NCBI GenBank assembly: GCA_050950505.1
Contig: JBMNHS010000001.1
Location: 832,001 to 896,000, forward strand
Direction of reading: 5' to 3'
From: Candidatus Methanomethylophilaceae archaeon
Lineage (GTDB): Archaea > Thermoplasmatota > Thermoplasmata > Methanomassiliicoccales > Methanomethylophilaceae
Length of the DNA stretch: 64,000 nt
Position 1 is the first letter of the stretch. The number at the start of each line of letters is the position of its first letter. This document shows, one piece after another, positions 1 to 64,000 of the stretch. A program made the translations under genes and the position numbers. The notes below the pieces were generated by a model. It saw nothing but the letters and a program-made list of their open reading frames with translations. It did not search any database and had not been told where the DNA came from.

Positions 1-133
1 CCTGCTTTATCATCGCTTATCCTTCCCTGCCAAGTTTATCTTCCCGGCGGTACGCGTTGATACAAGCCCGCATATTTAAGAATCAGCCCCGAAAAAGGGT
101 TTCTGAATCAGTCACGTTCCCAAAAACAAATTC

Positions 134-1162
134 TCAGAACCAGGTGTCCAGAGTCTTCTGGTCTTTCTTGGCCTTGTTTTTGACTCTGTTTTTCTCCATG
201 CGGTCCAAGGCGGATTCCACCCTTCCGGCGGAGAATTCATAAGATTCCAGCAGGTCTATGACCCCCTCCCTGTCGATTTCGTTCACGGTTACGTCATAAT
301 CGTCGGTGCCGATGTCGGTGAGGAATATGTCCCGTATTTCTCCGTATTCAGGTATCTCTTCGCCGATGTGGGTCAGCACGGCTTCGATGGTTTTGTGTTT
401 TCTTATGAGAGCCAATCCTCTTTTTGGGCCTATGCCCTTTATCCCGGGGTTGAAGTCCGTCCCCATGAGTATGGCCACATCAACCAGCTGTTCCCTGGTG
501 ACTTCCAAAGCATCCAAAAAGTCCTGAAGACGGATGACTTCGGTTTTCACTTCTCTGTACAGATCCCTTCCCGGAACCTTCCGTCTTCCGGTCATGGTCA
601 CATTGCGCACGAGAACCGGCGCTCCGAACAGCAAAGAATCGAAATCCTGGGAAGCGGAAGCCCATACATCCCCTTTCGCGCACATGTACGCACACTGTCC
701 TTCTCCGTCTCCCGGCGCCTGTATTATAGGAAGCCCAAGAAGTCTTATGAGTTCTTTCGAGGACGAAGATATCTCCGGAGTCATTCTGGAGGTCTGCTGA
801 GCTTTGGAATATGCTTTTTCCATATCCCCCTCTTCAAGAGCCTCTTCCCATTCTTCCATGGCTTTTTCTCTCCGGGCCCTTCTTTCGGCGATGGTATCCG
901 CTTTGAGTTCGTGATAATCCCCGTCAAAAACAAAAGCGGGTTCTATGCCGGCCTCGATCAGATTGGCGGTCCGGTACAGAATTCCGGACAGATGGGAAGT
1001 GGTCCTTCCGTGGGAATCATGCAAAGGACGCCCGTCAGACTGACGGATGCTGGAAAGGAACTGGTATATCGTGTTGTATGCATCGATGGCGATGTTCTTT
1101 CCGTTGAGATCTGAAAGTTCGATGTATTCCGGATCCGCAAGTCCCGTGAAGTTGACTCCCAT
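134..1162 (-). CDS. fen: Flap endonuclease 1
   Basis: IAIDAYNTIYQFL, SQDFDSLLFG and GTDFNPGIKGIG motifs; C-terminal PIP box QKTLDTWF. Confidence 0.97.
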   Translation of the reverse strand: MGVNFTGLADPEYIELSDLNGKNIAIDAYNTIYQFLSSIRQSDGRPLHDSHGRTTSHLSGILYRTANLIEAGIEPAFVFDGDYHELKADTIAERRARREKAMEEWEEALEEGDMEKAYSKAQQTSRMTPEISSSSKELIRLLGLPIIQAPGDGEGQCAYMCAKGDVWASASQDFDSLLFGAPVLVRNVTMTGRRKVPGRDLYREVKTEVIRLQDFLDALEVTREQLVDVAILMGTDFNPGIKGIGPKRGLALIRKHKTIEAVLTHIGEEIPEYGEIRDIFLTDIGTDDYDVTVNEIDREGVIDLLESYEFSAGRVESALDRMEKNRVKNKAKKDQKTLDTWF

Positions 1163-1171
1163 TGAAAACCC

Positions 1172-1831
1172 TCAAGGATCGGGCCCGTAGCCCTGCCATA
1201 TTTTGATTTCCGACGACATGTCGTCAAGACCGAAGAGTGCGCTTCCCGCCGCCAGCACCGTGGCTCCGGCTTCGACGCACTTCTTCCCCGTGTCCCGGTT
1301 TATTCCGCCGTCCACGGATATTTCCAGTTTGGGATTGTGAACATCCGCCCATTCCCGGACATATTTTATTTTATCCAGTCCCGAAGGTATGAATTTCTGT
1401 CCTCCGAATCCCGGATGGACGGTCATAATCAGAACCAAATCAACCTTGTCAAGATACTTGTTCAGAACTCTGACGTCGGTGTCAGGGTTGACAGAGACTC
1501 CGGGATGCACCCCCGCATCCGTTATTTTCTTCAAAGCTTCGAAAGGGTCCCCTTCGGCTTCGGGATGCACCGTAAGATAATCGGCTCCGGCATTGACGAA
1601 ATCGTCAATGTACCTTTCGGGACGCTGTATCATCAAATGTACGTCGAAGGGCAGATCGGTGCAGCCTCTGACGGCTCCGATTACGGAGGGGCCGATGGTG
1701 ATGTTGGGAACAAACATTCCGTCCATGACATCGACGTGGGTCCAATCCGCGCCCGAGGAATCAAGTCTCCTAATCTCATCTCCCAGACGGGAAAAATCCG
1801 CTGAAAGTATGGACGGCGATACCTTTGTCAT
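1172..1831 (-). CDS. rpe: Ribulose-phosphate 3-epimerase
   Basis: PSILSADF, HVDVMDG, DVHLM, PGFGGQ, VDGG motifs. Confidence 0.97.
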   Translation of the reverse strand: MTKVSPSILSADFSRLGDEIRRLDSSGADWTHVDVMDGMFVPNITIGPSVIGAVRGCTDLPFDVHLMIQRPERYIDDFVNAGADYLTVHPEAEGDPFEALKKITDAGVHPGVSVNPDTDVRVLNKYLDKVDLVLIMTVHPGFGGQKFIPSGLDKIKYVREWADVHNPKLEISVDGGINRDTGKKCVEAGATVLAAGSALFGLDDMSSEIKIWQGYGPDP

Positions 1832-1915
1832 CGGAACGGAATATGTCCAACGTCAATATAATTTATCTTCTGTGGAAAGTGAACAAATATAACGAATAAA
1901 AGCATATTGGGTAGC

Positions 1916-2128
1916 ATGGCATCAGCCGATAACAAAGGTAATGGCAGCATCTGCCAAGTGGAAAGCTGCAACGATGCGACCGAGAGATCCATCAGTCACA
2001 AGAAAGTGGCCGAATCGGATCTGACACTGAAAGCGGGTTCCCACGGACAGGTCGGTCTCTGCAAAAACCATTACCGGGAATTCAAAAAACAAACGAAGAA
2101 ATCCAGAGAACTGGACCGCATATACTGA
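1916..2128 (+). CDS. Small putative Zn-binding protein
   Basis: CxxxxC...CxxH pattern; stop overlaps rnz start (TGATG). Confidence 0.7.
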   Translation: MASADNKGNGSICQVESCNDATERSISHKKVAESDLTLKAGSHGQVGLCKNHYREFKKQTKKSRELDRIY

Positions 2129-3033
2129 TGATAGAGGTGCTTTTTCTAGGTACCGGCGCAGGTACGCCTTCCAGACAGAGCGGTCTTCCTTCCGCGGCGG
2201 TCCGCAAGGGAGGGGAGATTTATCTCCTGGACTGCGGAGAGGGAACACAAAGACAGCTGATGGTATCTCCGTTTTCATACATGAAAATCAAAGCTGTGCT
2301 GATATCCCATCTTCACGGAGACCATTTTCTTGGGTTGCCCGGTCTGTTGCTCACTATGGGCATATCCGAAAGAAAGGATCCGATTGCCGTAATCGGTCCT
2401 GCGGGAACCGAACGTCTTCTGATTCCGATACTCGAAGCCTGCGGGGATGAACTGCCTTTCGAACTGAACGTCATCGAAGCCGATGACGGCCATATTTCGG
2501 ATATTGGAAAAATGACGGTATCGGTTTTCAAAACGGATCATACCGTCCCGTCCCTGGGATTCGTACTGTCGGAGAAGGACAGATACAAAGCGGACCCGTC
2601 AAAAATATCCGGGTCCGACGTCAGACCGGGGGATGTGGATCGGATACTGAAGGGAGAAACAATCAAAGGCGTCACCGCGGAAGATCTCTCTGCGGGGATA
2701 GTGAAAGGATTGAAAATTGCTTATTCCGGGGATACGAAACCCTGCGAATCTCTGAAAAAAGCGGTGAAAGACGTCGATCTTCTGATTCATGAAGCCACCT
2801 TCGATTCCGAATTGAAAGGTCCCGCCGAAGAGCACGGGCATACGACCGCCGAACAGGCCGCGGAGATAGCAAGGGAATGCAACGTCAGGCATCTGTGTTT
2901 GACTCACGTAAGCAACCGTTACAGAAACCGTTCGGTGCTGAAAGAAGAGGCTTCCGCGATATTTCCGGACACCTGCGTCGCCGAAGACATGATGCGGCTT
3001 TCGGTGACAAGAAAAGAAATCAAATTAATTTGA
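2128..3033 (+). CDS. rnz: Ribonuclease Z
   Basis: FLGTG, DCGEGTQ, SHLHGDH, SGDT, HEATF, LTHVSNRY motifs. Confidence 0.95.
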   Translation: MIEVLFLGTGAGTPSRQSGLPSAAVRKGGEIYLLDCGEGTQRQLMVSPFSYMKIKAVLISHLHGDHFLGLPGLLLTMGISERKDPIAVIGPAGTERLLIPILEACGDELPFELNVIEADDGHISDIGKMTVSVFKTDHTVPSLGFVLSEKDRYKADPSKISGSDVRPGDVDRILKGETIKGVTAEDLSAGIVKGLKIAYSGDTKPCESLKKAVKDVDLLIHEATFDSELKGPAEEHGHTTAEQAAEIARECNVRHLCLTHVSNRYRNRSVLKEEASAIFPDTCVAEDMMRLSVTRKEIKLI

Positions 3034-3583
3034 GCAAATCGGTTCCTGTTATAACGCTGATTATTTTTCCTCTTTTCGAAACGAGAACGGCATCGTTGTC
3101 GTTCATAAGCAAAGCCACCGTTGATAAGGATGTATTTCCGGACACTACCGGAAAAGACTCTCCCATGACGGTTCGGACCGGGGTCTTTCTCAATTCTTCC
3201 ATGCTCATTCCCTGTTCGATCAGATTGAGAATCATTCTTTCCGAAATGCTTCCGACCGGACGGCCTCCATCCATGACGGGCAATTGGGAAATCCCTGCGT
3301 TTCTCATCAGTTCCGACGCCATTTTCACACCGTCTTCCGCATTGACGGTTATCGGGGAATAAGACGCGACGTCCGCCGCGGTTCGGTCGATGGCGGAATA
3401 TTTGCCGATCCTTTCCAGGGTGTTGAACAGCCGCGCAACGGTTTCATAACTGGCCTTCGTTTTTTCCGTTTCTATTTTGGCAATGGTGCTTTGGCTGATT
3501 CCGGATTCTTTTGCAAGTTCGAATTGGGTTATTCCCAATGCGGATCTCATTTTCCTTATGTCGGATTCCGGAGGAAAATTCAT
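3020..3583 (-). CDS. XRE-family HTH regulator with CBS pair
   Basis: ITQFELAKESGISQSTIAKIE helix-turn-helix followed by two CBS repeats. Confidence 0.9.
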   Translation of the reverse strand: MNFPPESDIRKMRSALGITQFELAKESGISQSTIAKIETEKTKASYETVARLFNTLERIGKYSAIDRTAADVASYSPITVNAEDGVKMASELMRNAGISQLPVMDGGRPVGSISERMILNLIEQGMSMEELRKTPVRTVMGESFPVVSGNTSLSTVALLMNDNDAVLVSKRGKIISVITGTDLLKLI

Positions 3584-3686
3584 GGATATTGCATCAAATT
3601 ATTCTTATAAGAATATTTCTTACAACTTACTTTATAAACAATGAATTAATATGAGTATCCAAGCGGTCAGCCGGGAGGCTTCAGAT

Positions 3687-4904
3687 TTGGCTAAGAATAT
3701 TTATGTAGAAGGAATAAACGAACTTCCTGTCCCCGACAGGAAAGTTGAAATCGTAGAGAGAAAAGGTATCGGTCACCCCGACAGCGTGGCCGACGGAATC
3801 GCGGAGACCATGAGCAAGGAACTCTGCAAAATGTACATAAAGGAATTCGGACACGTTCTTCACCACAACACTGACGAAACGCAGATAGCTGCGGGAATGT
3901 CCGCGCCCAAGTTCGGCGGAGGTACGATAATAGACCCCGTATACATGCTCCTTGTCGGCCGCGCCACCAACGAAATTGTTGTCGGCGACGATGTCAAGTC
4001 TTTGCCCTGCAAACCCGTGGCCCTCAAAGCCGCAAGGAATTACCTGAAGGAAACCTTCCCCAATCTCGACACCGATTCCGAAATGATTCTCGATGCAAGA
4101 ATCGGTCTCGGTTCCGACGATCTCACCGGTGTGTACAAGGCCTCCGGATTCATGGCCAACGATACCTCTTTCGGTGTCGGATACGCTCCGTATTCAATCA
4201 CCGACAGACTCACTCTCGAAACGGAAGAATTCATCAACGGCGCACTCAAGAAAAAGATGCCCGAAACCGGTCAGGACGTTAAAGTAATGGCATCCAGAGT
4301 GGACAAAGACGTCACCATTACCGTAGCCTGCGCAATGGTGGACCGTTATCTCGACGATGCGGATGCCTACATATCCGCCGTGGCCCGTCTCAAAGACGAA
4401 GTGACCGACAACGCCCTCAAAATCGTGGGCAACGAAGACATCAACGTCAAAGTTGACGTCAACACCGGCGATGATTACAGCCGCGGTGTTTACTACCTGA
4501 CCGTAACCGGAATGTCTCAGGAAATGGGCGACGACGGTTCCGTCGGAAGGGGCAACAGAGCCAACGGACTGATTACGCCTTACCGGCCCATGTCCATGGA
4601 AGCGACCTCCGGCAAGAACCCGATAACTCACATCGGTAAAATCTACAACATACTTTCGAATCTCATCGCCAACGATGTTTCCAAGGAAATCGGACCGGAA
4701 GCGGAGATTCGCGTGAGATTGCTTTCACAGATCGGAAAACCTATCCACGAGCCTCTCAGCGCCTCAGTTCAGGTTCTCGCTCAGGAAGCGGACAAAAACG
4801 TCAGCAAATGGAAATCCGATGCCGAAACCATCACGGAAGAATGGTTGGACAACATTGATAAGGTCACGGAGCTTATAGCAAAAGGTAAAGTCAGAACATT
4901 CTGA
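3687..4904 (+). CDS. mat: Archaeal-type S-adenosylmethionine synthetase
   Basis: [26 protein letters not shown] motifs; TTG start after GGGAGG chosen (ORF open from 3651). Confidence 0.95.
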
Positions 4905-4933
4905 TATCAGATTCTGAGAAAGGTGATCCAAGC

Positions 4934-5518
4934 GTGAAGATAATCGATGAACCAAGATACGGGCCGATGTTCAGGTTCAGCGATGCCAATGTGTATTGGA
5001 CTCTGCACCTGCTTTCCGAAGGAACGAGAACCGGACGGAAGAGGCTGGCCGATATGGTTGGAATCGGTGAAGGGAGCATGCGGCGGATTATAGACGCACT
5101 CCGGGATATGGAATTGATTTCCATCAAACAGACCGGGGTTTCAATCACTGACAAAGGAATCGAATTCCTTGAGGACATACCCATAAGAGTCATCGATCTC
5201 GACGTGGGCGATTCCGTATCCGGGGATGAGACTCAAAGTCTTCTCGTTCTCGGAGTGTCAGACAGAGTGCACAACGGTATGCAGCAGAGAGACGCCGGGA
5301 TAAAAGTCGGAGCCACGAGCTGTACCACATTCGTAATCCGCAACGGCGTACTGATGGTGCCTCCCGACTGGAACGTGGATCAAGAGAAACCCGAACTTGC
5401 GGAAAAAATCCGCAATGAACTGGGGATGTCCGAAAAAGACGCCATAATCGTCGGCGGAGCCCCCACCAAAGTTCTGGCCGTAGAGGCCACGGTCGCGGCT
5501 GCTCTGGATATCATCTGA
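4934..5518 (+). CDS. Winged-helix protein (DUF4443-like)
   Basis: GRKRLADMVGIGEGSMR HTH; GMQQRDAGIKVGA C-terminal domain. Confidence 0.7.
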   Translation: MKIIDEPRYGPMFRFSDANVYWTLHLLSEGTRTGRKRLADMVGIGEGSMRRIIDALRDMELISIKQTGVSITDKGIEFLEDIPIRVIDLDVGDSVSGDETQSLLVLGVSDRVHNGMQQRDAGIKVGATSCTTFVIRNGVLMVPPDWNVDQEKPELAEKIRNELGMSEKDAIIVGGAPTKVLAVEATVAAALDII

Positions 5519-5563
5519 GATCGCCTTGTCAAACCATTTACAAAACATCCTTTGTCAAATTCC

Positions 5564-6514
5564 ATGAAACATCTTCTGAATTTTTCGGTTTATGAAAACC
5601 CGGACACGCTGTCCTCCGACGTTCCAGTCACCTTCGGGAAGATTGGCTGCGACGGAGTGGAACTTCTCACGGGATATGACGAAGTACCGGACGCTCATGC
5701 CGGTATGACCGCCGCGGTGCATCTGCCTTATGCGGCGGATTGGCGTTCCGTGTGGGAAGGAGAAGACGTTCCGGAATGCGACCCCGACACGGCCAGATTT
5801 CTGATGTACGGAATTTCCAGGGAAGACATCGCGGAGAATCTGAAGCGGGCGATAACCGTGGCATCGTCACTGAATCCCCCCTACGGGGTTCTTCACGCCG
5901 GCAGCGTAAAAATACATGACATTCTGAAAAGAACAAACGGCGATGACCGGAAAGTGTTGGATTCTTTCTGTGAAATGGTAAACACCGTGATATCCGAATT
6001 TCCGGGGAACCGCCCGCCGTTCAAACTGGCTTTCGAAAATCTCTGGTGGCCCGGGCTGAGGTTGATCGACGGTTGGGAAATCGGTTATTTCGAAAAAAAC
6101 ATCGAGTTTGACGATTGGGGGATATGTCTGGACACCGGTCATCTTCTGAACTGTCTGCCCGACATCCATGATGAAGGAGACGCGGTCGAGTCCCTCAGGA
6201 AAGTTTTCAACGGATACGGCGACGGAGTAAAAGACCGGATATGCACCGTCCATCTCCATATGAGCACTTCTTCGGATTACAGAAACAGTTTCGAAGACAG
6301 AGGACCCGGAAACAAATCCTTTGATGATTTCATGATCGAAGCGAACACCCATATCGGCAAGATAGACCAGCACCGTCCTTTCAGCACGGACGGGTGCAAA
6401 GAATTGGTGGATATTCTGAAGCCCGATTACGTCACCCATGAGCTGAACGGTTCCTTTTCCGAGGACCCCTTGGAGGATTTCAGACAGCAAAGGTCCCATT
6501 TCGGCCGGAACTGA
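5564..6514 (+). CDS. Xylose isomerase/AP endonuclease 2-like TIM-barrel protein
   Basis: VEL, HLP, FEN, CLDTGH, HLH, DQH, THE metal-ligand pattern. Confidence 0.75.
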   Translation: MKHLLNFSVYENPDTLSSDVPVTFGKIGCDGVELLTGYDEVPDAHAGMTAAVHLPYAADWRSVWEGEDVPECDPDTARFLMYGISREDIAENLKRAITVASSLNPPYGVLHAGSVKIHDILKRTNGDDRKVLDSFCEMVNTVISEFPGNRPPFKLAFENLWWPGLRLIDGWEIGYFEKNIEFDDWGICLDTGHLLNCLPDIHDEGDAVESLRKVFNGYGDGVKDRICTVHLHMSTSSDYRNSFEDRGPGNKSFDDFMIEANTHIGKIDQHRPFSTDGCKELVDILKPDYVTHELNGSFSEDPLEDFRQQRSHFGRN

Positions 6515-6562
6515 CGAATGCTTAAATAATAGCTCTATCTTGCACATTCCAGAGGAAAAAAA

Positions 6563-6712
6563 ATGGCACGTTTTGAAGAGGCCGAAAGCAGACTTCTCAA
6601 TAAGTCCGTATGCATGAAATGCTCTGCTACAAACCCGCCTAAGGCGACCAAATGCCGCAAATGCGGTGGCGGAAATCTCAGGCCCAAGGCTAAAGAGAGC
6701 AGGAAGCAGTGA
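6563..6712 (+). CDS. rpl40e: 50S ribosomal protein L40e (absent from ORF track, 49 aa)
   Basis: Manual translation [49 protein letters not shown]; GAGG RBS. Confidence 0.95.
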
Positions 6713-6736
6713 GCTCGTGGTCGGCCGTGCCATATT

Positions 6737-6768
6737 GCGGCCGGTTTTCGGGCCGCTCTTTTGTTTTT
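6737..6768 (+). terminator. Hairpin plus T-tract after rpl40e
   Basis: GCGGCC/GGCCGC stem followed by TCTTTTGTTTTT. Confidence 0.6.
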
Positions 6769-7191
6769 CAGGTCAGCGACGGCTGTGATCGGCCGGATCC
6801 GCAGGGACGGTCCCATGGAAAACGGAAGCAATCCGATTGCGTTCAATGTACCGGATACGGGCACGTAAGAAAATATCGGAACATTTTTGACGGTTTCTTC
6901 AGCAAACAAGGAATCCGCAAAACTCATTTTTCATGATTCTGTTTTACAGGATATCCGTTCCGAATATTTTTACGGTTTTTTTACAACACCGCATTCTTGG
7001 CTTCGGCCGCTGTGCATTCCGGGCCATGGACAAATTCATTATAGACCGCGGACGTTCTGCTTTTGTCAACGGCAGCCTGCGGGTCCGGAACAAAGGCGGC
7101 GCAGGTCCGGAAACACAGTCACGGTGTGCGGAATCGTAAGGATTTTCGTACCCTTCAAAGATACACGACACGATTACAGCGAGGATTTTGA

Positions 7192-8457
7192 ATGAAGATT
7201 GAAAAAGTATGGGCAAGGGAAGTTCTCGATTCAAGAGGAAACCCCACGGTTGAAGCGGAAGTGACCGTGAACGGTCATGAAGTAAGGGCGATTGCGCCTT
7301 CCGGAGCATCCACCGGTACCTGGGAAGCTCATGAACTGAGGGACGGCGGAAACAGATACTCGGGAAAAGGAGTACTGACCGCGGTAAACAACGTACGCAC
7401 CGAAATCGCCGACCGCATCGTGGGCATGGACGCTTCGGATCAGGAAGGAATCGACAATGCGATGATCGAACTGGACGGAACCCCCAACAAAGTAAGACTG
7501 GGGGCCAATGCGACCGTCGCCGTTTCTCTTGCAGTCGCAAAGGCGGGCGCCATGTCCCGCCATATGCCGGTATACGAGCACATCGGAAACAACAACGTGA
7601 CTCTCCCGGTTCCCATGTTCAACATCATCAACGGAGGAATGCATGCGGGAGGAAACCTGAAGGTTCAGGAATTCATGATCGCTCCCGCCGGACTGCCCAC
7701 GTTCAGCGAATGCCTGAGGGCGTCCTCCGAGATTTACATGTCATTGAAATCGCTTCTTACAAAAAAGTACGGAGCCTCTTCGGTCAACGTCGGTGACGAA
7801 GGAGGTTTTGCCCCTCCCATGGATACCGTCGCCGAAGCTCTGGGCACCATCGAGGAAGCCGTGTCCGCCGCGGGCTACGTCTCGGGAAAGGACGTGTTCC
7901 TGACAATTGACGCCGCATCATCCGAGTTTTTCTCCGACGACAGGTACGATATCGACGGAATGAGTCTTACCGCCGGAGAACTGGTGGATCTTTATGTTTC
8001 GCTGACGGAAGAATTCCCGTTGATAAGCATAGAAGATCCATTTTTCGAGGACGATTTCGATTCAACCGCGGAACTTACCGCCAAGATAGGCAAGAACGTG
8101 CAAATCGTGGGTGACGATCTCTTTGTGACAAACACCGAAAGATTGGAAAAAGGAATCAAATCCAAATCGGCAAACGCATTGTTGCTTAAAGTCAACCAAA
8201 TCGGAACCGTGACGGAATCCGGCAACGCCGCCTCCATGAGCTTTGACAACGGATACAGGGTCGTGGTGTCACACCGCTCCGGAGAATCGGAAGACACCAC
8301 CATCGCGGACCTTTCCGTCGGATGGGGGTCCGGCCAAATCAAAACCGGCGCTCCCGCCCGCGGAGAAAGAACCGCGAAATACAACAGACTGCTGAGAATC
8401 GAAGAAGAACTGGGGTCCAAAGCGGTTTTCCCGGGACTCAAAGCGTTCAGGTCCTGA
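7192..8457 (+). CDS. eno: Enolase
   Basis: DSRGNPTVE, PSGASTG, GDEGG, SHRSGE, QIKTGAP motifs. Confidence 0.98.
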   Translation: MKIEKVWAREVLDSRGNPTVEAEVTVNGHEVRAIAPSGASTGTWEAHELRDGGNRYSGKGVLTAVNNVRTEIADRIVGMDASDQEGIDNAMIELDGTPNKVRLGANATVAVSLAVAKAGAMSRHMPVYEHIGNNNVTLPVPMFNIINGGMHAGGNLKVQEFMIAPAGLPTFSECLRASSEIYMSLKSLLTKKYGASSVNVGDEGGFAPPMDTVAEALGTIEEAVSAAGYVSGKDVFLTIDAASSEFFSDDRYDIDGMSLTAGELVDLYVSLTEEFPLISIEDPFFEDDFDSTAELTAKIGKNVQIVGDDLFVTNTERLEKGIKSKSANALLLKVNQIGTVTESGNAASMSFDNGYRVVVSHRSGESEDTTIADLSVGWGSGQIKTGAPARGERTAKYNRLLRIEEELGSKAVFPGLKAFRS

Positions 8458-8461
8458 TAAC

Positions 8462-9658
8462 ATGAACAAGCTCTTTGCGGCCGATGAAAAGGATATCCGC
8501 GAAGGATACACAAAGGATGTTTACTTCGAACATACCAAACAGATTCTGGAAGCAAAGGGTCTTGAAGACCTTGAAGTCAGCATGGAGTTCACCAGCGGCT
8601 CCCTTCCCTGCGGATGGGAATGGGGGGTGTTCTGCGGTCTCGAAGAAGTATTGAGGCTGATGGAAGGGATGAAGGTGTCCATATACGCCGTTCCTGAAGG
8701 GACGGTTTTCCGTTCCAGAACTTCTGCCAGTGTAAGGTCTCCGGTTATGAATTTCCAGGGAAAATACATGGACTTCGGTGTGATGGAAACAGCGATTCTC
8801 GGAATGATTTGCCAGCCCACGGGAGTGGCCACCAAGGCCGCCAGAATGAAGCTGGCGGCAAAAGGGAAGCCCGTGATAGCGTTCGGAAACCGCAGAATGC
8901 ATCCCGCGATTTCGGGAGTGCTGGACCGCTCCGCTTACGTGGGAGGCTGCGATGACGTGTCCTCACAGGCCGGAGGGGATCTGATCGGAAAGAAACCCCT
9001 GGGCACCACACCTCACGTTCTCCCGTTGATGATGGGCAGCAACGATGTCGCGTTCAGAGCTTTTGACGAGTACATCGACCCGTCGGTTCCCCGCATTATG
9101 CTGATAGATACGTTCTCCGATGAGAGAACGGCGGCGGTGGAAGCCTGCAAGACTGTAAAAAATCTGGTCGGTGTAAGACTGGACACTCCCGGATCCCGGA
9201 GAGGAAACTTCAAAGAACTCATAGATGAAGTGCGCTGGGAGATGGACATGAACGGTTTTGAACATGTGAAAATCATAGTATCCGGAGGGTTGGACGAAAA
9301 TACCGTCGCGGCCCTTGCGGATACCTGTGTTTCGAGTTTCGGGGTGGGAACTTCGATTTCCAACGCTCCGACTTTGGATTTCTCCATGGATCTGGTCGAA
9401 AAGAACGGAGTTCCCATGGCGAAAAGAGGAAAGTTCGCCGGAAGGAAATATCCTTACAGATGTCCGGACTGTTTCACCATGGGAGTTTCTCTGCAACCCG
9501 ATATGAAAATAATCTGCGAATGCGGACGGGAAATGGAAATGATTGAAAAACAGGTCATGAAAGACGGCAGGAGAACCGCCCCCGAAGTCAAGCCCTCGGA
9601 GATACGGGACTACGTCATCAGACAGTTGGAAACCCTTGAAAAAAACGGGGATTTCTGA
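8462..9658 (+). CDS. pncB: Nicotinate phosphoribosyltransferase
   Basis: DVYF, FGNRRMHP, GTTPH, LIDTF, GVRLD, SGGLDE, GVGT; C-terminal Zn ribbon. Confidence 0.9.
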   Translation: MNKLFAADEKDIREGYTKDVYFEHTKQILEAKGLEDLEVSMEFTSGSLPCGWEWGVFCGLEEVLRLMEGMKVSIYAVPEGTVFRSRTSASVRSPVMNFQGKYMDFGVMETAILGMICQPTGVATKAARMKLAAKGKPVIAFGNRRMHPAISGVLDRSAYVGGCDDVSSQAGGDLIGKKPLGTTPHVLPLMMGSNDVAFRAFDEYIDPSVPRIMLIDTFSDERTAAVEACKTVKNLVGVRLDTPGSRRGNFKELIDEVRWEMDMNGFEHVKIIVSGGLDENTVAALADTCVSSFGVGTSISNAPTLDFSMDLVEKNGVPMAKRGKFAGRKYPYRCPDCFTMGVSLQPDMKIICECGREMEMIEKQVMKDGRRTAPEVKPSEIRDYVIRQLETLEKNGDF

Positions 9659-9938
9659 ATCCGTTCAGCGGGCGGATGTCGATTCGGAAACCGGTTATCA
9701 AAGGTAGATATAATAGCCTTTCGGAGCAGTTTATCTATCGTTAAAACACTGATAACAGAAAGCTTATATGTGCCTCGCAGGTTGTAATATCCGAGCATAT
9801 TACAGGTCTCCGTTGATGGGTTTGGAAGCCTGCGAGCTCTATCATGGGGGAAGTAAGATAGAGGTTACAATCAGTCTAAACGGACGCTGTTTCAAAAACA
9901 CTCTGGATACGACGCTGGGCAGATTATCGAACGATTGC

Positions 9939-10118
9939 ATGATGAACGTGTATTGCGAATGCGGAAGGCTGGTTTGGCTGGATCGCACCGCAATGAATCT
10001 CAAACTCAGCATGGGCAAGCCCCTTGAATGCTCCCGATGCAGAAACAAACGGATCTCGGAAGAGATTGAACTTCTTGACAGACATTTCAACGGTGAAGAC
10101 ATATTCGCCGATGAATGA
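9939..10118 (+). CDS. Small Zn-ribbon-like protein (59 aa)
   Basis: CECG...CSRCRN; ATG at 9939 preferred over the 9768 extension, which overlaps a TATA box. Confidence 0.65.
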   Translation: MMNVYCECGRLVWLDRTAMNLKLSMGKPLECSRCRNKRISEEIELLDRHFNGEDIFADE

Positions 10119-10209
10119 ATTTTACGGCGGCTTCCGCTGTTTTAACAATAATATAAAGAAAAATTGTTTGTGACGGACTTCCGTCATTCCCTTCGGTTTT
10201 TCCGAACTT

Positions 10210-12513
10210 TCATTCTTCCGCTTCAGCCTTTTCTTCGGCCTTTTTCTCCGCGGCGGCTTTCTTTCGGTTCTTCGGTTTGTCCGGACATTCGGGATTGATG
10301 CATTCTTCCGATTTGCCGAAAACGATGACGGGTGCGGAACAATGTTCGCACCTGTTGCCGGTGGGCGTCACGACGCCCCTCGGCCTCAGAGGATAAGTCT
10401 GCGTGCAATCCGGCCATTCCGTGCATCCCGCAAAGCGTCTTCCGGCTTTGGAGTACATGAGGCGGATGGTTCCCTTGGCGCAGGTGGGACAATCCCCCAG
10501 GAACGTGCGCTCGGTGTTGGATTCACATTTGGGATCCACGCACTGCATCAAAGGAAGGTTTCCTTTCCTGATGACTCTGAGCATCGGAAGTCCGCACTTT
10601 TCGCACACTTCTTCGGTGGGCTGATTGAGCGAACCTCTCGGCAGCGGGAACGCATTGGTGCATTCCGGATACCCTTCGCATCCGATGAAGTTTCCGTTTT
10701 TGGATCTTTTGATTGTCAGTTCGTTTCCGCACTTTGTGCATTTTCCTATGAACTGATGGGATCTCATCGCCGTGCGTATTTCATCGCCGATGGCTTTGTC
10801 GTTGGACGCAATCTTCGAAGAAACCTTGAACAGCATGTCCTGGGATTCGGAAACAACCTCTTCCAGTGTCGTTTCTCCGTCACTGATTTTCTGCATGTCT
10901 TCCTCCAGACGGGAAGTCATGTCGGGTTCGGTGATTCCTCCCCCGTATTTTTCCAAAGACTTGGTAAGAGCCACACCTCCCGCGGTGGGAATCATGCGGT
11001 TGCCCTGAATGTAGTTCCTCGAATACAATTTGGAAATGATATCGTGTCTCGTACTCTTGGTTCCCAGCTGAAGGCGGTCCATCTCCTGAATGAGCGAACC
11101 CTGGTTGTATCTGTACGGCGGTTTAGTTTCCGATTCCTCCATGGAAATGGATCTTACGTCCACAACCTCCCCGATTTCCATCCTGGGGACGGTGGAAGCT
11201 TTGGACTTCAGATATTTGCCGTAATATTCTTTCCAACCCTTGAACAGTTGTTTGTACCCCTCGCATTTGAATTCTTCGCCGCCCATATCAATGATGCATT
11301 CGGTGATTTCCGCTTTGGCGACCGGGGCCACAGTGGCAAGGAACCGTCTGACGATCAATTCGTAAAGTTTCCACTTGTCCCCTTTCATTTTGCCTGAGGT
11401 TGCCGCGGCAGTGGGATAAATCGGAGGGTGATCGGTGGTGCGTCTTTTCCCTCTTGAGGGGAGAATCTTTTCCTGTTTCAGAATCTCTTCGACTTCTCCT
11501 TTGAAGTCCGATGCTTTGAGTTTCTCAAGCACGGTGCGCAGATTCACGCTTTTGGGATATTCCGTGTTTTCGGTACGTGGATATGAAATGTATCCGCTGA
11601 TGTACAGCTCTTCCGCCAATTTCATGGCGGCGGTGGGAGGGATGCCTATTTTATTGGCTTCCACCTGCATCTGGGTCGTATCGAAGGGCGGAGGTCTGTA
11701 TTCTTCTTTTTCAGTGACTTCGAAGGAAGTCACCTTGCCCGTCTTCATATCTTTGATTTTGGATTCGACGGCCTCGGCTTCTTCTTTTTCCCAGAAGGGA
11801 TTTTTGACATGATTGCCCTGGAATGCAAGCAATCCGAATCTGGCGTTCACGTTCCAGAATGGAACCGGAACGAAGCTTTCGACTTCTTCGTTCTTGTCAA
11901 CAAGCAGTTTCAGAGTGGGGCTCTGAACCCTTCCGACGGAAAGGAAGTTTTTGCCCACCTGTCCGGAAGCCAGGGATATCTGTCTCGTCAGAACGGCACC
12001 CCAGGACAGATCGATTATCTGTCTCGCCTCGGCGGCGTTGGACAGACGTTTGTCCGGAAGTTCAAGATTGCTGAACGCGTTCTCCACCTCCGCTTTGGTA
12101 AGTGCGCTGAATTTTGCGCGTTTTACTTTGGAAATGTCCACTCCGGCAGCCTCTACGGTTTCCATGCCGATGAGCTCTCCTTCCCGGTCGTAGTCTGTTG
12201 CGATTATGACTTCGTCCGCCCCCAAGGCCAAATCTTTGATGTTGTTCAGAATGGATTTTACCTTGACGTTTTTCACCTGAGGCGCATACACGAGTTCGGT
12301 GGGCGGACTGGCGGACCAATCATTGTATTCTTTGGGATAGTCCAATTCAAGTATGTGGCCGCGGAGACTGATCACATCGTAATTGGATCCGTCCGCCACG
12401 AATGAAATCACCGAGGCCCCGCCTAATTTTCTGGTACTGGATTTCCCGTCGGAAAGTATTGTGGAAATCCTCCGGGCGGCATTGGCCTTTTCTGTGATAA
12501 TCAGTTTATTCAT
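10210..12513 (-). CDS. topA: DNA topoisomerase IA with C-terminal Zn ribbons
   Basis: ITEK, ATDYDREGE, SVGRVQSP, ISYPRT; repeated C4 zinc fingers. Confidence 0.97.
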   Translation of the reverse strand: MNKLIITEKANAARRISTILSDGKSSTRKLGGASVISFVADGSNYDVISLRGHILELDYPKEYNDWSASPPTELVYAPQVKNVKVKSILNNIKDLALGADEVIIATDYDREGELIGMETVEAAGVDISKVKRAKFSALTKAEVENAFSNLELPDKRLSNAAEARQIIDLSWGAVLTRQISLASGQVGKNFLSVGRVQSPTLKLLVDKNEEVESFVPVPFWNVNARFGLLAFQGNHVKNPFWEKEEAEAVESKIKDMKTGKVTSFEVTEKEEYRPPPFDTTQMQVEANKIGIPPTAAMKLAEELYISGYISYPRTENTEYPKSVNLRTVLEKLKASDFKGEVEEILKQEKILPSRGKRRTTDHPPIYPTAAATSGKMKGDKWKLYELIVRRFLATVAPVAKAEITECIIDMGGEEFKCEGYKQLFKGWKEYYGKYLKSKASTVPRMEIGEVVDVRSISMEESETKPPYRYNQGSLIQEMDRLQLGTKSTRHDIISKLYSRNYIQGNRMIPTAGGVALTKSLEKYGGGITEPDMTSRLEEDMQKISDGETTLEEVVSESQDMLFKVSSKIASNDKAIGDEIRTAMRSHQFIGKCTKCGNELTIKRSKNGNFIGCEGYPECTNAFPLPRGSLNQPTEEVCEKCGLPMLRVIRKGNLPLMQCVDPKCESNTERTFLGDCPTCAKGTIRLMYSKAGRRFAGCTEWPDCTQTYPLRPRGVVTPTGNRCEHCSAPVIVFGKSEECINPECPDKPKNRKKAAAEKKAEEKAEAEE

Positions 12514-12615
12514 CGTGCCACTCACATTCAAGGCATTATTTAACAATTAGTGAAATCCCCATATTGCCGAAAGGGAACATAATTAAGTCTGCAATGGCTC
12601 ATTGGATACCGTACC

Positions 12616-13155
12616 ATGACTCCCGAAGAAGTTGCGGAGATTCTCCGAAGACACAACGGTGTGGTGAGGGTCGAAGTTCCCGATGCTGATTTCCTCCGTA
12701 TATTGAAAGAAGACGACATGTGCGTGGACACTTCCTTCGGAATGCCCATAGAAAACAAAGCCATGGAAGACTGTCTTTCCTGCGATTTCGTGTTATGCGT
12801 TTATGTCAATCTTTCTTTCGAAAAACCCGAAAACACGATAATGATGATGCGGGATTCCAAAGGAAATGTTTTCGGACACAGCATACCCGATTCTCAGATT
12901 GAGAGTTACAACGGAAGAGAAGACATCATCTGGCTGTCTTACGATTTCGTGCTTTATCCCGCCGTGGAAGCCGGCGAGGATATGATTCTCGTAATGTTGC
13001 CTCAGGAATACCGCGGCTTTTCGGAACAGGACGGAATTTCGGAAGCCTTGGTGTTTTACCCCGCGGTGACCACCGATTGTATAATCAAAGAAAAATACGG
13101 GGATCCCGGAGATCCGAGCGTGGCGACCCTGCTCATGGGCATAAAAACAGGATGA
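12616..13155 (+). CDS. Hypothetical protein (paralog of 31173-31763)
   Basis: Intact ORF convergent with nikR; shares motifs with the 31173 ORF. Confidence 0.8.
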   Translation: MTPEEVAEILRRHNGVVRVEVPDADFLRILKEDDMCVDTSFGMPIENKAMEDCLSCDFVLCVYVNLSFEKPENTIMMMRDSKGNVFGHSIPDSQIESYNGREDIIWLSYDFVLYPAVEAGEDMILVMLPQEYRGFSEQDGISEALVFYPAVTTDCIIKEKYGDPGDPSVATLLMGIKTG

Positions 13156-13156
13156 A

Positions 13157-13597
13157 TCAGTTCCTGGTGCCCACGTGGTGCATGTTCCCGGACTTCGGAG
13201 AAACCATGGTAAGCCTTCCCCTGAGAACCCCTTTTATCGAAGTTATCTCGGAAGCGAGATCTTTGAGGGAACCCAGTTTTCCTTCCACAATCAGAATCTC
13301 CATGCACCTGTCATGATCCAAATGAACATGGATGGTGGTGTTGATGTGGCCGATGTGGTCGTGCTGAAGTTCCGTCAGCCTCTCCCCGACGTTGGAGGTG
13401 CTGTGGTCATAAACCATCACGATGACGCCGGTCATGTATTCGTCATCGTTCTTCCACTCGCTTTCGGCAAGGGAATCACGGACGAGATCTCTTATTGCCT
13501 CGGATCTGCTGACATATCCTTTTTTGGATATGGAAGCGTCAAACTCTTTCAGAAGTTCGGGTTCGAGCGAAACGCCTATGCGTGTGACTCCGTCCAT
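13157..13597 (-). CDS. nikR: Nickel-responsive regulator NikR
   Basis: RIGVSL ribbon-helix-helix, SRSEAIRD, VYDH, HVHLDHDRCME. Confidence 0.95.
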   Translation of the reverse strand: MDGVTRIGVSLEPELLKEFDASISKKGYVSRSEAIRDLVRDSLAESEWKNDDEYMTGVIVMVYDHSTSNVGERLTELQHDHIGHINTTIHVHLDHDRCMEILIVEGKLGSLKDLASEITSIKGVLRGRLTMVSPKSGNMHHVGTRN

Positions 13598-13709
13598 GAT
13601 ATACCGAACAATCATTTCAGTATTAAACCTGTCGGAGTTCTTGTGCACTGAGCGCATATCAAAATCCGTGAAGAGTTTAATTACAACACTCCGTATCCGG
13701 AATGTGGCA

Positions 13710-14513
13710 ATGAGATCGGACACCATTCGTTCGTTGTTATCCTCGGCGGTTGAGAGAGCCGTCGGAGGAAAAGATGCGGCGGTATCCTTTTCCGGCGGAA
13801 TAGACTCGGGAATCCTTGGGGCGATGGCATCGGAACACGGGAGGGAAGTCTGCCTTTACACCGTCGGAACCGAGAATTCCCACGATGTGTCGAAAGCCCG
13901 TGAAGCCTCTCGGTTTTTGAATACGGAACCGGAGTTCATATTTCTCACCGAAGACAACATAGAAAACCTGCTGAAAGATATGATACGTATTTCGGGCACC
14001 ACGGATCCGTTGACTCTTTCTTTTGAAATTCCCACCTTCGCGGTAACCCGCAGTTGCAAAGAATCCCATATTCTGGGAGGGATAGGGGCCGATGAACTTT
14101 TCGGAGGGTACCACAGGTATATCGGAATGTCCCGGGACAGGTTCGGGGAGGTCCGCGGGAAAGATTTGGAAAGACTGCTCAATTTCGTCATACCTCACGA
14201 AGACAGGGTCGGAAACCATTTCGGCAAAACCCTTCACCGCCCGTACGTCGATGAAAATCTTTTGGAATACATGTTATCCGTTCCATATGACGAAATCCTT
14301 CCGTCGGAAAGCCGTCCCAGAAAAGCATTGTTGAGGGAAGTGGCCGAAAAGATGAATCTGGAACCATTGTCAATGACGGAAAAAAAGGCTGCGCAGTACG
14401 GTTCGGGCGCAATGAATCTGATCAGGAAAATCGCCAAAAAAGAACGCCTGACCGCAAACGGATACATATCCTCCCTTTCCGGCAACGGGACTGATAATAT
14501 ATTCATTGAATAA
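13710..14513 (+). CDS. Asparagine synthase C-terminal (ATP-pyrophosphatase) domain protein
   Basis: SFSGGIDS PP-loop, GIGADELFGGY, KKAAQYGSG; no glutaminase domain. Confidence 0.85.
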   Translation: MRSDTIRSLLSSAVERAVGGKDAAVSFSGGIDSGILGAMASEHGREVCLYTVGTENSHDVSKAREASRFLNTEPEFIFLTEDNIENLLKDMIRISGTTDPLTLSFEIPTFAVTRSCKESHILGGIGADELFGGYHRYIGMSRDRFGEVRGKDLERLLNFVIPHEDRVGNHFGKTLHRPYVDENLLEYMLSVPYDEILPSESRPRKALLREVAEKMNLEPLSMTEKKAAQYGSGAMNLIRKIAKKERLTANGYISSLSGNGTDNIFIE

Positions 14514-14522
14514 TACCGCGGT

Positions 14523-15794
14523 GTGAACAAACCGGAAACGAAAGAAGATTTTCTCCGTTGGCTGTACGGACTCACTTCCCGCGGCATCAAATTGGGTTTG
14601 GACAACGTGACCGAACTTTTGGAACGTATGGGCAATCCCCAGAATTCTTTCAAAAGCGTGCATGTGGGAGGAACCGACGGCAAGGGATCCGTATGCGCAA
14701 TCGTATATTCCATACTCAGGGAAAGCGGAGTTTCCGCGGGACTGTTTACCTCCCCCCACATACTGGAGTTCAATGAGCGGATATCCGTGGACGGCGAACC
14801 CATATCCGACGGGGAACTGGCGGATATTGCGGCTCAGACCGTCCCTCACGTGAAAGAAATGTCCGAAGAGGGCAGATACTGTACTTTTTTTGAAGTTACG
14901 ACCGCGATCGCTTTTCAACATTTCAAAAACAAAGGCGTCGAATACGCGGTGGCCGAGGTGGGAATGGGGGGACGGTTGGATTCCACCAACGTTCTGATCC
15001 CGGAAGTCTGCGTCATCGGGAACGTCAGCATCGAACACACGAATTTTCTCGGAGACACCAAGGAAAAAATCGCTTATGAAAAAGCCGGGATAATAAAACC
15101 CGGTGTTCCTTGCGTCACAATCAACGGGGATGACGTTTACGGGATAATCCGCAAAACCGCCGAAGAAAAAGGTTCTCCCCTGATAAGAATAAATCCCCTG
15201 GACATAGATTCGGTGAGCCTCGACGGAGAAGGCACGAATTTCAGGTACAAGGAAGAAGAATACCGCGTCTCGATCCCGGGAAGCTGTCAGGCCAAAAACG
15301 CATCTTTGGCAATCGAAGCCGTATCGATGTTGAGCATATACGGTCAGAAATGCAGATGCAACATCCGCAAAGGATTGAAAAACGTGAATTGGCCCTGCAG
15401 ACTTCAAAGAATTTCGGGCACGCCCTTTATAATGGACGTCACGCACACGGCGGAAGGTTCGGCTCGGACTGCCGAAGACATCAGGAACATTTACGGCAAA
15501 GTAACGGTGGTGTTCGGAGTCCTCCGGGACAAAAACATCCGCGGCATAGCCGAAAACATTTCCGCAATAACGGAACGGATGATAGTCACGGCCCCCGAAA
15601 CCGAAAGAGCCTCTTCCCCGGAAGAAACGGCCGAAAAGATTTCCGAATTTTTCGAAAGCGTGATTGTTGCGGACAATGTGAACGAAGCCATGGAAAAGGC
15701 CGTTGAATTATCCGGCGACGGATTGATATTGGTGACGGGGTCTTTCTATACTGCGGGAGATGCGATGAAATGGGTAAAAAAGACATATCTTTGA
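14523..15794 (+). CDS. folC: Folylpolyglutamate synthase/dihydrofolate synthase
   Basis: HVGGTDGKGS, FTSPH, FEVTT, EVGMGGRLDSTN, TGSFY. Confidence 0.92.
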   Translation: MNKPETKEDFLRWLYGLTSRGIKLGLDNVTELLERMGNPQNSFKSVHVGGTDGKGSVCAIVYSILRESGVSAGLFTSPHILEFNERISVDGEPISDGELADIAAQTVPHVKEMSEEGRYCTFFEVTTAIAFQHFKNKGVEYAVAEVGMGGRLDSTNVLIPEVCVIGNVSIEHTNFLGDTKEKIAYEKAGIIKPGVPCVTINGDDVYGIIRKTAEEKGSPLIRINPLDIDSVSLDGEGTNFRYKEEEYRVSIPGSCQAKNASLAIEAVSMLSIYGQKCRCNIRKGLKNVNWPCRLQRISGTPFIMDVTHTAEGSARTAEDIRNIYGKVTVVFGVLRDKNIRGIAENISAITERMIVTAPETERASSPEETAEKISEFFESVIVADNVNEAMEKAVELSGDGLILVTGSFYTAGDAMKWVKKTYL

Positions 15795-16432
15795 TTCTTG
15801 ACGGATTGTCCGAGAGATACCGTGACGATGCCGCATATCCGGGAAGGTCTTCCGAGGGACTGAGTCCCGAGTGGCCCTTCGATCCTTTCCACGTACTGAT
15901 ATCCACGATACTGTCCCAGAGGACCAAAGACGACAACACGCGCAAAGCTTCCGACCGACTGTTTGCGATGTATGACACAATGGAAGAAATCGCGGACGCG
16001 GACGTTGAAACGGTTGCGGAGCTTGTCCGCCCCGCGGGATTCCCGAATCAGAAGGCAAAGGCAATCATCGAAACCTGCAACATACTGTTGAAAGAATATG
16101 ACGGCAAAGTTCCCTGCGAGACCGAAGAACTTCTGAAACTGCCGATGGTCGGAAGAAAAACCGCCGCCTGCGTCAGAGCTTACGCGATGAAGATTCCTTC
16201 CGTATGTGTCGATACCCACGTTCACAGGATAACAAACCTGATGGGTCTGGTGGACACCGACACTCCCGAGAAAACCGAAGAGGCGCTGATGCGCATCACC
16301 CCGAAGGACAGATGGATGGACATAAATCGTTTCTTCGTCAGGCACGGTCAGATAGTCTGCAGGCCCAACCGCCCGGACTGCGGAAACTGCGTGGTCGCCG
16401 ACATGTGCGACTCCCGAAAACCGGTCGGATGA
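15770..16432 (+). CDS. nth: Endonuclease III
   Basis: ILSQRT, HhH LPMVGRKTA, VDTHVHR, C-x6-C-x2-C-x5-C cluster. Confidence 0.95.
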   Translation: MGKKDISLILDGLSERYRDDAAYPGRSSEGLSPEWPFDPFHVLISTILSQRTKDDNTRKASDRLFAMYDTMEEIADADVETVAELVRPAGFPNQKAKAIIETCNILLKEYDGKVPCETEELLKLPMVGRKTAACVRAYAMKIPSVCVDTHVHRITNLMGLVDTDTPEKTEEALMRITPKDRWMDINRFFVRHGQIVCRPNRPDCGNCVVADMCDSRKPVG

Positions 16433-16463
16433 TTTTTAATGAATAATCTACATACGGCGGAAT

Positions 16464-16844
16464 GTGCACGAAGTTTCTGTGATATCGGGTATCGTCAAAG
16501 CCGTTTTGGAAGAACTTGAAAATTACAACGTCGCAAGCGTTTCTTCTGTAGATATTCTGATAGGCGAAATGACACTGTTGGGCGAGGAACAGCTTACCTT
16601 TGCATATGAAATAGTGACAAGAGACACGCTGCTGGAAGGATCGAAACTGAACATCGAACACGAATCCATAGGCGTTTCATGCGAAGCCTGCGGATACGAA
16701 GGTCCGATAAAAATGCTCGAATCCGGCGATTACACTTCTCACAAAATACCCGTAATGTCCTGTCCCGAATGCGGAGGCCACGTAACCGTGACCAAAGGAC
16801 AGTCCTGTTGCGTCACTTCCGTGGACATCGAAGAGGTGGATTGA
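16464..16844 (+). CDS. hypA: Hydrogenase maturation nickel metallochaperone HypA
   Basis: MHE N-terminus and two CxxC motifs. Confidence 0.95.
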   Translation: MHEVSVISGIVKAVLEELENYNVASVSSVDILIGEMTLLGEEQLTFAYEIVTRDTLLEGSKLNIEHESIGVSCEACGYEGPIKMLESGDYTSHKIPVMSCPECGGHVTVTKGQSCCVTSVDIEEVD

Positions 16845-17924
16845 TTGTACAAATACAGAGACGAGGCAACCGCAAAAAGAATACTCAAAGGGATAAAGAA
16901 CCGCGGCGTGGACCTCAAGATAATGCACATCTGCGGAACCCATCAGGATACCATAGTACGTTACGGACTTGAGGAAATGCTTGCGGACGCCGGCATCAGA
17001 ATCCAACAGGGTCCCGGATGTCCCGTGTGCGTCACCACAACCAAAGAATTGGCGGAGGTAATCACTTTGGCCAGGAACGGAGTGACCGTCACGGCTTTCG
17101 GGGACCTGATGAGGGTTCCGACGCCTATCGGTTCCCTTTTTGACGCCAAGACCGACGGTGCGGACGTGCGCATAGTTTATTCCATAGAGGACGCGGTCTC
17201 CATGTCCCGCGACACGGACAAAGACGTGGTGTTCGTCGGCGTGGGTTTCGAAACCACGGCGCCTTCCACCTGCGTCCCCCTCAACCGTGACGACGTTCCC
17301 GAAAACTTTTCGGTTTACAGCTGTCACAGAATCTGCCCGCCGATAATCCAGGCATTGCTGGATATGGGCGAGAACACCATTGACGGGTTCATAATGCCCG
17401 GTCACGTGGCCGTGATCACGGGCACTGAAATTTTCAAGCCCTTTGCGGAGAAGTACAACCTTCCTCAGGTCGTGGCGGGATTCGAACCGCTGGATGTCCT
17501 GATGTCCTGCTATCTGCTTGCCAAACAGATATCCGAAGGACGGGCGGAAGTCGAAAACGAATATACCAGACTCGTGAAGGACAAAGGGAATCTCAAAGCC
17601 CTCGGGCTGATGGACCGTACTTTCAATCCTGTTGACAGTACCTGGAGAGGGTTCCCCGTCATTGAAAAAAGCAGACTGGCTCTTAAACCGGCCTATGCCG
17701 AGCACGACGCGACCAAAGTCCATGAAGACATAATCGCTCTTGCTCCCGAAGTGGAGGAAGAAGCGAAGGGTTGCAGATGCGGCGAAGTGCTGAGGGGACT
17801 GATCAAGTCCCACGAATGTCCGATGTTCGGCAGGTCCTGCAAACCCAGTTCCCCCGGAGGGCCCTGTATGGTCTCCGCCGAGGGCAGTTGCAACATAGCT
17901 TACAGATATTCGGACAAGAGGTGA
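16845..17924 (+). CDS. hypD: Hydrogenase maturation protein HypD
   Basis: CGTH, GPGCPVC, GFETT, PGHV, CMVSAEGSC. Confidence 0.97.
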   Translation: MYKYRDEATAKRILKGIKNRGVDLKIMHICGTHQDTIVRYGLEEMLADAGIRIQQGPGCPVCVTTTKELAEVITLARNGVTVTAFGDLMRVPTPIGSLFDAKTDGADVRIVYSIEDAVSMSRDTDKDVVFVGVGFETTAPSTCVPLNRDDVPENFSVYSCHRICPPIIQALLDMGENTIDGFIMPGHVAVITGTEIFKPFAEKYNLPQVVAGFEPLDVLMSCYLLAKQISEGRAEVENEYTRLVKDKGNLKALGLMDRTFNPVDSTWRGFPVIEKSRLALKPAYAEHDATKVHEDIIALAPEVEEEAKGCRCGEVLRGLIKSHECPMFGRSCKPSSPGGPCMVSAEGSCNIAYRYSDKR

Positions 17925-17930
17925 ATCGAA

Positions 17931-18518
17931 GTGAATCAAGCAAAACCTGAAGTAGTACCCATAGCCGCACCCCCGACGGGCAAAAAGAACATACTGATTG
18001 TAACCAACGATTCGGAAGTCACGACTTCCAACAAACTGGAATCCGCCGGCGAACTTTACGGAGGCCGTGTGACGGAGATACGGGAATTCGTGAAGAGTCT
18101 GGAAAGTGAATTCGGCGAAGAGGGTGAAGATACCATGAACGTGTCCTTCGGACTCATAACCACATTCTTCGGATTCGTTCCCAGCAACTATTCCATATCC
18201 AAATACAAGTACGTGATGGGCAACAAGGAAGAGTACCAGATCACTCAGAACGAACGGGATTACGCCGGCAGACTGGAATATGTTTCCAGAGGTTTCGACA
18301 AAGTCATTCTCTGTGTCCCCAAAGAAATGTTCAGGATTCTGGTTGACAACGATGCTTTGCACAAAGGAAAAATCATAGCTGTGACTTCCAAAGAATTCAG
18401 AGGGCTCTGCGAAGAGAACGACTGGATTTTCCTTGAAAGAAAAGGAGCCAGACTCGGAAAGAAGAACGCTGCGAAAATCAAAGACTATCTCAGGGATTTC
18501 GCCGAAGATAAATCTTGA
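17931..18518 (+). CDS. Hypothetical protein (weak DUF6884/YaaA-like resemblance)
   Basis: AGELYGG...ITTFFGFV...ISKY pattern; follows hypD by 6 nt. Confidence 0.6.
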   Translation: MNQAKPEVVPIAAPPTGKKNILIVTNDSEVTTSNKLESAGELYGGRVTEIREFVKSLESEFGEEGEDTMNVSFGLITTFFGFVPSNYSISKYKYVMGNKEEYQITQNERDYAGRLEYVSRGFDKVILCVPKEMFRILVDNDALHKGKIIAVTSKEFRGLCEENDWIFLERKGARLGKKNAAKIKDYLRDFAEDKS

Positions 18519-19173
18519 TTCTTTCTTTGTCGTCTTTGCTCACACGGAGCGATTCACGGATTTTCCGGACGGTCATATTCTGAATCTCCGGATTCAATTT
18601 GCCGGATTTCAGAACATTTTCCGTTTTATCGGGATATTCCACATAACAGAAGGACAAGGTCCAAGCCGCTCCCATTTTGTAATAATAGCCGTCATGGCTG
18701 TTTGACGCAATCCGATCGAGAACTTTGTCGATATTTTCGTCGTCTATGAATTTGAAAAGCATCATAACGACGGAAGTGCGCATTTTGAATTCCTCGCCGG
18801 AAGACAGCCACTCGTCGCACAATCCCCATAACGGGACGTTCGCTTCCGGGACATATTTCCAATCGTTGCACAGAAGATCGCAAACCGCCCAGTTTTCGAT
18901 ACAGGGGACGAAATTTCTTGTAAGGCCGATGCGTTCTTCGAAAGAAATGTCCGCATTGGCTACAATCAGGGCTTTCAACAAATATTCTTCATGATATTCG
19001 GAATCGGTTTCAAGAAAACTCCGCCAATTCTCTTTCATCAGTTCAGATGCCGTCTTTCGGAGTACGGGCATCCTCACTCCAAGTATGTTTTCCGTGCCGG
19101 GCAGCAGCCTGCGGTTGAATTCCGCATATTCCGCGTCAACGTTGTGATACAATTCTTTCCGAAGGGAGTTCAA
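18490..19173 (-). CDS. DNA alkylation repair protein (AlkD-like HEAT)
   Basis: LGVRMPVLRK, IENWAVCD, YYYKMGAAW. Confidence 0.85.
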   Translation of the reverse strand: MNSLRKELYHNVDAEYAEFNRRLLPGTENILGVRMPVLRKTASELMKENWRSFLETDSEYHEEYLLKALIVANADISFEERIGLTRNFVPCIENWAVCDLLCNDWKYVPEANVPLWGLCDEWLSSGEEFKMRTSVVMMLFKFIDDENIDKVLDRIASNSHDGYYYKMGAAWTLSFCYVEYPDKTENVLKSGKLNPEIQNMTVRKIRESLRVSKDDKERIKIYLRRNP

Positions 19174-19664
19174 AGAAATTCAGCCTCAAGATTCAGCAAC
19201 TTCTTTTTCAGAATGCTTCCTCCGCCGTAGGATCCGATTCCCCCGGAAGACGGCACGACCCGGTGGCAGGGTATGAAAATCGGAATGGGGTTCTTGCCGC
19301 ATGCCGTGCCCACGGCACGGTAGGAACCGGGATTTCCCAAATTTTCCGCAATTTCGCCGTAAGTAACGGTCACTCCGTAAGGAATATCGGCAATTTCAGA
19401 CCAGACGGATTTTTGGAAATCCGTTCCGTTGCATGCAAACGGAAGATTAAACTCCTTTCTCCGGCCGGTAAAATATTCTTCCAATTGGGATGCGGCTTCG
19501 GAAATAATATCGGTTTCCTTATCTTCGACTATCGGCAGGTTATACGTCGGAAGATACAATCCGCAAATATTTCCCTCACCGTCTTCGCTTATGCTTATTT
19601 TTCCGAATATCGTGGCATAAGTGAATGCGTACTTGTCCTTTATCATGTTCCTCTTCCTGAACAT
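19170..19664 (-). CDS. ogt: Methylated-DNA--protein-cysteine methyltransferase
   Basis: GTDFQ, IPYG, RAVG, PCHRV active site. Confidence 0.96.
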   Translation of the reverse strand: MFRKRNMIKDKYAFTYATIFGKISISEDGEGNICGLYLPTYNLPIVEDKETDIISEAASQLEEYFTGRRKEFNLPFACNGTDFQKSVWSEIADIPYGVTVTYGEIAENLGNPGSYRAVGTACGKNPIPIFIPCHRVVPSSGGIGSYGGGSILKKKLLNLEAEFL

Positions 19665-19693
19665 TTATCTTTTATTTACATATTAAGTGTTTC

Positions 19694-20614
19694 GTGATTA
19701 TATGCGCAAGCAGACGTACGGATGTGCCTGCTTTTCACTCCGAATGGATGATTAACAGATTGAGGGCGGGACATGTCCTGGTCAGAAATCCCGTTGCCGA
19801 AAACGTAGTTTTCAAGGTAGATCTGAGTCCTAAAAGCGTAAGCTGCATTTACTTCATGACGAAGAATCCACGCCCCATGATACCCTTTCTCGATGAAATC
19901 GAAGAAATGGGACACAACGTGATTTTCCAGATAACCGTGAATCCTTACGGCAAGGACCTGGAACCCGGAGTTCCCGACATCGTGACCGTCGCCGACGGTT
20001 TCAAAGAAGTATCGGAAAAGATTGGAAAAGGAAGAACGGTGTGGAGATACGACCCCGTTCTTTTCGACGGGAGGTACAACAGATCCTATCATGAAAGAAA
20101 ATTCAGGCTGCTGTGCGAAGAGTTTTCCGGATACACCGAACGGTTCATATTCGGTTTTCTTGACGTTTATGACAAATTCGACAAATCCGATTATTCGGAA
20201 AGACTGTCGGACGCTTCCGAATCCGACAGAAACTGGTTTATGGACATGGCGGGGAAAACCGCAAAAGAATTCGGAATATCCGGAAGTTTATGCTGTTCCG
20301 ACGAATCTTATCCAGAGTACGGGATAGATAACAGGGGATGCATAGACAGGGGGACCCTGCTGTCTTTGGGGATTCCTTTCGAAGATGTTCCCGGCAACAC
20401 CCGCAAAGGCTGCAGATGCGTCAGGAACATCGACATCGGCGCTTACGACAGCTGTCTGCACAACTGCGTGTACTGTTACGCAAACAGCGGCACGTCCCGG
20501 GGAAGGGATTCGAAAGTCTACGATCCGACTTCCGAAATGCTTCACGGTTCGCTGAAGAGCACCGATGACGTAAGAGTCCTGTCGGAAAGGCGTTCACGCC
20601 TCACCGATTTCTGA
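19694..20614 (+). CDS. DUF1848 family protein
   Basis: ASRRTDVPAF, TKNP, WRYDP, DIGAYDSCLHNCVYCYA. Confidence 0.88.
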   Translation: MIICASRRTDVPAFHSEWMINRLRAGHVLVRNPVAENVVFKVDLSPKSVSCIYFMTKNPRPMIPFLDEIEEMGHNVIFQITVNPYGKDLEPGVPDIVTVADGFKEVSEKIGKGRTVWRYDPVLFDGRYNRSYHERKFRLLCEEFSGYTERFIFGFLDVYDKFDKSDYSERLSDASESDRNWFMDMAGKTAKEFGISGSLCCSDESYPEYGIDNRGCIDRGTLLSLGIPFEDVPGNTRKGCRCVRNIDIGAYDSCLHNCVYCYANSGTSRGRDSKVYDPTSEMLHGSLKSTDDVRVLSERRSRLTDF

Positions 20615-21577
20615 GGCTCTGTCCAACCCCGTTTCAGTCTTCATTCTTTTCTTGGAGAACAGAACCGAATCCATGAACACGACCCAGATGATTTCAACAA
20701 CTATCGACGTTGCGATTGCAACCATCGCGACGGAGGCCAAATTGCCGGGCAGCGTGGCGACGCACAAAGCTATGGCAATACCCTTGTTGCGGTATGACAC
20801 CATGAGGACGTCGGTGACCCTCTGAGCCCATCCGATTCCCAATTTCTTTTCGACGACTTCGACACCGGTTCCAACCACGAAAGTTCTGATTGCGGAAATC
20901 ACCGCAAACAGTGCGATGGGCGCGAACACCGGAGGGAATTTGGTTGAACTTACGGAAAGTATAACAAGGAACGAGATGAACAGATTCATCATGATTCCCA
21001 TGGTATCCCTGTCGATTTTTACCTTTGTCAGCAATCTCGACAGTACCAACGGAACCCCGATGATTTCTATGACGGTGATGAACACCCCCCTCATTTCCAC
21101 GACTTCGCCCAAAAGAATCCAGATTACGAAGGGAATCCAGACAAGAGAGAATATGTAAGTCAGAATTGTGCCTCTTCCGGCATGTTCCATATCTCCTCTC
21201 AAGGTATAGGAAAGAGGAACGACGGAAGCCGCGAAGGGCGCGGCGGCGATGAACACAAGACCCATCGCTTCGTTTTTCCAGCCTGTGTTCTTCATAAGCA
21301 GGAATCCTATGATGGGGATTATTGCGGCGACCACAAGGCCCAACAGCACCGCCCGGGTGACCGAACGGCTGTATCTCACGGGATTGAGGTTCCTGTAGGG
21401 AATGCGGGACAGGGATATCGTCATCATTATGGCGAGTACCAGCACCGTTATGTCTGCCCGTATGCCCGCAGTAAGAACACGATCCGGAAACCATCCCAAA
21501 AAATTTATGATAAGGGATATGGCCAAGCCGAGGGATAACATAATCGCGCTGCTTGCCAATATTTTTTTGATACGCAT
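20594..21577 (-). CDS. Multi-pass transporter (bile acid:Na+ symporter-like)
   Basis: About 10 hydrophobic segments; AAPFAASV and YRNKGIA motifs. Confidence 0.65.
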   Translation of the reverse strand: MRIKKILASSAIMLSLGLAISLIINFLGWFPDRVLTAGIRADITVLVLAIMMTISLSRIPYRNLNPVRYSRSVTRAVLLGLVVAAIIPIIGFLLMKNTGWKNEAMGLVFIAAAPFAASVVPLSYTLRGDMEHAGRGTILTYIFSLVWIPFVIWILLGEVVEMRGVFITVIEIIGVPLVLSRLLTKVKIDRDTMGIMMNLFISFLVILSVSSTKFPPVFAPIALFAVISAIRTFVVGTGVEVVEKKLGIGWAQRVTDVLMVSYRNKGIAIALCVATLPGNLASVAMVAIATSIVVEIIWVVFMDSVLFSKKRMKTETGLDRASEIGEA

Positions 21578-21661
21578 GACACAATCGGAAGTATGCCAGA
21601 CGTATAACCGTTTTGTACCGTCAGAACGGCAAATTTTTCGGAAAGTCTTATTTAACCCGTA

Positions 21662-22609
21662 ATGCTCACATTCAACCAGATGTCAGGTATTGTTCCGGTC
21701 AAAGCAGGATGGTACAACGCGTTCAGACCCTGGACTCTTCACGGTGCGATAGTGCCGATAGTGCTGGCCGGATTCGTCGCGTTGCACGACGCCGGTTTCA
21801 ACTGGAAAATTCTCGACTGGTTCATGTTCATCCTAGTGCTGATCGGAGGCATACTTCTGCAGTCCGCGGCCAATCTTCTGAACACTTACGGGGATTTTGA
21901 GAAAGGAACCGACACCGTCGAAAACCATATTCGGTCTCCTGAACTTGTTACGGGAGAGTTAAGGTCAAAAGACGTCAGGAACGCAGGATTCCTTTGTGTC
22001 GGCATAACCGCACTGATAGGTCTCGTGCTTCTGTGGTACAGCGGATGGTGGCTTCTTCTGATAGGCCTCGCGGGAATCTTCGGAGTGGTCATGTACACTC
22101 TGGGCGTCTCTTACAAATATTTGGGCCTGGGTCAGATAAGTACGTTCTTTCTGATGGGAATCCTGATGCCCGTGGGAACATACTACACCATGTCCGGAAC
22201 AATGACCTGGGTTCCGATTCTCCTCGGACTGCCCAACGCATTCTTCCTGACCGGGGTTCTTTCCGGAAACGAAACCCGGGATTACTATTCGGACAAGGAA
22301 GCCGGAGCCAATACCATGTCCGGCCATATGAGCTACGAAGGGGCGCTGACTTACTACAGGACGATAAATTTCATCGGTTATCCGATTCTTCTGATTATCG
22401 TTGCGGTCGGGGTTGTTCCCGTAACGTGCCTGCTGGCCGTATTTGCGCTGTACGATTACAGGAAACTGTATCTGAACTCAAAAACCGAACCCATGGACAA
22501 AACCTCGGGATTTTTGTTGGTTCCGAGAGCCTTCACCCACAATTGGCATTTCGGTGCATTGCTCGCAATAGGTTATTTAATCGGAGTCGGTCTTCCGTTG
22601 TTGATTTGA
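21662..22609 (+). CDS. menA: MenA-like UbiA prenyltransferase
   Basis: RPWTL, NLLNTYGDFEKGTD, YKYLGLG, NETRDYYSD. Confidence 0.8.
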   Translation: MLTFNQMSGIVPVKAGWYNAFRPWTLHGAIVPIVLAGFVALHDAGFNWKILDWFMFILVLIGGILLQSAANLLNTYGDFEKGTDTVENHIRSPELVTGELRSKDVRNAGFLCVGITALIGLVLLWYSGWWLLLIGLAGIFGVVMYTLGVSYKYLGLGQISTFFLMGILMPVGTYYTMSGTMTWVPILLGLPNAFFLTGVLSGNETRDYYSDKEAGANTMSGHMSYEGALTYYRTINFIGYPILLIIVAVGVVPVTCLLAVFALYDYRKLYLNSKTEPMDKTSGFLLVPRAFTHNWHFGALLAIGYLIGVGLPLLI

Positions 22610-23349
22610 TGAAAGACAACGAGCAACTCGGGATTCAGTTCGAAGGCAAAGACGTCTACGTGAAAGACGTTTTCACCGAGATTTCTTCGTATTATGACGA
22701 AATGAATGACATTATGTCCATGGGTATGATCAAACGCTGGCATAAGTTCATGATGAAGAAACTCGGAGATCTTGAAGGCAAAAAATGCCTTGACGTCGGA
22801 ACCGGCACCGGCGAGATAGCCTTCCTCATGGCTTCACGGGGCGGGAACGTTACGGGAATAGATCTGACTCCCGCAATGATTGAACTCGCGGAGAAGAAGA
22901 TGACCGAGAAGAATCTGCCGAAAGCTGACCTGATGGTAGGCGATGCCCTCGATCTTCCTTTTGAGGAGGGTACTTTCGACTGCGTTACGTCGGGATACAT
23001 GCTGAGGAACGTCACCGACATACCGAAAGCCGTCAGCGAGATGTGCCGCGTCCTCAAATCCGGCGGTATATGCGTGGTTGCCGAATTGGCAAGACCCACG
23101 AACCGTTTAATTCGTCCCTTTTACAATTTTTACATGAACCGGATTATTCCCCGTTACGGACGGAAATACGACAAGGGCCAATCCATAGACGGACGGGAAC
23201 CCGCTTACGATTGGCTGACGGCGTCCATAGAAGGATTCCCTTACGGAAAAGAAATGACTGATATTTTCCTGGACGCCGGTTTCGACGAAGCAAGATTTTT
23301 CGTGAAAAGTTTCGGTGCCGTAAACATATACGAAGGAATCAAAAAGTGA
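22609..23349 (+). CDS. menG: MenG/UbiE-family methyltransferase
   Basis: YDEMNDIMSMG, LDVGTGTG, GDALDLPF, LRNV, RVLK; TGATG overlap with menA. Confidence 0.85.
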   Translation: MKDNEQLGIQFEGKDVYVKDVFTEISSYYDEMNDIMSMGMIKRWHKFMMKKLGDLEGKKCLDVGTGTGEIAFLMASRGGNVTGIDLTPAMIELAEKKMTEKNLPKADLMVGDALDLPFEEGTFDCVTSGYMLRNVTDIPKAVSEMCRVLKSGGICVVAELARPTNRLIRPFYNFYMNRIIPRYGRKYDKGQSIDGREPAYDWLTASIEGFPYGKEMTDIFLDAGFDEARFFVKSFGAVNIYEGIKK

Positions 23350-23353
23350 ATAG

Positions 23354-23371
23354 GCCGGCCCGAAGGCCGGC
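23354..23371. terminator. Hairpin between convergent menG and aminopeptidase
   Basis: GCCGGCC-CGAA-GGCCGGC (cUUCGg loop on minus strand). Confidence 0.6.
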
Positions 23372-23381
23372 AATGGTTTCT

Positions 23382-24794
23382 TTAAGGTTTTTCCTTCGGG
23401 CTTTCGTAGAACGCCTTGAGAGCCAGGTACAGAGTGTACACATCGGCTTTTGAGGTGACTTCCACGGGTGCGTGCATGGAAAGCACGGGAACCCCCATGT
23501 CAACGGTGTCGAGATTGTGCAAGGAAATCTCCGAAGCCACGGTGCCGCCTCCGCCGGCATCCACCTTACCCAGTTCCCCGACCTGCCACTGAATTCCCGC
23601 ATCGTCAAGAATGCTTCTGAGGAATCCCATGGTTTCGGCCGAAGCGTCGTTTGTGGAATATTTTCCGCCGGATCCGGTGTATTTTGAAACCACGGGGCCG
23701 CGTCCCAGATATGAACAGTTGGTGGGTTCGTAGACATCCATGTAAGCGGGATCTATCGCGGCGTTCACGTCGCAGGACAGACACATCGACTTCTGTAGGA
23801 TGTGGCGGACTTTGAGATTGTAAGTGTCGGCAATGTCTTCCATGAAGTCCCTGAAGAAGAAAGATCTCATTCCCGACGGACCGTCGGAACCCGTTTCTTC
23901 CTTGTCGGCGAACACGGTCATCGTGGTGTATTCCGGGTCGGTGACGTCAAGTTCGGCCATAAGGTTCGTGTACGCGCAGACGCTGTCGTCCTGTCCGTAA
24001 GCCCCGATCATGGATCTGTCGAATCCGAAGTCCATGGGTTTCGCGGCGGGAACGGCGCACAGCTCGGCAGTGAGGAAATCTTTCTCCGTGATTCCGTACT
24101 TCTCGTTCAGAATCTTCATGATGTTGAGTTTTACCTTTTCGGAGACTTTATCGTCATCATAAGGCCAGGAGCCGATGAGTATGTTCATGTCTTCGGCATC
24201 GAAAGCTTCTGCCACGGGTTTCTTCATCTGGTTTCTGGCAAGATGAGGCAGAAGATCCGTGACGCAGAAATGGGGTTCGCCCTCTTCTTCGCCGATTGAT
24301 ATCTTTACCGTCTTTCCGTCTCCGGTGCAGACGATTCCGTGTATCGAAAGAGGAATCGTGAACCATTGGTATTTCTTGATTCCTCCGTAATAATGGGTTT
24401 TGAAATAAGCCATTCCGGTGCTTTCGAACAACGGGTTCGGTTTGAGATCCAAACGCGGGCTGTCGATGTGGCTTATGCCTATTCTCATTCCTTCGGACAC
24501 CGGTTTCTTTCCCATGGTGACCATAAGCAGGCTCTTGTCCCTGTTGTTAAGATAGAACTTATCGCCCGGGGCATATTTTTTGCCACGGACATATTCCGTG
24601 TATCCTTTGGATTCAAGGATGGGCACGGTGTAATCAACGACTTCCCTCTCGGTTTTGCAGTTGAGGAATTCTTTGTATCCTTCACAGAATTCCAAAGATC
24701 TTTCCAAAAGGGAATGATCCCGCTCTCCGAGGTTTTTTGGAGTAACCAGCAACTCGTCTGCGAGTTGCTGACCTTCGGTTTTGTCTTTGTCCAT
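23382..24794 (-). CDS. M18 family aminopeptidase
   Basis: SHIDSPRLDLK, YYGGIKKYQW, GQDD, DKEE, LSMHAP. Confidence 0.93.
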   Translation of the reverse strand: MDKDKTEGQQLADELLVTPKNLGERDHSLLERSLEFCEGYKEFLNCKTEREVVDYTVPILESKGYTEYVRGKKYAPGDKFYLNNRDKSLLMVTMGKKPVSEGMRIGISHIDSPRLDLKPNPLFESTGMAYFKTHYYGGIKKYQWFTIPLSIHGIVCTGDGKTVKISIGEEEGEPHFCVTDLLPHLARNQMKKPVAEAFDAEDMNILIGSWPYDDDKVSEKVKLNIMKILNEKYGITEKDFLTAELCAVPAAKPMDFGFDRSMIGAYGQDDSVCAYTNLMAELDVTDPEYTTMTVFADKEETGSDGPSGMRSFFFRDFMEDIADTYNLKVRHILQKSMCLSCDVNAAIDPAYMDVYEPTNCSYLGRGPVVSKYTGSGGKYSTNDASAETMGFLRSILDDAGIQWQVGELGKVDAGGGGTVASEISLHNLDTVDMGVPVLSMHAPVEVTSKADVYTLYLALKAFYESPKEKP

Positions 24795-25020
24795 GATGGG
24801 TCAACGAATCGGATATACTTGATTGTTTTCTACAACGTTCCGATATTGATGATGCTTAATATTCATGACATTATTATTTGTTATCATATCGTATAAATCT
24901 TTAATAAGTCATATAAAAGACGTATTAATATGATTAATAATTGATATAATAATTAAATTAAGACGTTATAAGCGATACAATTATAAAGTATAATCATAAT
25001 TAACGTCATGGGATGCCGTC

Positions 25021-26307
25021 ATGCATAATGCGGATGAAGTGGTCAGCCGGCCGGAAGGGACGGGCATCGTAAACCTGACTCTGCAAGACTGCCGGTCCTC
25101 TAAAATTTTGGAATACTATTCAGCGTTCGCCAACTCCGGCGGCGGAGAAATAACCGTTACATGTCCGAGCAGATTCGAATCCGACAAAGACGAGGAGATA
25201 TCCCTTCTCAGAAAAAGGTTGCAGGATGTTTCCAACATCAGTCCGAATCCCGTTATGAGTTCCCATTTCAGGAAATCCTCCGAAGGTTTCATTTTGGACG
25301 TTCCTTACGCGGACAGGTTGTTCCGTCCGGTTTATCTCGACGGTTCACCTGAAACGGGAACTTTCGTTTGGAAAGACTGCGACATATGCATTTGCGGAGC
25401 GGAACAGGTCAGATCTATGATTAGGGACAGATCCGACGGGAACGACGGCAAAACCATGGAAGATTTCGACGCGTCGGTGCTTAATACCGTATCCCTCGGG
25501 GATTTCAGATCCCGGCTGAAGAAAGACCATATATGGAGTTCTCTGGACGTCGAAAAACTGATGACTTCCTCTCTCGCGACCGTCAACCGTGAAAATCGGC
25601 TCGTACCCGCTGTTGCGGGCATTCTTCTGTTTTCGGATCATCACACTATAACGTCCCGGTTCAAAGGATACAGATTAAGGTATTCCGACGGCAGATGGGC
25701 AATCGATTCGGAGGACGGAAGATGGTCCGGCAACATACAGGATTTCCGTTCCGAAGTATCGGCCTGCATATCTTCGATATATGGCGATATGTCCGAATCC
25801 GTGATGGAACTTGTGACCAACGCGCTCATACATTCCGATTATCACTTGGGCGACGGAGTTTCCGTTATCTACGGCAACAGCGTTTTGAAAATAATCAATT
25901 ACGGAATGTTCAGATCCTCCGTCGAAGAATCAATCAAAGGAAAAAGAGACCGCAGAAATCCGATTATTGCCAATATCCTGAGTTCCGTTTCCACATTCAG
26001 GGGACTGGGCAACGCAATCGTGCGGTTGAATGAAAACGGTTACCGCACCGATGTGTCCCAGAACTTGATTGAAGGTAAAGTCACCGTTACCGTGAAACCC
26101 TCCAAAATCAAAGATATTGAGCTCAGCATTTATGCAAAGAGAGTTTTGGAATTGTTGATTGCGAACAAAGATATGGTCATCGACGAGATATCCGAAAAGA
26201 TCGGTCTCGGCAGGCGTCAGACGGAACGGTATCTTTCCGAATTGAAGGAAAAAGGAATTCTGAAGAGGGAAGGCAGCAGGCGTTCCGGAAGATGGAAAAT
26301 ATTATAA
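25021..26307 (+). CDS. Schlafen/AlbA_2 + HATPase_c_4 + C-terminal wHTH protein, divergent
   Basis: SAFANSGGG, ELVTNALIHSDY, RNPIIA, C-terminal LKEKGILKREGSRRSGRW. Confidence 0.75.
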   Translation: MHNADEVVSRPEGTGIVNLTLQDCRSSKILEYYSAFANSGGGEITVTCPSRFESDKDEEISLLRKRLQDVSNISPNPVMSSHFRKSSEGFILDVPYADRLFRPVYLDGSPETGTFVWKDCDICICGAEQVRSMIRDRSDGNDGKTMEDFDASVLNTVSLGDFRSRLKKDHIWSSLDVEKLMTSSLATVNRENRLVPAVAGILLFSDHHTITSRFKGYRLRYSDGRWAIDSEDGRWSGNIQDFRSEVSACISSIYGDMSESVMELVTNALIHSDYHLGDGVSVIYGNSVLKIINYGMFRSSVEESIKGKRDRRNPIIANILSSVSTFRGLGNAIVRLNENGYRTDVSQNLIEGKVTVTVKPSKIKDIELSIYAKRVLELLIANKDMVIDEISEKIGLGRRQTERYLSELKEKGILKREGSRRSGRWKIL

Positions 26308-26338
26308 CGCATTCGGTGAAAACCTAAGCGGATGTATC

Positions 26339-27193
26339 TCAGGTTATGGCATCGCGGTTGGATTTTCCCACAAAAAATACTTCAAGACCGTCTATCTCTT
26401 CATTATAAGATATCCGGGCATTCATTTGAAACACCTTTTCAAGATTGTCGGAAGTTATCACGTCCTTTGTGTTCCCGAGGGCTACAATCTCTCCGTTTTC
26501 CATGATGATGGTTCTGTCACAGTATCTTGCGGCCAAAGATATGTCGTGCGTAACCATTATCACGAGAATGTTGCGTTGTTTGATTGTTCTTTTCAGGATG
26601 TCCATAAGTTCGAATTGATGGTTTATGTCCAGATGCAATGTGGGCTCGTCCAACAAAAGAATCTCGGGATTTTGGGCCAAGGATTGTGTTATCATGACTC
26701 TTCGCCACTCGCCCCCGCTCAGTTCGTTAACGGGTCCTTCAGCAAATCCCAAAATTTCTGTTTCCTTCATTAAAGAATATATTTCTCTCAATTCTTCAAC
26801 AGAATTTTCTTCGACTTCCCCTTTGTTCGAATAGCGTCCCATCCGCACGGTTTCCAACACGGTAAAAGGGAAAGAAGCAACGGAATTCTGTTCCACCGTC
26901 GCAAGAATCCTGGATCTTTCCAAATATGAAAAATCCAATATGTCGAAAGGACCGTCCTTTTTCGCAACGTTATCGAGGATATCTTTTGAAAAGTGATCGA
27001 CGGTCACCGATCCTTTTTTGGATCTGTATTCCGAATTGATGCAATTCAGCAATGTGGTTTTACCGGAACCGTTCTGTCCCAGTATAGCGATAATTTCTCC
27101 GCTGTCGACAGAGAATTCCACATCTTTCAGTATGTCGGCAGATCCGATGCTGAAAGAAACCCCGTTCACTTTCAGATTTACCAAATCAAACAC
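26339..27193 (-). CDS. Fe-complex/cobalamin ABC transporter ATPase
   Basis: GQNGSGKTT, LSGGE, LLLDEPT, HD motif. Confidence 0.92.
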   Translation of the reverse strand: MFDLVNLKVNGVSFSIGSADILKDVEFSVDSGEIIAILGQNGSGKTTLLNCINSEYRSKKGSVTVDHFSKDILDNVAKKDGPFDILDFSYLERSRILATVEQNSVASFPFTVLETVRMGRYSNKGEVEENSVEELREIYSLMKETEILGFAEGPVNELSGGEWRRVMITQSLAQNPEILLLDEPTLHLDINHQFELMDILKRTIKQRNILVIMVTHDISLAARYCDRTIIMENGEIVALGNTKDVITSDNLEKVFQMNARISYNEEIDGLEVFFVGKSNRDAIT

Positions 27194-28241
27194 TCCATAT
27201 GTCTTTCTCCCTCTTTCTCATTATATACATAAAAAACGGAGCACCGATTATTGAAGTGATTATGCCCACCGGCAGTTCGTACGGAGGCATCAGAGAGCGT
27301 GCTATTGTGTCAAACAACATCATGAACAAAGCCCCGCCGAGAATACACATCGGTCCCAGATACTTATGGTCGGGTCCGCATATCGTTCTGAAAATATGGG
27401 GTATAATCAATCCGACAAACCCTATTATTCCGCATACGGATACTGAACTTGCCACAAGAAGGCAGGTTCCGACTATAAGCATAATTCTTACATTTTTGAC
27501 ATTCACTCCCAGTGCCTTTGCCTTCCTTTCCCCTCCGGCTATAAGATTCAATTCCCTTGAATTGTACAGGACGAGTATTGAACCGACAATAGCAGATACG
27601 GCAATTATTTTCACCGAAGCCCAATTGCATTTTTCGAAACTCCCCAAAATCCAGAATACAATGCTGGACACGGTATCGGCATCAGAGAAAAATTCAATTG
27701 TCGAGGTCAATCCGCTGAACAATGCGTTTATGGCCATACCGGAAAGAAGCAACATGATGGTGTGCGTTCCTCTCTTCTGATATGCCAGTCCGTATACCAA
27801 CAACATGGTAATCCCGGACATAATGAATGCAAAAATCGTTGTTCCGTATGTTATCTGGAATACGCCGTATCCTACCGCAATATACAATGCGGCTCCGAAT
27901 GCGGCGCCGGAAGATATGCCCAATATGGAAGGCGATGCCATCGGATTCTTGAAAAGAGCCTGCATACACATACCGCTAAGCGAAAGAGAAGCTCCCACTA
28001 TTGCGGCACATATCAGTCGGGGTATTCTTATTTCTTTGACGATGTAATTCTGACTCCAACTGGCACGTCCCATCATGGCATCGATGACAATTTCGAAATC
28101 CAGATCAACGGAACCTACGAATATACACGTAAAGAATACGGTAACCATCAGCGCAAACGTTACGATGAGCCCCACGACGGCTCTGCGTTTTATTTTCCTG
28201 TCTACACTGATCAGATGGTTCAAGTCATGCTCTTCCGTCAT
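27186..28241 (-). CDS. FecCD/BtuC-family permease
   Basis: RIPR, QALFKNPMASP, GIIGFVGLIIPH, LPVG. Confidence 0.93.
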   Translation of the reverse strand: MTEEHDLNHLISVDRKIKRRAVVGLIVTFALMVTVFFTCIFVGSVDLDFEIVIDAMMGRASWSQNYIVKEIRIPRLICAAIVGASLSLSGMCMQALFKNPMASPSILGISSGAAFGAALYIAVGYGVFQITYGTTIFAFIMSGITMLLVYGLAYQKRGTHTIMLLLSGMAINALFSGLTSTIEFFSDADTVSSIVFWILGSFEKCNWASVKIIAVSAIVGSILVLYNSRELNLIAGGERKAKALGVNVKNVRIMLIVGTCLLVASSVSVCGIIGFVGLIIPHIFRTICGPDHKYLGPMCILGGALFMMLFDTIARSLMPPYELPVGIITSIIGAPFFMYIMRKREKDIWSV

Positions 28242-28260
28242 GAAGATGCACCAAAGAGGG

Positions 28261-28286
28261 CCTGAAGGGGGATGTGCCCCTTCAGG
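28261..28286 (-). other. 10-bp intra-operon stem-loop between binding protein and permease
   Basis: CCTGAAGGGG-N6-CCCCTTCAGG perfect inverted repeat. Confidence 0.6.
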
Positions 28287-29436
28287 TTGAGGGTACTCTC
28301 ATTTTTTCATCCATGGTTCTGGAGTCCGAAAGATAGAAGATTATTATATCGGGCTTTTCGCTGACTATTTGTTCATCAGAAAGCTTCGAATCCATCAATT
28401 CAAGATAATCCGCTATGTTTTTCAAATCCAGTATGTCGGTAAGCAGATTCGTAATGAGGTTTTCGGATCCGGCGGCCTTTCCTGCCGCTGTTTCGACATA
28501 GACCTTTTTCTTACTTTCAAGTTGCATTTTTGATATGGCATCCTTCATGACGTGAATTTTTATCTGGATGTTTTCTATGAAATCCTGTGTGTTATCTATA
28601 CCCAAAAGAGTGCCTATCATTTCCGTGTTGCTCATAACCATGCTTAGTGAGTTGGAAAGAACAAATACGAATTTTACTTTCCCGCCTGTGTTACTTTCGA
28701 TTGTCTGAACGGTGCTTTCTGTAATTTTGGCATTTGTGGATCTTATGTTGTACTCGGTCATGAGTATGACGATATTTTCATCTTCGCCGCATTCATCCGC
28801 AAGTTGTTGGGAGTAAGTCATAAGATTCTCTCCAAGATCGAAAATCAAAATACCCTCGGGAACGTCGATTGAGAAATCTCTTTCCAAGGCTGTCTTACAG
28901 TCTGCCGGCATGCCGACTACGATTTCCCATAGTTTTGCAGTTGCCAAAGGACTGTTGTTTTTGGTCTCATCGAACTTTGCACAAAGTATGTTGTAAATGG
29001 TATCGACGTACGCAGCGGTGTAGCAAACGCATTTTTCGGGTATGCTGTCAATCGTTGTTGTGGCATTGGGTCCTGTTTTTCCCGTGCTGGATGAATTAAA
29101 AGTACCGACTTCCAAAGAACCGTCGGGATTAACGGTAACGCAACTGTCAAAATTCAAGGCCGATCCGGCAGTTATATCATCCATTGTCACGCCCTCCGTC
29201 GAAGGCAGATTGCCATACGCACCTTTATACAGGTCGTCAAGGAGAGATATCAGACTGGGTGTCGAATTGGAGTAGGCTCCGTTAATTTCCAGTACGGTCG
29301 GATTCCAGGAATAAAATCCCCCTCGGTTTTCCGGTTCATCTGTATTGTTTTCTTTATTGCCGAACGAGACATATGTTGCGGTGCCTGCAATAACAAGTAT
29401 AATTATCGTTGCAATTGCTATGGTTTTGCGGTTCGC
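28282..29436 (-). CDS. Membrane-anchored ABC substrate-binding protein (helical-backbone type); start codon anomalous
   Basis: Frame stays open 5' of the track ORF and adds NRKTIAIATIIILVIAGTATYV anchor; C-terminal SDEQIVSEKPDIII. Confidence 0.75.
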   Translation of the reverse strand, partial: ANRKTIAIATIIILVIAGTATYVSFGNKENNTDEPENRGGFYSWNPTVLEINGAYSNSTPSLISLLDDLYKGAYGNLPSTEGVTMDDITAGSALNFDSCVTVNPDGSLEVGTFNSSSTGKTGPNATTTIDSIPEKCVCYTAAYVDTIYNILCAKFDETKNNSPLATAKLWEIVVGMPADCKTALERDFSIDVPEGILIFDLGENLMTYSQQLADECGEDENIVILMTEYNIRSTNAKITESTVQTIESNTGGKVKFVFVLSNSLSMVMSNTEMIGTLLGIDNTQDFIENIQIKIHVMKDAISKMQLESKKKVYVETAAGKAAGSENLITNLLTDILDLKNIADYLELMDSKLSDEQIVSEKPDIIIFYLSDSRTMDEKMRVPST

Positions 29437-29464
29437 CCCAACACATACAGCAAGAATTATTTAA

Positions 29465-29489
29465 AGAGTTGGACTACTAATCCAACTCT
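29465..29489. promoter_or_regulatory. Operator box 1 (binding protein 1 operon)
   Basis: AGAGTTGGA-CTACTAA-TCCAACTCT perfect 9-bp arms next to minus-strand TTTAAATA. Confidence 0.75.
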
Positions 29490-29642
29490 GTTTTTCATAC
29501 AGTCTCATTATTTCATGCTTAAAAGAAACAATACTCTGTATCATTCAGAATTTTTTAAGGGAATCATTTAAAAACTGATGAATTAAAAATTGGAAAGAGG
29601 TTTTTGATATCCCTGTGGGATATCACAACTGGGCTCTCAGTT

Positions 29643-30020
29643 TCACTTGGGAACGTCGGTCTGCGAGCAGTCCAACGGAGGTCCCGTTTCGTAAAGAGGC
29701 GGAGGCTTGCTGCGAACCGCATCGATAACGCCGTCAGGAACCTCGAGAAAGTCCACAAGATCCTGGTTGGAAACGTATTCACCGCTGGTGATTATCGCTC
29801 CCATGAATTCCGCGATGGGCAAAACATCGAAGCCTTCTTCCTCTACGAGTTCTTGGGCCTCGCCGTCACCTTTAACATCGGCGGCAGACTTGCAGTCAAC
29901 ATATTCCACTTTGAAGCCCTTCTTCAGAAGGGCATCCATAGAATCTTTGAACCTGTTGTAGTCGGAAGCGTACTTTTTACGGGCTGCTTCCGAATCATAG
30001 ACTATGATGACATTGTCCAT
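29643..30020 (-). CDS. ArsD-like protein lacking the Cys triad
   Basis: ELVEEEGFDVLPI...GAIITSGEYVSNQDLVDFL resembles the ArsD C-terminal half. Confidence 0.6.
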   Translation of the reverse strand: MDNVIIVYDSEAARKKYASDYNRFKDSMDALLKKGFKVEYVDCKSAADVKGDGEAQELVEEEGFDVLPIAEFMGAIITSGEYVSNQDLVDFLEVPDGVIDAVRSKPPPLYETGPPLDCSQTDVPK

Positions 30021-30211
30021 AAAATTGTGATGTCTCTGAATCTTATATTTTACTTTTGTATTCTTATGCCGTCTCTGTTGTACATTAAAGTACATATCAT
30101 TCTCAATATGTTCATTATCAATTTTAACGGAATCCCGATATTTTTTGAGATTGCGTTTTTATTTTTATAAAAAAAGCGAAGTTTATTCCCTTGCGGCGGG
30201 ATACGGATACA

Positions 30212-30904
30212 ATGTCAGTTTTCAAAAACATAAAAAGTTCCGAAGTATTTCGGCTGAAGAATCTGATTGCGGAAGGAAAAGGCCAGACAATCAGTTACGG
30301 CATGCTGGACAACTCCGATGTCACGATTTACATGTATTTCTTTGACGAAGGAGAGGGAATAAGCGAGATGAAGTCCCCGTTCCAGAACCTGATCAAAGTT
30401 TTGGACGGAAGGTTGAGAATCGAAGGTGAATCAACCGCGAAGCTGGATGCCGGTGATATATATGTCGTGCCCCACAACACCGATGTGGTGATCACCGCCG
30501 CAAAATCTGTTAAGTACCTGAGCATATTACTTCCCATGGAAGGCCAACTTATCAAAAACATAGATCTGTCGACCAAACTGATGGCGAAGGAACTGATTGA
30601 TTACCGCCCCGGACAGGTTGCCAATCTGACTCTGGTGAACAAGCCCGGTCTCAACTTATCGGTCATAGCCATTGACGAGGGGGAAAGTCTCAAAACCCAC
30701 ACGGCCCCCGGCGATGCCATGGTCATTGCTCTTGACGGTGAAGCAAACATCACCATCGCCGATGAGGAATTCACCGTGAGGGAAGGCGAAACGATTGTCA
30801 TGCCCAAAGATATCCCTCATGCGGTGTTAGGAGTCACTCCGTTCAAGTTCCTGTTGGTTTTGGTGAAGGACGCCGAAGCGAAGAAACCGATAACCCCGAA
30901 CTGA
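30212..30904 (+). CDS. Bicupin protein
   Basis: Two cupin repeats; second retains HTAPGDA...IPH. Confidence 0.85.
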   Translation: MSVFKNIKSSEVFRLKNLIAEGKGQTISYGMLDNSDVTIYMYFFDEGEGISEMKSPFQNLIKVLDGRLRIEGESTAKLDAGDIYVVPHNTDVVITAAKSVKYLSILLPMEGQLIKNIDLSTKLMAKELIDYRPGQVANLTLVNKPGLNLSVIAIDEGESLKTHTAPGDAMVIALDGEANITIADEEFTVREGETIVMPKDIPHAVLGVTPFKFLLVLVKDAEAKKPITPN

Positions 30905-31017
30905 TCGGAAACAGATTGTCAATCAAACATTTTAGTCAATTTATTATATTTATAAGTCTGAATATAAATATAATCTGCAAAGACGGTTTTCAGTGTCAAA
31001 TCTGTTAAAAAGAAGAG

Positions 31018-31090
31018 TGCGGATGCCGGGATTTGAACCCAAGTTCTAACCTTGGCAAGGTCAAGTGATAACCAGCTACACCACATCCGC
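31018..31090 (-). tRNA. tRNA-Gly(GCC)
   Basis: GCGGATG/CATCCGC acceptor stem, TTGCCAA anticodon loop, TTCAAAT T-loop; upstream TATA. Confidence 0.9.
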
Positions 31091-31172
31091 GGATAAATTC
31101 TTGATTGGGTTTTTCAATATATACTTTTTCATCAATTTTGTAATCTCTTGGATTACAAAAGCGGAATAGCCA

Positions 31173-31763
31173 TCAATAGTAACCCAAAATGGCGGCTCTG
31201 GCAGTTACATGTTTCATCTCGGGGGCCTTTCTGTTTATCCCGATGATGGCACTGGAACAGCCCGCACCCGATTCTACATCGAAATGTTCCCTCAGCATAA
31301 TGTCCGTATATCTGCCGGGATAGAACAGCGAAGCGGATTCCACATCTGGATCGTCCTTAAGGAAATCAGTCTTTATCGGTTTCATGACAACGGCAACGGG
31401 ACATTCTGTGACTCTGTTGGAAAACAGCACAAAGTCTTCCGCAAGCCATATGTTATGGACACAGGCGGAATAGGTATCTTTCATGGAATGATCAATCATC
31501 TTACCTATTTCGATTCCCAGATTATCATAAATCACGATGGAGCCGTCCATGTGCTGTTCAAATAAACCGTTACTGAAAACACATACCACATAAGAACTTT
31601 CAAGACACACTTTTGCGGCCTGATTGTAAAATGGCATTCCCAACCATTCTCTGGCGAGGGATTCTTCTCTTATGACTCCGTAAAGAGTCTTTGCATCCAA
31701 TATGTGTGCCTCGGTGACATTCGGATGACTCTTGATTGTCTTCAAAGTGTTTGAGATTTCCAT
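31173..31763 (-). CDS. Hypothetical protein (paralog of 12616-13155)
   Basis: Intact ORF with its own operator/TATA; shared GMP, IWL-DFVL, FYP-TD motifs. Confidence 0.8.
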   Translation of the reverse strand: MEISNTLKTIKSHPNVTEAHILDAKTLYGVIREESLAREWLGMPFYNQAAKVCLESSYVVCVFSNGLFEQHMDGSIVIYDNLGIEIGKMIDHSMKDTYSACVHNIWLAEDFVLFSNRVTECPVAVVMKPIKTDFLKDDPDVESASLFYPGRYTDIMLREHFDVESGAGCSSAIIGINRKAPEMKHVTARAAILGYY

Positions 31764-31779
31764 TGGGGGTGTATTGTTG

Positions 31780-31798
31780 GATGGATATATAATCCATC
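31780..31798. promoter_or_regulatory. Operator box 2 (contains TATA of 31763 gene)
   Basis: GATGGAT-ATATA-ATCCATC perfect 7-bp arms. Confidence 0.75.
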
Positions 31799-31864
31799 TG
31801 TTTTAATCACCATGAATTTCATTCAATTCCGGGATGTCTGTTCAGATAAGTCCGATCCTTAAAT

Positions 31865-32611
31865 TCAAACCTTTTTGGTTTTTACCAGATAGTAATTGAT
31901 TGCATAAAACAGTAAACAGAACATAATCATAACGATAAACGAGAGAAGGGGGAAGTTCCACCCTAAAGCCCCGGCTCTTATACACTCGCTGGCGTGGGTG
32001 AGGGGAATCAGATACAACAATTTTTGGAATATATCAGGCAATATGGAGACCGAGAAAAACGTTCCGCACAGGAATGTCATGGGGAGAATCACGAATGTAT
32101 TGAAGACCGCCATGCTTTGATGGGTCTTCGCCAGCAATGCGGCCATTTCCCCCAACAGCGCGAAGGTCAAACAGGACAGCATGAGACAAGCGATGAACGG
32201 CAATGAAAATATCAGCTTATCAGTCAGGAGCAACCCCAAGAGAAAAATCAACAGACAACTTATGAGACCTCTGATGAATCCGAGAATAGCCTTGCCGATT
32301 ACTATCGAAGACGTTCGCAAAGGACAAATCATCATTTCATCAAAACTTCTGTAATACAGTCTTTGCACATTCAGACGGGTGGCGGTGGAAGAGAAAGAAG
32401 CGTTCAAAGAAGAAAGTGCCACAATACCGGGTATTATGAATGCGATGTACGGAACTCCATCCATCTCAACACCTTGACCCATTCCGTATCCGAAGGCAAT
32501 CAGATAAAGTACCGGACTGACAAGAGTCATGGCCATGATGCTGACGAAGTTATGTCTCATGAAACGCAAATCGCCCCATGCCACACTGTAAATCTCCTTG
32601 AGTCTTCCCAT
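31865..32611 (-). CDS. ABC-2 type exporter permease (NodJ/DrrB-like)
   Basis: YIAFIIPG, PMTFLCGTFF, PLTH; about 6 TM segments. Confidence 0.9.
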   Translation of the reverse strand: MGRLKEIYSVAWGDLRFMRHNFVSIMAMTLVSPVLYLIAFGYGMGQGVEMDGVPYIAFIIPGIVALSSLNASFSSTATRLNVQRLYYRSFDEMMICPLRTSSIVIGKAILGFIRGLISCLLIFLLGLLLTDKLIFSLPFIACLMLSCLTFALLGEMAALLAKTHQSMAVFNTFVILPMTFLCGTFFSVSILPDIFQKLLYLIPLTHASECIRAGALGWNFPLLSFIVMIMFCLLFYAINYYLVKTKKV

Positions 32612-33480
32612 CAGTTTTTCACCGTCCTTCCGGTAAGTTCGACGAAACAATCTTCCAGATTTGTTCTTCTGATCAGAATTTCTCCGTTGGTCATACTGTT
32701 GCCGTATTCGGACGCGGAAGCCCGGTCGGGAAAATATTTGTAGACTGATTTACCGTCGGGATCGGTTGCCACGACGGTGAATTTACCTAAACTTTCCGAC
32801 AGATCCGACGGAGTGCCGTCGGCGATTATTTTGCCGTTGTCTATTATGCCGACCCTGTCGCACAGAGCCTGAGCCTCTTCGATGTAGTGAGTCGTGAGAA
32901 ATACGGTGGTGCCGTCTTTGTTCAGCAACCGTATGAGTTCCCAAAGCAAACGTCTGGCTTTAATGTCTAATCCGACAGTGGGTTCATCAAGGAATATGAT
33001 TTCCGGCGAGTGAATTATGGCACAAATTATGGAAACTCGTTTTTTCCATCCTCCGGACAAGGAGTCTATTTTGCTGTCGAGATATTCATCCAATGAGAAA
33101 TATTCGATAAGTTCCGCGATTCTTTCTTCTCTTTTATTTTTTGGAATTTGGTGCATCAACGCCCTGTGACGCATGTTTTCCATGACCGTCAAATCTTTGT
33201 CGAGGCTGATATGTTGCTGTATGACGCCTACGCTGACTTTTGCCTTCATAATGTTCTTTTTCAGATTGTGGCCGTTGATGATTACGGTCCCGCCGTCAAA
33301 GTCTGTCAATGTCGAGAGAATTCTTACTGCTGTCGTTTTTCCGGCTCCGTTAGGTCCGAGGAAGCCGTATATTTCCCCCCTCTTCACTTTCAGGTCGATG
33401 CCGTTCAATGCGACCTTCTGGTCGTATCTCTTCACAAGATTTTCAGCAATGATTATGTAATCTTCATCAGACATACCCAC
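32611..33480 (-). CDS. ABC exporter ATPase (NodI/DrrA-like)
   Basis: GPNGAGKTT, LSGGW, LDEPTVGLD, TTHYIEEA, LEDCFVELTG. Confidence 0.92.
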   Translation of the reverse strand: MGMSDEDYIIIAENLVKRYDQKVALNGIDLKVKRGEIYGFLGPNGAGKTTAVRILSTLTDFDGGTVIINGHNLKKNIMKAKVSVGVIQQHISLDKDLTVMENMRHRALMHQIPKNKREERIAELIEYFSLDEYLDSKIDSLSGGWKKRVSIICAIIHSPEIIFLDEPTVGLDIKARRLLWELIRLLNKDGTTVFLTTHYIEEAQALCDRVGIIDNGKIIADGTPSDLSESLGKFTVVATDPDGKSVYKYFPDRASASEYGNSMTNGEILIRRTNLEDCFVELTGRTVKN

Positions 33481-33523
33481 AAACCCCGTGCAAATCTCTC
33501 GCCGTATGCGTTAAGTCATATAC

Positions 33524-33542
33524 ATTGGATATATAATCCATA
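33524..33542. promoter_or_regulatory. Operator box 3 (exporter operon)
   Basis: ATTGGATATATAATCCATA. Confidence 0.75.
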
Positions 33543-33601
33543 TTGTGGCTGATCAATTTATGAATCTCCTATTCTGATGGAAATTCCATAACAATAAATA
33601 A

Positions 33602-33620
33602 ATTGGACTATATATCCAAT
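33602..33620. promoter_or_regulatory. Operator box 4 (importer ATPase 33644)
   Basis: ATTGGACTATATATCCAAT. Confidence 0.75.
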
Positions 33621-33643
33621 CAAGTGGCGGAGGATTCTGCGGA

Positions 33644-34501
33644 ATGAAAATCATTATCGATAATATCGAATTCGGATACACGAGCACACCCGTTCTTAGG
33701 AACATAGAATTGGATCTCGGGGGAGCACAACTCGTTTCGATATTGGGTCCGAACGGAGTGGGAAAATCCACCCTGATTCACTGCATAAACAATATTCTGA
33801 CTCCTTCATCGGGTGTGGTTACCGTCAACGGTAAAGACATAACTTCGTTCAAGCTCAAAGAATTGGCCAAAATCATGGGATACGTTCCTTACTCTTCATC
33901 GGACAGATTCCCCCTCACGGTAGTCGATACCGTTTTGATGGGAAGGCATCCCCACAGCAACTGGAAGTCCACGGAAAAAGATTTGGATGTGGTTTATGAC
34001 ACCCTGGAATTGTTGGGGATAGAGGATTTGGCCATGAGACCGTTCAATGAACTGAGTGCGGGACAACACCAGAAAGTCATGCTGGCCAGGGGATTCGCCC
34101 AAGAACCTAAAGTTCTGCTTTTGGATGAACCGACCTCGAATCTTGACATCCGGCATCAGATGGAAGTGACCATGCTTCTGAAGGAAATGTCCGTAAGAAA
34201 AGGAATTCTGGTCATAATGATAAGTCATGACATCAATATAGCCTCCAAATTTTCGGATAAAATGATATTGATGAGCGAAGGGACCATCTATTCCGTGGGA
34301 ACTCCGGGGGAAGTCATCACCGAAGACAACATACGCAGTGTTTACGGTGTCAATTCAAAAATCATAGATGACGAAGGAACACCTCACGTGATACTGCAAA
34401 ATCCCATAGGGGGATACAGGACCGAGTCCGCGGGAAGCGCAATCGAAAGCACTGTTTTGGACGTCCGTTCGGACAGTGGCGTGCCCGTCACCGGTCGGTG
34501 A
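33644..34501 (+). CDS. Fe-complex/cobalamin ABC transporter ATPase
   Basis: GPNGVGKST, LSAGQ, LLLDEPT, SHD. Confidence 0.92.
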   Translation: MKIIIDNIEFGYTSTPVLRNIELDLGGAQLVSILGPNGVGKSTLIHCINNILTPSSGVVTVNGKDITSFKLKELAKIMGYVPYSSSDRFPLTVVDTVLMGRHPHSNWKSTEKDLDVVYDTLELLGIEDLAMRPFNELSAGQHQKVMLARGFAQEPKVLLLDEPTSNLDIRHQMEVTMLLKEMSVRKGILVIMISHDINIASKFSDKMILMSEGTIYSVGTPGEVITEDNIRSVYGVNSKIIDDEGTPHVILQNPIGGYRTESAGSAIESTVLDVRSDSGVPVTGR

Positions 34502-37500
34502 CTTCCTCTATTCTCTCTTCGGTCTGCATGAATAATTCGGCTACGCGTCTCTTTTCATCTTCGGTCGCGTTCCAAAGACCTCTGTTTATGGCTTCCTGAA
34601 GACGTTCCAGTATACTCATCATGGCGAAAGGATTCTCATCCTTCATCCATTCCCGGGTATCCGTGTCTTCCAAAAATTTCTCCAATATGCCTCTGTACAT
34701 CCAGTCATCGCCGGCATCGGATGTGGCATCCCAACCGATCAGATATTCAGTGAGATTGGCAATTTCTGATACGCCTCTGTATCCGTGTTGTTTCAAACCA
34801 TCGAGATATTTGGGGTTGAAAACTTTGCTTCTGAATACGAAGCTCAATTCCTCTTCGGTGTGTCTTATTTTCGTATTTTCGGGATTGGAACCATCCCCGA
34901 TGACGGACATGGCGTCTTTGTTCCCGTAACTTTTTACGAATGCGTTCAGACCTCCGAGGTATCCGTAAACATCGTCAATGTCAATTACATCAAATTCCCG
35001 GTCGGGCATGTTTTTCACGGTTATCTCCGCACTGCCGAATCTTTGTATGAACTGATTTTTCATGGGCACACCCCGAAATTTGCGCCCGTAACCGTAACTT
35101 CCCCAGGCAACATATATGTCGGCCAGATCCTGAGCGGTTTCCCAATTTCCGGATTCAATGGCGTGATTTATTCCGGGTCCGTACATACCGGGCGCGCTCC
35201 CGAACACCCTTACAGAAGATTCCGCTCTGGCATCCTCCGCAGACATCCCCCTTTCTATTTTGTTCAGGATATCCTTTCTGAGATTGGCGGAAAGATAATT
35301 TTCCTCGTCGGTCTCGTCCAGTTCCGAAACAAGGTTGACGGCATCGTCTATCATGTCTATGAGATTGGGGAAAGTGTCCCTGAACAAACCTGTGATTCTT
35401 ACGGTAACGTCTATTCTCGGTCTTTTCAATTCACTGAGAGGGATTATTCCCAAATCGATTATTTGGCCTCCCGTGCGGGACCATACGGGTCTGACTCCCA
35501 TGAGCCAGAGTATGTATGCCATGTCATCCCCCCCGGTTTTCATTATATCGGTTGCCCATATTATGAAGGCGACGTCACGGGGATACGTTCCCTTTTCATT
35601 GACGTATTTTTCAATCATCTGATCTGCCATCCCGCATCCTACTTTCCATGACGCCCGGCTGGGGATGGCCCCGGGGTCGGTGCCGTAATAATTTCTTCCT
35701 GTCGGAAGTATGTCGGCGTTGCCCCGGGTCGGAGCCCCGGAAGGTCCGGGAAGGACAAAATTACCGGCCAGGGCATCCATGGTGAATTTTATTTCATCTG
35801 AAGTCTTTATCAAATTCGGAACCAACGTGTTGCACAGATATACCAGGGATTTCTCGAAATCTTCGGAAAGTTTTCCGTACGATTTTTCGGTTGCAGAAAG
35901 GCATTTTTCCAAATCGTATTCCAAATTTCTGAATTCGATGAGAAGTTTTCCGAATTCCATTTCTGCGTATTCGGCAAGTTCGCTGTTGAGTCTGCCTCCG
36001 GAGCCGAGGACGGAAGGATTCTTCAAACATTCCAATATATCGATTCCCAGCAGTGATGTGAAAGAATTTCTGAGGGACCGTATGTCTCCGTTGTCCATGC
36101 GAGTCAGGGAATACACCGCATCGTCCATACGTTCGTTTTCGGGTGCTTTTCCAAGTATATGCAATCCGTTTCTGATGATTGCGTCTTTCATGTCTGAAAT
36201 GTAATCGTGAAGTTTCGGCATATGGGTTTCAAAATCTTCGGCGTCGGTGTCGGTCAGCCCCAGATCCCCGAGCATATCGGCTTCTTTCACGGCTTCATAC
36301 ACGCTTTCCACCAGAGCGGTCTTTCGGTCTCCCTTAACGGTTCCTGACATTTTGAGATATTCTTGCAAAGGAACTTCTACGGAATCCAGATCGTCGTAAC
36401 CTCCGGCCCTGCCCAATATGGGGTTCATATGTCCGATAAGAACGGCCTCGGACCTTCTTTTTGCCTGTATACCCTCACCGGGGTCGTCGATTATGTAAGG
36501 ATATATATTGGGAAGCCCGTCCAACACCACATCCGGAAAACATTTTCCGGAGAGGCCCACATTCTTTCCGGGCAACCATTCCAATGTGCCGTGTGTGCCC
36601 ACATGTATAACGGCATTGGCTCCAAAATCATTCTGAATCCATCGGTAATATTCCAGATACTGATGGGGTATGGCGGCATGGGGATCGTGGTACAGGGATT
36701 CCATTTGTTCTGAGAGCCCCCTCATCGGTTGATATCCGATGAAGACGTTTCCCTTCAGAATGCCGGGAATGACAAATCGCCCTCCGTCCACGGATATTTC
36801 ACCCGGCGGCGGCCCCCAGCTCTTTTCCATCAAAATACGGTTGAATTCAGGAATCTTGTCATAATGGATAAGGTACTCTTTGTTGTTCACAAGAGCAATG
36901 GCTCTCTCTTCGACATCGCGCGTCGAAGTCCAGGAAATATCGTTGGTCACGCCGTCCAAAAATTCTTGAAGAAGACCTTTGCTGTTTTCGGGGAGAACGC
37001 CGACGTTGTATCCTTCATCTTCCATACTTTTCAAAAGACGGTACACACTTTCTATGGAATCCAGACCTGATGCGTTGCCTACGCGACCGGAGTCTTCGCG
37101 GGACTGCCACAGTAAAATGGCAACCTTTTTTTCTTTGGCGGGGGTATGGCGCAATTTGGCCCAATTCCTTGCCAATTTTACAAGGTGTTCTATTCGATCT
37201 GGTATGGGAAGCGCCCGTTTGGCCGTCATTAGGCCCTTGCCTACGGAACTAACGGGGACCGTGATGATTTGACCGTCGATTTCGGGATATGCAACCTGAT
37301 TTTTTATTTCATTTTTGTTCAACCCTTCCGACGAGGCCTCATAATCAAAATACCCTCCGCTGGCGGTCATTGCCTGGAAAACCGGGACGTTTGTCACGGC
37401 TTTGAAGAAATTGTCTTCGTCCTTTGTTTTCATGCCTTCGTCGGGCTCTCTGGAATTGAACAATTGTGAGAACGGAGAGTTCAGTATGATGGCGTCAACC

Positions 37501-38234
37501 AAGCATTCCCCGTTCCTGAAAAAATATTTTTTTACAAAATCAACGGTTTTCGTTGTACCCGCGCTGCTGCTCGTGACGGCAAAGAAAAAAGGTATGGCGT
37601 TCATTTTTTGTTTTTCGATTTCTCTGATTAAAGCATTTATGTGTTCCAAATTGTCATATATCCACAAGTTGGAAGTGAACATGATGCCAATTGCCGGTTT
37701 GGACAGGTCCAATTCCGAAATATAATCTTCAAAGGTAATGCCTCGTGGAAAATCCGGGTGGTATATTCCGTCGGTCGGCTGTTCAGCAATGTCGGGAAGA
37801 GGAAAGTCGGTTCCGTGCAGTATGTTGTGCAACCAGACAACGGGACCCTTTTCGTTTTCAAATCCTCTGGCGGCAAGATATCTGACCACGGTTTTGTATG
37901 ATTCGTCATCCCCCTTGAACAGATTCCGGTATATCATCGTGACATCGGAATTCCCGCTGATAAGCAATACATAAGCGGAACACTCCCTCAGAACTTTCTC
38001 GTATCTTTCAAATTTTTTGAACCTGTTCGGGTCGGACATGCACCTCACCAGTACCAAATCCGCGTCATTCGTATTTTTCACGAGTTCGTTGTACAGAAGG
38101 ACATCCTCATCCGCATCGTATTCGTTGTAACAGTGCAGTTCCAGTGAAAAACCGAATTCCGAAGCGACGGCTTCCGCAGGTTCGATCATTGTTTTTGAAT
38201 CCGTTGTCTGAATGGAAAGATTGACGATTTTCAT
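34488..38234 (-). CDS. cobN: CobN/ChlH-family chelatase large subunit
   Basis: PEIDG, HVGTHGTLEWLPGK, GEGIQAKRR, LPTGRN, RPRIDV, GLFRD; start MKIV at 38234. Confidence 0.92.
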   Translation of the reverse strand: MKIVNLSIQTTDSKTMIEPAEAVASEFGFSLELHCYNEYDADEDVLLYNELVKNTNDADLVLVRCMSDPNRFKKFERYEKVLRECSAYVLLISGNSDVTMIYRNLFKGDDESYKTVVRYLAARGFENEKGPVVWLHNILHGTDFPLPDIAEQPTDGIYHPDFPRGITFEDYISELDLSKPAIGIMFTSNLWIYDNLEHINALIREIEKQKMNAIPFFFAVTSSSAGTTKTVDFVKKYFFRNGECLVDAIILNSPFSQLFNSREPDEGMKTKDEDNFFKAVTNVPVFQAMTASGGYFDYEASSEGLNKNEIKNQVAYPEIDGQIITVPVSSVGKGLMTAKRALPIPDRIEHLVKLARNWAKLRHTPAKEKKVAILLWQSREDSGRVGNASGLDSIESVYRLLKSMEDEGYNVGVLPENSKGLLQEFLDGVTNDISWTSTRDVEERAIALVNNKEYLIHYDKIPEFNRILMEKSWGPPPGEISVDGGRFVIPGILKGNVFIGYQPMRGLSEQMESLYHDPHAAIPHQYLEYYRWIQNDFGANAVIHVGTHGTLEWLPGKNVGLSGKCFPDVVLDGLPNIYPYIIDDPGEGIQAKRRSEAVLIGHMNPILGRAGGYDDLDSVEVPLQEYLKMSGTVKGDRKTALVESVYEAVKEADMLGDLGLTDTDAEDFETHMPKLHDYISDMKDAIIRNGLHILGKAPENERMDDAVYSLTRMDNGDIRSLRNSFTSLLGIDILECLKNPSVLGSGGRLNSELAEYAEMEFGKLLIEFRNLEYDLEKCLSATEKSYGKLSEDFEKSLVYLCNTLVPNLIKTSDEIKFTMDALAGNFVLPGPSGAPTRGNADILPTGRNYYGTDPGAIPSRASWKVGCGMADQMIEKYVNEKGTYPRDVAFIIWATDIMKTGGDDMAYILWLMGVRPVWSRTGGQIIDLGIIPLSELKRPRIDVTVRITGLFRDTFPNLIDMIDDAVNLVSELDETDEENYLSANLRKDILNKIERGMSAEDARAESSVRVFGSAPGMYGPGINHAIESGNWETAQDLADIYVAWGSYGYGRKFRGVPMKNQFIQRFGSAEITVKNMPDREFDVIDIDDVYGYLGGLNAFVKSYGNKDAMSVIGDGSNPENTKIRHTEEELSFVFRSKVFNPKYLDGLKQHGYRGVSEIANLTEYLIGWDATSDAGDDWMYRGILEKFLEDTDTREWMKDENPFAMMSILERLQEAINRGLWNATEDEKRRVAELFMQTEERIEEVTDR

Positions 38235-38247
38235 AGTCCCGACTCTG

Positions 38248-38266
38248 ATTGGATAATACATCCTAT
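38248..38266. promoter_or_regulatory. Operator box 5 (cobN)
   Basis: ATTGGATAATACATCCTAT, one mismatch to the core consensus. Confidence 0.65.
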
Positions 38267-38384
38267 TCCGATATATAGTATCCTTTTTCTGAATTTGAAC
38301 GGAAATTTCGGAAGATATCAAACAAGTTCGGACACACCTTTCGGCGAACCGGCAAGAATCGGGAAAGAACCGTGAAAGACAATA

Positions 38385-38403
38385 GATGGATATATAATCC
38401 AAT
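38385..38403. promoter_or_regulatory. Operator box 6 (chlI-chlD)
   Basis: GATGGATATATAATCCAAT. Confidence 0.75.
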
Positions 38404-38427
38404 ATATGTTCTCCGTTTTGATTGGAA

Positions 38428-39456
38428 ATGACGGTCAAACAATATTTTCCCTTTGCGGCCATCGTGGGACAGGAAGAGATGAAACGGGCATTGCTTCTCA
38501 ATTTGGTCGACCCCGGCATAGGCGGAGTTCTCATCAAAGGGGAGAAAGGTACGGCAAAGTCCACCGCAGTACGTTCCCTCAGTCAGATTATGTCTGAAAA
38601 AACAGTTGTGGAGGGATGTCCTTTCGAATGCGGATACGACGGGGACCGGGGATATTGCCCTTATTGCGAAGAACGGTTGTCTGACGGTGAGGTGCTCAAC
38701 CCCGTATATGTAAAAACCAGAGTCGTCGAATTGCCGCTGAATGCCACCGAAGACCGCGTGGCAGGCACACTGGATGTGGAGCATATTCTGAAAATCGGTG
38801 AAAAGAAATTTGAACCGGGAATATTGGCGGACGCAAACGGCAATGTATTGTATGTGGACGAAGCAAACCTACTGGATGATCATATTGTGGATATGTTGCT
38901 GGACTCGGCAGCCATGGGCGTCAACTATATTGAAAGAGAAGGTGTGTCGTTTACCCATCCCGCAAGGTTTGTGCTGATAGGAACCATGAATCCGGAAGAG
39001 GGGGACATCAGACCTCAGCTGATGGACAGATTCGGCCTTTCCGTGGATGTCAGAGGCGAAAAAGACACGGAATCCAGGAAGGAAGTAATCAGACGCGGAA
39101 TAATGTTCCACGAAAATCCTGAAAAATACATCGAACTCTTTGCGGAAGACACAACGGAATTGAAAAATAAGATATCGGATGCCCGCAAACTCAGAACTTC
39201 GGTTACTTACAACGATGACGTTCTCGATGCTATCGTTTCGGTCACGACCCATTTCGGTGTCGACGGTCACAGGGCGGATATAACGCTATTGAAGGCGGCG
39301 ATTGCCAATGCGGCCTTGGAAGGCAGAAACAAAATCACGAAAGAAGACATATCGGTTACCGCACCCCTGGTCATTTCACATCGCATGCGCAGAAGACCTT
39401 TTGAAGAAACATCCTTCGACAAAGAGGAGCTCGAAGAATGCCTGAAGGCATTTTAA
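38428..39456 (+). CDS. chlI: Chelatase AAA+ subunit ChlI/BchI-like
   Basis: FPFAAIVGQ, GEKGTAKST, TEDRVAG, YVDE, MNPEEG, DRFG. Confidence 0.93.
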   Translation: MTVKQYFPFAAIVGQEEMKRALLLNLVDPGIGGVLIKGEKGTAKSTAVRSLSQIMSEKTVVEGCPFECGYDGDRGYCPYCEERLSDGEVLNPVYVKTRVVELPLNATEDRVAGTLDVEHILKIGEKKFEPGILADANGNVLYVDEANLLDDHIVDMLLDSAAMGVNYIEREGVSFTHPARFVLIGTMNPEEGDIRPQLMDRFGLSVDVRGEKDTESRKEVIRRGIMFHENPEKYIELFAEDTTELKNKISDARKLRTSVTYNDDVLDAIVSVTTHFGVDGHRADITLLKAAIANAALEGRNKITKEDISVTAPLVISHRMRRRPFEETSFDKEELEECLKAF

Positions 39457-41327
39457 AATTCCCCCTTTCGGCAGTTTACAAAGCCGACGAAGCAAAAAAA
39501 GCAGTGTCATGCGCCGCAATCGATCCCGGAATCAAAACTATATTGATCCGAGGTCCACCCGGAACTGCCAAGTCAGTCATTGCTAAATCTTCGGGAGACG
39601 TATTGGGAAAGAACGTCGTGAACATACCGTCAAACACCTCCGAGGGGGATTTGTTCGGCGGTGTCGATATGGAATCTTCCATCAAAGAAGGCAGAATTGT
39701 GCCGCTTGAGGGTCTATTGGCTTCCGCCCACAGAAATGTGGCGGTTGTAGACGATGCGAATCTGATGGATAGGAAAACGTTGTATCAGCTTCTTGATTCG
39801 GTTATTCTCGGAAGGGTGGAAGCGGAGAGGGAAGGAGTATCCGTATCGTATCCCTGCGATACGGTTCTGATAGCAACTGCATGTTTGGAAGAGTCCGACA
39901 TGCCCCTTCATTTACTGGATCGTTTCGACATATGCGTTCATACGAAATCCATGGAAGATAAAAATGTGAAAACCGAAATTCTGAGGAGGATGAACGGTTT
40001 TTCAAACAATACAAAGGAGTTCATCAAGGAATGGGACGGAGAAAAGGAATCCAATCTGTCAAAAATATCCAATGCCGTGAAAATATTGCCTCTGATTACC
40101 GTCTCGGATGAATTTCTGACCATTATGGTTGAACTGTGTGAAAGGATGGGCGTCGACGGCCACCGGGGAGATTTGGCCCTTTTCAGAGTTTCCCGGGCTT
40201 TGGCGGCTCTGGCGGGAAGGGACGAAGTCATCACCGAAGATGTGGAAGCGGCCGCAATAATGTGTCTAGCCCACAGAAGACGGATTTATCCACCGGATCC
40301 GGAAGAACCGGAAGTTCCCGGGGAATCCCAGCAGGACGAAAAACCGGAGAATCCTGATAATCCTGAAAAGCCTAACGAACCCGAAGATAAAGAACCGAAT
40401 GACTCCGAAAACGAAGAAAGCGAACATGATGACAAGGAGGAAACAACGCCCCCATCCCCGGCACCGAATTTTGACGATATGATGTTCAACATAGGGGAGC
40501 AGTTCCGCGTGATAGATTTTCTTACCGGCGTACCGGAAAAAATTGAACGGTCCAATGCGGACAAAGGCAAAAGAAAACGGGCGGTCAGTACCGACGGTTC
40601 GGGAAAATATTCCAACTACGAAGTTCCAAAGGGCCGTTTGACAGATTTGGCTCTGGATGCCACAATACGTTCGGCGGCGCCTTACCAGAAGTACCGGGAT
40701 CCCGGAAAACTCGCCATCGCAATAGAGAAACAGGATCTGAGGCAAAAAGTACGGGAAAAACGAACTGGGGCCACAATAATGTTCGTAGTGGATGCCAGTG
40801 GATCCCTGGGTGTCAGAAGGAGAATGGAAACGGTCAAAGGTGCGGTTCTTTCGATGTTGAAAGACAGTTATGTCAAAAGAGACAAAATAGGCATGATGGC
40901 CTTCAGAAGAACGTCTGCGGAATTAATACTGCATCCGACTCATTCGGCGGAATATGGGTATAAAAAATTAAAAGATCTGCCCACAGGCGGTAAGACGCCC
41001 TTGTCCGATGGAATAGGTTCGGCAGCAAAATTCATGTCATCTTACTCCCGCTCGCACACGGGTGAAAAATGTTATATCGTTTTGATAACGGACGGCAGAG
41101 CAAATGTTCCCTTGAAAGAGGGGGCTGATGCAAACGAAGAAGTTTTGGAAATAGCCGAAAAAGCGATTATTCCCGGATTGAAGTGGATCGTCATCGATGC
41201 ATCCGCAGGTTATGTGAAATTTGATAATGCCGAAAAACTTGCCGAAAAGCTGCAGGCAGCATATTTCAGTATAGACAATCTCAATGCCGATAAATTGGCC
41301 GGCAGCGTAAGAATGGTCGTCGATTGA
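39438..41327 (+). CDS. chlD: Chelatase subunit ChlD/BchD-like (AAA, acidic Pro linker, VWA)
   Basis: GPPGTAKS, E/P/D-rich linker, DATIRSAAP, VDASGS MIDAS, TDGRAN. Confidence 0.92.
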   Translation: MPEGILKFPLSAVYKADEAKKAVSCAAIDPGIKTILIRGPPGTAKSVIAKSSGDVLGKNVVNIPSNTSEGDLFGGVDMESSIKEGRIVPLEGLLASAHRNVAVVDDANLMDRKTLYQLLDSVILGRVEAEREGVSVSYPCDTVLIATACLEESDMPLHLLDRFDICVHTKSMEDKNVKTEILRRMNGFSNNTKEFIKEWDGEKESNLSKISNAVKILPLITVSDEFLTIMVELCERMGVDGHRGDLALFRVSRALAALAGRDEVITEDVEAAAIMCLAHRRRIYPPDPEEPEVPGESQQDEKPENPDNPEKPNEPEDKEPNDSENEESEHDDKEETTPPSPAPNFDDMMFNIGEQFRVIDFLTGVPEKIERSNADKGKRKRAVSTDGSGKYSNYEVPKGRLTDLALDATIRSAAPYQKYRDPGKLAIAIEKQDLRQKVREKRTGATIMFVVDASGSLGVRRRMETVKGAVLSMLKDSYVKRDKIGMMAFRRTSAELILHPTHSAEYGYKKLKDLPTGGKTPLSDGIGSAAKFMSSYSRSHTGEKCYIVLITDGRANVPLKEGADANEEVLEIAEKAIIPGLKWIVIDASAGYVKFDNAEKLAEKLQAAYFSIDNLNADKLAGSVRMVVD

Positions 41328-41409
41328 ATACTCAATCCGAATGGCTTTCACAGATTTTATTTAGAATAAATAATAAAAAGTAAGAAGTTTTCAGATTCCG
41401 AACGGTGAA

Positions 41410-42744
41410 TCAGGACGCCTTGGCCGTGTCGTAATCCGCCTTGGTTATGGTGGTGGTCATATCCAATTTTACATCAAAGCTTCCGTCGGGACCGGTTCCT
41501 TCAAGGTAACCGAGGAATGCATCCACATATTCCTGGAATATTTTATCGCCGAATCCTTCTTCGAACAATTCAGGATAGAATATCTCGGCACAGTATGCGA
41601 CTCTGCAGGGGACAGGCATACTGGCATTGATGAATACCATGTTTCCGTCAATGTATGCTTTGCCTGCGTGCAAATAACTGTTATTTGCATTTTCCCAGGT
41701 TTCTACAACATCATCGACAATATAGTCTCTGGTTCTGAAACTTATCATCCATTCGGCGGCATCGAACATTGTGATTGCATCTTCAGTTTCCAATTTTGAG
41801 GATGTGTCACCGGGGAAAATGGTTAAGTTGTTTCCTCCGGCAGCCTCAGTAACCTGCGTGTAAGCGGAATCAATTTCGGTTATGTAACGCCACATGGTCA
41901 ATGAAATGCATTTAACCTTTTCATCATCGGAAAGATCCTTCAGCTTGTTATCAATCATATCATACAGCGCATGAGTTTTTTCGTAGTAATCTCTGGCCTG
42001 TTCTTCCACTTCGGTACCGAGCAATACGCCTATGGTGAGACAAGCATTGACCTGATCTATGGGGGCTGAGCACTTGATTCTCAGAACGGGTATGCCTGCG
42101 GCATTAATATCATCGATTTTATCGGAAACGGCGGCATCCGTCATTGCAAATATTGCGCCGATACCGCCCTCCTCATGCAGGTCTGCATCCAGCGCGATAA
42201 GGCCACTGTAGTTGGCATTATTTATTTCCCTTGTACCCGCAAGTTTTGTAGCGCCCGCATCGACAACAACCTGCTGTTCCACGGCGTAATTGCTTGCAAC
42301 AAATCCTGCAATACTGTTTTCACCGCCGATCAGTATGAACATGGACAGCATATCCGCATTGACGGTAACCACATTTTTCAAAGGATACTGTACTTCAATG
42401 ACAGACTCGTTCTGATCGATCACAAAAGCTTTGGTGGGCTCACCGTCGATAATATTTTGAACGATTTTCCTATCGGCCGCAGTGACCTTTCCGTCATTGT
42501 TCGCATCGGCGAATTCATAATCGGACAGTTCCTTTTTACCGTCGATTATGTCATTGATTATATCTATGTCATCTTGGTCTATACGATCGTCCTCGTTGGC
42601 ATTACCCAGTATGGGCAAAGACGTGTGAGGTACGTAATCTCCGGAACCGCCGCTTCCTTTGTAAAGGAACACCCCGGCACCGATGACCGTAGCGGCTATG
42701 ACAAGGATAGCCGCAATGATCAGAGTCATATTTTTATTGTTCAT
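41410..42744 (-). CDS. Membrane-anchored ABC substrate-binding protein with dockerin-like Ca-binding repeats
   Basis: N-terminal TM; GNANEDDRIDQDD and DANNDGKVTAAD repeats; AEIFYPELF end motif. Confidence 0.85.
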   Translation of the reverse strand: MNNKNMTLIIAAILVIAATVIGAGVFLYKGSGGSGDYVPHTSLPILGNANEDDRIDQDDIDIINDIIDGKKELSDYEFADANNDGKVTAADRKIVQNIIDGEPTKAFVIDQNESVIEVQYPLKNVVTVNADMLSMFILIGGENSIAGFVASNYAVEQQVVVDAGATKLAGTREINNANYSGLIALDADLHEEGGIGAIFAMTDAAVSDKIDDINAAGIPVLRIKCSAPIDQVNACLTIGVLLGTEVEEQARDYYEKTHALYDMIDNKLKDLSDDEKVKCISLTMWRYITEIDSAYTQVTEAAGGNNLTIFPGDTSSKLETEDAITMFDAAEWMISFRTRDYIVDDVVETWENANNSYLHAGKAYIDGNMVFINASMPVPCRVAYCAEIFYPELFEEGFGDKIFQEYVDAFLGYLEGTGPDGSFDVKLDMTTTITKADYDTAKAS

Positions 42745-42754
42745 ATTACACCTA

Positions 42755-42773
42755 CTTGGATGTATAATCCAAC
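42755..42773. promoter_or_regulatory. Operator box 7 (binding protein 2)
   Basis: CTTGGATGTATAATCCAAC. Confidence 0.75.
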
Positions 42774-42844
42774 TTATAATAATCCACTCCATATTAAGCC
42801 GTTTCGCATCTACAGATTAAAGGAAAAAAATCATTGTTATATAT

Positions 42845-42863
42845 GTTGGACATATTATCCAAC
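42845..42863. promoter_or_regulatory. Operator box 8 (permease pair)
   Basis: GTTGGA-CATATTA-TCCAAC, 3 nt before the ATG. Confidence 0.75.
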
Positions 42864-42866
42864 CAA

Positions 42867-43943
42867 ATGAGGGATAACGTTAGTAAATTTGAAGAATACC
42901 GAAGGGGAAATTCCTCCAAAATACTCTTCATAATCGTGTGCGTCGTGCTGTTGTTGATAGCGGCGCTAGTGTCCCTCTCAGTCGGAACAAGAATAGGATT
43001 CGGCAGAACTGCCGAGGTTGTGTTCAACCATTTAACCGGAGTGACGTATCCCAAAAGGTCGCCAGAATGGTGGGAAGATTACTATATTTTTCAAAACGTA
43101 ATGCCTGAAGTCGTGGTGGCGATCATAGCGGGAGCGGGTCTCGCAGTCACCGGAGTCATCATGCAGAGCATAATGAACAACCCCTTGGCAGATCCATACA
43201 CCACAGGTATTTCCTCAGGCGCCAGTCTTGGAGCCGTAACTGCCATAATAATGGGTTACACATTCAGTTCCATCGCAGGTGAAATGGGCATTGTGTCCAA
43301 TGCATTCATCGGCGCAATGGTTCCAGCGCTGATTATTATTCTGTTATCGAAACGAGTGGGCAATTCTCCGGCGACGATTATCCTCATTGGTACTGCAATC
43401 TCATATTTCTTCAATGCTTTGACAACGCTGATTATGATTACCGCCGATTCTGAAGCCCTCCAATCGGCGTATATGTGGCAGATAGGCAGTGTTGCCGGTG
43501 TTTCATGGAGCAGCATACCTTTGATGCTGGTAATTGTGACGGCTTCTTCGATTTTTGCAATTTTGCTTTCCCGATCGTTGAACCTTATGACATTGGGTGA
43601 TGAAAGCGCAAGATCGCTGGGTATGGATGCGGAAAGGCTCAGGATGGTATGCATCATGGTTTCTTCATTTCTCATTGCGTCCATCGTCAGTTATACAGGA
43701 ATAATAGGATTTGTAGGTCTGGTTTCCCCCCATATAGTAAGATTTGTTGTAGGAAGCGACAACAGATTTGTTATCCCCGCATCAATAGTCGCGGGGGCGC
43801 TTTTGCTCACGGTGGCGTTGATGCTGTCCCGCTTGCTCAATTCCTTCGGATACATTCCGATAGGTGTGGTCGTTTCGTTCATAGGGGCACCCATATTCCT
43901 GTATCTCGTGGTCCGGGACAAGTCGGGGAGGGAGATATGGTGA
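42867..43943 (+). CDS. FecCD/BtuC-family permease
   Basis: NPLADPYTTGISSGA, GIIGFVGLVSPH. Confidence 0.92.
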   Translation: MRDNVSKFEEYRRGNSSKILFIIVCVVLLLIAALVSLSVGTRIGFGRTAEVVFNHLTGVTYPKRSPEWWEDYYIFQNVMPEVVVAIIAGAGLAVTGVIMQSIMNNPLADPYTTGISSGASLGAVTAIIMGYTFSSIAGEMGIVSNAFIGAMVPALIIILLSKRVGNSPATIILIGTAISYFFNALTTLIMITADSEALQSAYMWQIGSVAGVSWSSIPLMLVIVTASSIFAILLSRSLNLMTLGDESARSLGMDAERLRMVCIMVSSFLIASIVSYTGIIGFVGLVSPHIVRFVVGSDNRFVIPASIVAGALLLTVALMLSRLLNSFGYIPIGVVVSFIGAPIFLYLVVRDKSGREIW

Positions 43944-45001
43944 ATTCCAAATCCTTGCAGAAGAAAATGTACCTGTCTTCTGCCCGTAAAAAAATAATGT
44001 TCATATTATTATGTGCGATACTGACGGTTATTGTATTCATATACTATCTCAAAGTGGGATTTTATTCGACGACCATGTCGGATATTTTCGAAATAATATC
44101 CGCGCATTTCACAGGCAAAGAAGTCGATTATCAGGCAGATTTGATTATATGGGGTAAAAGAATCCCTCGTGCAATAATGGCCGTATTCTGCGGAGCCAGC
44201 CTTGCGGTCGGAGGGGCAGTTATACAGACGGTGTTAAGAAATCCCCTTACGGATTCTTACACCACAGGCATATCTTCCGGAGCCTTTCTCGGAGTAACGT
44301 TGTTCCTAATACTGGATATATCGTTAATCCCATCCGCTCAGAACCTGTCGCTAGTGTTCAATGCCTTTTTGTTTTCATTGATACCTGTTGCCGCAATATT
44401 GGTGGTTTCAGGAAAGAAGCGGGTGACGGCGTCCAGACTGATACTCACCGGAATAGCGGTCATGTATTTGTTTTCGGCAACGTCGACTTTGCTGATGGTT
44501 TCGACAGACCATGAGACTCTCTCCGAAGCATATTCCTGGAGAATAGGCACGCTTGCAAACACCGGTTGGATATCCGTACCCATTGTCGTGACGGTCACCG
44601 TCATATGCATTCTGTTTCTGTTCAGCAAATCCAGGGAATTCAACATTGTTTCGGCCGGCGAGAAAGTTGCACAATCCCTCGGTGTCAATTCGAAAAAAGT
44701 CACCGTCATGGCTTTGATTGTCGTGGCCTTCATGACGGCGAGTTCCGTCAGTTTCACGGGAACAATAGGATTCGTCGGACTGGTCGCTCCTCATATCTCA
44801 AGAATTTTCATTGGATCCGATTGCAGATATCTGATCCCGGCATCGGCCTTCGTCGGAGCTTTGTTTTTATTGTCAATGGATGCAATTGCGAAAGTTTCCG
44901 GAGATTTGGGACTGCCTGTGGGAGTCATCAGTGCACTGATAGGTGCGCCGCTGTTCGTGATAATTCTGGTAAAAAACAAAAAAACAGCCTGGGATATATG
45001 A
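43937..45001 (+). CDS. FecCD/BtuC-family permease
   Basis: RIPR, RNPLTDSYTTGISSGA, GTIGFVGLVAPH; GGAG RBS. Confidence 0.92.
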   Translation: MVNSKSLQKKMYLSSARKKIMFILLCAILTVIVFIYYLKVGFYSTTMSDIFEIISAHFTGKEVDYQADLIIWGKRIPRAIMAVFCGASLAVGGAVIQTVLRNPLTDSYTTGISSGAFLGVTLFLILDISLIPSAQNLSLVFNAFLFSLIPVAAILVVSGKKRVTASRLILTGIAVMYLFSATSTLLMVSTDHETLSEAYSWRIGTLANTGWISVPIVVTVTVICILFLFSKSREFNIVSAGEKVAQSLGVNSKKVTVMALIVVAFMTASSVSFTGTIGFVGLVAPHISRIFIGSDCRYLIPASAFVGALFLLSMDAIAKVSGDLGLPVGVISALIGAPLFVIILVKNKKTAWDI

Positions 45002-45150
45002 CCGACAGCTTCGTAGGAAAACATACCGAATATAATCGAAGAGAGCCCCCAGTCATCCTTATAAATAAGACCTGCATATTCTGCCACGAAATTAAGCGAT
45101 GTCTGCGTTGAAGTCGCAGGCGGTTTGACTTCAGATCTAAGTGATATTAT

Positions 45151-46587
45151 ATGATCTCGAACTTTACAAAATTAGGTATTGCGGAAGATGCGGCAAAAGC
45201 CATGTTGGACATGGGCTGGGAAACCCCCACCCCCATCCAAGAAGCCGCGGTTCCCATAGGATTGGAAGGGCAGGATATGTTTGCCCAGGCTCAGACCGGT
45301 ACGGGAAAAACCGGGTGCTACGGTTCCATAATCATCGGCAAAACGGAAGCCGAACAGAAAACGCCCCATTCAATCATTCTCGTTCCCACAAGGGAACTGG
45401 CGGTACAGGTTTCCAAAGAGCTTTCGGCTCTTTCGAAATATACGAAACACGTGAGCATACCGATTTACGGCGGCGTCAGCATAGACGGACAGATCAAGAA
45501 ACTCAACAACGGCGTCGACATAATAGCCGGAACGCCCGGAAGGGTCAAGGATCTCATGAGGCAGGGCGCGTTGAACCTGTCCGCGATAAAAGTCGTGGTG
45601 TTGGACGAAGCCGACCGCATGCTGGAAATGGGATTCATCGAAGACATCGAAGATATTCTCAAAATGATGCCTGTCGAAAGGCAGACTCTTCTGATGTCGG
45701 CAACCATGCCGGAAGACATCAAACGTCTTTCTTACGACTATATGAAAAAGCCTGTCGAAATCAGTGTTTCCAGGGACGAAGTCGTTTTGGATCTTACAAA
45801 ACAGTACTACATCTCCATCGGCAGAAGAAACAAGTCCTGGGCATTGAGCAGGATACTTGACGCAAACAAATCCAAAGCGATTATTTTCTGCCAGACAAAG
45901 AGAATGGTGGACATGCTCGTCGAGCGTTTGGAACGTTACGATTACAAAGCGGAAGCAATCCATGGGGACATGCCCCAAAACAAGAGGGAAAAAGTCCTCA
46001 AGGAATTCAAGGACTTCCGCGAAGGCAAAGATGATGAAAAACGCACCGTGAGGATTCTCGTCGCTACCGATGTGGCCGCAAGGGGACTCGATGTGGAAGA
46101 CATCACCTTCGTAATAAACTACGACATGCCCGAAGACGTTGAAACTTACATCCACAGAATAGGAAGAACCGGCCGTGCCGGAAAAGAAGGCACAGCCATT
46201 TCATTCGTGACCGCGGAGGAAGAGCATCTCATTGACGAATTTGAGCTGAGGACCGAAATGGTCATCGAGAGGATGGAAGTTCCCGGTGTCGAAAAGGGCG
46301 AGAAAGACACCATACGGAAAGTGGTGGACTTCGATCAGGCCGCCGACGTGTTCGGAATGGTCAAGTTCGAAATAAGTCTCGGCAAGAAAGACGGACTGGG
46401 AAAAGTCGCCATATCCGACTTCATTGTAAGGAATGCCAGGATAATGGAATATGCCATCGGCGATATTGAAATCGGAAAGAATTCCTCCGTCATCGAAGTG
46501 CACAAAGACTTCGGCATGAAAATGACCAGGGATTTGGTTAAGGCAAAGTTTGACGGGAAAAGAATTAACGTACAGGTCGTACAGTAA
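45151..46587 (+). CDS. DEAD-box RNA helicase with DbpA-type RNA-binding domain
   Basis: AQTGTGKT, PTRELA, DEAD, SAT, HRIGRTGR. Confidence 0.95.
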   Translation: MISNFTKLGIAEDAAKAMLDMGWETPTPIQEAAVPIGLEGQDMFAQAQTGTGKTGCYGSIIIGKTEAEQKTPHSIILVPTRELAVQVSKELSALSKYTKHVSIPIYGGVSIDGQIKKLNNGVDIIAGTPGRVKDLMRQGALNLSAIKVVVLDEADRMLEMGFIEDIEDILKMMPVERQTLLMSATMPEDIKRLSYDYMKKPVEISVSRDEVVLDLTKQYYISIGRRNKSWALSRILDANKSKAIIFCQTKRMVDMLVERLERYDYKAEAIHGDMPQNKREKVLKEFKDFREGKDDEKRTVRILVATDVAARGLDVEDITFVINYDMPEDVETYIHRIGRTGRAGKEGTAISFVTAEEEHLIDEFELRTEMVIERMEVPGVEKGEKDTIRKVVDFDQAADVFGMVKFEISLGKKDGLGKVAISDFIVRNARIMEYAIGDIEIGKNSSVIEVHKDFGMKMTRDLVKAKFDGKRINVQVVQ

Positions 46588-46620
46588 TCCTTCCCGCCAA
46601 ACCTCTTTTTTTTATTTGAA

Positions 46621-49242
46621 TCAGTTTCCGGAACCTATACCCAGCACAATCAGGATATTTCCCACCTGCAGGGTCTCCACCGCCATTCCGTCCAACATGA
46701 GACGGGTTTCCAGTTCAAAGAATTCCGGACCCAGTTCGTAAGTTTCCCCGGCTTCGATTGTAACCTTTCCGTATTCAATCTGTTCCGCAACGTCCTTAGG
46801 ATCCATCTTCGACAGAGCCGCGATTATGTCTTTGGCGCCGGCTTTGAAAGCAGGTCCCAGTTTAGCATGCACGGGTTTGATTCCGACGACCTCTTCCGAG
46901 ATTTCCGCGGATTCGGCGACGATTATGTTGACGGCTTTGGTGGTTTCCGAGATGTCGGCGATAGCGTCCTTCAACAGCACCGCGTCCTTGCCCACAAGTT
47001 CCAGTGAAGGAATTTCCGAGTTCAACGCTATTTTCTTGGATGATTTCCAGGCTCTGACGGAAGCGACCACTTCCTTCAGGATTTCCCCCTCGATTTCCGC
47101 GTTTGCGTCGTCAAGAAGAGGCTCGGGCCAGGAAGTGAGGTGTATGCTCTCGGTCCCTTCAAACTCTTTGAAGATTCTCTGGTACATCTCTTCGGTGACA
47201 TGGGGGAACAGAGGGGCAATCATCTTCAGAGAACCTAAGAAAACATTGTATAACGTGTACACAACGGCGTCGTCATCCCTTCCTTTGACCATTTCCACAT
47301 AGTGGTCGGCAAACTCATGCCAGATGAAAGATTCCAATGTTTTCAAAGCTCTGTCGAACTGATATTCTTCGTAAAAAGCACCGGCTTCTTCAACAACTCC
47401 CGAAAACTTGGAAAGTATCCATTTGTCCGATACGCGCAGCGTGTCGCAGGCATCGGCGGGTTTCTTTTTGAGGAATCTGGAAACGAAGAGTCCGAGGTTG
47501 AAGACTTTGTTGCAGAATCTTCCTCCGCGGACCACGTCCGGTTCTCTGAACGCATGGTCGATGCCCAGCGAACAGGTCGCGGCGTAATATCTGAGGGCGT
47601 CAGCGCCGTATTTTTCCAAAATGGGAACGGGATCGATGACGTTTCCGATGGACGAATGCATCGGCGTGCCGTCGGGAGACATAATAAATCCGTTGATCAT
47701 AACGTCGTCCCAGGGTTTTTTGCCGGTCATCTGTTCGGAACGCAGTATGGTATAGAACGCCCAGGTGCGTATGATGTCATGGGACTGAGGTCTCATGGAC
47801 ATCGGGTACAGTTTCTTGTGAAGCTCTTCGTCTCTTTTCCAGAATGTGTTGTAAAGAGCGGAACCGGAAGAATCCATCCAAGTGTCAAAGACGTCCGTGG
47901 ATCCTATCAGCTTTCCGCCGCATTCGGGACACTTTTCCACGGGGGGATTGTATTCAGTGGGATCGCAGTAAAGCATGTCTTCCGTGGCACACACGGCGCG
48001 ATCGCAATCCTCGCATTCCCAAATCGGAATCGGAGTGGCAAAAACTCTCTGTCTGCTGAGGACCCAGTCCCATTCAAGGGATTCGACCCAATCTATGAGG
48101 CGCACCTTCATGAATTCCGGGTGCCAGTTTATCTCGTCGGCTATTTTGAGAACCTGTTCTTTAAAATCCAAAGTTTTGAGGAACCACTGGGGAACCTGAA
48201 GATATTCGATGGGGGCTTTGCATCTCCAGCATACGGAGAGCTGCTGAGGGTTGTCCTTCTGATTGTCGAGAAGTCCCCGTTCCCTCAGGTCTTCGATCGA
48301 AGCTTTTCTGGCTTCGGTGACGGTCATCCCTTGGTATTTTCCGGCGATTTCGGTCATGTTGCCTGTTTCGTCAATCCCCTTTTCCATGGGAAGATGATAT
48401 TTCATGACCCATTCCAGATCGTCTTTGTCTCCGATGGTGCAGATCATGACGAACCCGGTTCCGTACGCAGGATCAACTTTGTCGTCGGCGATGACCTTTA
48501 CCCTCTTGCCGAACAGAGGCGTGACCAGTTCCTTTCCTACAAGGTGTGCCTTGTCCTCATCCTCGGGATGAACGGCGACAACCTGACAGGTGCAGAGAAG
48601 TTCCGGTCTCGTCGTTGCAATCAAAACTGAATCATCGGTGTCCGCAACGCCGAATTTTATGAAATTGAGTTTTGTTACGTTGTCCAAGTAATCCACTTCC
48701 GCATCCGCCAAAGCGGTCATGCATCTGGGACACCAATTGACGGGATAGTTTGCTTTGTAAACCAAGCCCCTGTTGAACAACTCGACGAAAGACAGTTGGG
48801 TGATTCTTCTGTAATACGGCGCATCCGTCTGATAGTAAATGCTGGGATCCATGCTTTCCCCGAGTTTCTCGAAGTCCCTGGTCATCTCGTCGATGAATCC
48901 GTTGGCGTAATCGCTGCAGAGTTTTCTGTACTCCGCACGGGGAAGATCCAGTTTGGTGATGTTGTGTTTCTTTTCCACCCTTACTTCGATCGGAGTTCCG
49001 TTGACATCAAAACAAAGAGGGAAGAATACGTTGAATCCCTTCATTCTCTTGTAGCGGGCGGCGAAATCGGATATGGAGTATCCGGTCGCGTGACCCAAAT
49101 GCATTGAACCCGAGGTGTACCGAGGGGGGTTATCTATGCTGAAGACGGGGGCGTCGGAGTTTTTGTCGAAACGGTAAATCTCCTTATCCTTCCACATCTT
49201 CTGCCATCGCCCCTCTATCGAAGAAGAGTCATACTGAGACAT
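46621..49242 (-). CDS. valS: Valine--tRNA ligase (archaeal type)
   Basis: HLGH, TALADAEV, TTRPE, WVLSRQR, DTWMDSS, DIIRTW. Confidence 0.95.
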   Translation of the reverse strand: MSQYDSSSIEGRWQKMWKDKEIYRFDKNSDAPVFSIDNPPRYTSGSMHLGHATGYSISDFAARYKRMKGFNVFFPLCFDVNGTPIEVRVEKKHNITKLDLPRAEYRKLCSDYANGFIDEMTRDFEKLGESMDPSIYYQTDAPYYRRITQLSFVELFNRGLVYKANYPVNWCPRCMTALADAEVDYLDNVTKLNFIKFGVADTDDSVLIATTRPELLCTCQVVAVHPEDEDKAHLVGKELVTPLFGKRVKVIADDKVDPAYGTGFVMICTIGDKDDLEWVMKYHLPMEKGIDETGNMTEIAGKYQGMTVTEARKASIEDLRERGLLDNQKDNPQQLSVCWRCKAPIEYLQVPQWFLKTLDFKEQVLKIADEINWHPEFMKVRLIDWVESLEWDWVLSRQRVFATPIPIWECEDCDRAVCATEDMLYCDPTEYNPPVEKCPECGGKLIGSTDVFDTWMDSSGSALYNTFWKRDEELHKKLYPMSMRPQSHDIIRTWAFYTILRSEQMTGKKPWDDVMINGFIMSPDGTPMHSSIGNVIDPVPILEKYGADALRYYAATCSLGIDHAFREPDVVRGGRFCNKVFNLGLFVSRFLKKKPADACDTLRVSDKWILSKFSGVVEEAGAFYEEYQFDRALKTLESFIWHEFADHYVEMVKGRDDDAVVYTLYNVFLGSLKMIAPLFPHVTEEMYQRIFKEFEGTESIHLTSWPEPLLDDANAEIEGEILKEVVASVRAWKSSKKIALNSEIPSLELVGKDAVLLKDAIADISETTKAVNIIVAESAEISEEVVGIKPVHAKLGPAFKAGAKDIIAALSKMDPKDVAEQIEYGKVTIEAGETYELGPEFFELETRLMLDGMAVETLQVGNILIVLGIGSGN

Positions 49243-49304
49243 GTTGAACGGACTCATTATAAAAGTAGATAATAAAAGGTTTGCTGAAAGGGTTTGCCTT
49301 AAGC

Positions 49305-50480
49305 TCACTTCTTGCGCTGGCGGAATTTTACCTTGGTGTCCTTGAGATTCATCACGGAATCCGAGACTCTCTTCATGAGGCTCGAAGTGGTCATGACGAG
49401 ATCCCAACCGGTTTCCTTGTAACTCATAACTTTGCCCTTGAAGTACAATCTGGCGGTTATGCTGTACTTGAACCGTCCGCCGGTATCGTTGTATCGGGAC
49501 ACGTGAAGCATGAGACTTTCCGGAACGTAGACTTTGCTGATTTTGTTTATCTGTTCCTGGATGACGTCGTACATGGCGCCTCTGAGGTTCTTGTCCTGAT
49601 CCCTGAGTCCGCTGATCTGTATGAACATCATCTCTCTTTCCCTGCAGGCGGAGATGACTTCGATTATGTCGTACTGGGTAAGTATACCCACGAGCTTTCC
49701 TCCTTCCACAACGGGCAGAGTCGAAATGTCTTCCTTCACCATGATTCCGGCCGCTTTCTGAACGGTGTCGTCCCAGTTTATGACCGTGGGGGAATGAACA
49801 TAAACGGACTTGAGGGTCACGTCGGCCCTTGTCTTCTTTTCGAAGTCGCCGATAATCTTGGTATCATCCTTCCAGATGAGGTCGATGACCTCTTTCATGC
49901 CTATGACGCCCACAACGTCGTCTTCATCGTTGACCACGGGTATGGTCAAAGTATCCAATTCGGTCATGATGTCGTAAGCATCGGACAGCATGCCGTCGGA
50001 AGCGACTCTCTTGACGGGATTCGTCATGAGTTCCCATACTTTGATTTCGCTGAGGGCCTTCAATTCCGATGCGATGCCGACCAGAGTATTTCTGGAAACG
50101 AGGCCGACAACCTTTTTTCCGTCCATCACGGGAAGCTGTCTGCAGTTGTTTGCAGTCATGGCTTCGGCAATCACGGTTATTTCATCCGAAGTACTCAGAA
50201 TCGGAACTCCTTCAATCAGGTTCTTCACCTTGTTATCCATATTCGCGCTCTTTTTCTTAAGAACGGATGTGTAGCTCACAACTCCCAAATAATTCCCGTC
50301 TTCCAAAACAGGGATTTCTTGGTAGTTGCTCTTTTTCATGACCTGCAGAACGTCGGACAAACGGTCCTCGGGGCTTACGGTCGGAAAATCGGTGTCCATT
50401 ACCTCTTCGACGGGATTAGCGTCGATCTGGGCTCTGAGCATGGATAACCTTCTCGGATCCTCTAGATCTTTCAATACCAT
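49305..50480 (-). CDS. Four-CBS protein with C-terminal HPF/RaiA-like domain
   Basis: Two CBS pairs, then FIQISG...YSITARL...ETGWDL. Confidence 0.75.
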   Translation of the reverse strand: MVLKDLEDPRRLSMLRAQIDANPVEEVMDTDFPTVSPEDRLSDVLQVMKKSNYQEIPVLEDGNYLGVVSYTSVLKKKSANMDNKVKNLIEGVPILSTSDEITVIAEAMTANNCRQLPVMDGKKVVGLVSRNTLVGIASELKALSEIKVWELMTNPVKRVASDGMLSDAYDIMTELDTLTIPVVNDEDDVVGVIGMKEVIDLIWKDDTKIIGDFEKKTRADVTLKSVYVHSPTVINWDDTVQKAAGIMVKEDISTLPVVEGGKLVGILTQYDIIEVISACREREMMFIQISGLRDQDKNLRGAMYDVIQEQINKISKVYVPESLMLHVSRYNDTGGRFKYSITARLYFKGKVMSYKETGWDLVMTTSSLMKRVSDSVMNLKDTKVKFRQRKK

Positions 50481-50559
50481 TGATTAATCCTCAGTGATAT
50501 ATCGTGTTCAATATCTTTATAATTTGGTTCCGAGGGGCCAGTGGCGCCCTCGGATTGAT

Positions 50560-52269
50560 TTAAAGCGTTGAGAATTCCCTTCCGCCAATCAGCTGGCGGA
50601 GGATGTCGGCGACTTTGTCAGCAGGTATGCGTTTCTGATCGCCGGTATCCCTCTCTCTGATGGTGACGGTTCCTTTGTCGGGACCTTTCAGGGATTCGTA
50701 ATCCACGGTGATGCACCAAGGTGTGCCGATTTCGTCGATTCTTGCGTAACGTCTTCCGATGGTGCCCGAATCGTCATAGAATGCGGGAAGATCGGAGGAG
50801 TGAACTTCAGAGTATATTTTCTTGGCAAGATCGTCAAGACCGTCTTTTCCCATAAGGGGGAAGATGCCGACTTTGACGGGGGCAACACCGGGAACGAGTC
50901 TGAGAACCGAATAGCCTCTCTTTTCGTCTTCGAAATAGGCGTGTTCCAACACGGAGTAGAATATTCTGTCCAAACCGTAGGAAGGCTCTATCACGTGGGG
51001 TATCACGCGTTTTCCGTTCACTTTTTCGGTCACTTCCCTGACTTCGAAGAATTCGTCGGTAAGCACGGTTTCCTCACCCTCGATGTTAAGAATGATTTTT
51101 CCGTCTTTCACGTCTTCTTCGTTTTTGGATTCGAGGGCGGCGGCGATGATTTTCGCCTTGTCTTTGAAGGCCGGACCGAGCTTTTTGTGGTTCGCGACGA
51201 CTTTGTTGAAAGTCATTTCCTTGGGCTCGTCGAACATTTCGAAATGGGAAAGATCCTCACCGGAGAACTGTGAATGTCTGGACAGATCCCAGCATCCTCT
51301 GTCGGCAATGCCGGTGACTTCGGTCCATCCGTAGGACAGCAGCACTTCGGCATCCCAGCAGTCTTCGGCATAGTGAGCCTTTTCGTCCTCCAGATGCTGC
51401 CTGAATCTCAGCTTGTCCGTATTGATTCCCAATCTTTCCAAAAGCTGTTTAGTGGTGTATATGAAATAAGCCAGTACGGGATTTGCGATGATTCCTCCGT
51501 CAACGGCTTCTCCGACGGTCATTTCGACCGTCTTGTCGGAGTCGTTGGGCAGAAGAGTAAGTTTTCCGTCTTTGATTTCGGGATACCTCGACCATCCTTT
51601 GTCTTCGGGACTGACGAACAATTCAACCTCCATCATGTTGAATTCCCTCATCCTGATCATTCCCTGACGGGGAGAAATCTCGTTTCTGTACCCTCTTCCG
51701 GTCTGAATGACCCCCAAGGGAAGTTTCTCGCGGTTGTATCTGTACAGGTTCGGGAAGTTTACGAAAATTCCCTGTGCGGTCTCCGGCCTTAAATATCCGA
51801 CTCTGGACGAACCGGGACCGATGGTGGTTTTGAACATAAGATTGAAGTCTTCAACCCTGCCCAGTCCGCCTCCGCATTCGGGACACCTGATGTCAAACTT
51901 TTCAAAAGCCTCTTCCAGGTCGGAAGGGCTCATGGTGTCCGGATTGTCACAGAAGTCCTTCACGAGATGATCGGCCCTGAAGGGAAGCTGACATTCGGAA
52001 CAGTTGGTCATGAGGTCGGAAAACTGTTCAACGTGTCCGGAGGCTTTGAAAACATCTTCGGGATTGACGGTTTCGGAATCTATCTCGACGAATCCTTCGC
52101 GTACTTTGTAGATGTCCCTCCAGGCTTCGAGAATGTTGTTTCTCATGACGCATCCGAGAGGGCCGTAGTCAAACATGCCGGCAACCCCCCCGTAAAGTTC
52201 GAAGGAAGGCCATATGTACCCTCTGCGTTTGCAGACGGCCATTAATTCAGTGCTGATGTCTTTACTCAT
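50560..52269 (-). CDS. glyS: Glycine--tRNA ligase (alpha2 type)
   Basis: DYGPLG, LRPETAQG, RNEISPR, VIEPSYG, anticodon-binding domain. Confidence 0.96.
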   Translation of the reverse strand: MSKDISTELMAVCKRRGYIWPSFELYGGVAGMFDYGPLGCVMRNNILEAWRDIYKVREGFVEIDSETVNPEDVFKASGHVEQFSDLMTNCSECQLPFRADHLVKDFCDNPDTMSPSDLEEAFEKFDIRCPECGGGLGRVEDFNLMFKTTIGPGSSRVGYLRPETAQGIFVNFPNLYRYNREKLPLGVIQTGRGYRNEISPRQGMIRMREFNMMEVELFVSPEDKGWSRYPEIKDGKLTLLPNDSDKTVEMTVGEAVDGGIIANPVLAYFIYTTKQLLERLGINTDKLRFRQHLEDEKAHYAEDCWDAEVLLSYGWTEVTGIADRGCWDLSRHSQFSGEDLSHFEMFDEPKEMTFNKVVANHKKLGPAFKDKAKIIAAALESKNEEDVKDGKIILNIEGEETVLTDEFFEVREVTEKVNGKRVIPHVIEPSYGLDRIFYSVLEHAYFEDEKRGYSVLRLVPGVAPVKVGIFPLMGKDGLDDLAKKIYSEVHSSDLPAFYDDSGTIGRRYARIDEIGTPWCITVDYESLKGPDKGTVTIRERDTGDQKRIPADKVADILRQLIGGREFSTL

Positions 52270-53107
52270 TTGAATTACCAATCAGCGCAATGAGTATGTC
52301 CACGTCGTAAAGCATTCCGATAAGTTCGTCTTTGGATCCTCTGACGGGTATCTGACCGAAGTCGTGCAGTTTCATGAGTTTGGCAACTTCCGATATGGAT
52401 GTTTTCTTGTACACCGTAATCGGATCCCTGATCATGAAGTCGCTGACGTCTTTGTCCTCGTTGAGATATTTGTCGGTGGCGGTGTAGAACAGCGGCAGGA
52501 CGTTTCTGTATCCGGCAAGAGTGGTATCTTCGATACCCAGGATTTTCATGGCTTCCGGATCCCCGGCCTGATCGCTGAAAAGGTCACGGTCGGTTATTAT
52601 TCCCACAAGGTTTCCGGTGGCGTCCAACACCGGCATGGCAGGGACGTCGCTGATTCTCATGGCGGGAACGGTGTAGGAAAGAGGTTCGTGTTCCCATGCG
52701 GTGACGCAGGTCGTCTGAATCGCCTCTTCGGCGGTTATTTTACTTTTCAAGGCCCTCACGTCATCCATCAAATCGGTGGGCGTGATGATTCCCACAAGTT
52801 TTCCGTCTTCGGTGACGGGGAGTCTGTGGAATCTTTTCCTGAAGAAAATTTCAGCCGCTTCACGGACGGTGGTGTCCACGTCGACGGACATGGGGTCCTT
52901 CCTCATTATGAGTGACAACTGGTCCTCCTCAAAGTTGTTGAATATGTCTTTTCTGGACACAACACCAACAAGTCTTCCGTCGGAACCGCGGATGACCGGA
53001 AGTCCCGTGAGGTCGTTTCTGACCATTATGTTGACAGCTTCGTTTCTTGTTCCCGGCACCTCTGCTACAATGGGTGCCAGTGTCATTATCTCGGATACTT
53101 TTTTCAT
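52262..53107 (-). CDS. CBS-domain protein (four repeats)
   Basis: Repeated LPV...LVGII motifs. Confidence 0.9.
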
Positions 53108-53553
53108 TTAATATCAGCCTCGGGCGATCTAACTACCATTACCGGGCGTTTGGAAGCCTTGACAACTTTATCGGCAACGCTTCCCATAAGAAGTTTGGAC
53201 AGACCGGATCTTCCCAATGTACCCATGACTATAATGTCATGGTCTTCCGATTTTTCCAGAATAACTTTAATCGGAATGCCCTCGGCCAAATCCGGAATCA
53301 CTTCGACCCCGTATTCTTTTCCGAGTTCTTCCGCGAAGGAAAGGGCATCCTTTCCTTCACTTTCCAAGATTTCATAAACGTTCATGATGGCGGTATCCAT
53401 CGGAATGTTCCTGAATATCGTCTGATCGACCACATAGAGGGCGGTGACGACACCGTTGCTGAGTTTGGCGAGCTCCATGGCCGCTCTCATGGCGGCTTCT
53501 GTGTATTTGCTCCCGTCCGTCGGTACAAGAATCTTTTCGAAAACCATCATCAC
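53104..53553 (-). CDS. Universal stress protein
   Basis: [24 protein letters not shown]. Confidence 0.95.
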
Positions 53554-54587
53554 CTTCTCCTTGTCATATTGAAACGCATTATCCGTCCGTTGCTTCCCAG
53601 CATGCCTCTCACGCTTCCGTCATCCGACGGAAATATCGTAATGTCGGCATCAATTCCGGGGTGAAGCCCAATTCCCCTTTCATGATATAATATCTTTCTT
53701 CCGTTCGCAACCAAAGTATCCCAGATTCTTTCACCGGTTCCTCCTTGGGATTTCAGTACGGAAACATATTCCCTGGCTTCTTCCCTCAGGTCCGGAGAAC
53801 ACAGCATGGCGTTGTCCGTTCCGAGAATCGTTTCGTTGTTGCATTCTTCCATCAGGGCCAACGGAGGAGTCAGTCCGAAAAACCGGTTGGATCTGGGACA
53901 AACGACGATGGGCACATTCTCATCGGCGCATCTGACAAGGTCTTTTTTTGTGGCCGAAGCCATATGAACCACGAAGGAAGGAGACAAAGCCAGTATTCTG
54001 TCGATGTCTTCTCTTTTACCTTCGCTGGCGTGTATTGCGAACATTCTGCCTTTGCTTCTGACGTAATCGGCAACGGACTCTATGTACGCATAGGGCATAT
54101 CGCCGATTCCGGACAGCCCGATTCCGTCTGCGGTTTCCAGAATCCCGTCGATCTCATTCGGATCGAACATATCGGAAACCGGACGTCCCATAATGAACGC
54201 TCCGGGAACGGTTTCTCTCAGAAGTCTGCAGCCTTCCGCACCCCCTTCCCTGAAATCGATGAAGGTGCCGATGCCGTTGGTATGGGAAATTTCTGAATAT
54301 CTTCTCATGTTTTCCGAAAGCGTCTCTTTGGATGCTTTTGAAAGATAATCGTGTTTCAGACCTCCGGGACCCACAAGTCCGTCAAGATTCATGTTGTTCG
54401 GAATTTTGACGCCGCAATCGGCACAGTGACTGTGTCCGTTCACGAGAGGGGGCATGACGATTCCTTCAGAAGTCGGAGTTTCAGGACACGGGCCTTCCCG
54501 GATTTCCCTGACCGAGCCGTTTTCAATCAAAACATACCCGTAAACCGGACCATCGGATGTAATCACGGTTCCACTGAAACACTCCAT
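53550..54587 (-). CDS. Amidohydrolase-family protein
   Basis: NGHSH, DFREGG, IHASE, LGTDN. Confidence 0.88.
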
Positions 54588-54673
54588 GGCACGGGATTAC
54601 CTTCCTGTCCTATTTCTTTTCGGTACAAAGGTACAAATATTCTCTTTTTCTTAATCAGAACGGAGAAAATCTT

Positions 54674-54841
54674 ATGCCTCAAGTCATAAAAGAAAAATGC
54701 ACTGCCTGCGGCGCATGCGCGGACATTTGTCCCCAGGACGCCATCGTAATCGAAGACGTTGCCGTTATCGACAACGACGCCTGTGTCGAATGCGGAGCCT
54801 GCATCGACGAGTGTCCCCAGGACGCAATAGTCGAAGAATGA
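54674..54841 (+). CDS. 2[4Fe-4S] ferredoxin (55 aa, absent from ORF track)
   Basis: Manual translation: CTACGACADICP and CVECGACIDECP. Confidence 0.95.
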   Translation: MPQVIKEKCTACGACADICPQDAIVIEDVAVIDNDACVECGACIDECPQDAIVEE

Positions 54842-54882
54842 AATCAATTACCGGCTGAAAAGCCGGGTCATATTTTTCCGTT

Positions 54883-55818
54883 TCACGCCCAGTAAGGCTT
54901 TTTGGAGAATTTGTAAGCCATCTGAACGGCGTTGGCCGCTTCACCGCAGGCCGTTATTATCTGCTTGTATTTGCCGGGATAGTCTACAACGTCCCCGCAG
55001 GCGAATATTCCGGTTCTGTTGGTGGACATGTCGAGATCGACCTTCACAAGTCCGCCGTCGGTAAGTTCCAATCCCCATTTGGTCAATATGCCCAAATCGG
55101 CGGTGATTCCTATGTTGATCACTGCAAGATCGGTTGGGATGTCGAACCTGCGTCCGCCCTGTTCCACAGTGACCGATTCAAGTTTGTCGGTGCCGTTGAA
55201 AGAAATCGGAGTGGCGTCCATGACTTTCTGGATGTTGCTCTGTTCCAAAGAAGTGACGTTCATTTCATCGGCTCGGAATTCGGGTCTTCTGTGAACGATG
55301 GTTGTGTCGGTGACGGAATCTGCGATCAAAGCCATTTCTATGGCACTGTTTCCGCCGCCGAACATGGTGACTTTCTGTCCGACCAGTTTTTCCTTCACGG
55401 GCAAAAGATATTCAACGCCCTTTCCGGCGAATTCGTCTTCTCCGGGAATGTCCATTTTTCTGGGGTTGAATTCGCCCATGCCTATGGCCACGACGACCGA
55501 GAGCGTCCTGTATTCCCCTTTGTCGGTGACGATTATAATTTCCTCATGGCCGTCGTTGATTTCCAGAACTTTCTCGAATTCTTTGATGTCACAGCCCATG
55601 TTTTCTGCCTGGGCGTAGAAGCGGTCGGACAGTTTTCTGGCCTGAACAAGCTCAAATCCGGGGAAATTCTGCACCCCTTTTTCAGGATACAGGCCGACAA
55701 GCTGTCCGCCCACCCGCCCGGAGTCGATCATCAAAGTTTTCATCAATTTCGATCTGGCGTAAATCCCTGCGGTAAGCCCTGCGGGACCGGCACCGATGAT
55801 GACTATATCGTATATCAT
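54883..55818 (-). CDS. Thioredoxin-reductase-fold flavoprotein without CxxC (ferredoxin--NADP+ reductase-like)
   Basis: GAGPAG, GGQLVGLYPEK, GGGNSA, HRR, GD; GVEYLL where TrxR has CxxC. Confidence 0.8.
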   Translation of the reverse strand: MIYDIVIIGAGPAGLTAGIYARSKLMKTLMIDSGRVGGQLVGLYPEKGVQNFPGFELVQARKLSDRFYAQAENMGCDIKEFEKVLEINDGHEEIIIVTDKGEYRTLSVVVAIGMGEFNPRKMDIPGEDEFAGKGVEYLLPVKEKLVGQKVTMFGGGNSAIEMALIADSVTDTTIVHRRPEFRADEMNVTSLEQSNIQKVMDATPISFNGTDKLESVTVEQGGRRFDIPTDLAVINIGITADLGILTKWGLELTDGGLVKVDLDMSTNRTGIFACGDVVDYPGKYKQIITACGEAANAVQMAYKFSKKPYWA

Positions 55819-56023
55819 CCAGTCGGGAGATATTGTGTCCATATAAAAAAATGACTGAAACAAGAGTCGGATTTCTTCGAAAATCGTAAAACAATTACCG
55901 TTTACGTCAAAAAATACAAGATTTTTACCAAACGGTGAACAGTAATCTGCTCATTGCGTAATCAATGTGTCATTCGGTTGAATTTAATAGTCGCTTCGCA
56001 ATATCCGAGCGGAGGTAAAAAAA

Positions 56024-56380
56024 TTGGATTCACTCGGATTTGCCGACGTTCTTTTGAACATGATTCTGGATGAAATTGATGATTTGATCATAATACATGA
56101 TTCATCCCACAATGTCGTATGGATGAACCGTGCCGCTCTGAAAGCTTTTGACAAGACCGGAGACGAAGTCATAGGCAGCAAGTGCTACAGGCTGTTGGGC
56201 CATTCCACCTGCTGTATGGACTGCAACACCCTGACGGGAGGCCCGACCCCCGTCCGCCGCAAGGATCCCAAAATCCTGCCCGGAACCGGAAAGGAATACG
56301 AATGCACAACGGTGCCGTATTACGAGAAGGGGGAGCTTCAACTGGTAGTCCAGCATTTGAGGCCGGTTGCAAACCCATAA
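56024..56380 (+). CDS. Stand-alone PAS-domain protein with Cys cluster
   Basis: VWMNRAA...EVIGSKCYRLLGHSTCCMDC. Confidence 0.75.
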   Translation: MDSLGFADVLLNMILDEIDDLIIIHDSSHNVVWMNRAALKAFDKTGDEVIGSKCYRLLGHSTCCMDCNTLTGGPTPVRRKDPKILPGTGKEYECTTVPYYEKGELQLVVQHLRPVANP

Positions 56381-56405
56381 ATAGGATTTTCACATTGGTG
56401 GATTC

Positions 56406-56504
56406 ATGAATTTCCTGATTTATTTCGGACCGATTATCGTCGTGTCGGCAAGTTATCTGTTCATTCTGATGGCTTACGACAGACTCAGTAAGAAAAAGGC
56501 CTGA
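56406..56504 (+). CDS. Putative 32-aa single-pass membrane microprotein
   Basis: MNFLIYFGPIIVVSASYLFILMAYDRLSKKKA; GGTGGA RBS. Confidence 0.55.
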   Translation: MNFLIYFGPIIVVSASYLFILMAYDRLSKKKA

Positions 56505-56621
56505 TTGCAATTCATTTTTGACGATGGCCGGAAGGTCATATTCAATATCATACAGGAGTAACACCGAGGTAACTTCTTAAATGATATACTTTTGTTACCA
56601 TCTTGTATCCGGAGGATTAAA

Positions 56622-57020
56622 ATGGTAAAAATTCCGAAAGAAGTATCAGAACTTCTGGGTCAGAAAGAAACCGTAAAAATTCTTGTTACGGCAGACAGTA
56701 AGGGACAACCTCACGGAATTGTCTGCGGAAGCATCGGCATAATCGGCGAAGACACTCTGAGTGTCGGCGAAATCTTCATGAAGAGATCTTCCAAGAATAT
56801 GAACGAAAACAAGAAAGTCGCCATTCTCGCGGCCAACGGACCCAAAGCTTACGAAGTACAGGCCACTGTGCTCGGAAGGGAAGACTCAGGGGCGAATCTT
56901 GACGGCCTCAACAAAGCGTTGTCGGCGGCAAATCTGAAAGCCAATGCAGTCTGGAAGTTCAAAGCGGAAGCGGTTTACGACGAAGGCGCCGGACCCAACT
57001 GCGGAAAGAAAATCGCCTGA
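56622..57020 (+). CDS. Pyridoxamine-5'-phosphate oxidase-like FMN-binding protein
   Basis: LVTADSKGQPH, NMNENKKV, GAGPNCGKKI; GGAGG RBS. Confidence 0.85.
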   Translation: MVKIPKEVSELLGQKETVKILVTADSKGQPHGIVCGSIGIIGEDTLSVGEIFMKRSSKNMNENKKVAILAANGPKAYEVQATVLGREDSGANLDGLNKALSAANLKANAVWKFKAEAVYDEGAGPNCGKKIA

Positions 57021-57122
57021 TTGCGGATTCCGCGGAATTCCGACAAACCCCTTAACAATCCATAATTTATTTTCATGATCTTCTGCAAGCAAATTAAATA
57101 TCATCTTTCTGTTCAATAATCC

Positions 57123-57353
57123 GTGGAAATCAAAAAGACAGTGTCGAACGCCCGCAGATCTTTCTTTCTTTTCGCTGCTTTGGCCTTCATAGGATTGGGG
57201 ATATACTCAATGGGATACAAAGTGCCCGGAGTCGCAGTTCTGGCTGTAGGAATCGGCGGGTTCATGATATCCATGTCCATAATCAAATTCTCCTTCAGGG
57301 TCCAAAGTTCAATCGAAGCCAAGGAAAGAAGGCAAAAAGCAAAACGTAAGTGA
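57123..57353 (+). CDS. Small two-TM membrane protein
   Basis: Two hydrophobic segments and a basic tail. Confidence 0.6.
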   Translation: MEIKKTVSNARRSFFLFAALAFIGLGIYSMGYKVPGVAVLAVGIGGFMISMSIIKFSFRVQSSIEAKERRQKAKRK

Positions 57354-57395
57354 TTACGTAAAAGGTTTCAACAGGTTCCGGATTCTTTTAAGAAT

Positions 57396-57602
57396 TCAGT
57401 ATCTGTAACGTCCGCCGCCGCCGCCGCGCCTCTCAGGGGGGCGGTGTTTCTGGAAGCAATCCCTGCAATAAACGGGTCTTCCGTCAGTCGGTTTGAACGG
57501 TACCTGACAACCTTCGCCGCAGTCTGAACAGACGGTATCGAACATCTCGCGAGGCTCGTTCCTGTCTCTATAGTTCCTGTTTCTGTTTTCTCCGTAGGCC
57601 AT
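57396..57602 (-). CDS. CxxC-x17-CxxC domain protein
   Basis: CSDCG...VPFKP..GRPVYCRDCF; RG-rich tail; GGAG RBS. Confidence 0.9.
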   Translation of the reverse strand: MAYGENRNRNYRDRNEPREMFDTVCSDCGEGCQVPFKPTDGRPVYCRDCFQKHRPPERRGGGGGRYRY

Positions 57603-57726
57603 ATTTATTTCTCCTATCTGCTCGGCCCCAATACTACTTCCTAACTCTTTCCCTACAGCGTACAGGGAGCTATATCAGAACGCCAGTGTTTGCATCGTGG
57701 TATTGATTATAAATCTTTGCATGCGG

Positions 57727-58521
57727 TCAGCAATCCGTACAGGACCACATTCCGTTGTAATACGTCATATTCTTTCCGCATTTGGGGCATCTGTGCGCGA
57801 CATCGGAGGTTTTTACGGTTTTGCCGTCCAAGTCGTCAGTGGCCCAACGGATGAGATCAGACAGCCTGTCCGCCCTTTCCGTTTCAACCGCACCGTAATG
57901 TTCCAGATTGTCGGATTCATTGTAAAGGCGGATGTTCATTTTGTTCAATGCGGAAGCGATGTTGTTTCTGACTTTGGTCGAAATGATTTTTTCCGGGTGG
58001 ATGTTTTCTCTGTATCTTACGTCGAGATACTCGATCGACCTGCCGAGAAAGCTATCGAAGGCATCCTCGTTCGGACGCACAGGAAGCGAAAGAATCAACT
58101 CTCTGCGAAGTTCCAGTTCCGGATTTCTGTCTATTATCCGTGAAAGGGTTCTGTGCAATTCGTTTCTCATGGTTCCTTTGACCAGTCCGTAGGATTTTCG
58201 GATCGTGTCAATGTCCTCGATCCGACCGACGGAACCAAGTAAGCCAGCCGCTTTGGAAAATTCATCGCCCGTCCGATACCTTATGGTATTGAGAAGCTCA
58301 GGAATCCTTTCTTCGGCATCGGTGAAAGCAGAAAGATATCCGATGCAGGCGCCGCGGACCCGTTCGGTGTCCGTGATGCCCATTTCACGTATGGTATCGG
58401 CGACCGATGGCTCTTTCACATCAGTGAACAGCATTATGGTTTCGGCCCTGACTCTTTCGTCGTCGTAAGAAAGATAACGTTCGAGAATCGGAGCATACTC
58501 AGGACCTGTAATTGACGACAA
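57727..58521 (-). CDS. HEAT-repeat protein with C-terminal Zn ribbon
   Basis: ERVRA/ERVRG repeats; CPKCG...WSCTDC; TTG after AGGTG chosen as start. Confidence 0.65.
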   Translation of the reverse strand: MSSITGPEYAPILERYLSYDDERVRAETIMLFTDVKEPSVADTIREMGITDTERVRGACIGYLSAFTDAEERIPELLNTIRYRTGDEFSKAAGLLGSVGRIEDIDTIRKSYGLVKGTMRNELHRTLSRIIDRNPELELRRELILSLPVRPNEDAFDSFLGRSIEYLDVRYRENIHPEKIISTKVRNNIASALNKMNIRLYNESDNLEHYGAVETERADRLSDLIRWATDDLDGKTVKTSDVAHRCPKCGKNMTYYNGMWSCTDC

Positions 58522-58635
58522 GCCACCTGTCTGCCGACACGCCGCCCGGCCTCCCCGTTTCGATGCGGTCGATTCCGCCGATGTACCGTTCAAGATAACC
58601 GGCTTTGCCGGATGATGAACTTCTGCTGCTGGGAC

Positions 58636-58863
58636 TCACTCGAGGTCTTCCCTTGTCTCCAAGGCCATCCTCAACATTGCGGCCTCTTCTTTGGTAAAGG
58701 TCACCCCTTTGCCCATTTTGCTTCGATCGGGGGACCACTCCCTTATGTCGTACTTAGGTTCGTTTTCGTTCCAGCTGACTATGTTCAATTGTTTGGTCCA
58801 GCCCTTCTGGGATTCCGACAGGACGGCAATTTCTTCAATTATTTCATATTTGAAATCGGACAT
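58636..58863 (-). CDS. YdbC/PC4-like ssDNA-binding protein
   Basis: GWTKQLNIVSWN...YDIREW...MGKGVT. Confidence 0.9.
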   Translation of the reverse strand: MSDFKYEIIEEIAVLSESQKGWTKQLNIVSWNENEPKYDIREWSPDRSKMGKGVTFTKEEAAMLRMALETREDLE

Positions 58864-59040
58864 GTTTTCACTTGAGTGTGGATATTATTTATAATATAAA
58901 TACAGTGGCAGATAATATTTTGAAAATCAAAGAAAAATGATATCGACTGACCCAGTACAATTATATCTGGACAGAATCTACGTCATTTCTATAATCTTTT
59001 TTCGAATATGTTATATAATAGTTACCACTGTTTATGATAC

Positions 59041-59652
59041 ATGTCATTCTTTGATAACCCCAAAAATTTTGGACTGGCAGCAATCGTAATAGGTGCTGTG
59101 AGTATGTTAGCGGGAATTGTTGGCATTGTAAAGGGGGTACTCGCGGATCCCATCGCGACAGGTATTGTCGTGGCGGCCGTTGGTACTATCCTGTACGGTG
59201 TCCTGATTCTCGGTGTAGGTTTGCCCGTTTACAAGGGCGAGGAATCCGATAAACTCACCATTCTCGGAATGTTCGTGAGGTTCGTCGGTCTTGCGACGAT
59301 AGTCGTCGGAGTTTTCACCGGTGCAGGTCAGATTATCGATGATAGTCTTGCCGTGGGTGTAACGACGATTGTTATCCAGGCTGTCCTCGGTTTGGTCCTT
59401 ATTTGGATTGCCGGAAGAATTGTTGACGGTTCCGTCGACACACTGGACAGAATCGTTTGGATAATCCTTTTGGTTGTCTTCGCAATTCTTACCGTATTCG
59501 CTCTGGTGGGCATTTTCATCCCGTTCTTCGCAGAACTTGCCGTTCTCGATCTCTTGGTCGAAGTGGTGCTCAGCCTCTGTCAGTTCATCCTGTACGCCTT
59601 CCTCTTGGTCTCCGTTCTTTCGAACGAAGTCAAGTCGGCAATGGGAATGTAA
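59041..59652 (+). CDS. Hypothetical multi-pass membrane protein
   Basis: About 6 hydrophobic segments. Confidence 0.75.
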   Translation: MSFFDNPKNFGLAAIVIGAVSMLAGIVGIVKGVLADPIATGIVVAAVGTILYGVLILGVGLPVYKGEESDKLTILGMFVRFVGLATIVVGVFTGAGQIIDDSLAVGVTTIVIQAVLGLVLIWIAGRIVDGSVDTLDRIVWIILLVVFAILTVFALVGIFIPFFAELAVLDLLVEVVLSLCQFILYAFLLVSVLSNEVKSAMGM

Positions 59653-59823
59653 GTTCACAGAGCCGGAGAAGAATCAAAACCCCTTACCTTACTTTTTATC
59701 ATTGAAAAAACAACTGATTTTCGACAATACTTAAATACCTATAATTTTTAATAACGACGTCGATTGAAAGACAGGATTTACAGAAGTGTCCAATTACATT
59801 ATGGGACTGACGAGTTGATCTGA

Positions 59824-61110
59824 ATGGACGTAGGTCTCGTCGTAGCTTTGACAGCAATAATATTCGTTCTGTTGATTTTCTCAGCATATTTCTCAATGTC
59901 GGAAATGACATTCTCCACCGTCAACACAATCCGCTTAAAAAAATTGGATTCGGAAGGTGAAGTAAACGCCGCCAAGGCAATATCCCTCACCGAGGACTTT
60001 GATAAATTCCTGACTACGGTTTTAGTGGGAAACAATCTTGTCAACATCGCCGCATCAACCACCTGTGCCATGCTGTTCACGGAACAGCTGATGCCGGGCA
60101 ACCCGGGAATGGCAACACTTGCCGCCACGGTGATTATGACCGTAATCATACTCACATTCGGTGAGATACTGCCGAAAACCTTTGCCAAAAGAAATCCGGA
60201 ACATTACGCATTGAAACTGGTCAATTCTCTTTCTTTGTTCGTCACGATTCTGTATCCGATATCCTGGGCATTTGTCAAGATGAGCGCGATTCTCACAAAG
60301 AAGGAAGACGTGGATCCCGCACTCACCCTCACGGAAGATGAACTTGTGGTAATGATAAACGAAATCGAAGAGGAGGGAACTTTGGAAAAGGCGGAGAGCG
60401 ATCTGATCAAATCCGCAATCACTTTCGATGATACGAAACTCTCAGAAGTATACATTCCCAGAGTCGATGTGGTTGCCGTAAGCAAAGACGTGAACATGGA
60501 CGAACTGAAGGACATTTTCATTCACACCGGATATTCCAGAATCCCCGTTTACCATGAAAACATCGATCGCATTGTCGGTGTCGTGAATGCGAAAGACTTC
60601 TACCGAAGATATGTGGAAAACGACAATTTCAACATAATCGACATAATCCGTCAGGTGAAGTTCTTCGATGTATCCACGAACATCGACGAGGTACTCAGCG
60701 TGATGCAGAAAACCAAGGTTCACATGGCCGTGGTCCTGGACGCTTTCGGAGGGACGCTGGGTATCGTGACCCTTGAAGACCTCATAGAAGAACTCGTAGG
60801 GGAAATCTGGGATGAAAGCGATGATATCCTCCTCCCGGTGGTAAGGGAAGCCGACGGTTCGTACACCGTTCTCGGAGATGCCAACATCTTTGATGTAATG
60901 GACGATCTGGGTCTGGATTTCGATCCCGGCGAATATCAGGATTACAACGTAAGCGGATACATTCAGTATTCCACCGGAATGATTCCCAGAAGAGGAACCG
61001 TAGTGGAAACGGACAATCTGATCATCACAGTACTGTCTACCAAAGGACGCCGCGTGAAAGAAGCAAAGTTCGAAATCAAGCCCGCTCCGGAAGAACCGGA
61101 CGAGATTTGA
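59824..61110 (+). CDS. CNNM/TlyC/CorB-family protein (DUF21-CBS-CorC)
   Basis: FSMSE, LVGNNLVNI, GEILPK, YSRIPV, GIVTLEDLIEELVGEI. Confidence 0.93.
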   Translation: MDVGLVVALTAIIFVLLIFSAYFSMSEMTFSTVNTIRLKKLDSEGEVNAAKAISLTEDFDKFLTTVLVGNNLVNIAASTTCAMLFTEQLMPGNPGMATLAATVIMTVIILTFGEILPKTFAKRNPEHYALKLVNSLSLFVTILYPISWAFVKMSAILTKKEDVDPALTLTEDELVVMINEIEEEGTLEKAESDLIKSAITFDDTKLSEVYIPRVDVVAVSKDVNMDELKDIFIHTGYSRIPVYHENIDRIVGVVNAKDFYRRYVENDNFNIIDIIRQVKFFDVSTNIDEVLSVMQKTKVHMAVVLDAFGGTLGIVTLEDLIEELVGEIWDESDDILLPVVREADGSYTVLGDANIFDVMDDLGLDFDPGEYQDYNVSGYIQYSTGMIPRRGTVVETDNLIITVLSTKGRRVKEAKFEIKPAPEEPDEI

Positions 61111-61522
61111 GATATTCTTTCAGCACATCAATAGCCAGCTCTCTTTTTGCGGGATAAGATGCGACTTTACAGATAAATGATACGACGTCCCCTCCGGACC
61201 CTATGACATACTCACCGGACATCGCCTTTTGTTTGTCCAATCTGAAAAAGAAGCTGCAGTCTTCATCGATCCGTTCTTCTATTTCGTCAAGAATCCATTC
61301 AATGACATCCTTTCCGAGTCTGTCGAACAATCCGTCCATGTCCTTTCTCTTGGTGAGTTCGGCTTCAAGAATCAAAGTTCTGTTCCCCATTTCCCCTTCG
61401 GCGACATCAACTTCGTATTCATCGGTGCCAATCAGATTTTCAAACATTTCCGTAACACGGTCTTCGTCTTCTGTGGAGTAAATCATCACTCTGGATTTTA
61501 TCCATCTGAACGCAGGTTTCAT
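61076..61522 (-). CDS. Archaeal RNA-binding protein (DUF54 family)
   Basis: STEDEDRV, EGEMGN, FFFRLDKQ. Confidence 0.85.
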   Translation of the reverse strand: MKPAFRWIKSRVMIYSTEDEDRVTEMFENLIGTDEYEVDVAEGEMGNRTLILEAELTKRKDMDGLFDRLGKDVIEWILDEIEERIDEDCSFFFRLDKQKAMSGEYVIGSGGDVVSFICKVASYPAKRELAIDVLKEYLKSRPVLPERA

Positions 61523-62001
61523 TCTTCGGTCTCCGTCTTGTTTTTATTTACGGCTTTGGGTAGAACCGATGCGAGCTCTTCCGCTCTTTCGGAAGATACA
61601 GCGACAACGGTGTTCTTTGTTCTGAACAGAACTCCGTCCACGCATCCGGTGCAGTTGTAATATCTGTATTTGTAATCTCTGAAACTTATTCCGGCATAAT
61701 TTCTGAGTTCGTTCATGACTCCGTAACGGGTGTCCAAAATCTTCTCGATACGGTAACTGCGGACTTTGTAGTATTTTATTACGACTTTGTCCTCATACAC
61801 ATCGGTTTTCAGTACGAACTTACGGAAGAGCACAAACAAAAATAAGGTAATAACAGTGAATACAACAAAAAGCCACCACTCCGTCCATCCGAGAGCCGCG
61901 CTCACAAGGATGAAAATTGTCGTAGGCACAAGTATAGCCATTGTGGCTTTTTCGACTATCGGAGGCACCACGCGAATTCTTTCGCTGAATACGGGTTCCA
62001 T
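61519..62001 (-). CDS. Hypothetical two-TM protein with soluble C-terminal domain
   Basis: Hydrophobic hairpin; overlaps next gene (ATGA). Confidence 0.7.
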   Translation of the reverse strand: MEPVFSERIRVVPPIVEKATMAILVPTTIFILVSAALGWTEWWLFVVFTVITLFLFVLFRKFVLKTDVYEDKVVIKYYKVRSYRIEKILDTRYGVMNELRNYAGISFRDYKYRYYNCTGCVDGVLFRTKNTVVAVSSERAEELASVLPKAVNKNKTETEE

Positions 62002-62106
62002 ATTCCCCCATAGGGAGTCGGAGATATTTATTTTCCGTATAATAGGTTCGTCTGGCTGACGGAATGGGAATGTTTATATCATACTTCTTTATTGGTAATT
62101 CTCATC

Positions 62107-62183
62107 GGGCCCATAGCTTAGCCTGGTGGAGCGTCCGGCTGATAACCGGAAGGTCATGTGTTCGAATCACATTGGGCCCACCA
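62107..62183 (+). tRNA. tRNA-Ile(GAT), encoded CCA
   Basis: GGGCCCA/TGGGCCC acceptor stem, CTGATAA anticodon loop, TTCGAAT T-loop. Confidence 0.97.
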
Positions 62184-62336
62184 TAACCAAACCCCTTGAT
62201 GAAGATCCGCTCCGATTTTCGTTTTTCCTTTCAATCCGTTCATAATATCTCTTTTGATTCATTCGTATTTTTATTTTGCGGGTCAATGGATGCAACTTAG
62301 AAAGTTATTTATACTTTATACCTCGTAATATCTATT

Positions 62337-62556
62337 ACACGCGCAGAGGTCGCAGAATCGGTAGAACGGTCAAATGTCTCGCAAGACCTGTGTTCGAAGA
62401 TTCAGTGCCCTATACATCGTGAGACGGATAGGAACCGTCGCCTGAACGATACGAAGATTCCCTACTGGAATCATATAATGATTCGGGCCCTCCGGTATTC
62501 CTGATACAGAACAACAAGAGGGTGTATGCAGAATCGTTGTACGGCTCTGCGCGTGT
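62337..62556 (+). ncRNA. Candidate structured non-coding RNA (~220 nt), family unknown
   Basis: 12-bp terminal stem, loop-E motif, GNRA-capable hairpins, BRE/TATA about 25-30 nt upstream, T-rich tract downstream, no ORF of 60 aa or more in the track. Confidence 0.7.
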
Positions 62557-62648
62557 TGTCGGATTGCTTATTTGAATTTTTATGATTTTATAATGTATCG
62601 AAACAGAGCAAGCTCGATGTTTGAGGGTATTGTCATTTCAACAAAGTA

Positions 62649-62695
62649 AAAAAAATCAAAGACCTCTTGCTTCGCGTGACGCAAAGCAAGAAGTC
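62649..62695 (-). terminator. Terminator of glycine betaine transporter
   Basis: TCTTGCTT/AAGCAAGA stem followed by poly-T on the minus strand. Confidence 0.65.
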
Positions 62696-62710
62696 TCCAT
62701 AAGTTGTTTT

Positions 62711-64000
62711 TCAATCAGACGGTCCGTTCCAATCTTTCGGTCCGTATTCATCAAGATACTGGCCGTGTGTGGCCGGGGCCCATACGGTAGTGGTCAGATC
62801 GATGTGTCCGTAAGCCAATCCGGCATACAGCGGACCCGCGGTAACCTGTCGGGTCTCAACCGTGTATCCCAGTTCTTCCAGCAAATGCTTCAGCACGTTC
62901 GTGGATCCCACGGCACAGGACCAATCAACAAGACCGAGAACTATATTTCCGCGACTCTCGCCGACATTCAAATCCTTCAGCCATTTTTCTTTGATATCCT
63001 CATTTTCCGTCAGCCACATCAAAGCAGATTCAGAGATGTCCGATCCGTCTTTCCGATCTTCGATAAACTCCAGAAGTCCGTTGAACTCATCGACGGAATA
63101 CGAATATCTGCTCATCAACAAAGCAAGATCCGCATCATTTTTCAATAATCCGTTCCTGGCCCAGGACTGTATGGATTCGGCTTCTCCGTAAACCCCCAAA
63201 TCATCTTCCAGATAGATCATTTCATATTTTGATGCGGCCCAATGGGGATCCCACAAAGTCACAACGATGTATTCGTTGTTCTCATAAGCCGCTTTAAGGC
63301 TGGTAAGCATTCCCGCTTCCGAACTCGATTGAAGTTCAAAATTCAAACCATAATCTTCTATGGCCTGTTCGGTCATGTTCATGATGCCCGCTCCGGAATC
63401 GATACCGATAATTTTTCCTTTGAAAGCATCGAAGTGAGTGTCAAGATCGGAAACGGTTCTCACTCCGAGCATGTCGTACGTATACGTGGTAACGGCCAAA
63501 CCCAGTTTGGCACCGTTATCGAGAACATCGCCCGCAAATTCTATGTCTTCCATCTTGTCTTCATCGACAAAGAAAAACGCGCCGGCGCTGACCACAAGAA
63601 ATACAGCAAGTACGCCGGTGCCGATTTTTAAGGTTCTCATTGTATCCTTTTTGCTTCTTGACACAAAAACTTCAGGTTCCGTTTTGGTAAACGATTGTGT
63701 GAGTCTGTCCAGAGTCATCGCTATCAATACCACGGCAAGACCCGCTTCGAATCCCACGGCGATATCGATCCGGTTCAATGCGTACACAATATCTCCGCCG
63801 AGTCCGCCTCCGCCGATCATGGCGGCGATGACAACCATCGACAATGAGAGCATGATGCATTGGTTGATTCCGGTCATTATTGACGGCATTGCGATGGGAA
63901 GCTGAACTTTGGTAAGTTTGTCCCATTTCGTGGAACCGAAGGCATCGGCCACCTCGTTCATCTCTTCGGGAACCTGACGGATTCCCAGGTTGGTCAGCCT
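62711..64000 (-). CDS. Glycine betaine ABC permease fused to binding domain (ProW-ProX/OpuAB-AC); 5' end beyond window
   Basis: EAA-like loop EVADAFG, VQLPIAMP, GIDSGAG, WDPHW. Confidence 0.9.
   Translation of the reverse strand, partial: RLTNLGIRQVPEEMNEVADAFGSTKWDKLTKVQLPIAMPSIMTGINQCIMLSLSMVVIAAMIGGGGLGGDIVYALNRIDIAVGFEAGLAVVLIAMTLDRLTQSFTKTEPEVFVSRSKKDTMRTLKIGTGVLAVFLVVSAGAFFFVDEDKMEDIEFAGDVLDNGAKLGLAVTTYTYDMLGVRTVSDLDTHFDAFKGKIIGIDSGAGIMNMTEQAIEDYGLNFELQSSSEAGMLTSLKAAYENNEYIVVTLWDPHWAASKYEMIYLEDDLGVYGEAESIQSWARNGLLKNDADLALLMSRYSYSVDEFNGLLEFIEDRKDGSDISESALMWLTENEDIKEKWLKDLNVGESRGNIVLGLVDWSCAVGSTNVLKHLLEELGYTVETRQVTAGPLYAGLAYGHIDLTTTVWAPATHGQYLDEYGPKDWNGPSD

Follow-up and report, generated by a model that had tools for sequence, protein, structure and literature searches.

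The genes between positions 26339 and 45001 of the window (the whole 64,000-nucleotide stretch analyzed here) are best explained as a horizontally mobile accessory module of the tetrapyrrole-cofactor (corrinoid/F430) regulon of a methyl-reducing Methanomassiliicoccales methanogen. As to function, we tentatively favor a module for ATP-driven cobalt (or nickel) chelation that would be switched on when the cofactor or metal is short and would be coupled to uptake. The span encodes CobN, ChlI and ChlD subunits, two binding proteins, three FecCD permeases, two importer ATPases, one ABC-2 exporter and one orphan protein (Table 1). Every gene type listed for this span by a sequence-only reading was located with Pfam and NCBIfam, and, as that reading had noted, no cob/cbi ring-synthesis gene was found between these positions. 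The operator described below precedes each listed unit, as had also been claimed, but not the genes at 29643-30020 and 30191-30904 (bicupin), which are native to the locus; what had been taken for a single block is two insertions. In the program-made list of open reading frames, the CobN, ChlI and first FecCD genes are too long. The binding-protein frame of unit A is open to 29457, with no ATG, GTG or TTG ahead of the anchor. The orphan protein lacks a Pfam, NCBIfam or atlas match and is absent from all 18 related loci compared; a paralogue is encoded at window positions 12616-13155.

Table 1. Genes and operator copies in the studied span (window coordinates).
Feature	Coordinates	Strand	Evidence or remark
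ABC importer ATPase, unit A	26339-27193	-	Pfam PF00005, 97.8 bits
FecCD/BtuC-type permease, unit A	27186-28241	-	PF01032, 324 bits
Peripla_BP_2 binding protein, unit A	28282-~29457	-	PF01497, 29.1 bits; N-terminal membrane anchor
Operator TTGGACTACTAATCCAA before unit A	29469-29485		24.1 bits; adjoins TTTAAATA box
Orphan 196-aa protein	31173-31763	-	No Pfam or NCBIfam match
Operator, 18 bp upstream of orphan gene	31781-31797		Matrix match, 20.4 bits
ABC-2 (DrrB/NodJ-like) exporter permease, ABC2_membrane	31865-32650	-	PF01061, 78.2 bits
DrrA/NodI-like ATPase of ABC-2 exporter	32611-33480	-	PF00005, 113.5 bits
Operator before exporter operon	33525-33541		23.2 bits
Operator, 25 bp upstream of importer ATPase gene	33603-33619		28.0 bits
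ATPase of second importer (partner of 41410-45001)	33644-34501	+	PF00005, 101.8 bits
CobN-type large chelatase subunit, 1248 aa	34488-38234	-	PF02514, 1167 bits
Operator, 15 bp upstream of CobN start	38249-38265		21.1 bits
Operator, 26 bp upstream of ChlI start	38386-38402		25.7 bits
ChlI-type AAA+ motor subunit	38428-39456	+	Pfam Mg_chelatase and AAA_lid_2
ChlD-type adaptor subunit (AAA+ plus VWA)	39438-41327	+	Pfam AAA_lid_2 and VWA_2
Binding protein of second importer, dockerin-like N-terminal domain	41410-42744	-	Relatives, AlphaFold, Foldseek
Operator, 12 bp upstream of second binding-protein start	42756-42772		26.5 bits
Operator, 5 bp upstream of FecCD permease operon start	42846-42862		26.4 bits
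FecCD permease 1 of second importer	42867-43943	+	PF01032, 286.9 bits
FecCD permease 2 of second importer	43940-45001	+	PF01032, 270.1 bits

The operator is a 17-bp palindrome, TTGGAY-N5-RTCCAA (TTGGA-N7-TCCAA with an AT-rich core), present in eight copies in the studied span, with the start codons of its units 5-51 bp downstream. A genome-wide scan with a matrix built from seven of these sites yielded 16 matches of at least 20 bits, whereas 20 local shuffles gave 0.2 on average. Elsewhere in the genome, the cbiD-cbiG-cbiJET and cbiL-cbiF-cbiH-cbiC operons diverge from a region that holds the operator, which also precedes sirC-hemA, the cfbC-cfbA-cfbE-cfbD cluster (F430), further FecCD importers and two nitrogenase-like systems. 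Because the operator is common to cbi, sirC-hemA, cfb and nitrogenase-like genes, this set is a tetrapyrrole-cofactor (corrinoid/F430) regulon without an iron signature, and the block is joined to cbi, cfb and sirC-hemA rather than to iron genes. Of the 18 related loci, 15 also contain operator-like sites (at most one mismatch, AT-rich core), and in at least 7 (L013-L016, L020, L024 and L030) such a site is located just upstream of CobN or ChlI; CobN identity in these loci is 48-89%.

The large chelatase subunit is, judging by its scores with family models and PDB chains, of the CobN type. It exceeds the cut-off of the NCBIfam CobN equivalog TIGR02257 (894.6 bits against 822) and falls short of that for BchH (732 against 829); among PDB chains, it scores well above ChlH (460 bits) and HmuS (358) with CobN (658 for the M. 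tuberculosis protein and 596), and its H, E and D residues align with H554, E593 and D1100 of the putative CobN active site. No hydrophobic export or anchor segment was found at the N-terminus of its translation. ChlI and ChlD are both complete by Pfam and NCBIfam; they score below the BchI-ChlI (395.8 bits against 467) and BchD-ChlD (421 against 499.6) cut-offs.

The module is accessory and mobile, and the set enters new loci as a unit. Importer, exporter, CobN, ChlI/ChlD and operator recur jointly in other Methanomassiliicoccales, so that the sequence-only reading passes its own check on the exporter: the linkage of importer, class I chelatase and exporter holds and is conserved. Among the 18 related loci, ChlI-ChlD adjoins CobN in 9, the ABC-2 pair in 7, and the binding protein, ATPase and two permeases in 4; the whole set is found again in a genome of the same genus (G048), parts are shuffled between genomes, and same-genus genomes that retain CbiD carry no insert at this locus. 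CobN of the window type (at least 50% identity) is present in 32 of the 120 other genomes of the order, 31 of which have CbiD, whereas 31 CbiD-positive genomes, five of the same genus included, have no CobN at all; these counts overstate the support because related genomes are not independent. CobN is thus dispensable. The earlier view that it is superfluous for de novo synthesis agrees with these five genomes and with the full early-cobalt cbi set (CbiD, CbiG) and tandem CbiX/CfbA of the present genome, which also carries corrinoid remodelling genes (CbiZ/CbiS-like, CbiB, CobS, CobY and CobT). No CbiM, NicO or NikA-type gene was found in this genome; in 6 of the 7 other same-genus genomes, CbiM lies about 4 kb from CbiD. 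Window-type CobN is no substitute for CbiM, as 24 of the 32 genomes have the two together.

No partner is linked to CobN more closely than the exporter: 70 of its 102 permease homologues in the order have a CobN gene within 15 kb, and in L017, L021 and L025 the pump and CobN genes belong to one operon, with gaps of 12-20 bp. Both exporter subunits score below the NCBIfam cut-offs (permease: DrrB 82.6 and NodJ 72.8 bits; ATPase: DrrA 275 bits against 312). Pumps of the same family also exist without CobN (G017, G033, G103, G105 and G120), adjoin cbiD in CobN-less genomes and, in this genome, adjoin a cobD-cbiB-cbiZ-cobS-cobY cluster; its job may therefore concern the pathway as a whole rather than the product of CobN.

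Among NCBIfam models, the unit A ATPase comes nearest to those for ATPases of heme and corrinoid importers, without reaching any of their cut-offs, and the best model of the unit A permease, BtuC (267 bits), also misses its cut-off of 461. For the second importer, a 61%-identical homologue of the ATPase lies in L039 between a binding-protein gene and two permease genes. The second binding protein has no Pfam match of its own, but 5 of its 23 relatives match PF01497, and its AlphaFold model (pLDDT 86.7) matches class III binding proteins in Foldseek, the nearest folds including CeuE (a Ni-His binder) and MolA (a molybdate binder), with heme binders from rank 24. Heme is a frequent cargo of FecCD importers, and the fold matches of this model do not separate metal chelates from tetrapyrroles.

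These observations are compatible with the following scheme. A repressor would bind the palindrome, which in every unit overlaps either the transcription start or the TATA box, and would silence both the module and the cbi, cfb and sirC-hemA genes, until shortage of cofactor or metal derepressed all units. The two BtuFCD-type importers would then take up a substrate, most likely chelated cobalt or nickel (as CbtJKL and NiuBDE do) or an incomplete corrinoid. In the cytoplasm, CobN-ChlI-ChlD would use ATP to load a sirohydrochlorin- or corrin-type ring with cobalt or, less probably, nickel, as a supplement to the ATP-independent CbiX/CfbA enzyme, and the tightly linked ABC-2 pump would export some pathway-related compound. 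This chelatase reading draws on the operator regulon, the CobN-type enzyme, the conserved module and the co-occurrence with CbiD, and further on the lack of CbiM, NicO and NikA-type genes in this genome, the CeuE and MolA folds and the precedent of CbtJKL, a BtuF-like system controlled by a B12 riboswitch and proven to import Co(II) (PMC7689651). Against it, forward chelation gives no role to the exporter, yet the exporter is the gene pair most tightly tied to CobN; CobN is dispensable and mostly coexists with CbiM; and the fold matches of the second binding protein are ambiguous. Furthermore, hydrogenobyrinic acid a,c-diamide is, to our knowledge, the only proven CobN substrate, and the early-cobalt pathway does not yield it. 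The module offers a testable handle on the long-unexplained archaeal CobN enzymes.

The sequence-only reading had proposed a cycle of import, ATP-driven metal release and export of the empty ring. Its corrinoid version, in which the cell takes in corrinoids that it cannot use, or other tetrapyrroles of cobalt or nickel, and feeds the freed metal into its own cbi/cfb pathways, is a live rival, if a rather doubtful one. In this version no part is left without a function, not even the exporter; nearly all genomes with this CobN have CbiD and could use freed cobalt; classical Co/Ni importers were not found in this genome; and the enzyme is nearest to CobN, the product of which is a cobalt corrin. 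The metagenomes listed with a near-identical stretch come from landfill, digester, bioreactor, wastewater, sludge and manure, and corrinoids from dead biomass are assumed to be plentiful in the landfill, digester and wastewater habitats. However, we know of no demonstration of enzymatic cobalt removal from a corrin, the remodelling genes make destruction of imported corrinoids less obviously useful, since these could be remodelled directly, and the pumps beside cbiD and cobD may point to a wider role. A reverse-running CobN-family protein does exist, HmuS, but, as described in part of PMC12583661, it requires NADH and membranes, not ATP. The simpler alternative of the sequence-only reading, corrinoid salvage, fares better when taken broadly as a corrinoid-linked role.

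Salvage or remodelling of another reduced tetrapyrrole, such as F430 or a derivative, appears unlikely. Here CobN-ChlI-ChlD would re-metallate imported rings with nickel, and neighboring nitrogenase-like enzymes would reduce them. The cfb cluster belongs to the regulon, and the operator precedes NifH-NifD fusions with a NifK-like partner (L008); within the order, the 41 best homologues of this partner include 26 situated no more than 15 kb from CobN or the ABC-2 permease, and 14 situated no more than 3 kb from that permease. Contig 2 has another fusion with its partner, downstream of an operator-bearing operon for a binding protein, FecCD permease and ATPase. The nitrogenase-like parts are nevertheless closer to true nitrogenase chains (VnfD, 70 bits; 9d9u_C, 'Nitrogenase', 43 bits) than to tetrapyrrole reductases (DPOR BchB, 19 bits), the fusion in this genome is about 106 kb away from the block, and the best match of the large subunit is the CobN model, not a nickel-specific family. 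We also consider it improbable that importers, pump and chelatase share only their regulation and serve the cofactor economy separately, without a common substrate: the operator does occur with many unrelated functions, and the shuffling of parts and the CobN-less pumps fit such an arrangement, but the shared pump-CobN operons and the entry of the set into new loci as a unit do not. The original heme version, with heme in, iron off and protoporphyrin out as in Bacteroidota HmuS/BtuS, is very improbable: CobN-family heme dechelatases are known (PMC12583661 and PMC6460266, in part), and the FecCD permeases and lower-ranking heme binders fit, but HmuS is the most distant solved relative, the large subunit lacks the export or anchor segment expected from the extracytoplasmic BtuS and HmuS (PMC6460266, in part), the operator is shared with cbi, cfb and sirC-hemA genes, and the listed metagenomic sources given above include no animal gut run.

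Among known systems, the class I cobaltochelatases (CobN with CobS/CobT or ChlI/ChlD) share with the window system three subunits, the CobN equivalog match and the H, E and D residues. The window system differs in its ChlI/ChlD-type motor subunits, in a host on the early-cobalt cbi route (CbiD, CbiG) that lacks the known substrate, in the joining to transporters and in a DNA operator in place of a B12 riboswitch. The Bacteroidota HmuS/BtuS likewise pair a CobN-family protein with uptake genes, and a salvage idea of Rodionov for BtuS is relayed in a passage of PMC6460266, while the reverse reaction has been demonstrated for HmuS (PMC12583661, in part); the window protein, in contrast, is predicted to be cytoplasmic rather than periplasmic, scores lowest with HmuS among solved relatives, and comes with ChlI/ChlD, without a TonB receptor and in a corrinoid/F430 instead of an iron regulon. 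Haloarchaeal CobN-ChlID (HVO_B0051/B0050) and the methanogen CobN paralogues are CobN-type chelatases of early-cobalt archaea as well. The relevant passages of PMC8305020, PMC12583661 and PMC9227772 either concede that their role is unknown or guess at salvage, and they describe no module with importer and ABC-2 exporter; the window gene belongs to a defined operator regulon and to just such a conserved module.

The type II ABC importers (BtuFCD, CbtJKL, NiuBDE/CeuE, MolBC-A) have the same FecCD permeases, class III binding protein and ATPase, but the importer proteins of the window fall below every curated NCBIfam cut-off, one importer has two different permeases and a dockerin-like domain is present in one of the binding proteins. 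The exporter resembles DrrAB/NodIJ-type ABC-2 systems in its ABC2_membrane permease and DrrA-like ATPase and differs in scoring below the subfamily cut-offs and in its genomic tie to CobN and cbi genes; literature searches included, we know of no described pump so tied. Finally, in bacteria, B12 riboswitches reportedly place ring synthesis, uptake systems and CobN-ChlID under joint control (attributed to Rodionov, 2003), much as here, whereas the control element in the window is a DNA palindrome at archaeal promoters, and the regulon also takes in F430 and nitrogenase-like genes.

Judged by its subunit families, domains and proposed metal-site residues, the block encodes a predicted class I tetrapyrrole chelatase. 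The large subunit matches PF02514 with 1167 bits over profile positions 2-1089 of 1090, passes the CobN equivalog TIGR02257 (894.6 bits against a cut-off of 822.05) and falls short of the BchH model (732.1 bits against a cut-off of 829). Among its solved relatives, CobN scores highest (658 and 596 bits), followed by ChlH (460 bits) and HmuS (358 bits), the match to HmuS (9d26) being split over two stretches. In an alignment to chain 9uk9_A, the histidine, glutamate and aspartate proposed as metal-site residues of CobN, H554, E593 and D1100 (preprint 10.64898/2026.07.21.739949), are all kept, on the assumption that the numbering of the preprint is that of this chain. ChlI combines the Pfam domains Mg_chelatase and AAA_lid_2 of the AAA+ motor subunit, and ChlD the AAA_lid_2 and VWA_2 domains of the adaptor subunit with AAA+ and VWA; the two match TIGR02030 and TIGR02031 (NCBIfam) over their full length. 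This CobN is the only one in the source genome. Two more ChlI-ChlD pairs lie elsewhere in that genome with no CobN nearby, one of them flanked by genes for an MttB-like and an ammonium-transporter-like protein. A gene for a DUF169 protein separates CobN from ChlI in one relative. In three relatives, CobN paralogues contain one or two in-frame TAG codons; pyrrolysine being a known feature of the lineage, these codons may be read through or mark broken genes.

Every gene type listed for the block in the sequence-only reading was borne out by Pfam and NCBIfam, and several gene starts were corrected from a reading of the intergenic DNA. The orphan protein of the block (196 aa) belongs to no family in Pfam or NCBIfam and gave no atlas lead; the window encodes a paralogue of it at 25% identity, likewise without a family. 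The source genome (1.33 Mb in two contigs, 99.6% complete) encodes MtaB and MtaC, a cfb cluster and methanogenesis markers, and the CobN loci closest to that of the window belong to Methanomassiliicoccales and Methanomethylophilaceae assemblies. Metagenomes of landfill, digester, bioreactor, wastewater, sludge and manure origin contain the stretch 33400-43000 in near-identical form, with no RNA dataset among the holders listed.

Coordinates of the features discussed (window positions unless a contig of the source genome, C1 or C2, another genome, G, or a related or source-genome locus, L, is named)
Feature	Position	Remark
Unit A (first importer)	26339-29485
CobN module	31173-45001
CobN	34488-38234	1248 aa; start corrected
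ChlI	38428-39456	start corrected
Second binding protein	41410-42744 (-)	start 42744, corrected
First FecCD gene of second importer	start 42867	corrected
First binding protein	28282-29457 (-)
Winged-helix protein	25021-26307	428 aa
Paralogue of the orphan	12616-13155 (+)
Operator copies in the block	29469, 31781, 33525, 33603, 38249, 38386, 42756, 42846
Operator sites genome-wide	C2:22300/22343, C2:10266, C2:27259, C2:126710/127756, C1:79731, C1:117449, C1:199183, C1:980101, C1:1026950
Palindromes beside CobN, other genera	L014 730/821, L015 9973, L016 9047/9128, L020 9964, L024 2579, L030 9891/9973	promoter positions
ChlI-ChlD pairs without CobN nearby	C1:150065-151911, C1:1161820-1164674	L044, L045
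DUF169 protein	L017 9268-10011
CobN paralogues with in-frame TAG	G092:C1:1098652-1102323, G098:C1:48721-52434, G106:C17:104859-108575
CbiX-type gene	C2:28148-28873	L005 10122-10901
Second dockerin-like binding protein	L002 5292-6578
Late corrinoid genes and pump	C1:38568-47404	L046
NifH-NifD fusion and NifK-like partner	C1:976679-980098	L008 677-4098; behind operator
NifH-NifD fusion and NifK-like partner	C2:126714-134373	L002/L043; behind operator

The source genome has a complete early-cobalt ring pathway, with two a,c-diamide synthases and the early-route markers CbiD and CbiG, as well as the late or salvage genes CobT, CobY, CobS, CbiZ/CbiS-like, CbiB and CobD. Its lone CbiX-type gene encodes a tandem two-domain protein that scores as CfbA; because this gene lies inside the cfb cluster and is the sole one of its type, its product may insert cobalt as well as nickel. 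In a survey of 121 genomes of the order, including the source genome and each at least 85% complete, CobN was found in 50 and CbiD in 74; as related genomes are not independent, all counts of this survey are suggestive only. With the tandem CbiX/CfbA in the source genome and 31 CbiD-positive genomes without CobN (5 of the same genus), CobN was rejected as the sole cobaltochelatase of the cbi pathway, and the earlier claim that it is not needed for de novo synthesis is upheld. CobN of the window type (at least 50% identity) occurs in 32 of the 120 other genomes, 31 of which have CbiD. A second type, at 40-43% identity, is encoded in a ChlI-ChlD-CobN operon without transporters, and six CbiD-negative genomes have no other type; when this lineage was considered as a possible replacement for CfbA, CbiX was found in three of the five genomes tested. 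Replacement of CbiM by CobN was rejected, the two showing no anticorrelation and occurring together in 24 of 32 genomes.

The module is conserved and mobile. Among 18 related loci, many of them on short contigs, CobN is adjoined by ChlI-ChlD in nine, by the ABC-2 pair in seven, and by a binding protein, an ATPase and two permeases in four; in three loci (L017, L021 and L025), the ABC-2 genes and CobN are consecutive on the same strand, 12-20 bp apart. When all 102 matches to the exporter permease outside the source genome with at least 39% identity were considered (five weaker ones were dropped), 70 had a CobN start within 15 kb, and a further 6 had only CbiD within that distance; the exporter linkage noted in the window is conserved. 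Modules of the window type are also present in several closed genomes of the family, such as G030 and G054. A genome of the same genus, G048, carries the full set at another place, with a CobN identity of only 55%, against 77-84% for flanking housekeeping proteins. At the locus itself, G048 and another genome, G078, have native genes only (a 470-aa protein, a 428-aa winged-helix protein, a 125-aa protein, a bicupin, about 6 kb of other genes and a DEAD-box helicase) and no operator. The span therefore consists of two insertions, unit A and the CobN module. The G+C content of the block is 0.43-0.48, compared with 0.49-0.52 to its left.

All parts of a type II (BtuFCD-type) importer are present, namely a FecCD permease, a class III binding protein and an ATPase; BtuC models stay below their cut-off (267 against 461). 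The second binding protein has no Pfam match of its own, although 5 of 23 relatives match PF01497, and the fold of its AlphaFold model (pLDDT 86.7) matches class III binding proteins. At the top of the fold search stand an unnamed iron binder, MolA, the Ni-His binder CeuE and YiuA, with the first heme binder at rank 24; the 50 best matches do not include BtuF, an absence that says little for or against a corrinoid as substrate. These predicted similarities lean toward small metal complexes and do not decide the ligand; sequence searches with both binding proteins against solved structures yielded nothing usable. The second binding protein also has a dockerin-like N-terminal domain, which may serve as a surface tether in this family. 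In this protein and in one other binding protein of the source genome, the domain is a dockerin-like calcium-binding repeat that holds the invariant residues. The first binding protein is an open frame with a membrane anchor, and ahead of this anchor, at any position upstream of 29190, it has no ATG, GTG or TTG; past the preceding stop codon, the frame opens with ATA and ATT. Either the gene is possibly damaged, or translation may begin at an unusual codon. No CbiM, NicO or NikA-type gene was found in the 99.6% complete source genome, and CbiM lies about 4 kb from CbiD in 6 of the 7 other genomes of the genus. A BtuF-like system, CbtJKL, carries cobalt under a B12 riboswitch, according to a passage of one report (PMC7689651).

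The operator, a 17-bp palindrome (TTGGAY-N5-RTCCAA) with an AT-rich centre, ends 5-51 bp upstream of start codons and adjoins or overlaps TATA-like boxes, a position from which a repressor in archaea would be expected to obstruct TBP or RNA polymerase. A loose pattern allowing one mismatch matches the window 12 times, where 4.0 matches would be expected, and a matrix built from seven window sites has 16 genome-wide matches of at least 20 bits against 0.2 in shuffles; 9 of the 16 were not used to build it, and one (C1:899489), inside a cas3 frame, may be due to chance. An earlier pattern with a spacing of 8 gave chance matches only. Other genera also have the palindrome next to CobN, at promoter positions, in loci where protein identity is only 48-56%. 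Elsewhere in the source genome, it precedes the divergent cbiD-cbiG-cbiJET and cbiL-cbiF-cbiH-cbiC operons, sirC-hemA, one of two mtaCB copies, a stand-alone NifH-like gene, two NifH-NifD fusions with NifK-like partners and several more FecCD importers; the cfbC-cfbA-cfbE-cfbD cluster has a weaker site (16 bits). The regulon takes in most of the FecCD importers and serves sirohydrochlorin-derived cofactors and their supply. The contrast between B12-independent NrdD and B12-dependent NrdJ was set aside and not taken to prove that the signal is a corrinoid: the genome does have a class II-type reductase gene, but the target of the operator near nrdD is ambiguous, because the site lies 194 bp from the nrdD start and 133 bp from a winged-helix ORF; this site is therefore not used in the regulon argument. 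The 428-aa protein, whose winged helix is C-terminal, was rejected as regulator of the module, being native in same-genus genomes that lack the module there and absent from all 18 related loci.

We tentatively favour a role of the module in ATP-driven insertion of cobalt, or possibly nickel, that would be induced under shortage and coupled to uptake. The exporter remains unexplained under such forward chelation. Its permease matches PF01061 (ABC2_membrane, 78.2 bits), and the best model of its ATPase is DrrA (275 bits, below the subfamily cut-off of 312). The same pump family also adjoins cbiD in genomes without CobN, and the source genome joins corrinoid genes to an ABC-2 pump at one more place, where CobT, followed by CobY-CobS-CbiZ/CbiS-like-CbiB-CobD, is divergent from a DrrA-like ATPase and two ABC-2-like permeases. 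A cycle of import, demetallation and export, in its corrinoid form, appears unlikely and is nonetheless a serious rival to insertion, because it alone explains the pump.

An extension of this cycle would include the operator-linked nitrogenase-like reductases, making the module an archaeal recycler of foreign metallo-tetrapyrroles that imports corrinoid or F430-type compounds, removes or swaps the metal at the expense of ATP and exports the empty ring through the ABC-2 pump; we regard this as doubtful. The two NifH-NifD fusions (719 and 714 aa) accompany NifK-like partners, and one fusion lies directly downstream of an operon for a binding protein, FecCD and ATPase. The NifK-like partner was compared with other genomes, keeping its 41 best matches (E 1.6e-70 or better) and dropping weaker ones: 26 have CobN or the ABC-2 permease within 15 kb, and for 14 the permease is no more than 3 kb away. 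The nearest solved chains of the nitrogenase-like parts are of nitrogenase type, not DPOR, and our literature search found no paper joining nitrogenase-like genes with CobN in methanogens. If true, the recycling reading would imply the first enzymatic corrin demetallation and a novel way for methanogens to obtain cobalt and nickel. The heme frame of the sequence-only reading is not supported, given that HmuS and BtuS are not the closest relatives of the large subunit, HmuS being the lowest-scoring solved one, that the CobN N-terminus, read from the translation, has no hydrophobic segment or export signal, whereas BtuS is described as exported or membrane-anchored in part of one paper (PMC6460266), that the neighbours are BtuFCD-type and ABC-2 genes, and that nothing among the regulon genes marks an iron regulon; a frame of corrinoids and F430 is well supported.

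Anaerobic archaea with CobN already have ATP-independent chelatases and probably lack a late-cobalt pathway. The role of archaeal CobN homologues is stated outright to be unclear in passages of three papers (PMC12583661, PMC8305020, PMC9227772), and our literature searches found no description of the operator or the module. The module thus offers a concrete handle on archaeal CobN, being mobile, with fixed partners (importer, exporter and motor subunits) and an operator shared with corrinoid and F430 synthesis. Methanogenesis is limited by cobalt and nickel cofactors, and therefore how archaea secure them bears on anaerobic digesters, landfills and methane control. Furthermore, the operator outlines a candidate regulon that may be the archaeal counterpart, at the DNA level, of the bacterial B12 riboswitch regulons.

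Follow-up and report, generated by a model that had tools for sequence, protein, structure and literature searches.

A promoter palindrome as the probable operator of a corrinoid (B12) regulon in Methanomassiliicoccales, with a DUF4443 winged-helix protein as its candidate reader

What controls a block of chelatase and transporter genes whose promoters carry eight copies of one 19-bp palindrome? The question is raised by a 64-kb stretch of DNA from a Methanomethylophilaceae archaeon (the whole of which we call the window), and its setting is the control of B12 uptake and synthesis in archaea, which to our knowledge is largely unknown. The Methanomassiliicoccales make methane from methyl compounds by way of corrinoid proteins, and their habitats (guts, digesters, and landfills) are places where microbes exchange corrinoids with one another. 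The answer that we favor, from comparison of sequences, is that the palindrome is probably the operator of a corrinoid (B12) regulon in this order, read by a winged-helix repressor of the DUF4443 type. An operator together with a short list of candidate readers makes the question testable at the bench.

Eight boxes in front of chelatase and transporter genes

The window contains ten exact matches to TGGA-N7-TCCA where 1.50 are expected (sd 1.24), and none of 100 dinucleotide shuffles of the window reached that number. Seven of the ten are boxes (at 29470, 31782, 33526, 33604, 38387, 42757, and 42847); the eighth box, with its core at 38250, has a single mismatch, TCCT instead of TCCA. All eight boxes of the original prediction are therefore real. 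The three remaining exact matches (5109, 11148, and 18274) are without the TTGGAT/ATCCAA flanks. The consensus is a 19-bp palindrome, R-TTGGAT-N5-ATCCAA-Y, with an A/T-rich center. A symmetrized weight matrix trained on the eight boxes gave them scores of 20.8-24.7; no other position in the window reached 12, the next three scoring 11.3. When the genome (1,326,829 bp) was scanned, 16 sites scored at least 19.3, eight of them training boxes and eight new, and the tail began at 17.7.

Box 1, GTTGGACTACTAATCCAAC (29468..29486; score 22.8), abuts the element TTTAAATAA and lies upstream of a minus-strand operon for a BtuFCD-type importer (26339..29446), in which Pfam recognizes an ABC ATPase (26339-27193) and a FecCD permease (27186-28241), and Pfam together with frame analysis a BtuF-like Peripla_BP_2 binding protein (from 28282, minus strand). 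The 5' end of this last gene is uncertain, since its frame offers no canonical start codon; a GGGG run puts the nearby ATG in another frame, and the start at 29436, from which the distance of box 1 had been reckoned, is therefore only approximate. Box 2, GATGGATATATAATCCATC (31780..31798; score 23.6), stands 16 nt before the ATG of a gene (31173..31763, minus strand) for a 196-aa protein that has no family in Pfam or NCBIfam. Its distant homologue in a relative (G024 L015:3393-3950; BLASTP, 22% identity over 139 aa, E 8e-9) likewise lies behind a site. Box 3, ATTGGATATATAATCCATA (33524..33542; score 22.1), is upstream of a minus-strand ABC-2 type transporter (ATPase 32611-33480, permease 31865-32650; Pfam), a pair that in G024 (L013) adjoins chlI/chlD, with sites. 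Box 4, ATTGGACTATATATCCAAT (33602..33620; score 23.8), precedes by 23 nt the ATG of a plus-strand ABC ATPase gene (33644-34501; Pfam).

The chelatase genes themselves follow. Box 5, ATTGGATAATACATCCTAT, the one with the mismatch (38248..38266; score 20.8), is 13 nt from the ATG (38234) of cobN, which encodes a CobN-type large chelatase subunit (34488..38234, minus strand; Pfam CobN-Mg_chel, E=0); the product scored 894.6 bits against NCBIfam TIGR02257, for which the cut-off is 822. Box 6, GATGGATATATAATCCAAT (38385..38403; score 24.6), is 24 nt, by eye, from the ATG of chlI (38428), the first of two plus-strand genes for ChlI-like (to 39456) and ChlD-like (39438-41327) AAA+/VWA chelatase subunits (38428..41327; Pfam). 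Box 7, CTTGGATGTATAATCCAAC (42755..42773; score 22.5), stands 10 nt before the ATG (42744) of a gene (41410..42744, minus strand) for a 444-aa secreted or membrane-anchored protein that has no Pfam family. Because this protein is homologous to G024 proteins that precede FecCD permeases behind sites (BLASTP, 40% over 398 aa to G024 L011:2578-3936), it is probably a substrate-binding component. Finally, box 8, GTTGGACATATTATCCAAC (42845..42863; score 24.7), is 3 nt from the ATG (42867) of the first of two plus-strand FecCD-family permease genes (42867..45001; the first to 43943, the second 43649-45001 with an approximate start; Pfam).

As had been claimed, each of the three divergent pairs has two boxes (33524/33602, 38248/38385, and 42755/42845). 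From box edge to first in-frame start we measured 3, 10, 13, 16, 23, and 43 nt (boxes 8, 7, 5, 2, 4, and 3); a likelier ATG of the box-3 gene, chosen by eye, is 49 nt away. The boxes sit on TATA-like sequence or just downstream of it, which agrees with the earlier suggestion that a bound protein would block initiation there. That they are no operator, and instead a chance motif, a repeat, or a special core-promoter element, is scarcely credible: the box center is indeed TATA-like, and the bare core TGGAT-N5-ATCCA is found also in coding DNA and tRNA anticodon arms, but against this stand the shuffles, the variable distance to the start codon among the genome's sites (1 to 67 nt), the separate TATA-like element at some box-bearing promoters, and the retention of the motif at orthologous promoters though their flanks diverge.

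Genes behind the sites in this genome and its relatives

Seven of the 16 top sites lie upstream of BtuFCD-type importer genes, and the new sites, outside the training set, include three further importers of this type. Two are before cobN and chlI-chlD, one is between the divergent cbiD-cbiG-cbiJ/ET and cbiL-like...cbiC operons, and single sites are found at a NifH/CfbC-like gene, before mtaC-mtaB, and before the ABC-2 transporter. Two more precede family-less or zinc-ribbon genes, and one falls within cas3. A further site, scoring 17.3, is upstream of precorrin-2 dehydrogenase-hemA. The targets are, then, corrinoid/tetrapyrrole synthesis genes and BtuFCD-type importers. The PF02867 reductase gene of this genome is without a site, and metE was not found in it.

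The motif is conserved. Of 31 genomes of the order Methanomassiliicoccales, 29 contain its strict 17-mer. We took 20 site loci from four relatives; the supposed site beside nadE in G024 proved to be a tRNA arm and was discarded, leaving 19. Ten of these face cbiA/cbiP, cobD-cbiB-cbiZ, hemA-hemB, cbiMNQO, BtuFCD-type, chlI/chlD, corrinoid-protein, or cobW-RACo genes, and in another two the gene faced encodes a NifH/D fusion or a ribonucleotide reductase. A site scoring at least 13 lies within 130 nt upstream of cbiD in 14 of 18 genomes (at least 19 in 11 of these), and the cbiD loci, of about 4 kb each, have no match of at least 13 elsewhere than in these upstream regions. For cobN orthologues, 7 of 11 loci have an upstream site. 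The original prediction had named loss of the motif from orthologous promoters as grounds for abandoning it; the conservation found at cbiD and cobN supports instead the proposal that the boxes are operators of one regulon. In the ten genomes of families f2-f6, cbiD was not found with the query used; eight of the ten keep the strict motif, and the sites examined there face importer and late-synthesis genes.

We rejected one broader measure of conservation. Across 81 genomes of the phylum, TGGAT-N5-ATCCA occurs 418 times against 29 for the reversed control, a control that is biased low because it contains TAG/CTA. In two distant genomes, 18 of 20 sampled matches were apparently coding and the other two were in tRNA anticodon arms.

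Corrin synthesis, BtuFCD-type uptake, cobalt transport, CobW, and CobN/ChlID-type chelatases are the typical targets of bacterial cobalamin riboswitches (RF00174), and the set of functions controlled is the same here. The signal, in contrast, is a palindrome in promoter DNA with a presumed protein reader, not an RNA leader, and a search at the gathering score found no RF00174 match in the window and seven regulon loci (135,053 bases). The box regulon works like a cobalamin riboswitch regulon without being a member of it. A closer precedent may exist. In J Biol Chem in 2003, Rodionov et al. reportedly predicted a "CBL-box" as the binding signal for a B12 regulator, itself hypothetical, of some archaea, and are said to have named no regulator protein. 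Like our palindrome, it is a DNA signal conserved in front of B12 genes in archaea without B12 riboswitches, and the two may be the same element. The review passages searched for archaea and B12 regulation name no archaeal B12 regulator, and the literature searched makes no mention of DUF4443, DUF2111, or the CBL-box.

The gene content also bears on the reader first proposed, a DtxR/MntR-like metal repressor encoded elsewhere and governing an iron or manganese regulon. The operators of DtxR, IdeR, and MntR are likewise 19-bp palindromes at uptake-gene promoters, acting in repression by occlusion, and the boxes share with them GG and CC at mirrored positions; moreover, FecCD-type importers can carry iron chelates, and this genome does encode one DtxR-family protein. 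That sole gene (C2:65268-65939; domains Fe_dep_repress, Fe_dep_repr_C, and FeoA) lies directly upstream of feoB, however, and no matrix match of at least 10 occurs within 2 kb of it (C2:63-67 kb). The matrix scan that had been suggested, to look for matches at feoB, ferritin, cbiMNQO, or dtxR, found nothing at feoB or dtxR here; one match at cbiMNQO did turn up in a relative. The new sites are at cbi, mtaCB, hemA, and NifH-like genes, a B12 content and not an iron one; no DtxR-family gene was among the site-facing genes scanned in relatives; and the half-site TTGGAT is presumably unlike the IdeR/DtxR box. The DNA-binding genes that do travel with the motif encode DUF4443 winged-helix proteins, one of them inside the window. 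A DtxR-like reader is very unlikely, and this part of the original prediction is not supported.

A DUF4443 winged-helix protein as candidate reader

A short DUF4443 winged-helix gene (4934-5518) follows metK (3651-4904) on the plus strand of the window (3651..5518; Pfam). Its product is a candidate for the reader of the boxes, or for a close paralogue of that reader. The candidate reader has a DNA-binding domain that matches CggR_N, and over its wHTH and DUF4443 domains it matches PH0730 of Pyrococcus horikoshii (PDB 2p8t; profile E 3.7e-25), whose database entry calls it a hypothetical protein and gives no function. CggR/SorC proteins have a similar N-terminal winged helix, but their sugar-phosphate-binding C-terminal domain is absent from the candidate. 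A longer, 320-aa paralogue, encoded in G000 at C1:789046-790008, differs from both PH0730 and CggR/SorC in carrying an extra DUF2111.

The DUF4443 genes co-occur and co-localize with the motif, more weakly within the window's own family, f1. Among 30 loci (105 kb) around the best DUF4443 homologue, nine have a site of at least 19.8, whereas about 1.3 would be expected at this genome's density of sites. G113 and G122, which belong to another order, each contain just one strict site genome-wide, about 35 and 320 bp, respectively, from their DUF4443 gene, and three DUF4443-less genomes (98-99% complete) have no strict site. In 9 of 20 loci from relatives, which cover five families, a site of at least 15.9 lies 3-8 nt ahead of the start codon of the 320-aa paralogue itself; as background, 0.9% of 1285 genes have a site of at least 15.

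DUF4443 genes could, nevertheless, be neighbors or targets of the sites, with a different transcription factor as the reader. In f1 no site was found near the universal short DUF4443 locus (15 of 15 loci, L033-L047). Elsewhere the order metK, DUF4443, site, transporter gene is kept in other families and orders, and because the adjacency is thus largely one conserved gene order, it does not represent many independent events. The long paralogue, too, is less regular in f1, where its own-promoter palindrome has a 9-nt center instead of a 5-nt one and scores 11-13.5; five genomes of the window's genus, G000 included, fall in this range, G001 scores 9.2, and in G016 and G018 no palindrome is visible at this promoter. 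We still consider a different reader unlikely, since no other DNA-binding gene recurred among 57 site-facing proteins from four relatives, and since the single sites of G113 and G122, the genomes without DUF4443, and the self-facing sites of the long paralogue argue against it. Within the window, we also considered a 428-aa HTH protein (25021-26307) as regulator and rejected it; it has a weak C-terminal wHTH match only, and no link to the sites.

The proposed switch and its signal

A DUF4443 regulator, presumably as a dimer, would bind the 19-bp palindrome. The sites overlap the BRE/TATA region or fall between TATA and the start codon, so that binding would block TBP/TFB or RNA polymerase; both repression and the exact promoter geometry are predicted from the distances to start codons. 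When the cofactor is sufficient, the BtuFCD-type importers, the CobN/ChlI/ChlD chelatase, and the cbi and related genes would be turned off. From sequence we infer the binding by DUF4443, the paralogue responsible, repression, and a corrinoid effector. Such a switch has parallels: the archaeal repressors MDR1, NrpR, LrpA, and TrmB bind over or just downstream of TATA, and they too have palindromic operators placed to exclude TBP/TFB or RNA polymerase, although protein family, half-site, and controlled genes all differ from those of the box system.

The signal itself might be another. With the operator unchanged and the reader probably still of the DUF4443 type, the regulon could respond to cobalt or nickel, to a tetrapyrrole intermediate, or to a different end product (F430), a minor possibility but one to be reckoned with. 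Sites stand before cbiMNQO, cobW, HypA-like zinc-ribbon, CobN/ChlID, hemA, and NifH/NifD (CfbC/D-like) genes; what most of them face, however, is not an ion transporter but an importer of the BtuFCD type (Peripla_BP_2/FecCD) or a corrin-ring or salvage gene. For nickel there is a separate NikR (13157-13726; NikR_C domain at 13202-13429), with no box nearby. The long paralogue lends this reading some weight, in that among 14 control genomes DUF2111 was matched only in the two methanogens, and the paralogue's gene adjoins an atwA-like double ABC ATPase gene and has a neighbor with a weak McrC match (E 4e-4, below Pfam's cut-off). On the other side, eight of the ten f2-f6 genomes without detected cbiD keep the strict motif, which in those examined faces importer and late-synthesis genes. 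An argument from B12-dependent isozymes had to be dropped: of 24 genomes, only 2 have a site, and a weak one, upstream of nrdD (the gene for the B12-independent reductase), and the negative result in the other 22 is again in keeping with a metal or tetrapyrrole signal. We note that cbiMNQO, cobW, the HypA-like zinc-ribbon proteins, and the chelatase are compatible with a cobalt or nickel signal as well as with a corrinoid one.

If corrinoid is indeed the signal, a function would follow for DUF4443, for DUF2111, and for the solved but unexplained structure 2p8t, and B12-controlled genes would become predictable from sequence, including those for the CobN/ChlID chelatase, the ABC-2 transporter, and the zinc-ribbon proteins. 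If the CBL-box is identical, the operator had already been predicted and the reader is the new part. More tentatively, DUF4443 proteins might be the missing archaeal B12 sensors: repressors that bind the ligand, recognize TTGGAT-N5-ATCCAA, and do the work of the cobalamin riboswitch in several lineages of archaea. Methyl-reducing methanogens would then link their corrinoid supply to the wider tetrapyrrole (F430) economy through a duplicate of the gene that is fused to DUF2111 and controls itself. As to the DUF2111 part itself, an atlas search returned DUF2111 clusters only, plus a weak SpoVT_C/GAF-like lead (0.81).

Boxes in the window and across its genome

The original prediction held that eight copies of a 19-bp palindrome with the core TGGA-N7-TCCA are operators of a metal-sensing regulon. 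The sequences and coordinates of these boxes (boxes 1-8, at 29468, 31780, 33524, 33602, 38248, 38385, 42755 and 42845) proved correct on re-checking; seven match the core exactly, and the remaining one, box 5 at 38248, is one base off in its right arm. The seven belong to 10 exact copies in the 64-kb window, where 1.50 would be expected (sd 1.24) and where none of 100 dinucleotide-preserving shuffles attained 10. A symmetrised weight matrix trained on the eight boxes was run over the whole genome, as had been proposed (G000; 1,326,829 bp in two contigs, C1 and C2, with the window at C1:832001-896000). Sixteen sites, scoring 19.3-26.1 and including 8 from outside the training set, stand apart from a tail that begins at 17.7, 17.3 and 16.9 and is then continuous. 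Within the window, no position besides the eight boxes scored 12 or more. A phylum-wide excess of the bare core was rejected, since coding sequence, tRNA arms and a biased control account for it: tRNA anticodon arms (L016 from the relative G024; L117 and L118 from G059) match TGGAT-N5-ATCCA as false sites, and the reversed-pattern control contains TAG/CTA, so that chance was under-counted.

Families of the genes facing the boxes were assigned with Pfam and NCBIfam. Box 1 precedes an importer operon (BtuF-like/FecCD/ABC), box 2 a 196-aa protein without a known family in either database, box 3 an ABC-2 type transporter, box 4 an ABC ATPase, box 5 cobN (TIGR02257, above cut-off), box 6 chlI-chlD, box 7 a 444-aa anchored protein whose homologues precede FecCD genes in a relative, and box 8 two FecCD permease genes. 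The first in-frame start codon downstream lies 3 nt from the edge of box 8, 10 from box 7, 13 from box 5, 16 from box 2, 23 from box 4 and 43 from box 3; by eye, a likelier ATG for the box-3 gene is 49 nt away, and the chlI ATG is 24 nt from box 6. Box 1 is adjoined by a TTTAAATAA element. In the BtuF-like gene behind it (region 29380-29470), no ATG, GTG or TTG occurs in frame for 82 codons past the upstream stop, and the ATG that lies about 20 nt from the box is separated from the gene's frame by a GGGG run. The missing start could reflect a homopolymer error, a genuine frameshift or use of a non-canonical start. From 24000 to 46000 the G+C content is 0.43-0.48, compared with about 0.49-0.53 on both sides. 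A very A/T-rich stretch of 230 nt lies 5' of a 428-aa ORF (25021-26307), whose only match is a weak C-terminal winged helix; an acquired block may have its edge here.

Elsewhere in the genome, one new site lies between two divergent operons, cbiD-cbiG-cbiJ/cbiET and one with three TP_methylase genes (cbiL/F/H-like) and cbiC. Others have a BtuF-like/FecCD/ABC/methyltransferase operon 1 nt downstream, a NifH/CfbC-like gene 4 nt downstream or mtaC-mtaB 67 nt downstream; one is followed at 14 nt by an operon that encodes a Peripla_BP_2 protein together with a PQQ-propeller/FecCD fusion (a second site, 16.6, lies alongside), one is 17 nt before an operon for an unknown protein, FecCD, an ABC ATPase and a NifH/NifD fusion, and one overlaps the start codon of a gene that encodes a zinc-ribbon repeat protein. 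A site of 20.8 in the cas3 coding region (C1:899488), in a Cse1-type CRISPR-Cas locus 3.5 kb past the window end, is taken as a chance match. Precorrin-2 dehydrogenase-hemA is preceded by the 17.3 site. The gene set behind the new sites is one of tetrapyrroles and corrinoids, not of iron.

Three direct copies of ATGGATGGATGAYAYNTCCAT, with matrix scores of 12.6, 17.7 and 16.1, share one intergenic region (C1:615103-615391, locus L008) flanked by genes for RNA 3'-phosphate cyclase and aldehyde dehydrogenase; they could represent either a repeat or a distinct site related to the box. NifH-like and NifD-like domains are joined in one protein on C2 (L005:9274-11047) and in G024 (L012:5469-7622). 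The NifH-like part is below the cut-off of the NCBIfam CfbC model, and the fusion gene is the last in a site-preceded BtuFCD-type importer operon.

Sites in related genomes

Methanomassiliicoccales, Methanomethylophilaceae among them, are methyl-reducing methanogens that depend on corrinoid proteins. Among the matches listed, 29 of 31 genomes from the order have the strict 17-mer TTGGAY-N5-RTCCAA, in 1-11 copies each. Twenty site loci were fetched from four relatives (all 8 listed sites of G024, 6 of 7 from G030, 7 of 8 from G018 and 2 of 4 from G017, an arbitrary pick), and their 57 site-facing genes were scanned. One locus was a tRNA anticodon arm and was dropped, leaving 19. Ten of these lead to cbiA/cbiP, cobD-cbiB-cbiZ, precorrin-2 dehydrogenase-hemA-hemB, cbiMNQO, BtuFCD-type importers, chlI/chlD, a corrinoid protein or cobW-RACo. 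Two lead to a zinc-ribbon/DUF4443/NifH-NifD operon and to ribonucleotide reductase, one to HypA-like zinc-ribbon genes, five to proteins without a known family and one to seemingly unrelated genes.

Conservation at orthologous promoters, which the original prediction had offered as a test, was seen at two genes. We detected cbiD in 18 of the 31 genomes, and 14 of the 18 have a site of at least 13 within 130 nt upstream (at least 19 in 11 of these); the cbiD loci, about 4 kb each, contain no other match of at least 13. Of the 11 cobN loci in which the 5' end is covered, 7 have a site of at least 15 within 170 nt. A cbiD query found nothing in the 10 genomes from the other families of the order (f2-f6), 8 of which have the strict motif among the matches listed. 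In G030, the only one of these with sites fetched, the sites face importer, corrinoid-protein and cbiA-cbiP genes, which fits control of corrinoid uptake and late synthesis.

DUF4443 proteins as candidate readers

At the site loci of G000 and the four relatives, the only DNA-binding genes that recur beside sites are those for DUF4443 proteins, in which a CggR_N/PH0730-like winged helix is joined to DUF4443. G000 has a short gene (194 aa; window 4934-5518) in an operon with metK, a long one (320 aa; C1:789046-790008) that adds DUF2111, and an accessory one (212 aa) that adjoins the site-bearing zinc-ribbon gene. We surveyed 30 loci round the best homologue per genome, 105 kb in total: nine have a site of at least 19.8, compared with about 1.3 expected from the G000 site density. 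Much of this adjacency outside the window's family is one inherited gene order, namely metK, short DUF4443, site and secreted PQQ-propeller (transporter) gene, kept in f2, f4 and f6 and also in another order of the class (scores 25-26.6). In the window's own family the short paralogue, which is universal there, has no nearby site in any of 15 loci.

At the long paralogue's own promoter, a palindrome follows a TATA-like element and lies 3-8 nt before the start codon. Nine of 20 loci fetched from relatives, across five families, have it with a score of 15.9-25.1; by comparison, the upstream 100 nt reach 15 in only 0.9% of 1285 G000 genes. At the same place, five genomes of the window's genus, including G000, score 11-13.5; G001 scores 9.2. 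In those five the site is atypical, with a 9-nt centre, and it also reads as two overlapping, normally spaced sites with one mismatch each. The site is degenerate in G024 and G028, and none is visible at the long paralogue's own promoter in G016 and G018.

Two genomes of the other order (G113 and G122) have exactly one strict site each in about 2 Mb, about 35 and 320 bp from a DUF4443 gene, and three genomes that are 98-99% complete and lack a DUF4443 match have zero. Because a G-x-G-E-G-S-x-R motif in the winged helix is common to all DUF4443 paralogues seen, more than one may read the same half-site. A structure from the family (PH0730, 2p8t) was deposited as hypothetical, and a literature search for DUF4443 or DUF2111 found no paper.

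In one family of another order (L126 and L127, from G131 and G123), the DUF4443-adjacent site is a variant, GGTGGACAATATATCCACC, and the gene facing it carries DUF4430. Repeated-zinc-ribbon proteins with a weak HypA match lie behind sites in three genomes (L002, C1:198618-200555 of G000; L012; L023), and their genes adjoin an extra DUF4443 paralogue in two lineages. A FecCD permease with an N-terminal PQQ-like beta-propeller of ~650 aa is encoded at C1:112411-115434 (L001:1-2987) and at L024:6429-9356; a stand-alone secreted propeller gene lies 3' of the metK-DUF4443 operon in other families. The long G000 gene (L078, C1:788736-794333) lies divergent to two others, a double ABC ATPase (atwA-like) gene and one with a weak McrC match, and has a DUF6951 gene 3' of it. 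DUF2111 matches among 14 control genomes came from the two methanogens only.

Proposed mode of action and signal

In the mechanism we propose, the palindrome is bound by a dimer of a DUF4443 protein. Where a box is 10-24 nt from the start codon, its A/T centre falls where the TATA element of a leaderless or short-leader transcript would lie; where the distance is 1-4 nt, the box covers the initiation region; and box 1 occupies a BRE-like place. A protein bound at these positions would keep out TBP/TFB or RNA polymerase. The liganded form would be the repressor, by analogy with riboswitch logic, and we infer the identity of the effector from gene content only. Cobalt, nickel or another tetrapyrrole is a possible signal. 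B12 logic failed when it was tested on the B12-independent reductase nrdD, for which just 2 of 24 genomes show a weak site. The DtxR/MntR-like regulator first proposed is not supported by the tetrapyrrole and corrinoid character of the new targets, nor by the genome's single DtxR-family gene, which is fused to FeoA directly 5' of feoB and has no matrix match of at least 10 near it in the whole-genome scan. Nor did the matrix scan place a box near the NikR gene in the window (13157-13726).

The box regulon, with DUF4443 as its putative reader, would work in the manner of bacterial cobalamin riboswitch regulons without being one itself; the 135 kb comprising the window and seven regulon loci contain no cobalamin riboswitch. 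A 2003 study reportedly predicted a 'CBL-box' for a hypothetical archaeal B12 regulator, and the palindrome may be this element.

What the first reader, a model, noticed from the sequence alone, without database searches (positions are those of the whole stretch)
62299..62590. Unassigned ~220-nt highly structured stand-alone RNA downstream of tRNA-Ile
Seen: AGAAAG followed by TTATTTATAC (BRE/TATA, 62299-62314) would place a start near 62337-62340. There ACACGCGCAGAG (62337-62348) pairs perfectly with CTCTGCGCGTGT (62545-62556), and a T-rich tract follows. Inside, GAATC/GATTC (62355-59/62399-403) and GAAC/GTTC (62364-67/62392-95) enclose an internal loop 5'-GGUA/5'-GAA, the sarcin-ricin/loop-E signature. 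Other elements are hairpins that can be capped by GCAA and GUGA, CCTAT/ATAGG, AACGAT/ATCGTT, CCCTC/GAGGG, and two mutually exclusive hairpins (GATTCC/GGAATC vs GAATCAT/ATGATTC). GCAGAATCG and CGAAGATTC each occur twice. The next gene is convergent, so this is not a 5' leader. It lacks the RNase P GAGGAAAGUCC, SRP helix 8 and 5S signatures. Inference: a trans-acting ncRNA or ribozyme-sized RNA of a possibly undescribed class.
Basis: partly seen in the sequence, partly recalled or inferred. Interest (0 to 1): 0.8.

Follow-up and report, generated by a model that had tools for sequence, protein, structure and literature searches.

The report
New structured RNA gene family in methanogens
This is a real, expressed gene for a roughly 220-base folded RNA that belongs to a small, previously undescribed RNA family found only in two related genera of small-genome methanogenic archaea, and what it does is still unknown.

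Summary
Window 62337-62556 (+) is a stand-alone RNA gene with a BRE/TATA promoter, a perfect 12-bp closing stem and a T-rich tail.

It is one of two paralogs in this 1.33-Mb mcrA-bearing archaeal genome (the second is at C1:1088918-1089148). The family has 32 full-length copies of 220-268 nt and was found in 13/15 genomes of the window's genus and 4/4 of a second genus. It was not found in any other genus searched at family, order or class level.

The copies share a five-way-junction architecture (P1-P6). Covariation is strong: 88.5% of cells are paired against 28-54% for slid partners, and 35/52 pairs have compensatory changes. A family-specific upstream motif, GGATGYAAC, lies 48-52 nt before the first base.

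Metatranscriptome contigs from three studies cover only the predicted RNA (62345-62562 at most).

No Rfam 15 family matches. RNase P, SRP, 5S, 16S and 23S RNAs are all encoded elsewhere in the genome. MITE, leader, retron, C/D, H/ACA and coding readings all fail.

The window copy is the most divergent member ("type A"). Function is unknown. My best guess is a stable protein-binding scaffold or decoy RNA.

The parts
62287..62297 (+). Family-specific upstream promoter element TGGATGCAACT, immediately 5' of the BRE
   Evidence: GGATGYAAC is exact in 25 of 32 copies, has 1 mismatch in 5, 2 mismatches in 1, and is absent in 1. It always lies 48-52 nt before the first RNA base. In G000, TGGATGYAACT occurs only at the two RNA genes.
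62299..62314 (+). BRE (AGAAAG) plus TATA box (TTATTTATAC)
   Evidence: Positions checked. It resembles the 5S rRNA promoter of the same genome (5 mismatches in 21). The spacing from TATA to the first RNA base is the same 22 nt in both (read).
62337..62556 (+). The RNA gene itself (220 nt), the 'type A' member of the family
   Evidence: CM hits of 148.9 bits (R1) and 103.4 bits (R2). RNA contigs cover 62349-62553, 62345-62562 and 62349-62545 in three studies.
62337..62348 (+). P1, 5' strand (ACACGCGCAGAG)
   Evidence: 12 bp, perfect. Family P1 is 97.3% paired, and 5 of 14 pairs have compensatory changes.
62545..62556 (+). P1, 3' strand (CTCTGCGCGTGT)
   Evidence: Same as for the 5' strand.
62355..62403 (+). 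P2 arm: GAATC/GATTC, internal loop GGTA/GAA, GAAC/GTTC, GGTC/GACC and a distal hairpin
   Evidence: The family P2 base helix is 87.5-90% paired, with 4-5 of 5 pairs compensatory. It was not in model R1, so this support is independent of model fitting.
62404..62414 (+). Conserved joiner J2/3 (AGTGCCCTATA; family consensus AGRGCCCYRCA)
   Evidence: GCCC is present in 32 of 33 aligned copies.
62416..62450 (+). P3 arm (ATCGT/ACGAT, GACGG/CCGTC)
   Evidence: MFE fold. The family P3 has 8 bp, 85-87% paired, with 5 compensatory pairs. It was not in R1.
62456..62472 (+). P4 hairpin (GATTCC/GGAATC), preceded by the conserved GAAGA joiner
   Evidence: Family P4 columns 168-172/180-184 each show compensatory changes, although P4 was left out of model R2.
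62474..62541 (+). P5-P6 arm (TATAATGATTC/GAATCGTTGTA closing CCCTC/GAGGG and a distal hairpin)
   Evidence: MFE fold. Family P5 is 97.9% paired. The inner helices are 85-87% paired, with 4-5 compensatory pairs each.
62557..62595 (+). T-rich 3' flank (TTATTT, TTTTT, TTTT): likely archaeal oligo-T termination zone
   Evidence: Read directly. The RNA contigs of X16, X17 and X18 stop at 62545-62562. Other copies also have T-runs within about 5-30 nt.

Best explanation
Window 62337-62556 (+) is a gene for a stable, well-expressed, stand-alone structured RNA. It belongs to an RNA family that Rfam 15 and the literature I could search do not describe.

Shown:
- Transcription most likely starts at the first base of P1. 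The promoter is a BRE/TATA with the same 22-nt spacing as this genome's 5S rRNA promoter, plus a family-specific upstream element (GGATGYAAC at -48 to -52).
- The 5' and 3' ends are locked in a GC-rich 12-14-bp helix.
- Four arms (P2, P3, P4, P5-P6) radiate from a five-way junction whose purine-rich joiners (UCGCA, AGRGCCCYRCA, GAAGA, GUAAGG) are the most conserved parts.
- Each genome carries 1-3 diverged paralogs that keep the core and vary the arms.
- The gene is never followed by a co-directional gene.
- The window copy is the most divergent subtype.

Inferred:
- The RNA acts in trans (about 85%).
- The most likely mode, which I put at about 35-40%, is a protein-binding scaffold or decoy RNP, in the manner of Y, 6S or CsrB-type RNAs. 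The paralogs would be isoforms, and expression would be controlled by a dedicated transcription factor acting at the upstream element.
For: Family:
- A second copy lies in the same genome, and a 65-nt promoter plus 5'-end match occurs in relatives.
- CM R1 finds it in 18 of 151 genomes of the taxonomic family: own genus 13/15, a second genus 4/4, and 0 of 131 genomes in 17 other genera.
- 32 full-length copies were aligned.

Structure:
- Of 52 proposed pairs, 88.5% of cells are paired against 27.6-53.7% with slid partners.
- 35 pairs have double changes, against 15-23 for slid partners.
- 180 cells are compensatory, against 21-64 for slid partners.
- 0 of 500 shuffles reach the observed values.
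- A second alignment gives 89.9% paired and 31/47 pairs with double changes.
- P2 and P3 were not in the model that made the first alignment, and P4 was not in the second model.

Strand: many G-U pairs (for example 11, 24 and 31 sequences at single pairs) would be A-C mismatches on the other strand.

Expression: 6 RNA-library runs hold 45-63% of the sampled words of a 401-nt stretch. Stand-alone contigs of 205, 218 and 198 nt from three studies cover 62349-62553, 62345-62562 and 62349-62545. They do not cover the flanks.

Not a known RNA: there are no Rfam hits. RNase P, SRP, 5S, 16S and 23S are encoded elsewhere.

Not a leader: the downstream gene is convergent in 8 of 8 loci examined.

Dedicated promoter element.
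Against: - No function-bearing evidence exists. No conserved neighbouring protein gene was found.
- No repeated protein-binding motif was seen.
- The tandem-GA flank of P4 that might bind L7Ae is not conserved in the second genus or in type A copies.
- The expression evidence is from assembled contigs only. Exact ends, strand and level are therefore not shown. One run (X15) has a contig running from 62345 through 62800, which may be DNA carry-over or read-through.
- Two genomes of the own genus gave no hit (92% and 73% complete), so the RNA may be dispensable.
- The sequences come from few clades, so shuffle statistics overstate independence.
Confidence: 0.8

Rival explanations
1. It is a ribozyme, or the RNA subunit of a catalytic RNP. 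This would be a lineage-specific analogue of RNase P-like RNAs, with the conserved five-way-junction joiners forming an active site.
For: The size is 220-268 nt. The junction is compact and multi-helix. The unpaired joiners are more conserved than the helices, and GCCC is present in 32/33 copies. Expression appears high enough to assemble in metatranscriptomes.
Against: It does not resemble any ribozyme model in Rfam. There are 2-3 strongly diverged paralogs per genome, and the window copy scores only 103 bits against 180-210 for others. The range is two genera only. The genuine RNase P RNA is present.
Confidence: 0.12
2. It is a base-pairing (antisense) regulatory RNA that targets mRNAs or stable RNAs through one of its unpaired segments.
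For: It is a stand-alone gene with what looks like a regulated promoter. Some loops vary between paralogs, which could in principle hold different seeds.
Against: A scan of the whole genome for perfect complements of every 11-14-mer of both paralogs gave only scattered hits. The longest was 14 nt (1 for the window copy, 6 for the paralog). None lay in the sense strand of the rRNAs, and there was no clustering. By my own estimate, not a shuffle control, about 2 such 14-mers are expected by chance per RNA, so this looks like chance level. The conserved segments are junction joiners, and the RNA is far larger and more structured than typical seed-type sRNAs.
Confidence: 0.1
3. It is a ligand-sensing RNA (a riboswitch-like aptamer working in trans, or a metabolite sponge).
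For: The junction core is conserved with variable periphery, as in aptamers.
Against: There is no expression platform and no downstream gene: 8/8 loci are convergent. No riboswitch model matches. The neighbours are metabolically unrelated (corA/nrdD, opuA, chorismate synthase/GHMP kinase, Zn-ribbon, ACT-domain).
Confidence: 0.07
4. It is a non-autonomous mobile element (MITE) or a remnant of an integrated element next to tRNA-Ile, and its terminal inverted repeats mimic a stem.
For: It has a perfect 12-bp terminal inverted repeat. It lies directly downstream of a tRNA gene, a common integration site. In other genera the tRNA-Ile downstream region holds unrelated DNA.
Against: There are only 2 copies in the genome and 1-3 elsewhere. 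No flanking direct repeats are visible. Each copy carries its own conserved promoter at fixed spacing. The internal helices covary, not only the termini. G-U pairs give it a strand. It is transcribed as a discrete unit. There were 0 hits in the viral contig collection.
Confidence: 0.02

Closest known systems
Archaeal RNase P RNA (Rfam RF00373; type A/M/T)
   Same: It is a stand-alone stable-RNA gene of a few hundred nt. The 5' and 3' ends pair in a terminal P1 that closes a multi-helix junction. The conserved unpaired joiners carry most of the sequence conservation.
   Different: The model does not match here. The genome's own RNase P RNA is at C1:804398-804688 (205.6 bits). The family has several paralogs per genome and occurs in two genera only.
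Orphan large structured bacterial ncRNAs found by comparative genomics (OLE, GOLLD, ROOL, HEARO, raiA). Named from memory; their Rfam models were part of the cmscan.
   Same: It is a complex, covariation-supported fold of unknown function. It is a stand-alone gene with a narrow taxonomic range and apparently high expression.
   Different: It is archaeal and has a different architecture. No model matches. It is smaller than OLE, GOLLD or ROOL. It has a dedicated upstream promoter motif and 2-3 diverged paralogs per genome.
Protein-binding decoy or scaffold RNAs with paralogs (Y RNAs, 6S RNA, CsrB/C). Comparison from memory.
   Same: The ends are sealed in a long terminal helix. There are multiple paralogous isoforms per genome, abundant stable transcripts and no linked target gene.
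   Different: There is no sequence or structure homology. No partner protein is known. No repeated binding motif was seen. This is a working analogy only, not a membership claim.
MITE / terminal-inverted-repeat element
   Same: It has a perfect 12-bp inverted repeat at both ends of a ~220-bp unit next to a tRNA gene.
   Different: Copy number is 2. It has its own promoter. The internal helices covary. It has strand-specific G-U pairs. It is transcribed as a unit, and no target-site duplication is visible.

Membership tests
Any Rfam 15 family (4227 covariance models) | A match at or above the family's gathering score | tested here: not met
   The whole window at gathering threshold gave only two tRNAs. 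Permissive scans of 62150-62750 and of two paralog types gave nothing on the element better than E = 1 or 17 bits.
Archaeal RNase P RNA | A match to RF00373, as the genome's RNase P RNA | tested here: not met
   The genome's single RF00373 hit is at C1:804398-804688 (205.6 bits). There is no hit in the element.
Archaeal SRP (7S) RNA | A match to RF01857 | tested here: not met
   The single hit is at C1:1093142-1093447 (157.1 bits).
5S, 16S or 23S rRNA, or a separately encoded rRNA fragment | A match to the rRNA models, or an rRNA gene lacking a segment | tested here: not met
   5S is at C1:76448-76569. 16S covers model positions 1-1478 and 23S covers 1-2987, so both are full length and lie elsewhere.
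MITE / TIR transposon | Many dispersed copies with target-site duplications, and conservation limited to the termini | tested here: not met
   There are 2 copies in G000. Positions are conserved relative to tRNA-Ile and tRNA-Ala. No flanking direct repeat is visible. The internal helices covary.
Cis-regulatory leader / riboswitch | A co-directional downstream gene under its control | tested here: not met
   The downstream gene is convergent in 8 of 8 loci examined. A T-rich tract follows the RNA.
Retron msr-msd ncRNA | An adjacent reverse-transcriptase gene, with terminal a1/a2 repeats | tested here: not met
   Terminal repeats are present. None of the flanking ORFs scanned against Pfam is a reverse transcriptase.
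Box C/D or H/ACA sRNA | C (RUGAUGA) and D (CUGA) boxes next to a short terminal stem, or an ACA box 3 nt from the 3' end with a pseudouridylation pocket (definitions recalled) | tested here: not met
   The termini are GCACGCG... and ...CGCGUGC in all copies. The only C/D model hits are 12.2 and 17.2 bits against cut-offs of 50 and 45.
   The window copy has GGUA/GAA. Across 33 copies the base before UA is G in 7, C in 19, A in 6 and U in 1. The commonest 5' strand is UAAG (19/33). The commonest four bases on the 3' strand are CGAA (15/33), and a GAA triplet is present in about 24 of the 33. The majority form looks more like a UAA/GAN-type loop, a motif name I recall from memory and did not test.
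K-turn / L7Ae site at the base of P4 (my own idea) | Tandem sheared G-A pairs next to a 3-nt bulge and a canonical stem, conserved across the family (definition recalled) | tested here: not met
   The UGAAGCG 3' flank is present in 18 of 33 copies, but it is CAAAG/AAAAG in the second genus and UCAUA in type A copies, including the window. No canonical C-stem can be drawn.
Protein-coding gene on either strand | A conserved open frame in one phase, with indels in multiples of three | tested here: not met
   Lengths range over 220-268 nt in non-triplet steps. Stop-free reverse-strand frames occur in 18 of 33 copies, but in three different phases and with unrelated peptides. The window copy has stops in all three reverse frames.

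The most novel reading that the evidence does not exclude
The family is the RNA subunit of a so-far unknown lineage-specific ribonucleoprotein, or a new ribozyme class, in methylotrophic methanogens. The five-way junction would be its active or assembly core. The 2-3 paralogs per genome would be functionally distinct isoforms switched by a dedicated transcription factor that reads the GGATGYAAC element.
Probability: 0.15. Interest if true: 0.9.

Novelty: categorically new. Interest (0 to 1): 0.68.

Why it matters
Archaea have very few described complex-folded non-coding RNAs beyond the universal ones (rRNA, tRNA, RNase P, SRP, guide sRNAs). This family has several properties that usually mark RNAs with a biochemical job rather than simple antisense regulators:
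- It is about 250 nt long.
- Its five-way-junction fold is supported by covariation.
- It has its own dedicated promoter element.
- Each genome carries paralogous isoforms.
- It appears in metatranscriptomes of anaerobic digesters and bioreactors.

Its hosts are methanogens of landfills, digesters and wastewater. A new abundant RNP there would bear on their physiology and would give RNA structural biology a compact new fold to study.

The narrow range (two genera) also makes it a clean case of recent birth of a structured RNA gene.

'Categorically new' refers to the RNA family only. Whether its mechanism is new is unknown, and the literature search was limited.

Tried and rejected
Known RNA families. 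Rfam at gathering and permissive thresholds on the window and on two paralog types gave nothing. RNase P, SRP, 5S, 16S and 23S were all located elsewhere.

Wider homologs.
- CM R2 over 151 genomes of the order found hits only in g1 (6/7) and g9 (1/1).
- Over 40 relatives with laxer filters at E <= 1, there were 0 hits in 23 genomes of 16 other genera; one 12-bit, E = 0.48 hit in G008 is chance.
- Over 151 genomes of the class, only g1 (3/3) hit.
- With filters off on the tRNA-Ile loci of five complete genomes of other genera, nothing scored above 3.7 bits.
- These genome sets overlap and are samples, so the result is 'not found in those searched'.
- The viral contig collection gave 0 hits.
- The metagenome collection gave 11 loci, all the same species as already in hand.

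A wasted scan. For that reason I never saw an organism name. The assignment to Methanomassiliicoccales-like methanogens is my inference from mcrA, unlinked rRNA genes and genome size.

Antisense targets. Only chance-level complements were found.

Extra tertiary pairs or pseudoknots. An all-against-all column scan was swamped by phylogenetic signal and was uninformative.

K-turn/L7Ae idea. It is not conserved.

Coding on the reverse strand. Rejected.

Conserved partner gene. None was found next door. A PF01877 'RNA_binding' gene lies two genes upstream of the window copy, but the same tRNA-Ile/PF01877 neighbourhood exists in a genus without the RNA (read).

Circular form. No joints were seen, but only contigs were laid, so this says nothing. 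Uncovered flanks in the RNA contigs are likewise weak evidence only.

Projection of the consensus pairs onto the window copy from alignment A2 was off by a base in P2 and P4. I therefore give window helices from the MFE fold and direct reading.

Literature. Three searches and passages of two papers found no description of this RNA. The papers were PMC4153887 and bioRxiv 10.64898/2026.10.21.760802. The supplement of PMC4153887 (its Table S1 of ncRNAs, Rfam-based by the methods passage) could not be seen.

Full report
**What is at the site**

AGAAAG lies at 62299 and TTATTTATAC at 62305. ACACGCGCAGAG (62337-62348) is perfectly complementary to CTCTGCGCGTGT (62545-62556). A T-rich stretch follows, and the next gene (62711-63961, an OpuAC/permease fusion) is convergent. 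tRNA-Ile(GAT) lies upstream at 62107-62183.

In the whole 64-kb window only 7 inverted pairs turn up with an 11-nt seed and arms at most 400 nt apart. Only two of them are perfect, this one and an AT-only hairpin. The 220 nt fold at -78.0 kcal/mol against -62.2 +/- 4.3 for shuffles (z = -3.68). The reverse strand folds almost as well (z = -3.23), so folding energy alone neither proves function nor picks the strand.

**It is one member of a family**

A BLAST of the element against its own genome (G000: 1.33 Mb, 2 contigs, 99.6% complete) found a second place matching only the first 65 nt, that is the promoter and the 5' end. Same-genus genomes showed the same pattern. Reading downstream of each match gave a 220-260-nt body that ends in a sequence complementary to its own 5' end, with compensatory differences between copies. 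For example, ACACGCGCAGAG/CUCUGCGCGUGU in one copy corresponds to GCACGCGUGGAG/CUUCACGCGUGC in another.

An nhmmer profile finds exactly two copies in G000: C1:894337-894556, which is the window element, and C1:1088918-1089148.

A covariance model built from 10 copies (R1) was run over 151 genomes of the taxonomic family:
- It hit 18 genomes, G000 included.
- In the window's genus g1 it hit 13 of 15.
- In a second genus g9 it hit 4 of 4.
- In 17 other genera it hit 0 of 131.
- Each carrier has 1-3 copies, several as tandem pairs about 500-850 nt apart start to start.

32 full-length copies (220-268 nt, median 253) were aligned.

A second model with more structure (R2) gave the same narrow picture:
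- Order, 151 genomes: 8 hits, all in g1 or g9.
- 40 relatives, laxer filters, E <= 1: 0 of 23 genomes in 16 other genera.
- Class, 151 genomes: only g1.

These samples overlap and used strict filters, so the statement is 'not found in those searched'. Two g1 genomes (92% and 73% complete) gave no hit.

In five complete genomes of other genera, the DNA downstream of tRNA-Ile is unrelated and scores below 4 bits with filters off. The viral contig collection has no match. The metagenome collection returned 11 loci, all species already in hand.

**Structure**

RNAalifold on the 32 copies and single-sequence folds agree on one architecture:
- P1 (12 bp, plus 2 bp after a bulge) closes a five-way junction.
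- J1/2 is UCGCA.
- P2 has an internal loop (mostly 5'-UAAG / 3'-CGAA) and a variable tip.
- J2/3 is AGRGCCCYRCA.
- P3 is long and has a variable tip.
- J3/4 is GAAGA.
- P4 is a short hairpin.
- P5 closes P6 and a distal hairpin.
- The 3' joiner is GUAAGG.

Counting pairs on the first alignment gave these figures:

| Measure | Observed | Partners slid by 1-3 columns |
|---|---|---|
| Cells forming standard pairs | 88.5% | 27.6-53.7% |
| Pairs with changes on both sides | 35 of 52 | 15-23 |
| Compensatory cells | 180 | 21-64 |

0 of 500 shuffles reached any observed measure. P2 and P3 were not part of the model that produced that alignment, so their support is not an artefact of fitting: P2 has 4 of 5 pairs compensatory and P3 has 5 of 8.

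A re-alignment with R2 gave 89.9% paired and 31 of 47 pairs compensatory. In it P4, which R2 does not contain, shows compensatory changes at all five core pairs. The sequences fall into few clades, so the shuffle figures overstate independence. The slid-partner control is the fairer one, and it is clear.

Frequent G-U pairs (for example 11, 24 and 31 sequences at single positions) would be A-C mismatches on the opposite strand. Together with the promoter and the T-tract, this fixes the + strand.

**Promoter**

The BRE/TATA is close to that of this genome's 5S rRNA gene. The TATA-to-first-base spacing is the same 22 nt in both (read), which puts the start at the first base of P1.

Immediately upstream lies a motif, GGATGYAAC. 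It is exact in 25 of 32 copies, has one mismatch in 5, two mismatches in 1, and is absent in 1. It always sits 48-52 nt before the RNA, in both genera. In G000 the 11-mer TGGATGYAACT occurs only at the two RNA genes. I read this as a dedicated regulatory site. That is an inference.

**Expression**

Six RNA-library runs hold 45-63% of the sampled words of a 401-nt stretch centred on the element, roughly the fraction the RNA occupies. Four of them were laid on 62050-62800:

| Run | Contig length | Coverage | Word depth |
|---|---|---|---|
| X16 | 205 nt | 62349-62553 | 38 |
| X17 | 218 nt | 62345-62562 | 21 |
| X18 | 198 nt | 62349-62545 | 4 |
| X15 | 683 nt | 62345 to beyond 62800 | 29 |

X16, X17 and X18 come from three different studies, and each gave a stand-alone contig with nothing on either flank. 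X15 is labelled FAIRE-seq/PCR. Its contig begins with adapter sequence, so this may be DNA carry-over or read-through.

A second X16 contig is a diverged variant with unlike ends. It is presumably a related strain's copy, also expressed.

Contigs cannot give exact ends, strand or level, and no joints were seen. This is a good hint of a discrete, fairly abundant transcript. It is not proof.

**What it is not**

- No Rfam 15 model reaches E < 0.1 on the element or on two other subtypes.
- The genome has its RNase P RNA, SRP RNA, 5S, 16S and 23S (full length, unlinked) elsewhere.
- It is not a leader. The downstream gene is convergent in 8 of 8 loci examined, and the neighbours are unrelated housekeeping genes: corA/nrdD, opuA, Zn-ribbon, chorismate synthase/GHMP kinase, and nitrogenase-like/ACT.
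- It is not a MITE. Copy number is two, each copy has its own promoter, the internal helices covary, the pairs are strand-specific, and no flanking direct repeats are visible.
- It is not a retron, because there is no reverse-transcriptase gene.
- It is not C/D or H/ACA, because there are no boxes at the ends.
- It is not coding. Reverse-strand open frames exist in 18 of 33 copies, but in three different phases with unrelated peptides. The lengths differ in non-triplet steps.

**Subtypes and the place of the window copy**

One group of g1 genomes carries a well-conserved 'B1' form plus a divergent 'A' form. The other g1 group carries a 268-nt 'B2' form and a 250-nt 'B3' form. Genus g9 has B1-like copies.

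The A form in G000 and G015, and the B2 form in G013, lie just downstream of tRNA-Ile(GAT). B3 lies about 1 kb upstream of tRNA-Ala(UGC).

The window copy is type A and is among the lowest-scoring members: 103 bits against 180-210 for B forms, and just above the two G015 type A copies at 92-95 bits. It keeps P1, P2, the GCCC joiner, GAAGA and P4, but its P3 and P5-P6 arms are shorter and different.

The bulged-G (sarcin-ricin) reading of the P2 loop fits this copy, but the G is present in only 7 of 33 copies.

**How it probably works**

Shown: this is a promoter-driven, discrete, structured RNA with sealed ends, a conserved junction core, variable arms and 1-3 paralogs per genome. It is not linked to any gene.

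Inferred: it acts in trans. Among trans modes I favour a protein-binding scaffold or decoy RNP, at about 35-40%, for these reasons:
- Paralogous isoforms with a common core are typical of such RNAs.
- The ends are protected.
- Conservation sits in the junction rather than in a linear seed.
- Expression seems to have its own regulator.

My estimates for the rival modes:

| Mode | Estimate |
|---|---|
| Catalytic RNA or catalytic RNP subunit | about 12% |
| Antisense regulator | about 10% |
| Ligand sensor | about 7% |
| Mobile element | about 2% |

For the antisense reading, a whole-genome complement scan found what looks like chance-level matches only. The remainder covers a described RNA that I failed to recognise, or something else.

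My own K-turn/L7Ae idea for the P4 flanks failed the conservation test. No partner protein is suggested by the gene neighbourhood.

**Novelty and caveats**

As an RNA family it is new relative to Rfam 15 and to the papers I could search. I ran three full-text searches and read passages of two papers. Supplements were closed. Whether the mechanism is new is unknown.

I never saw the organism's name. I infer that it is a Methanomassiliicoccales-like methylotrophic methanogen from mcrA, unlinked rRNA genes and genome size. The DNA-holding runs are labelled landfill, bioreactor, digester and wastewater metagenomes.

Noticed in passing
window 62657-62699: A strong GC-rich hairpin (AGACCTCTTGCTTCGCG...CGCAAAGCAAGAAGTCT) lies between the RNA gene and the stop codon of the convergent OpuAC gene. 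It produced the weak miRNA-like Rfam hits. It is probably the 3'-end structure of that gene's transcript.
   Followed up: no
window 61076-61522 (-) and 61519-62001 (-): A PF01877 'RNA_binding' protein gene and a 160-aa gene with no Pfam hit lie divergent from tRNA-Ile. The same tRNA-Ile/PF01877 neighbourhood appears in a genus that lacks the RNA (L183), so the link to the RNA is probably only positional.
   Followed up: partly
L003 and L008 (G007 contigs C85 and C44): In one same-genus assembly the ortholog of the window copy (about 90% identical) is split across two contig ends that overlap by 22 nt. This is an assembly break inside the RNA gene, perhaps from strain variation or from the paralogs.
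   Followed up: no
window 62393-62523 (run X16, record 3): A second metatranscriptome contig has 12 differences and unlike ends on both sides. A related strain's version of the RNA seems to be expressed in the same digester sample.
   Followed up: no
G000 C1:647297-650216 and C1:413731-415128 (outside the window): The k-mer scan hit regularly spaced sites (8 sites 417 nt apart, and 4 sites 414-569 nt apart). This indicates long tandem repeats, probably repeat-domain protein genes.
   Followed up: no
L179 (G020 C1:663843 onward): In another genus the DNA downstream of tRNA-Ile holds perfect long hairpins and a small ORF that looks like a DNA-binding protein. This may be an integrated element at the tRNA gene.
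   Followed up: no
window 33524-33620 and 22489-22725: Two other inverted repeats: 17 nt at 94% with 63 nt between the arms, and 14 nt at 93% with 209 nt between the arms.
   Followed up: no
L015, L035, L041, L042: In four relatives two family copies sit in tandem, about 480-850 nt apart. In G008 the downstream copy of the pair is the only one of 32 copies that lacks the GGATGYAAC upstream motif.
   Followed up: partly
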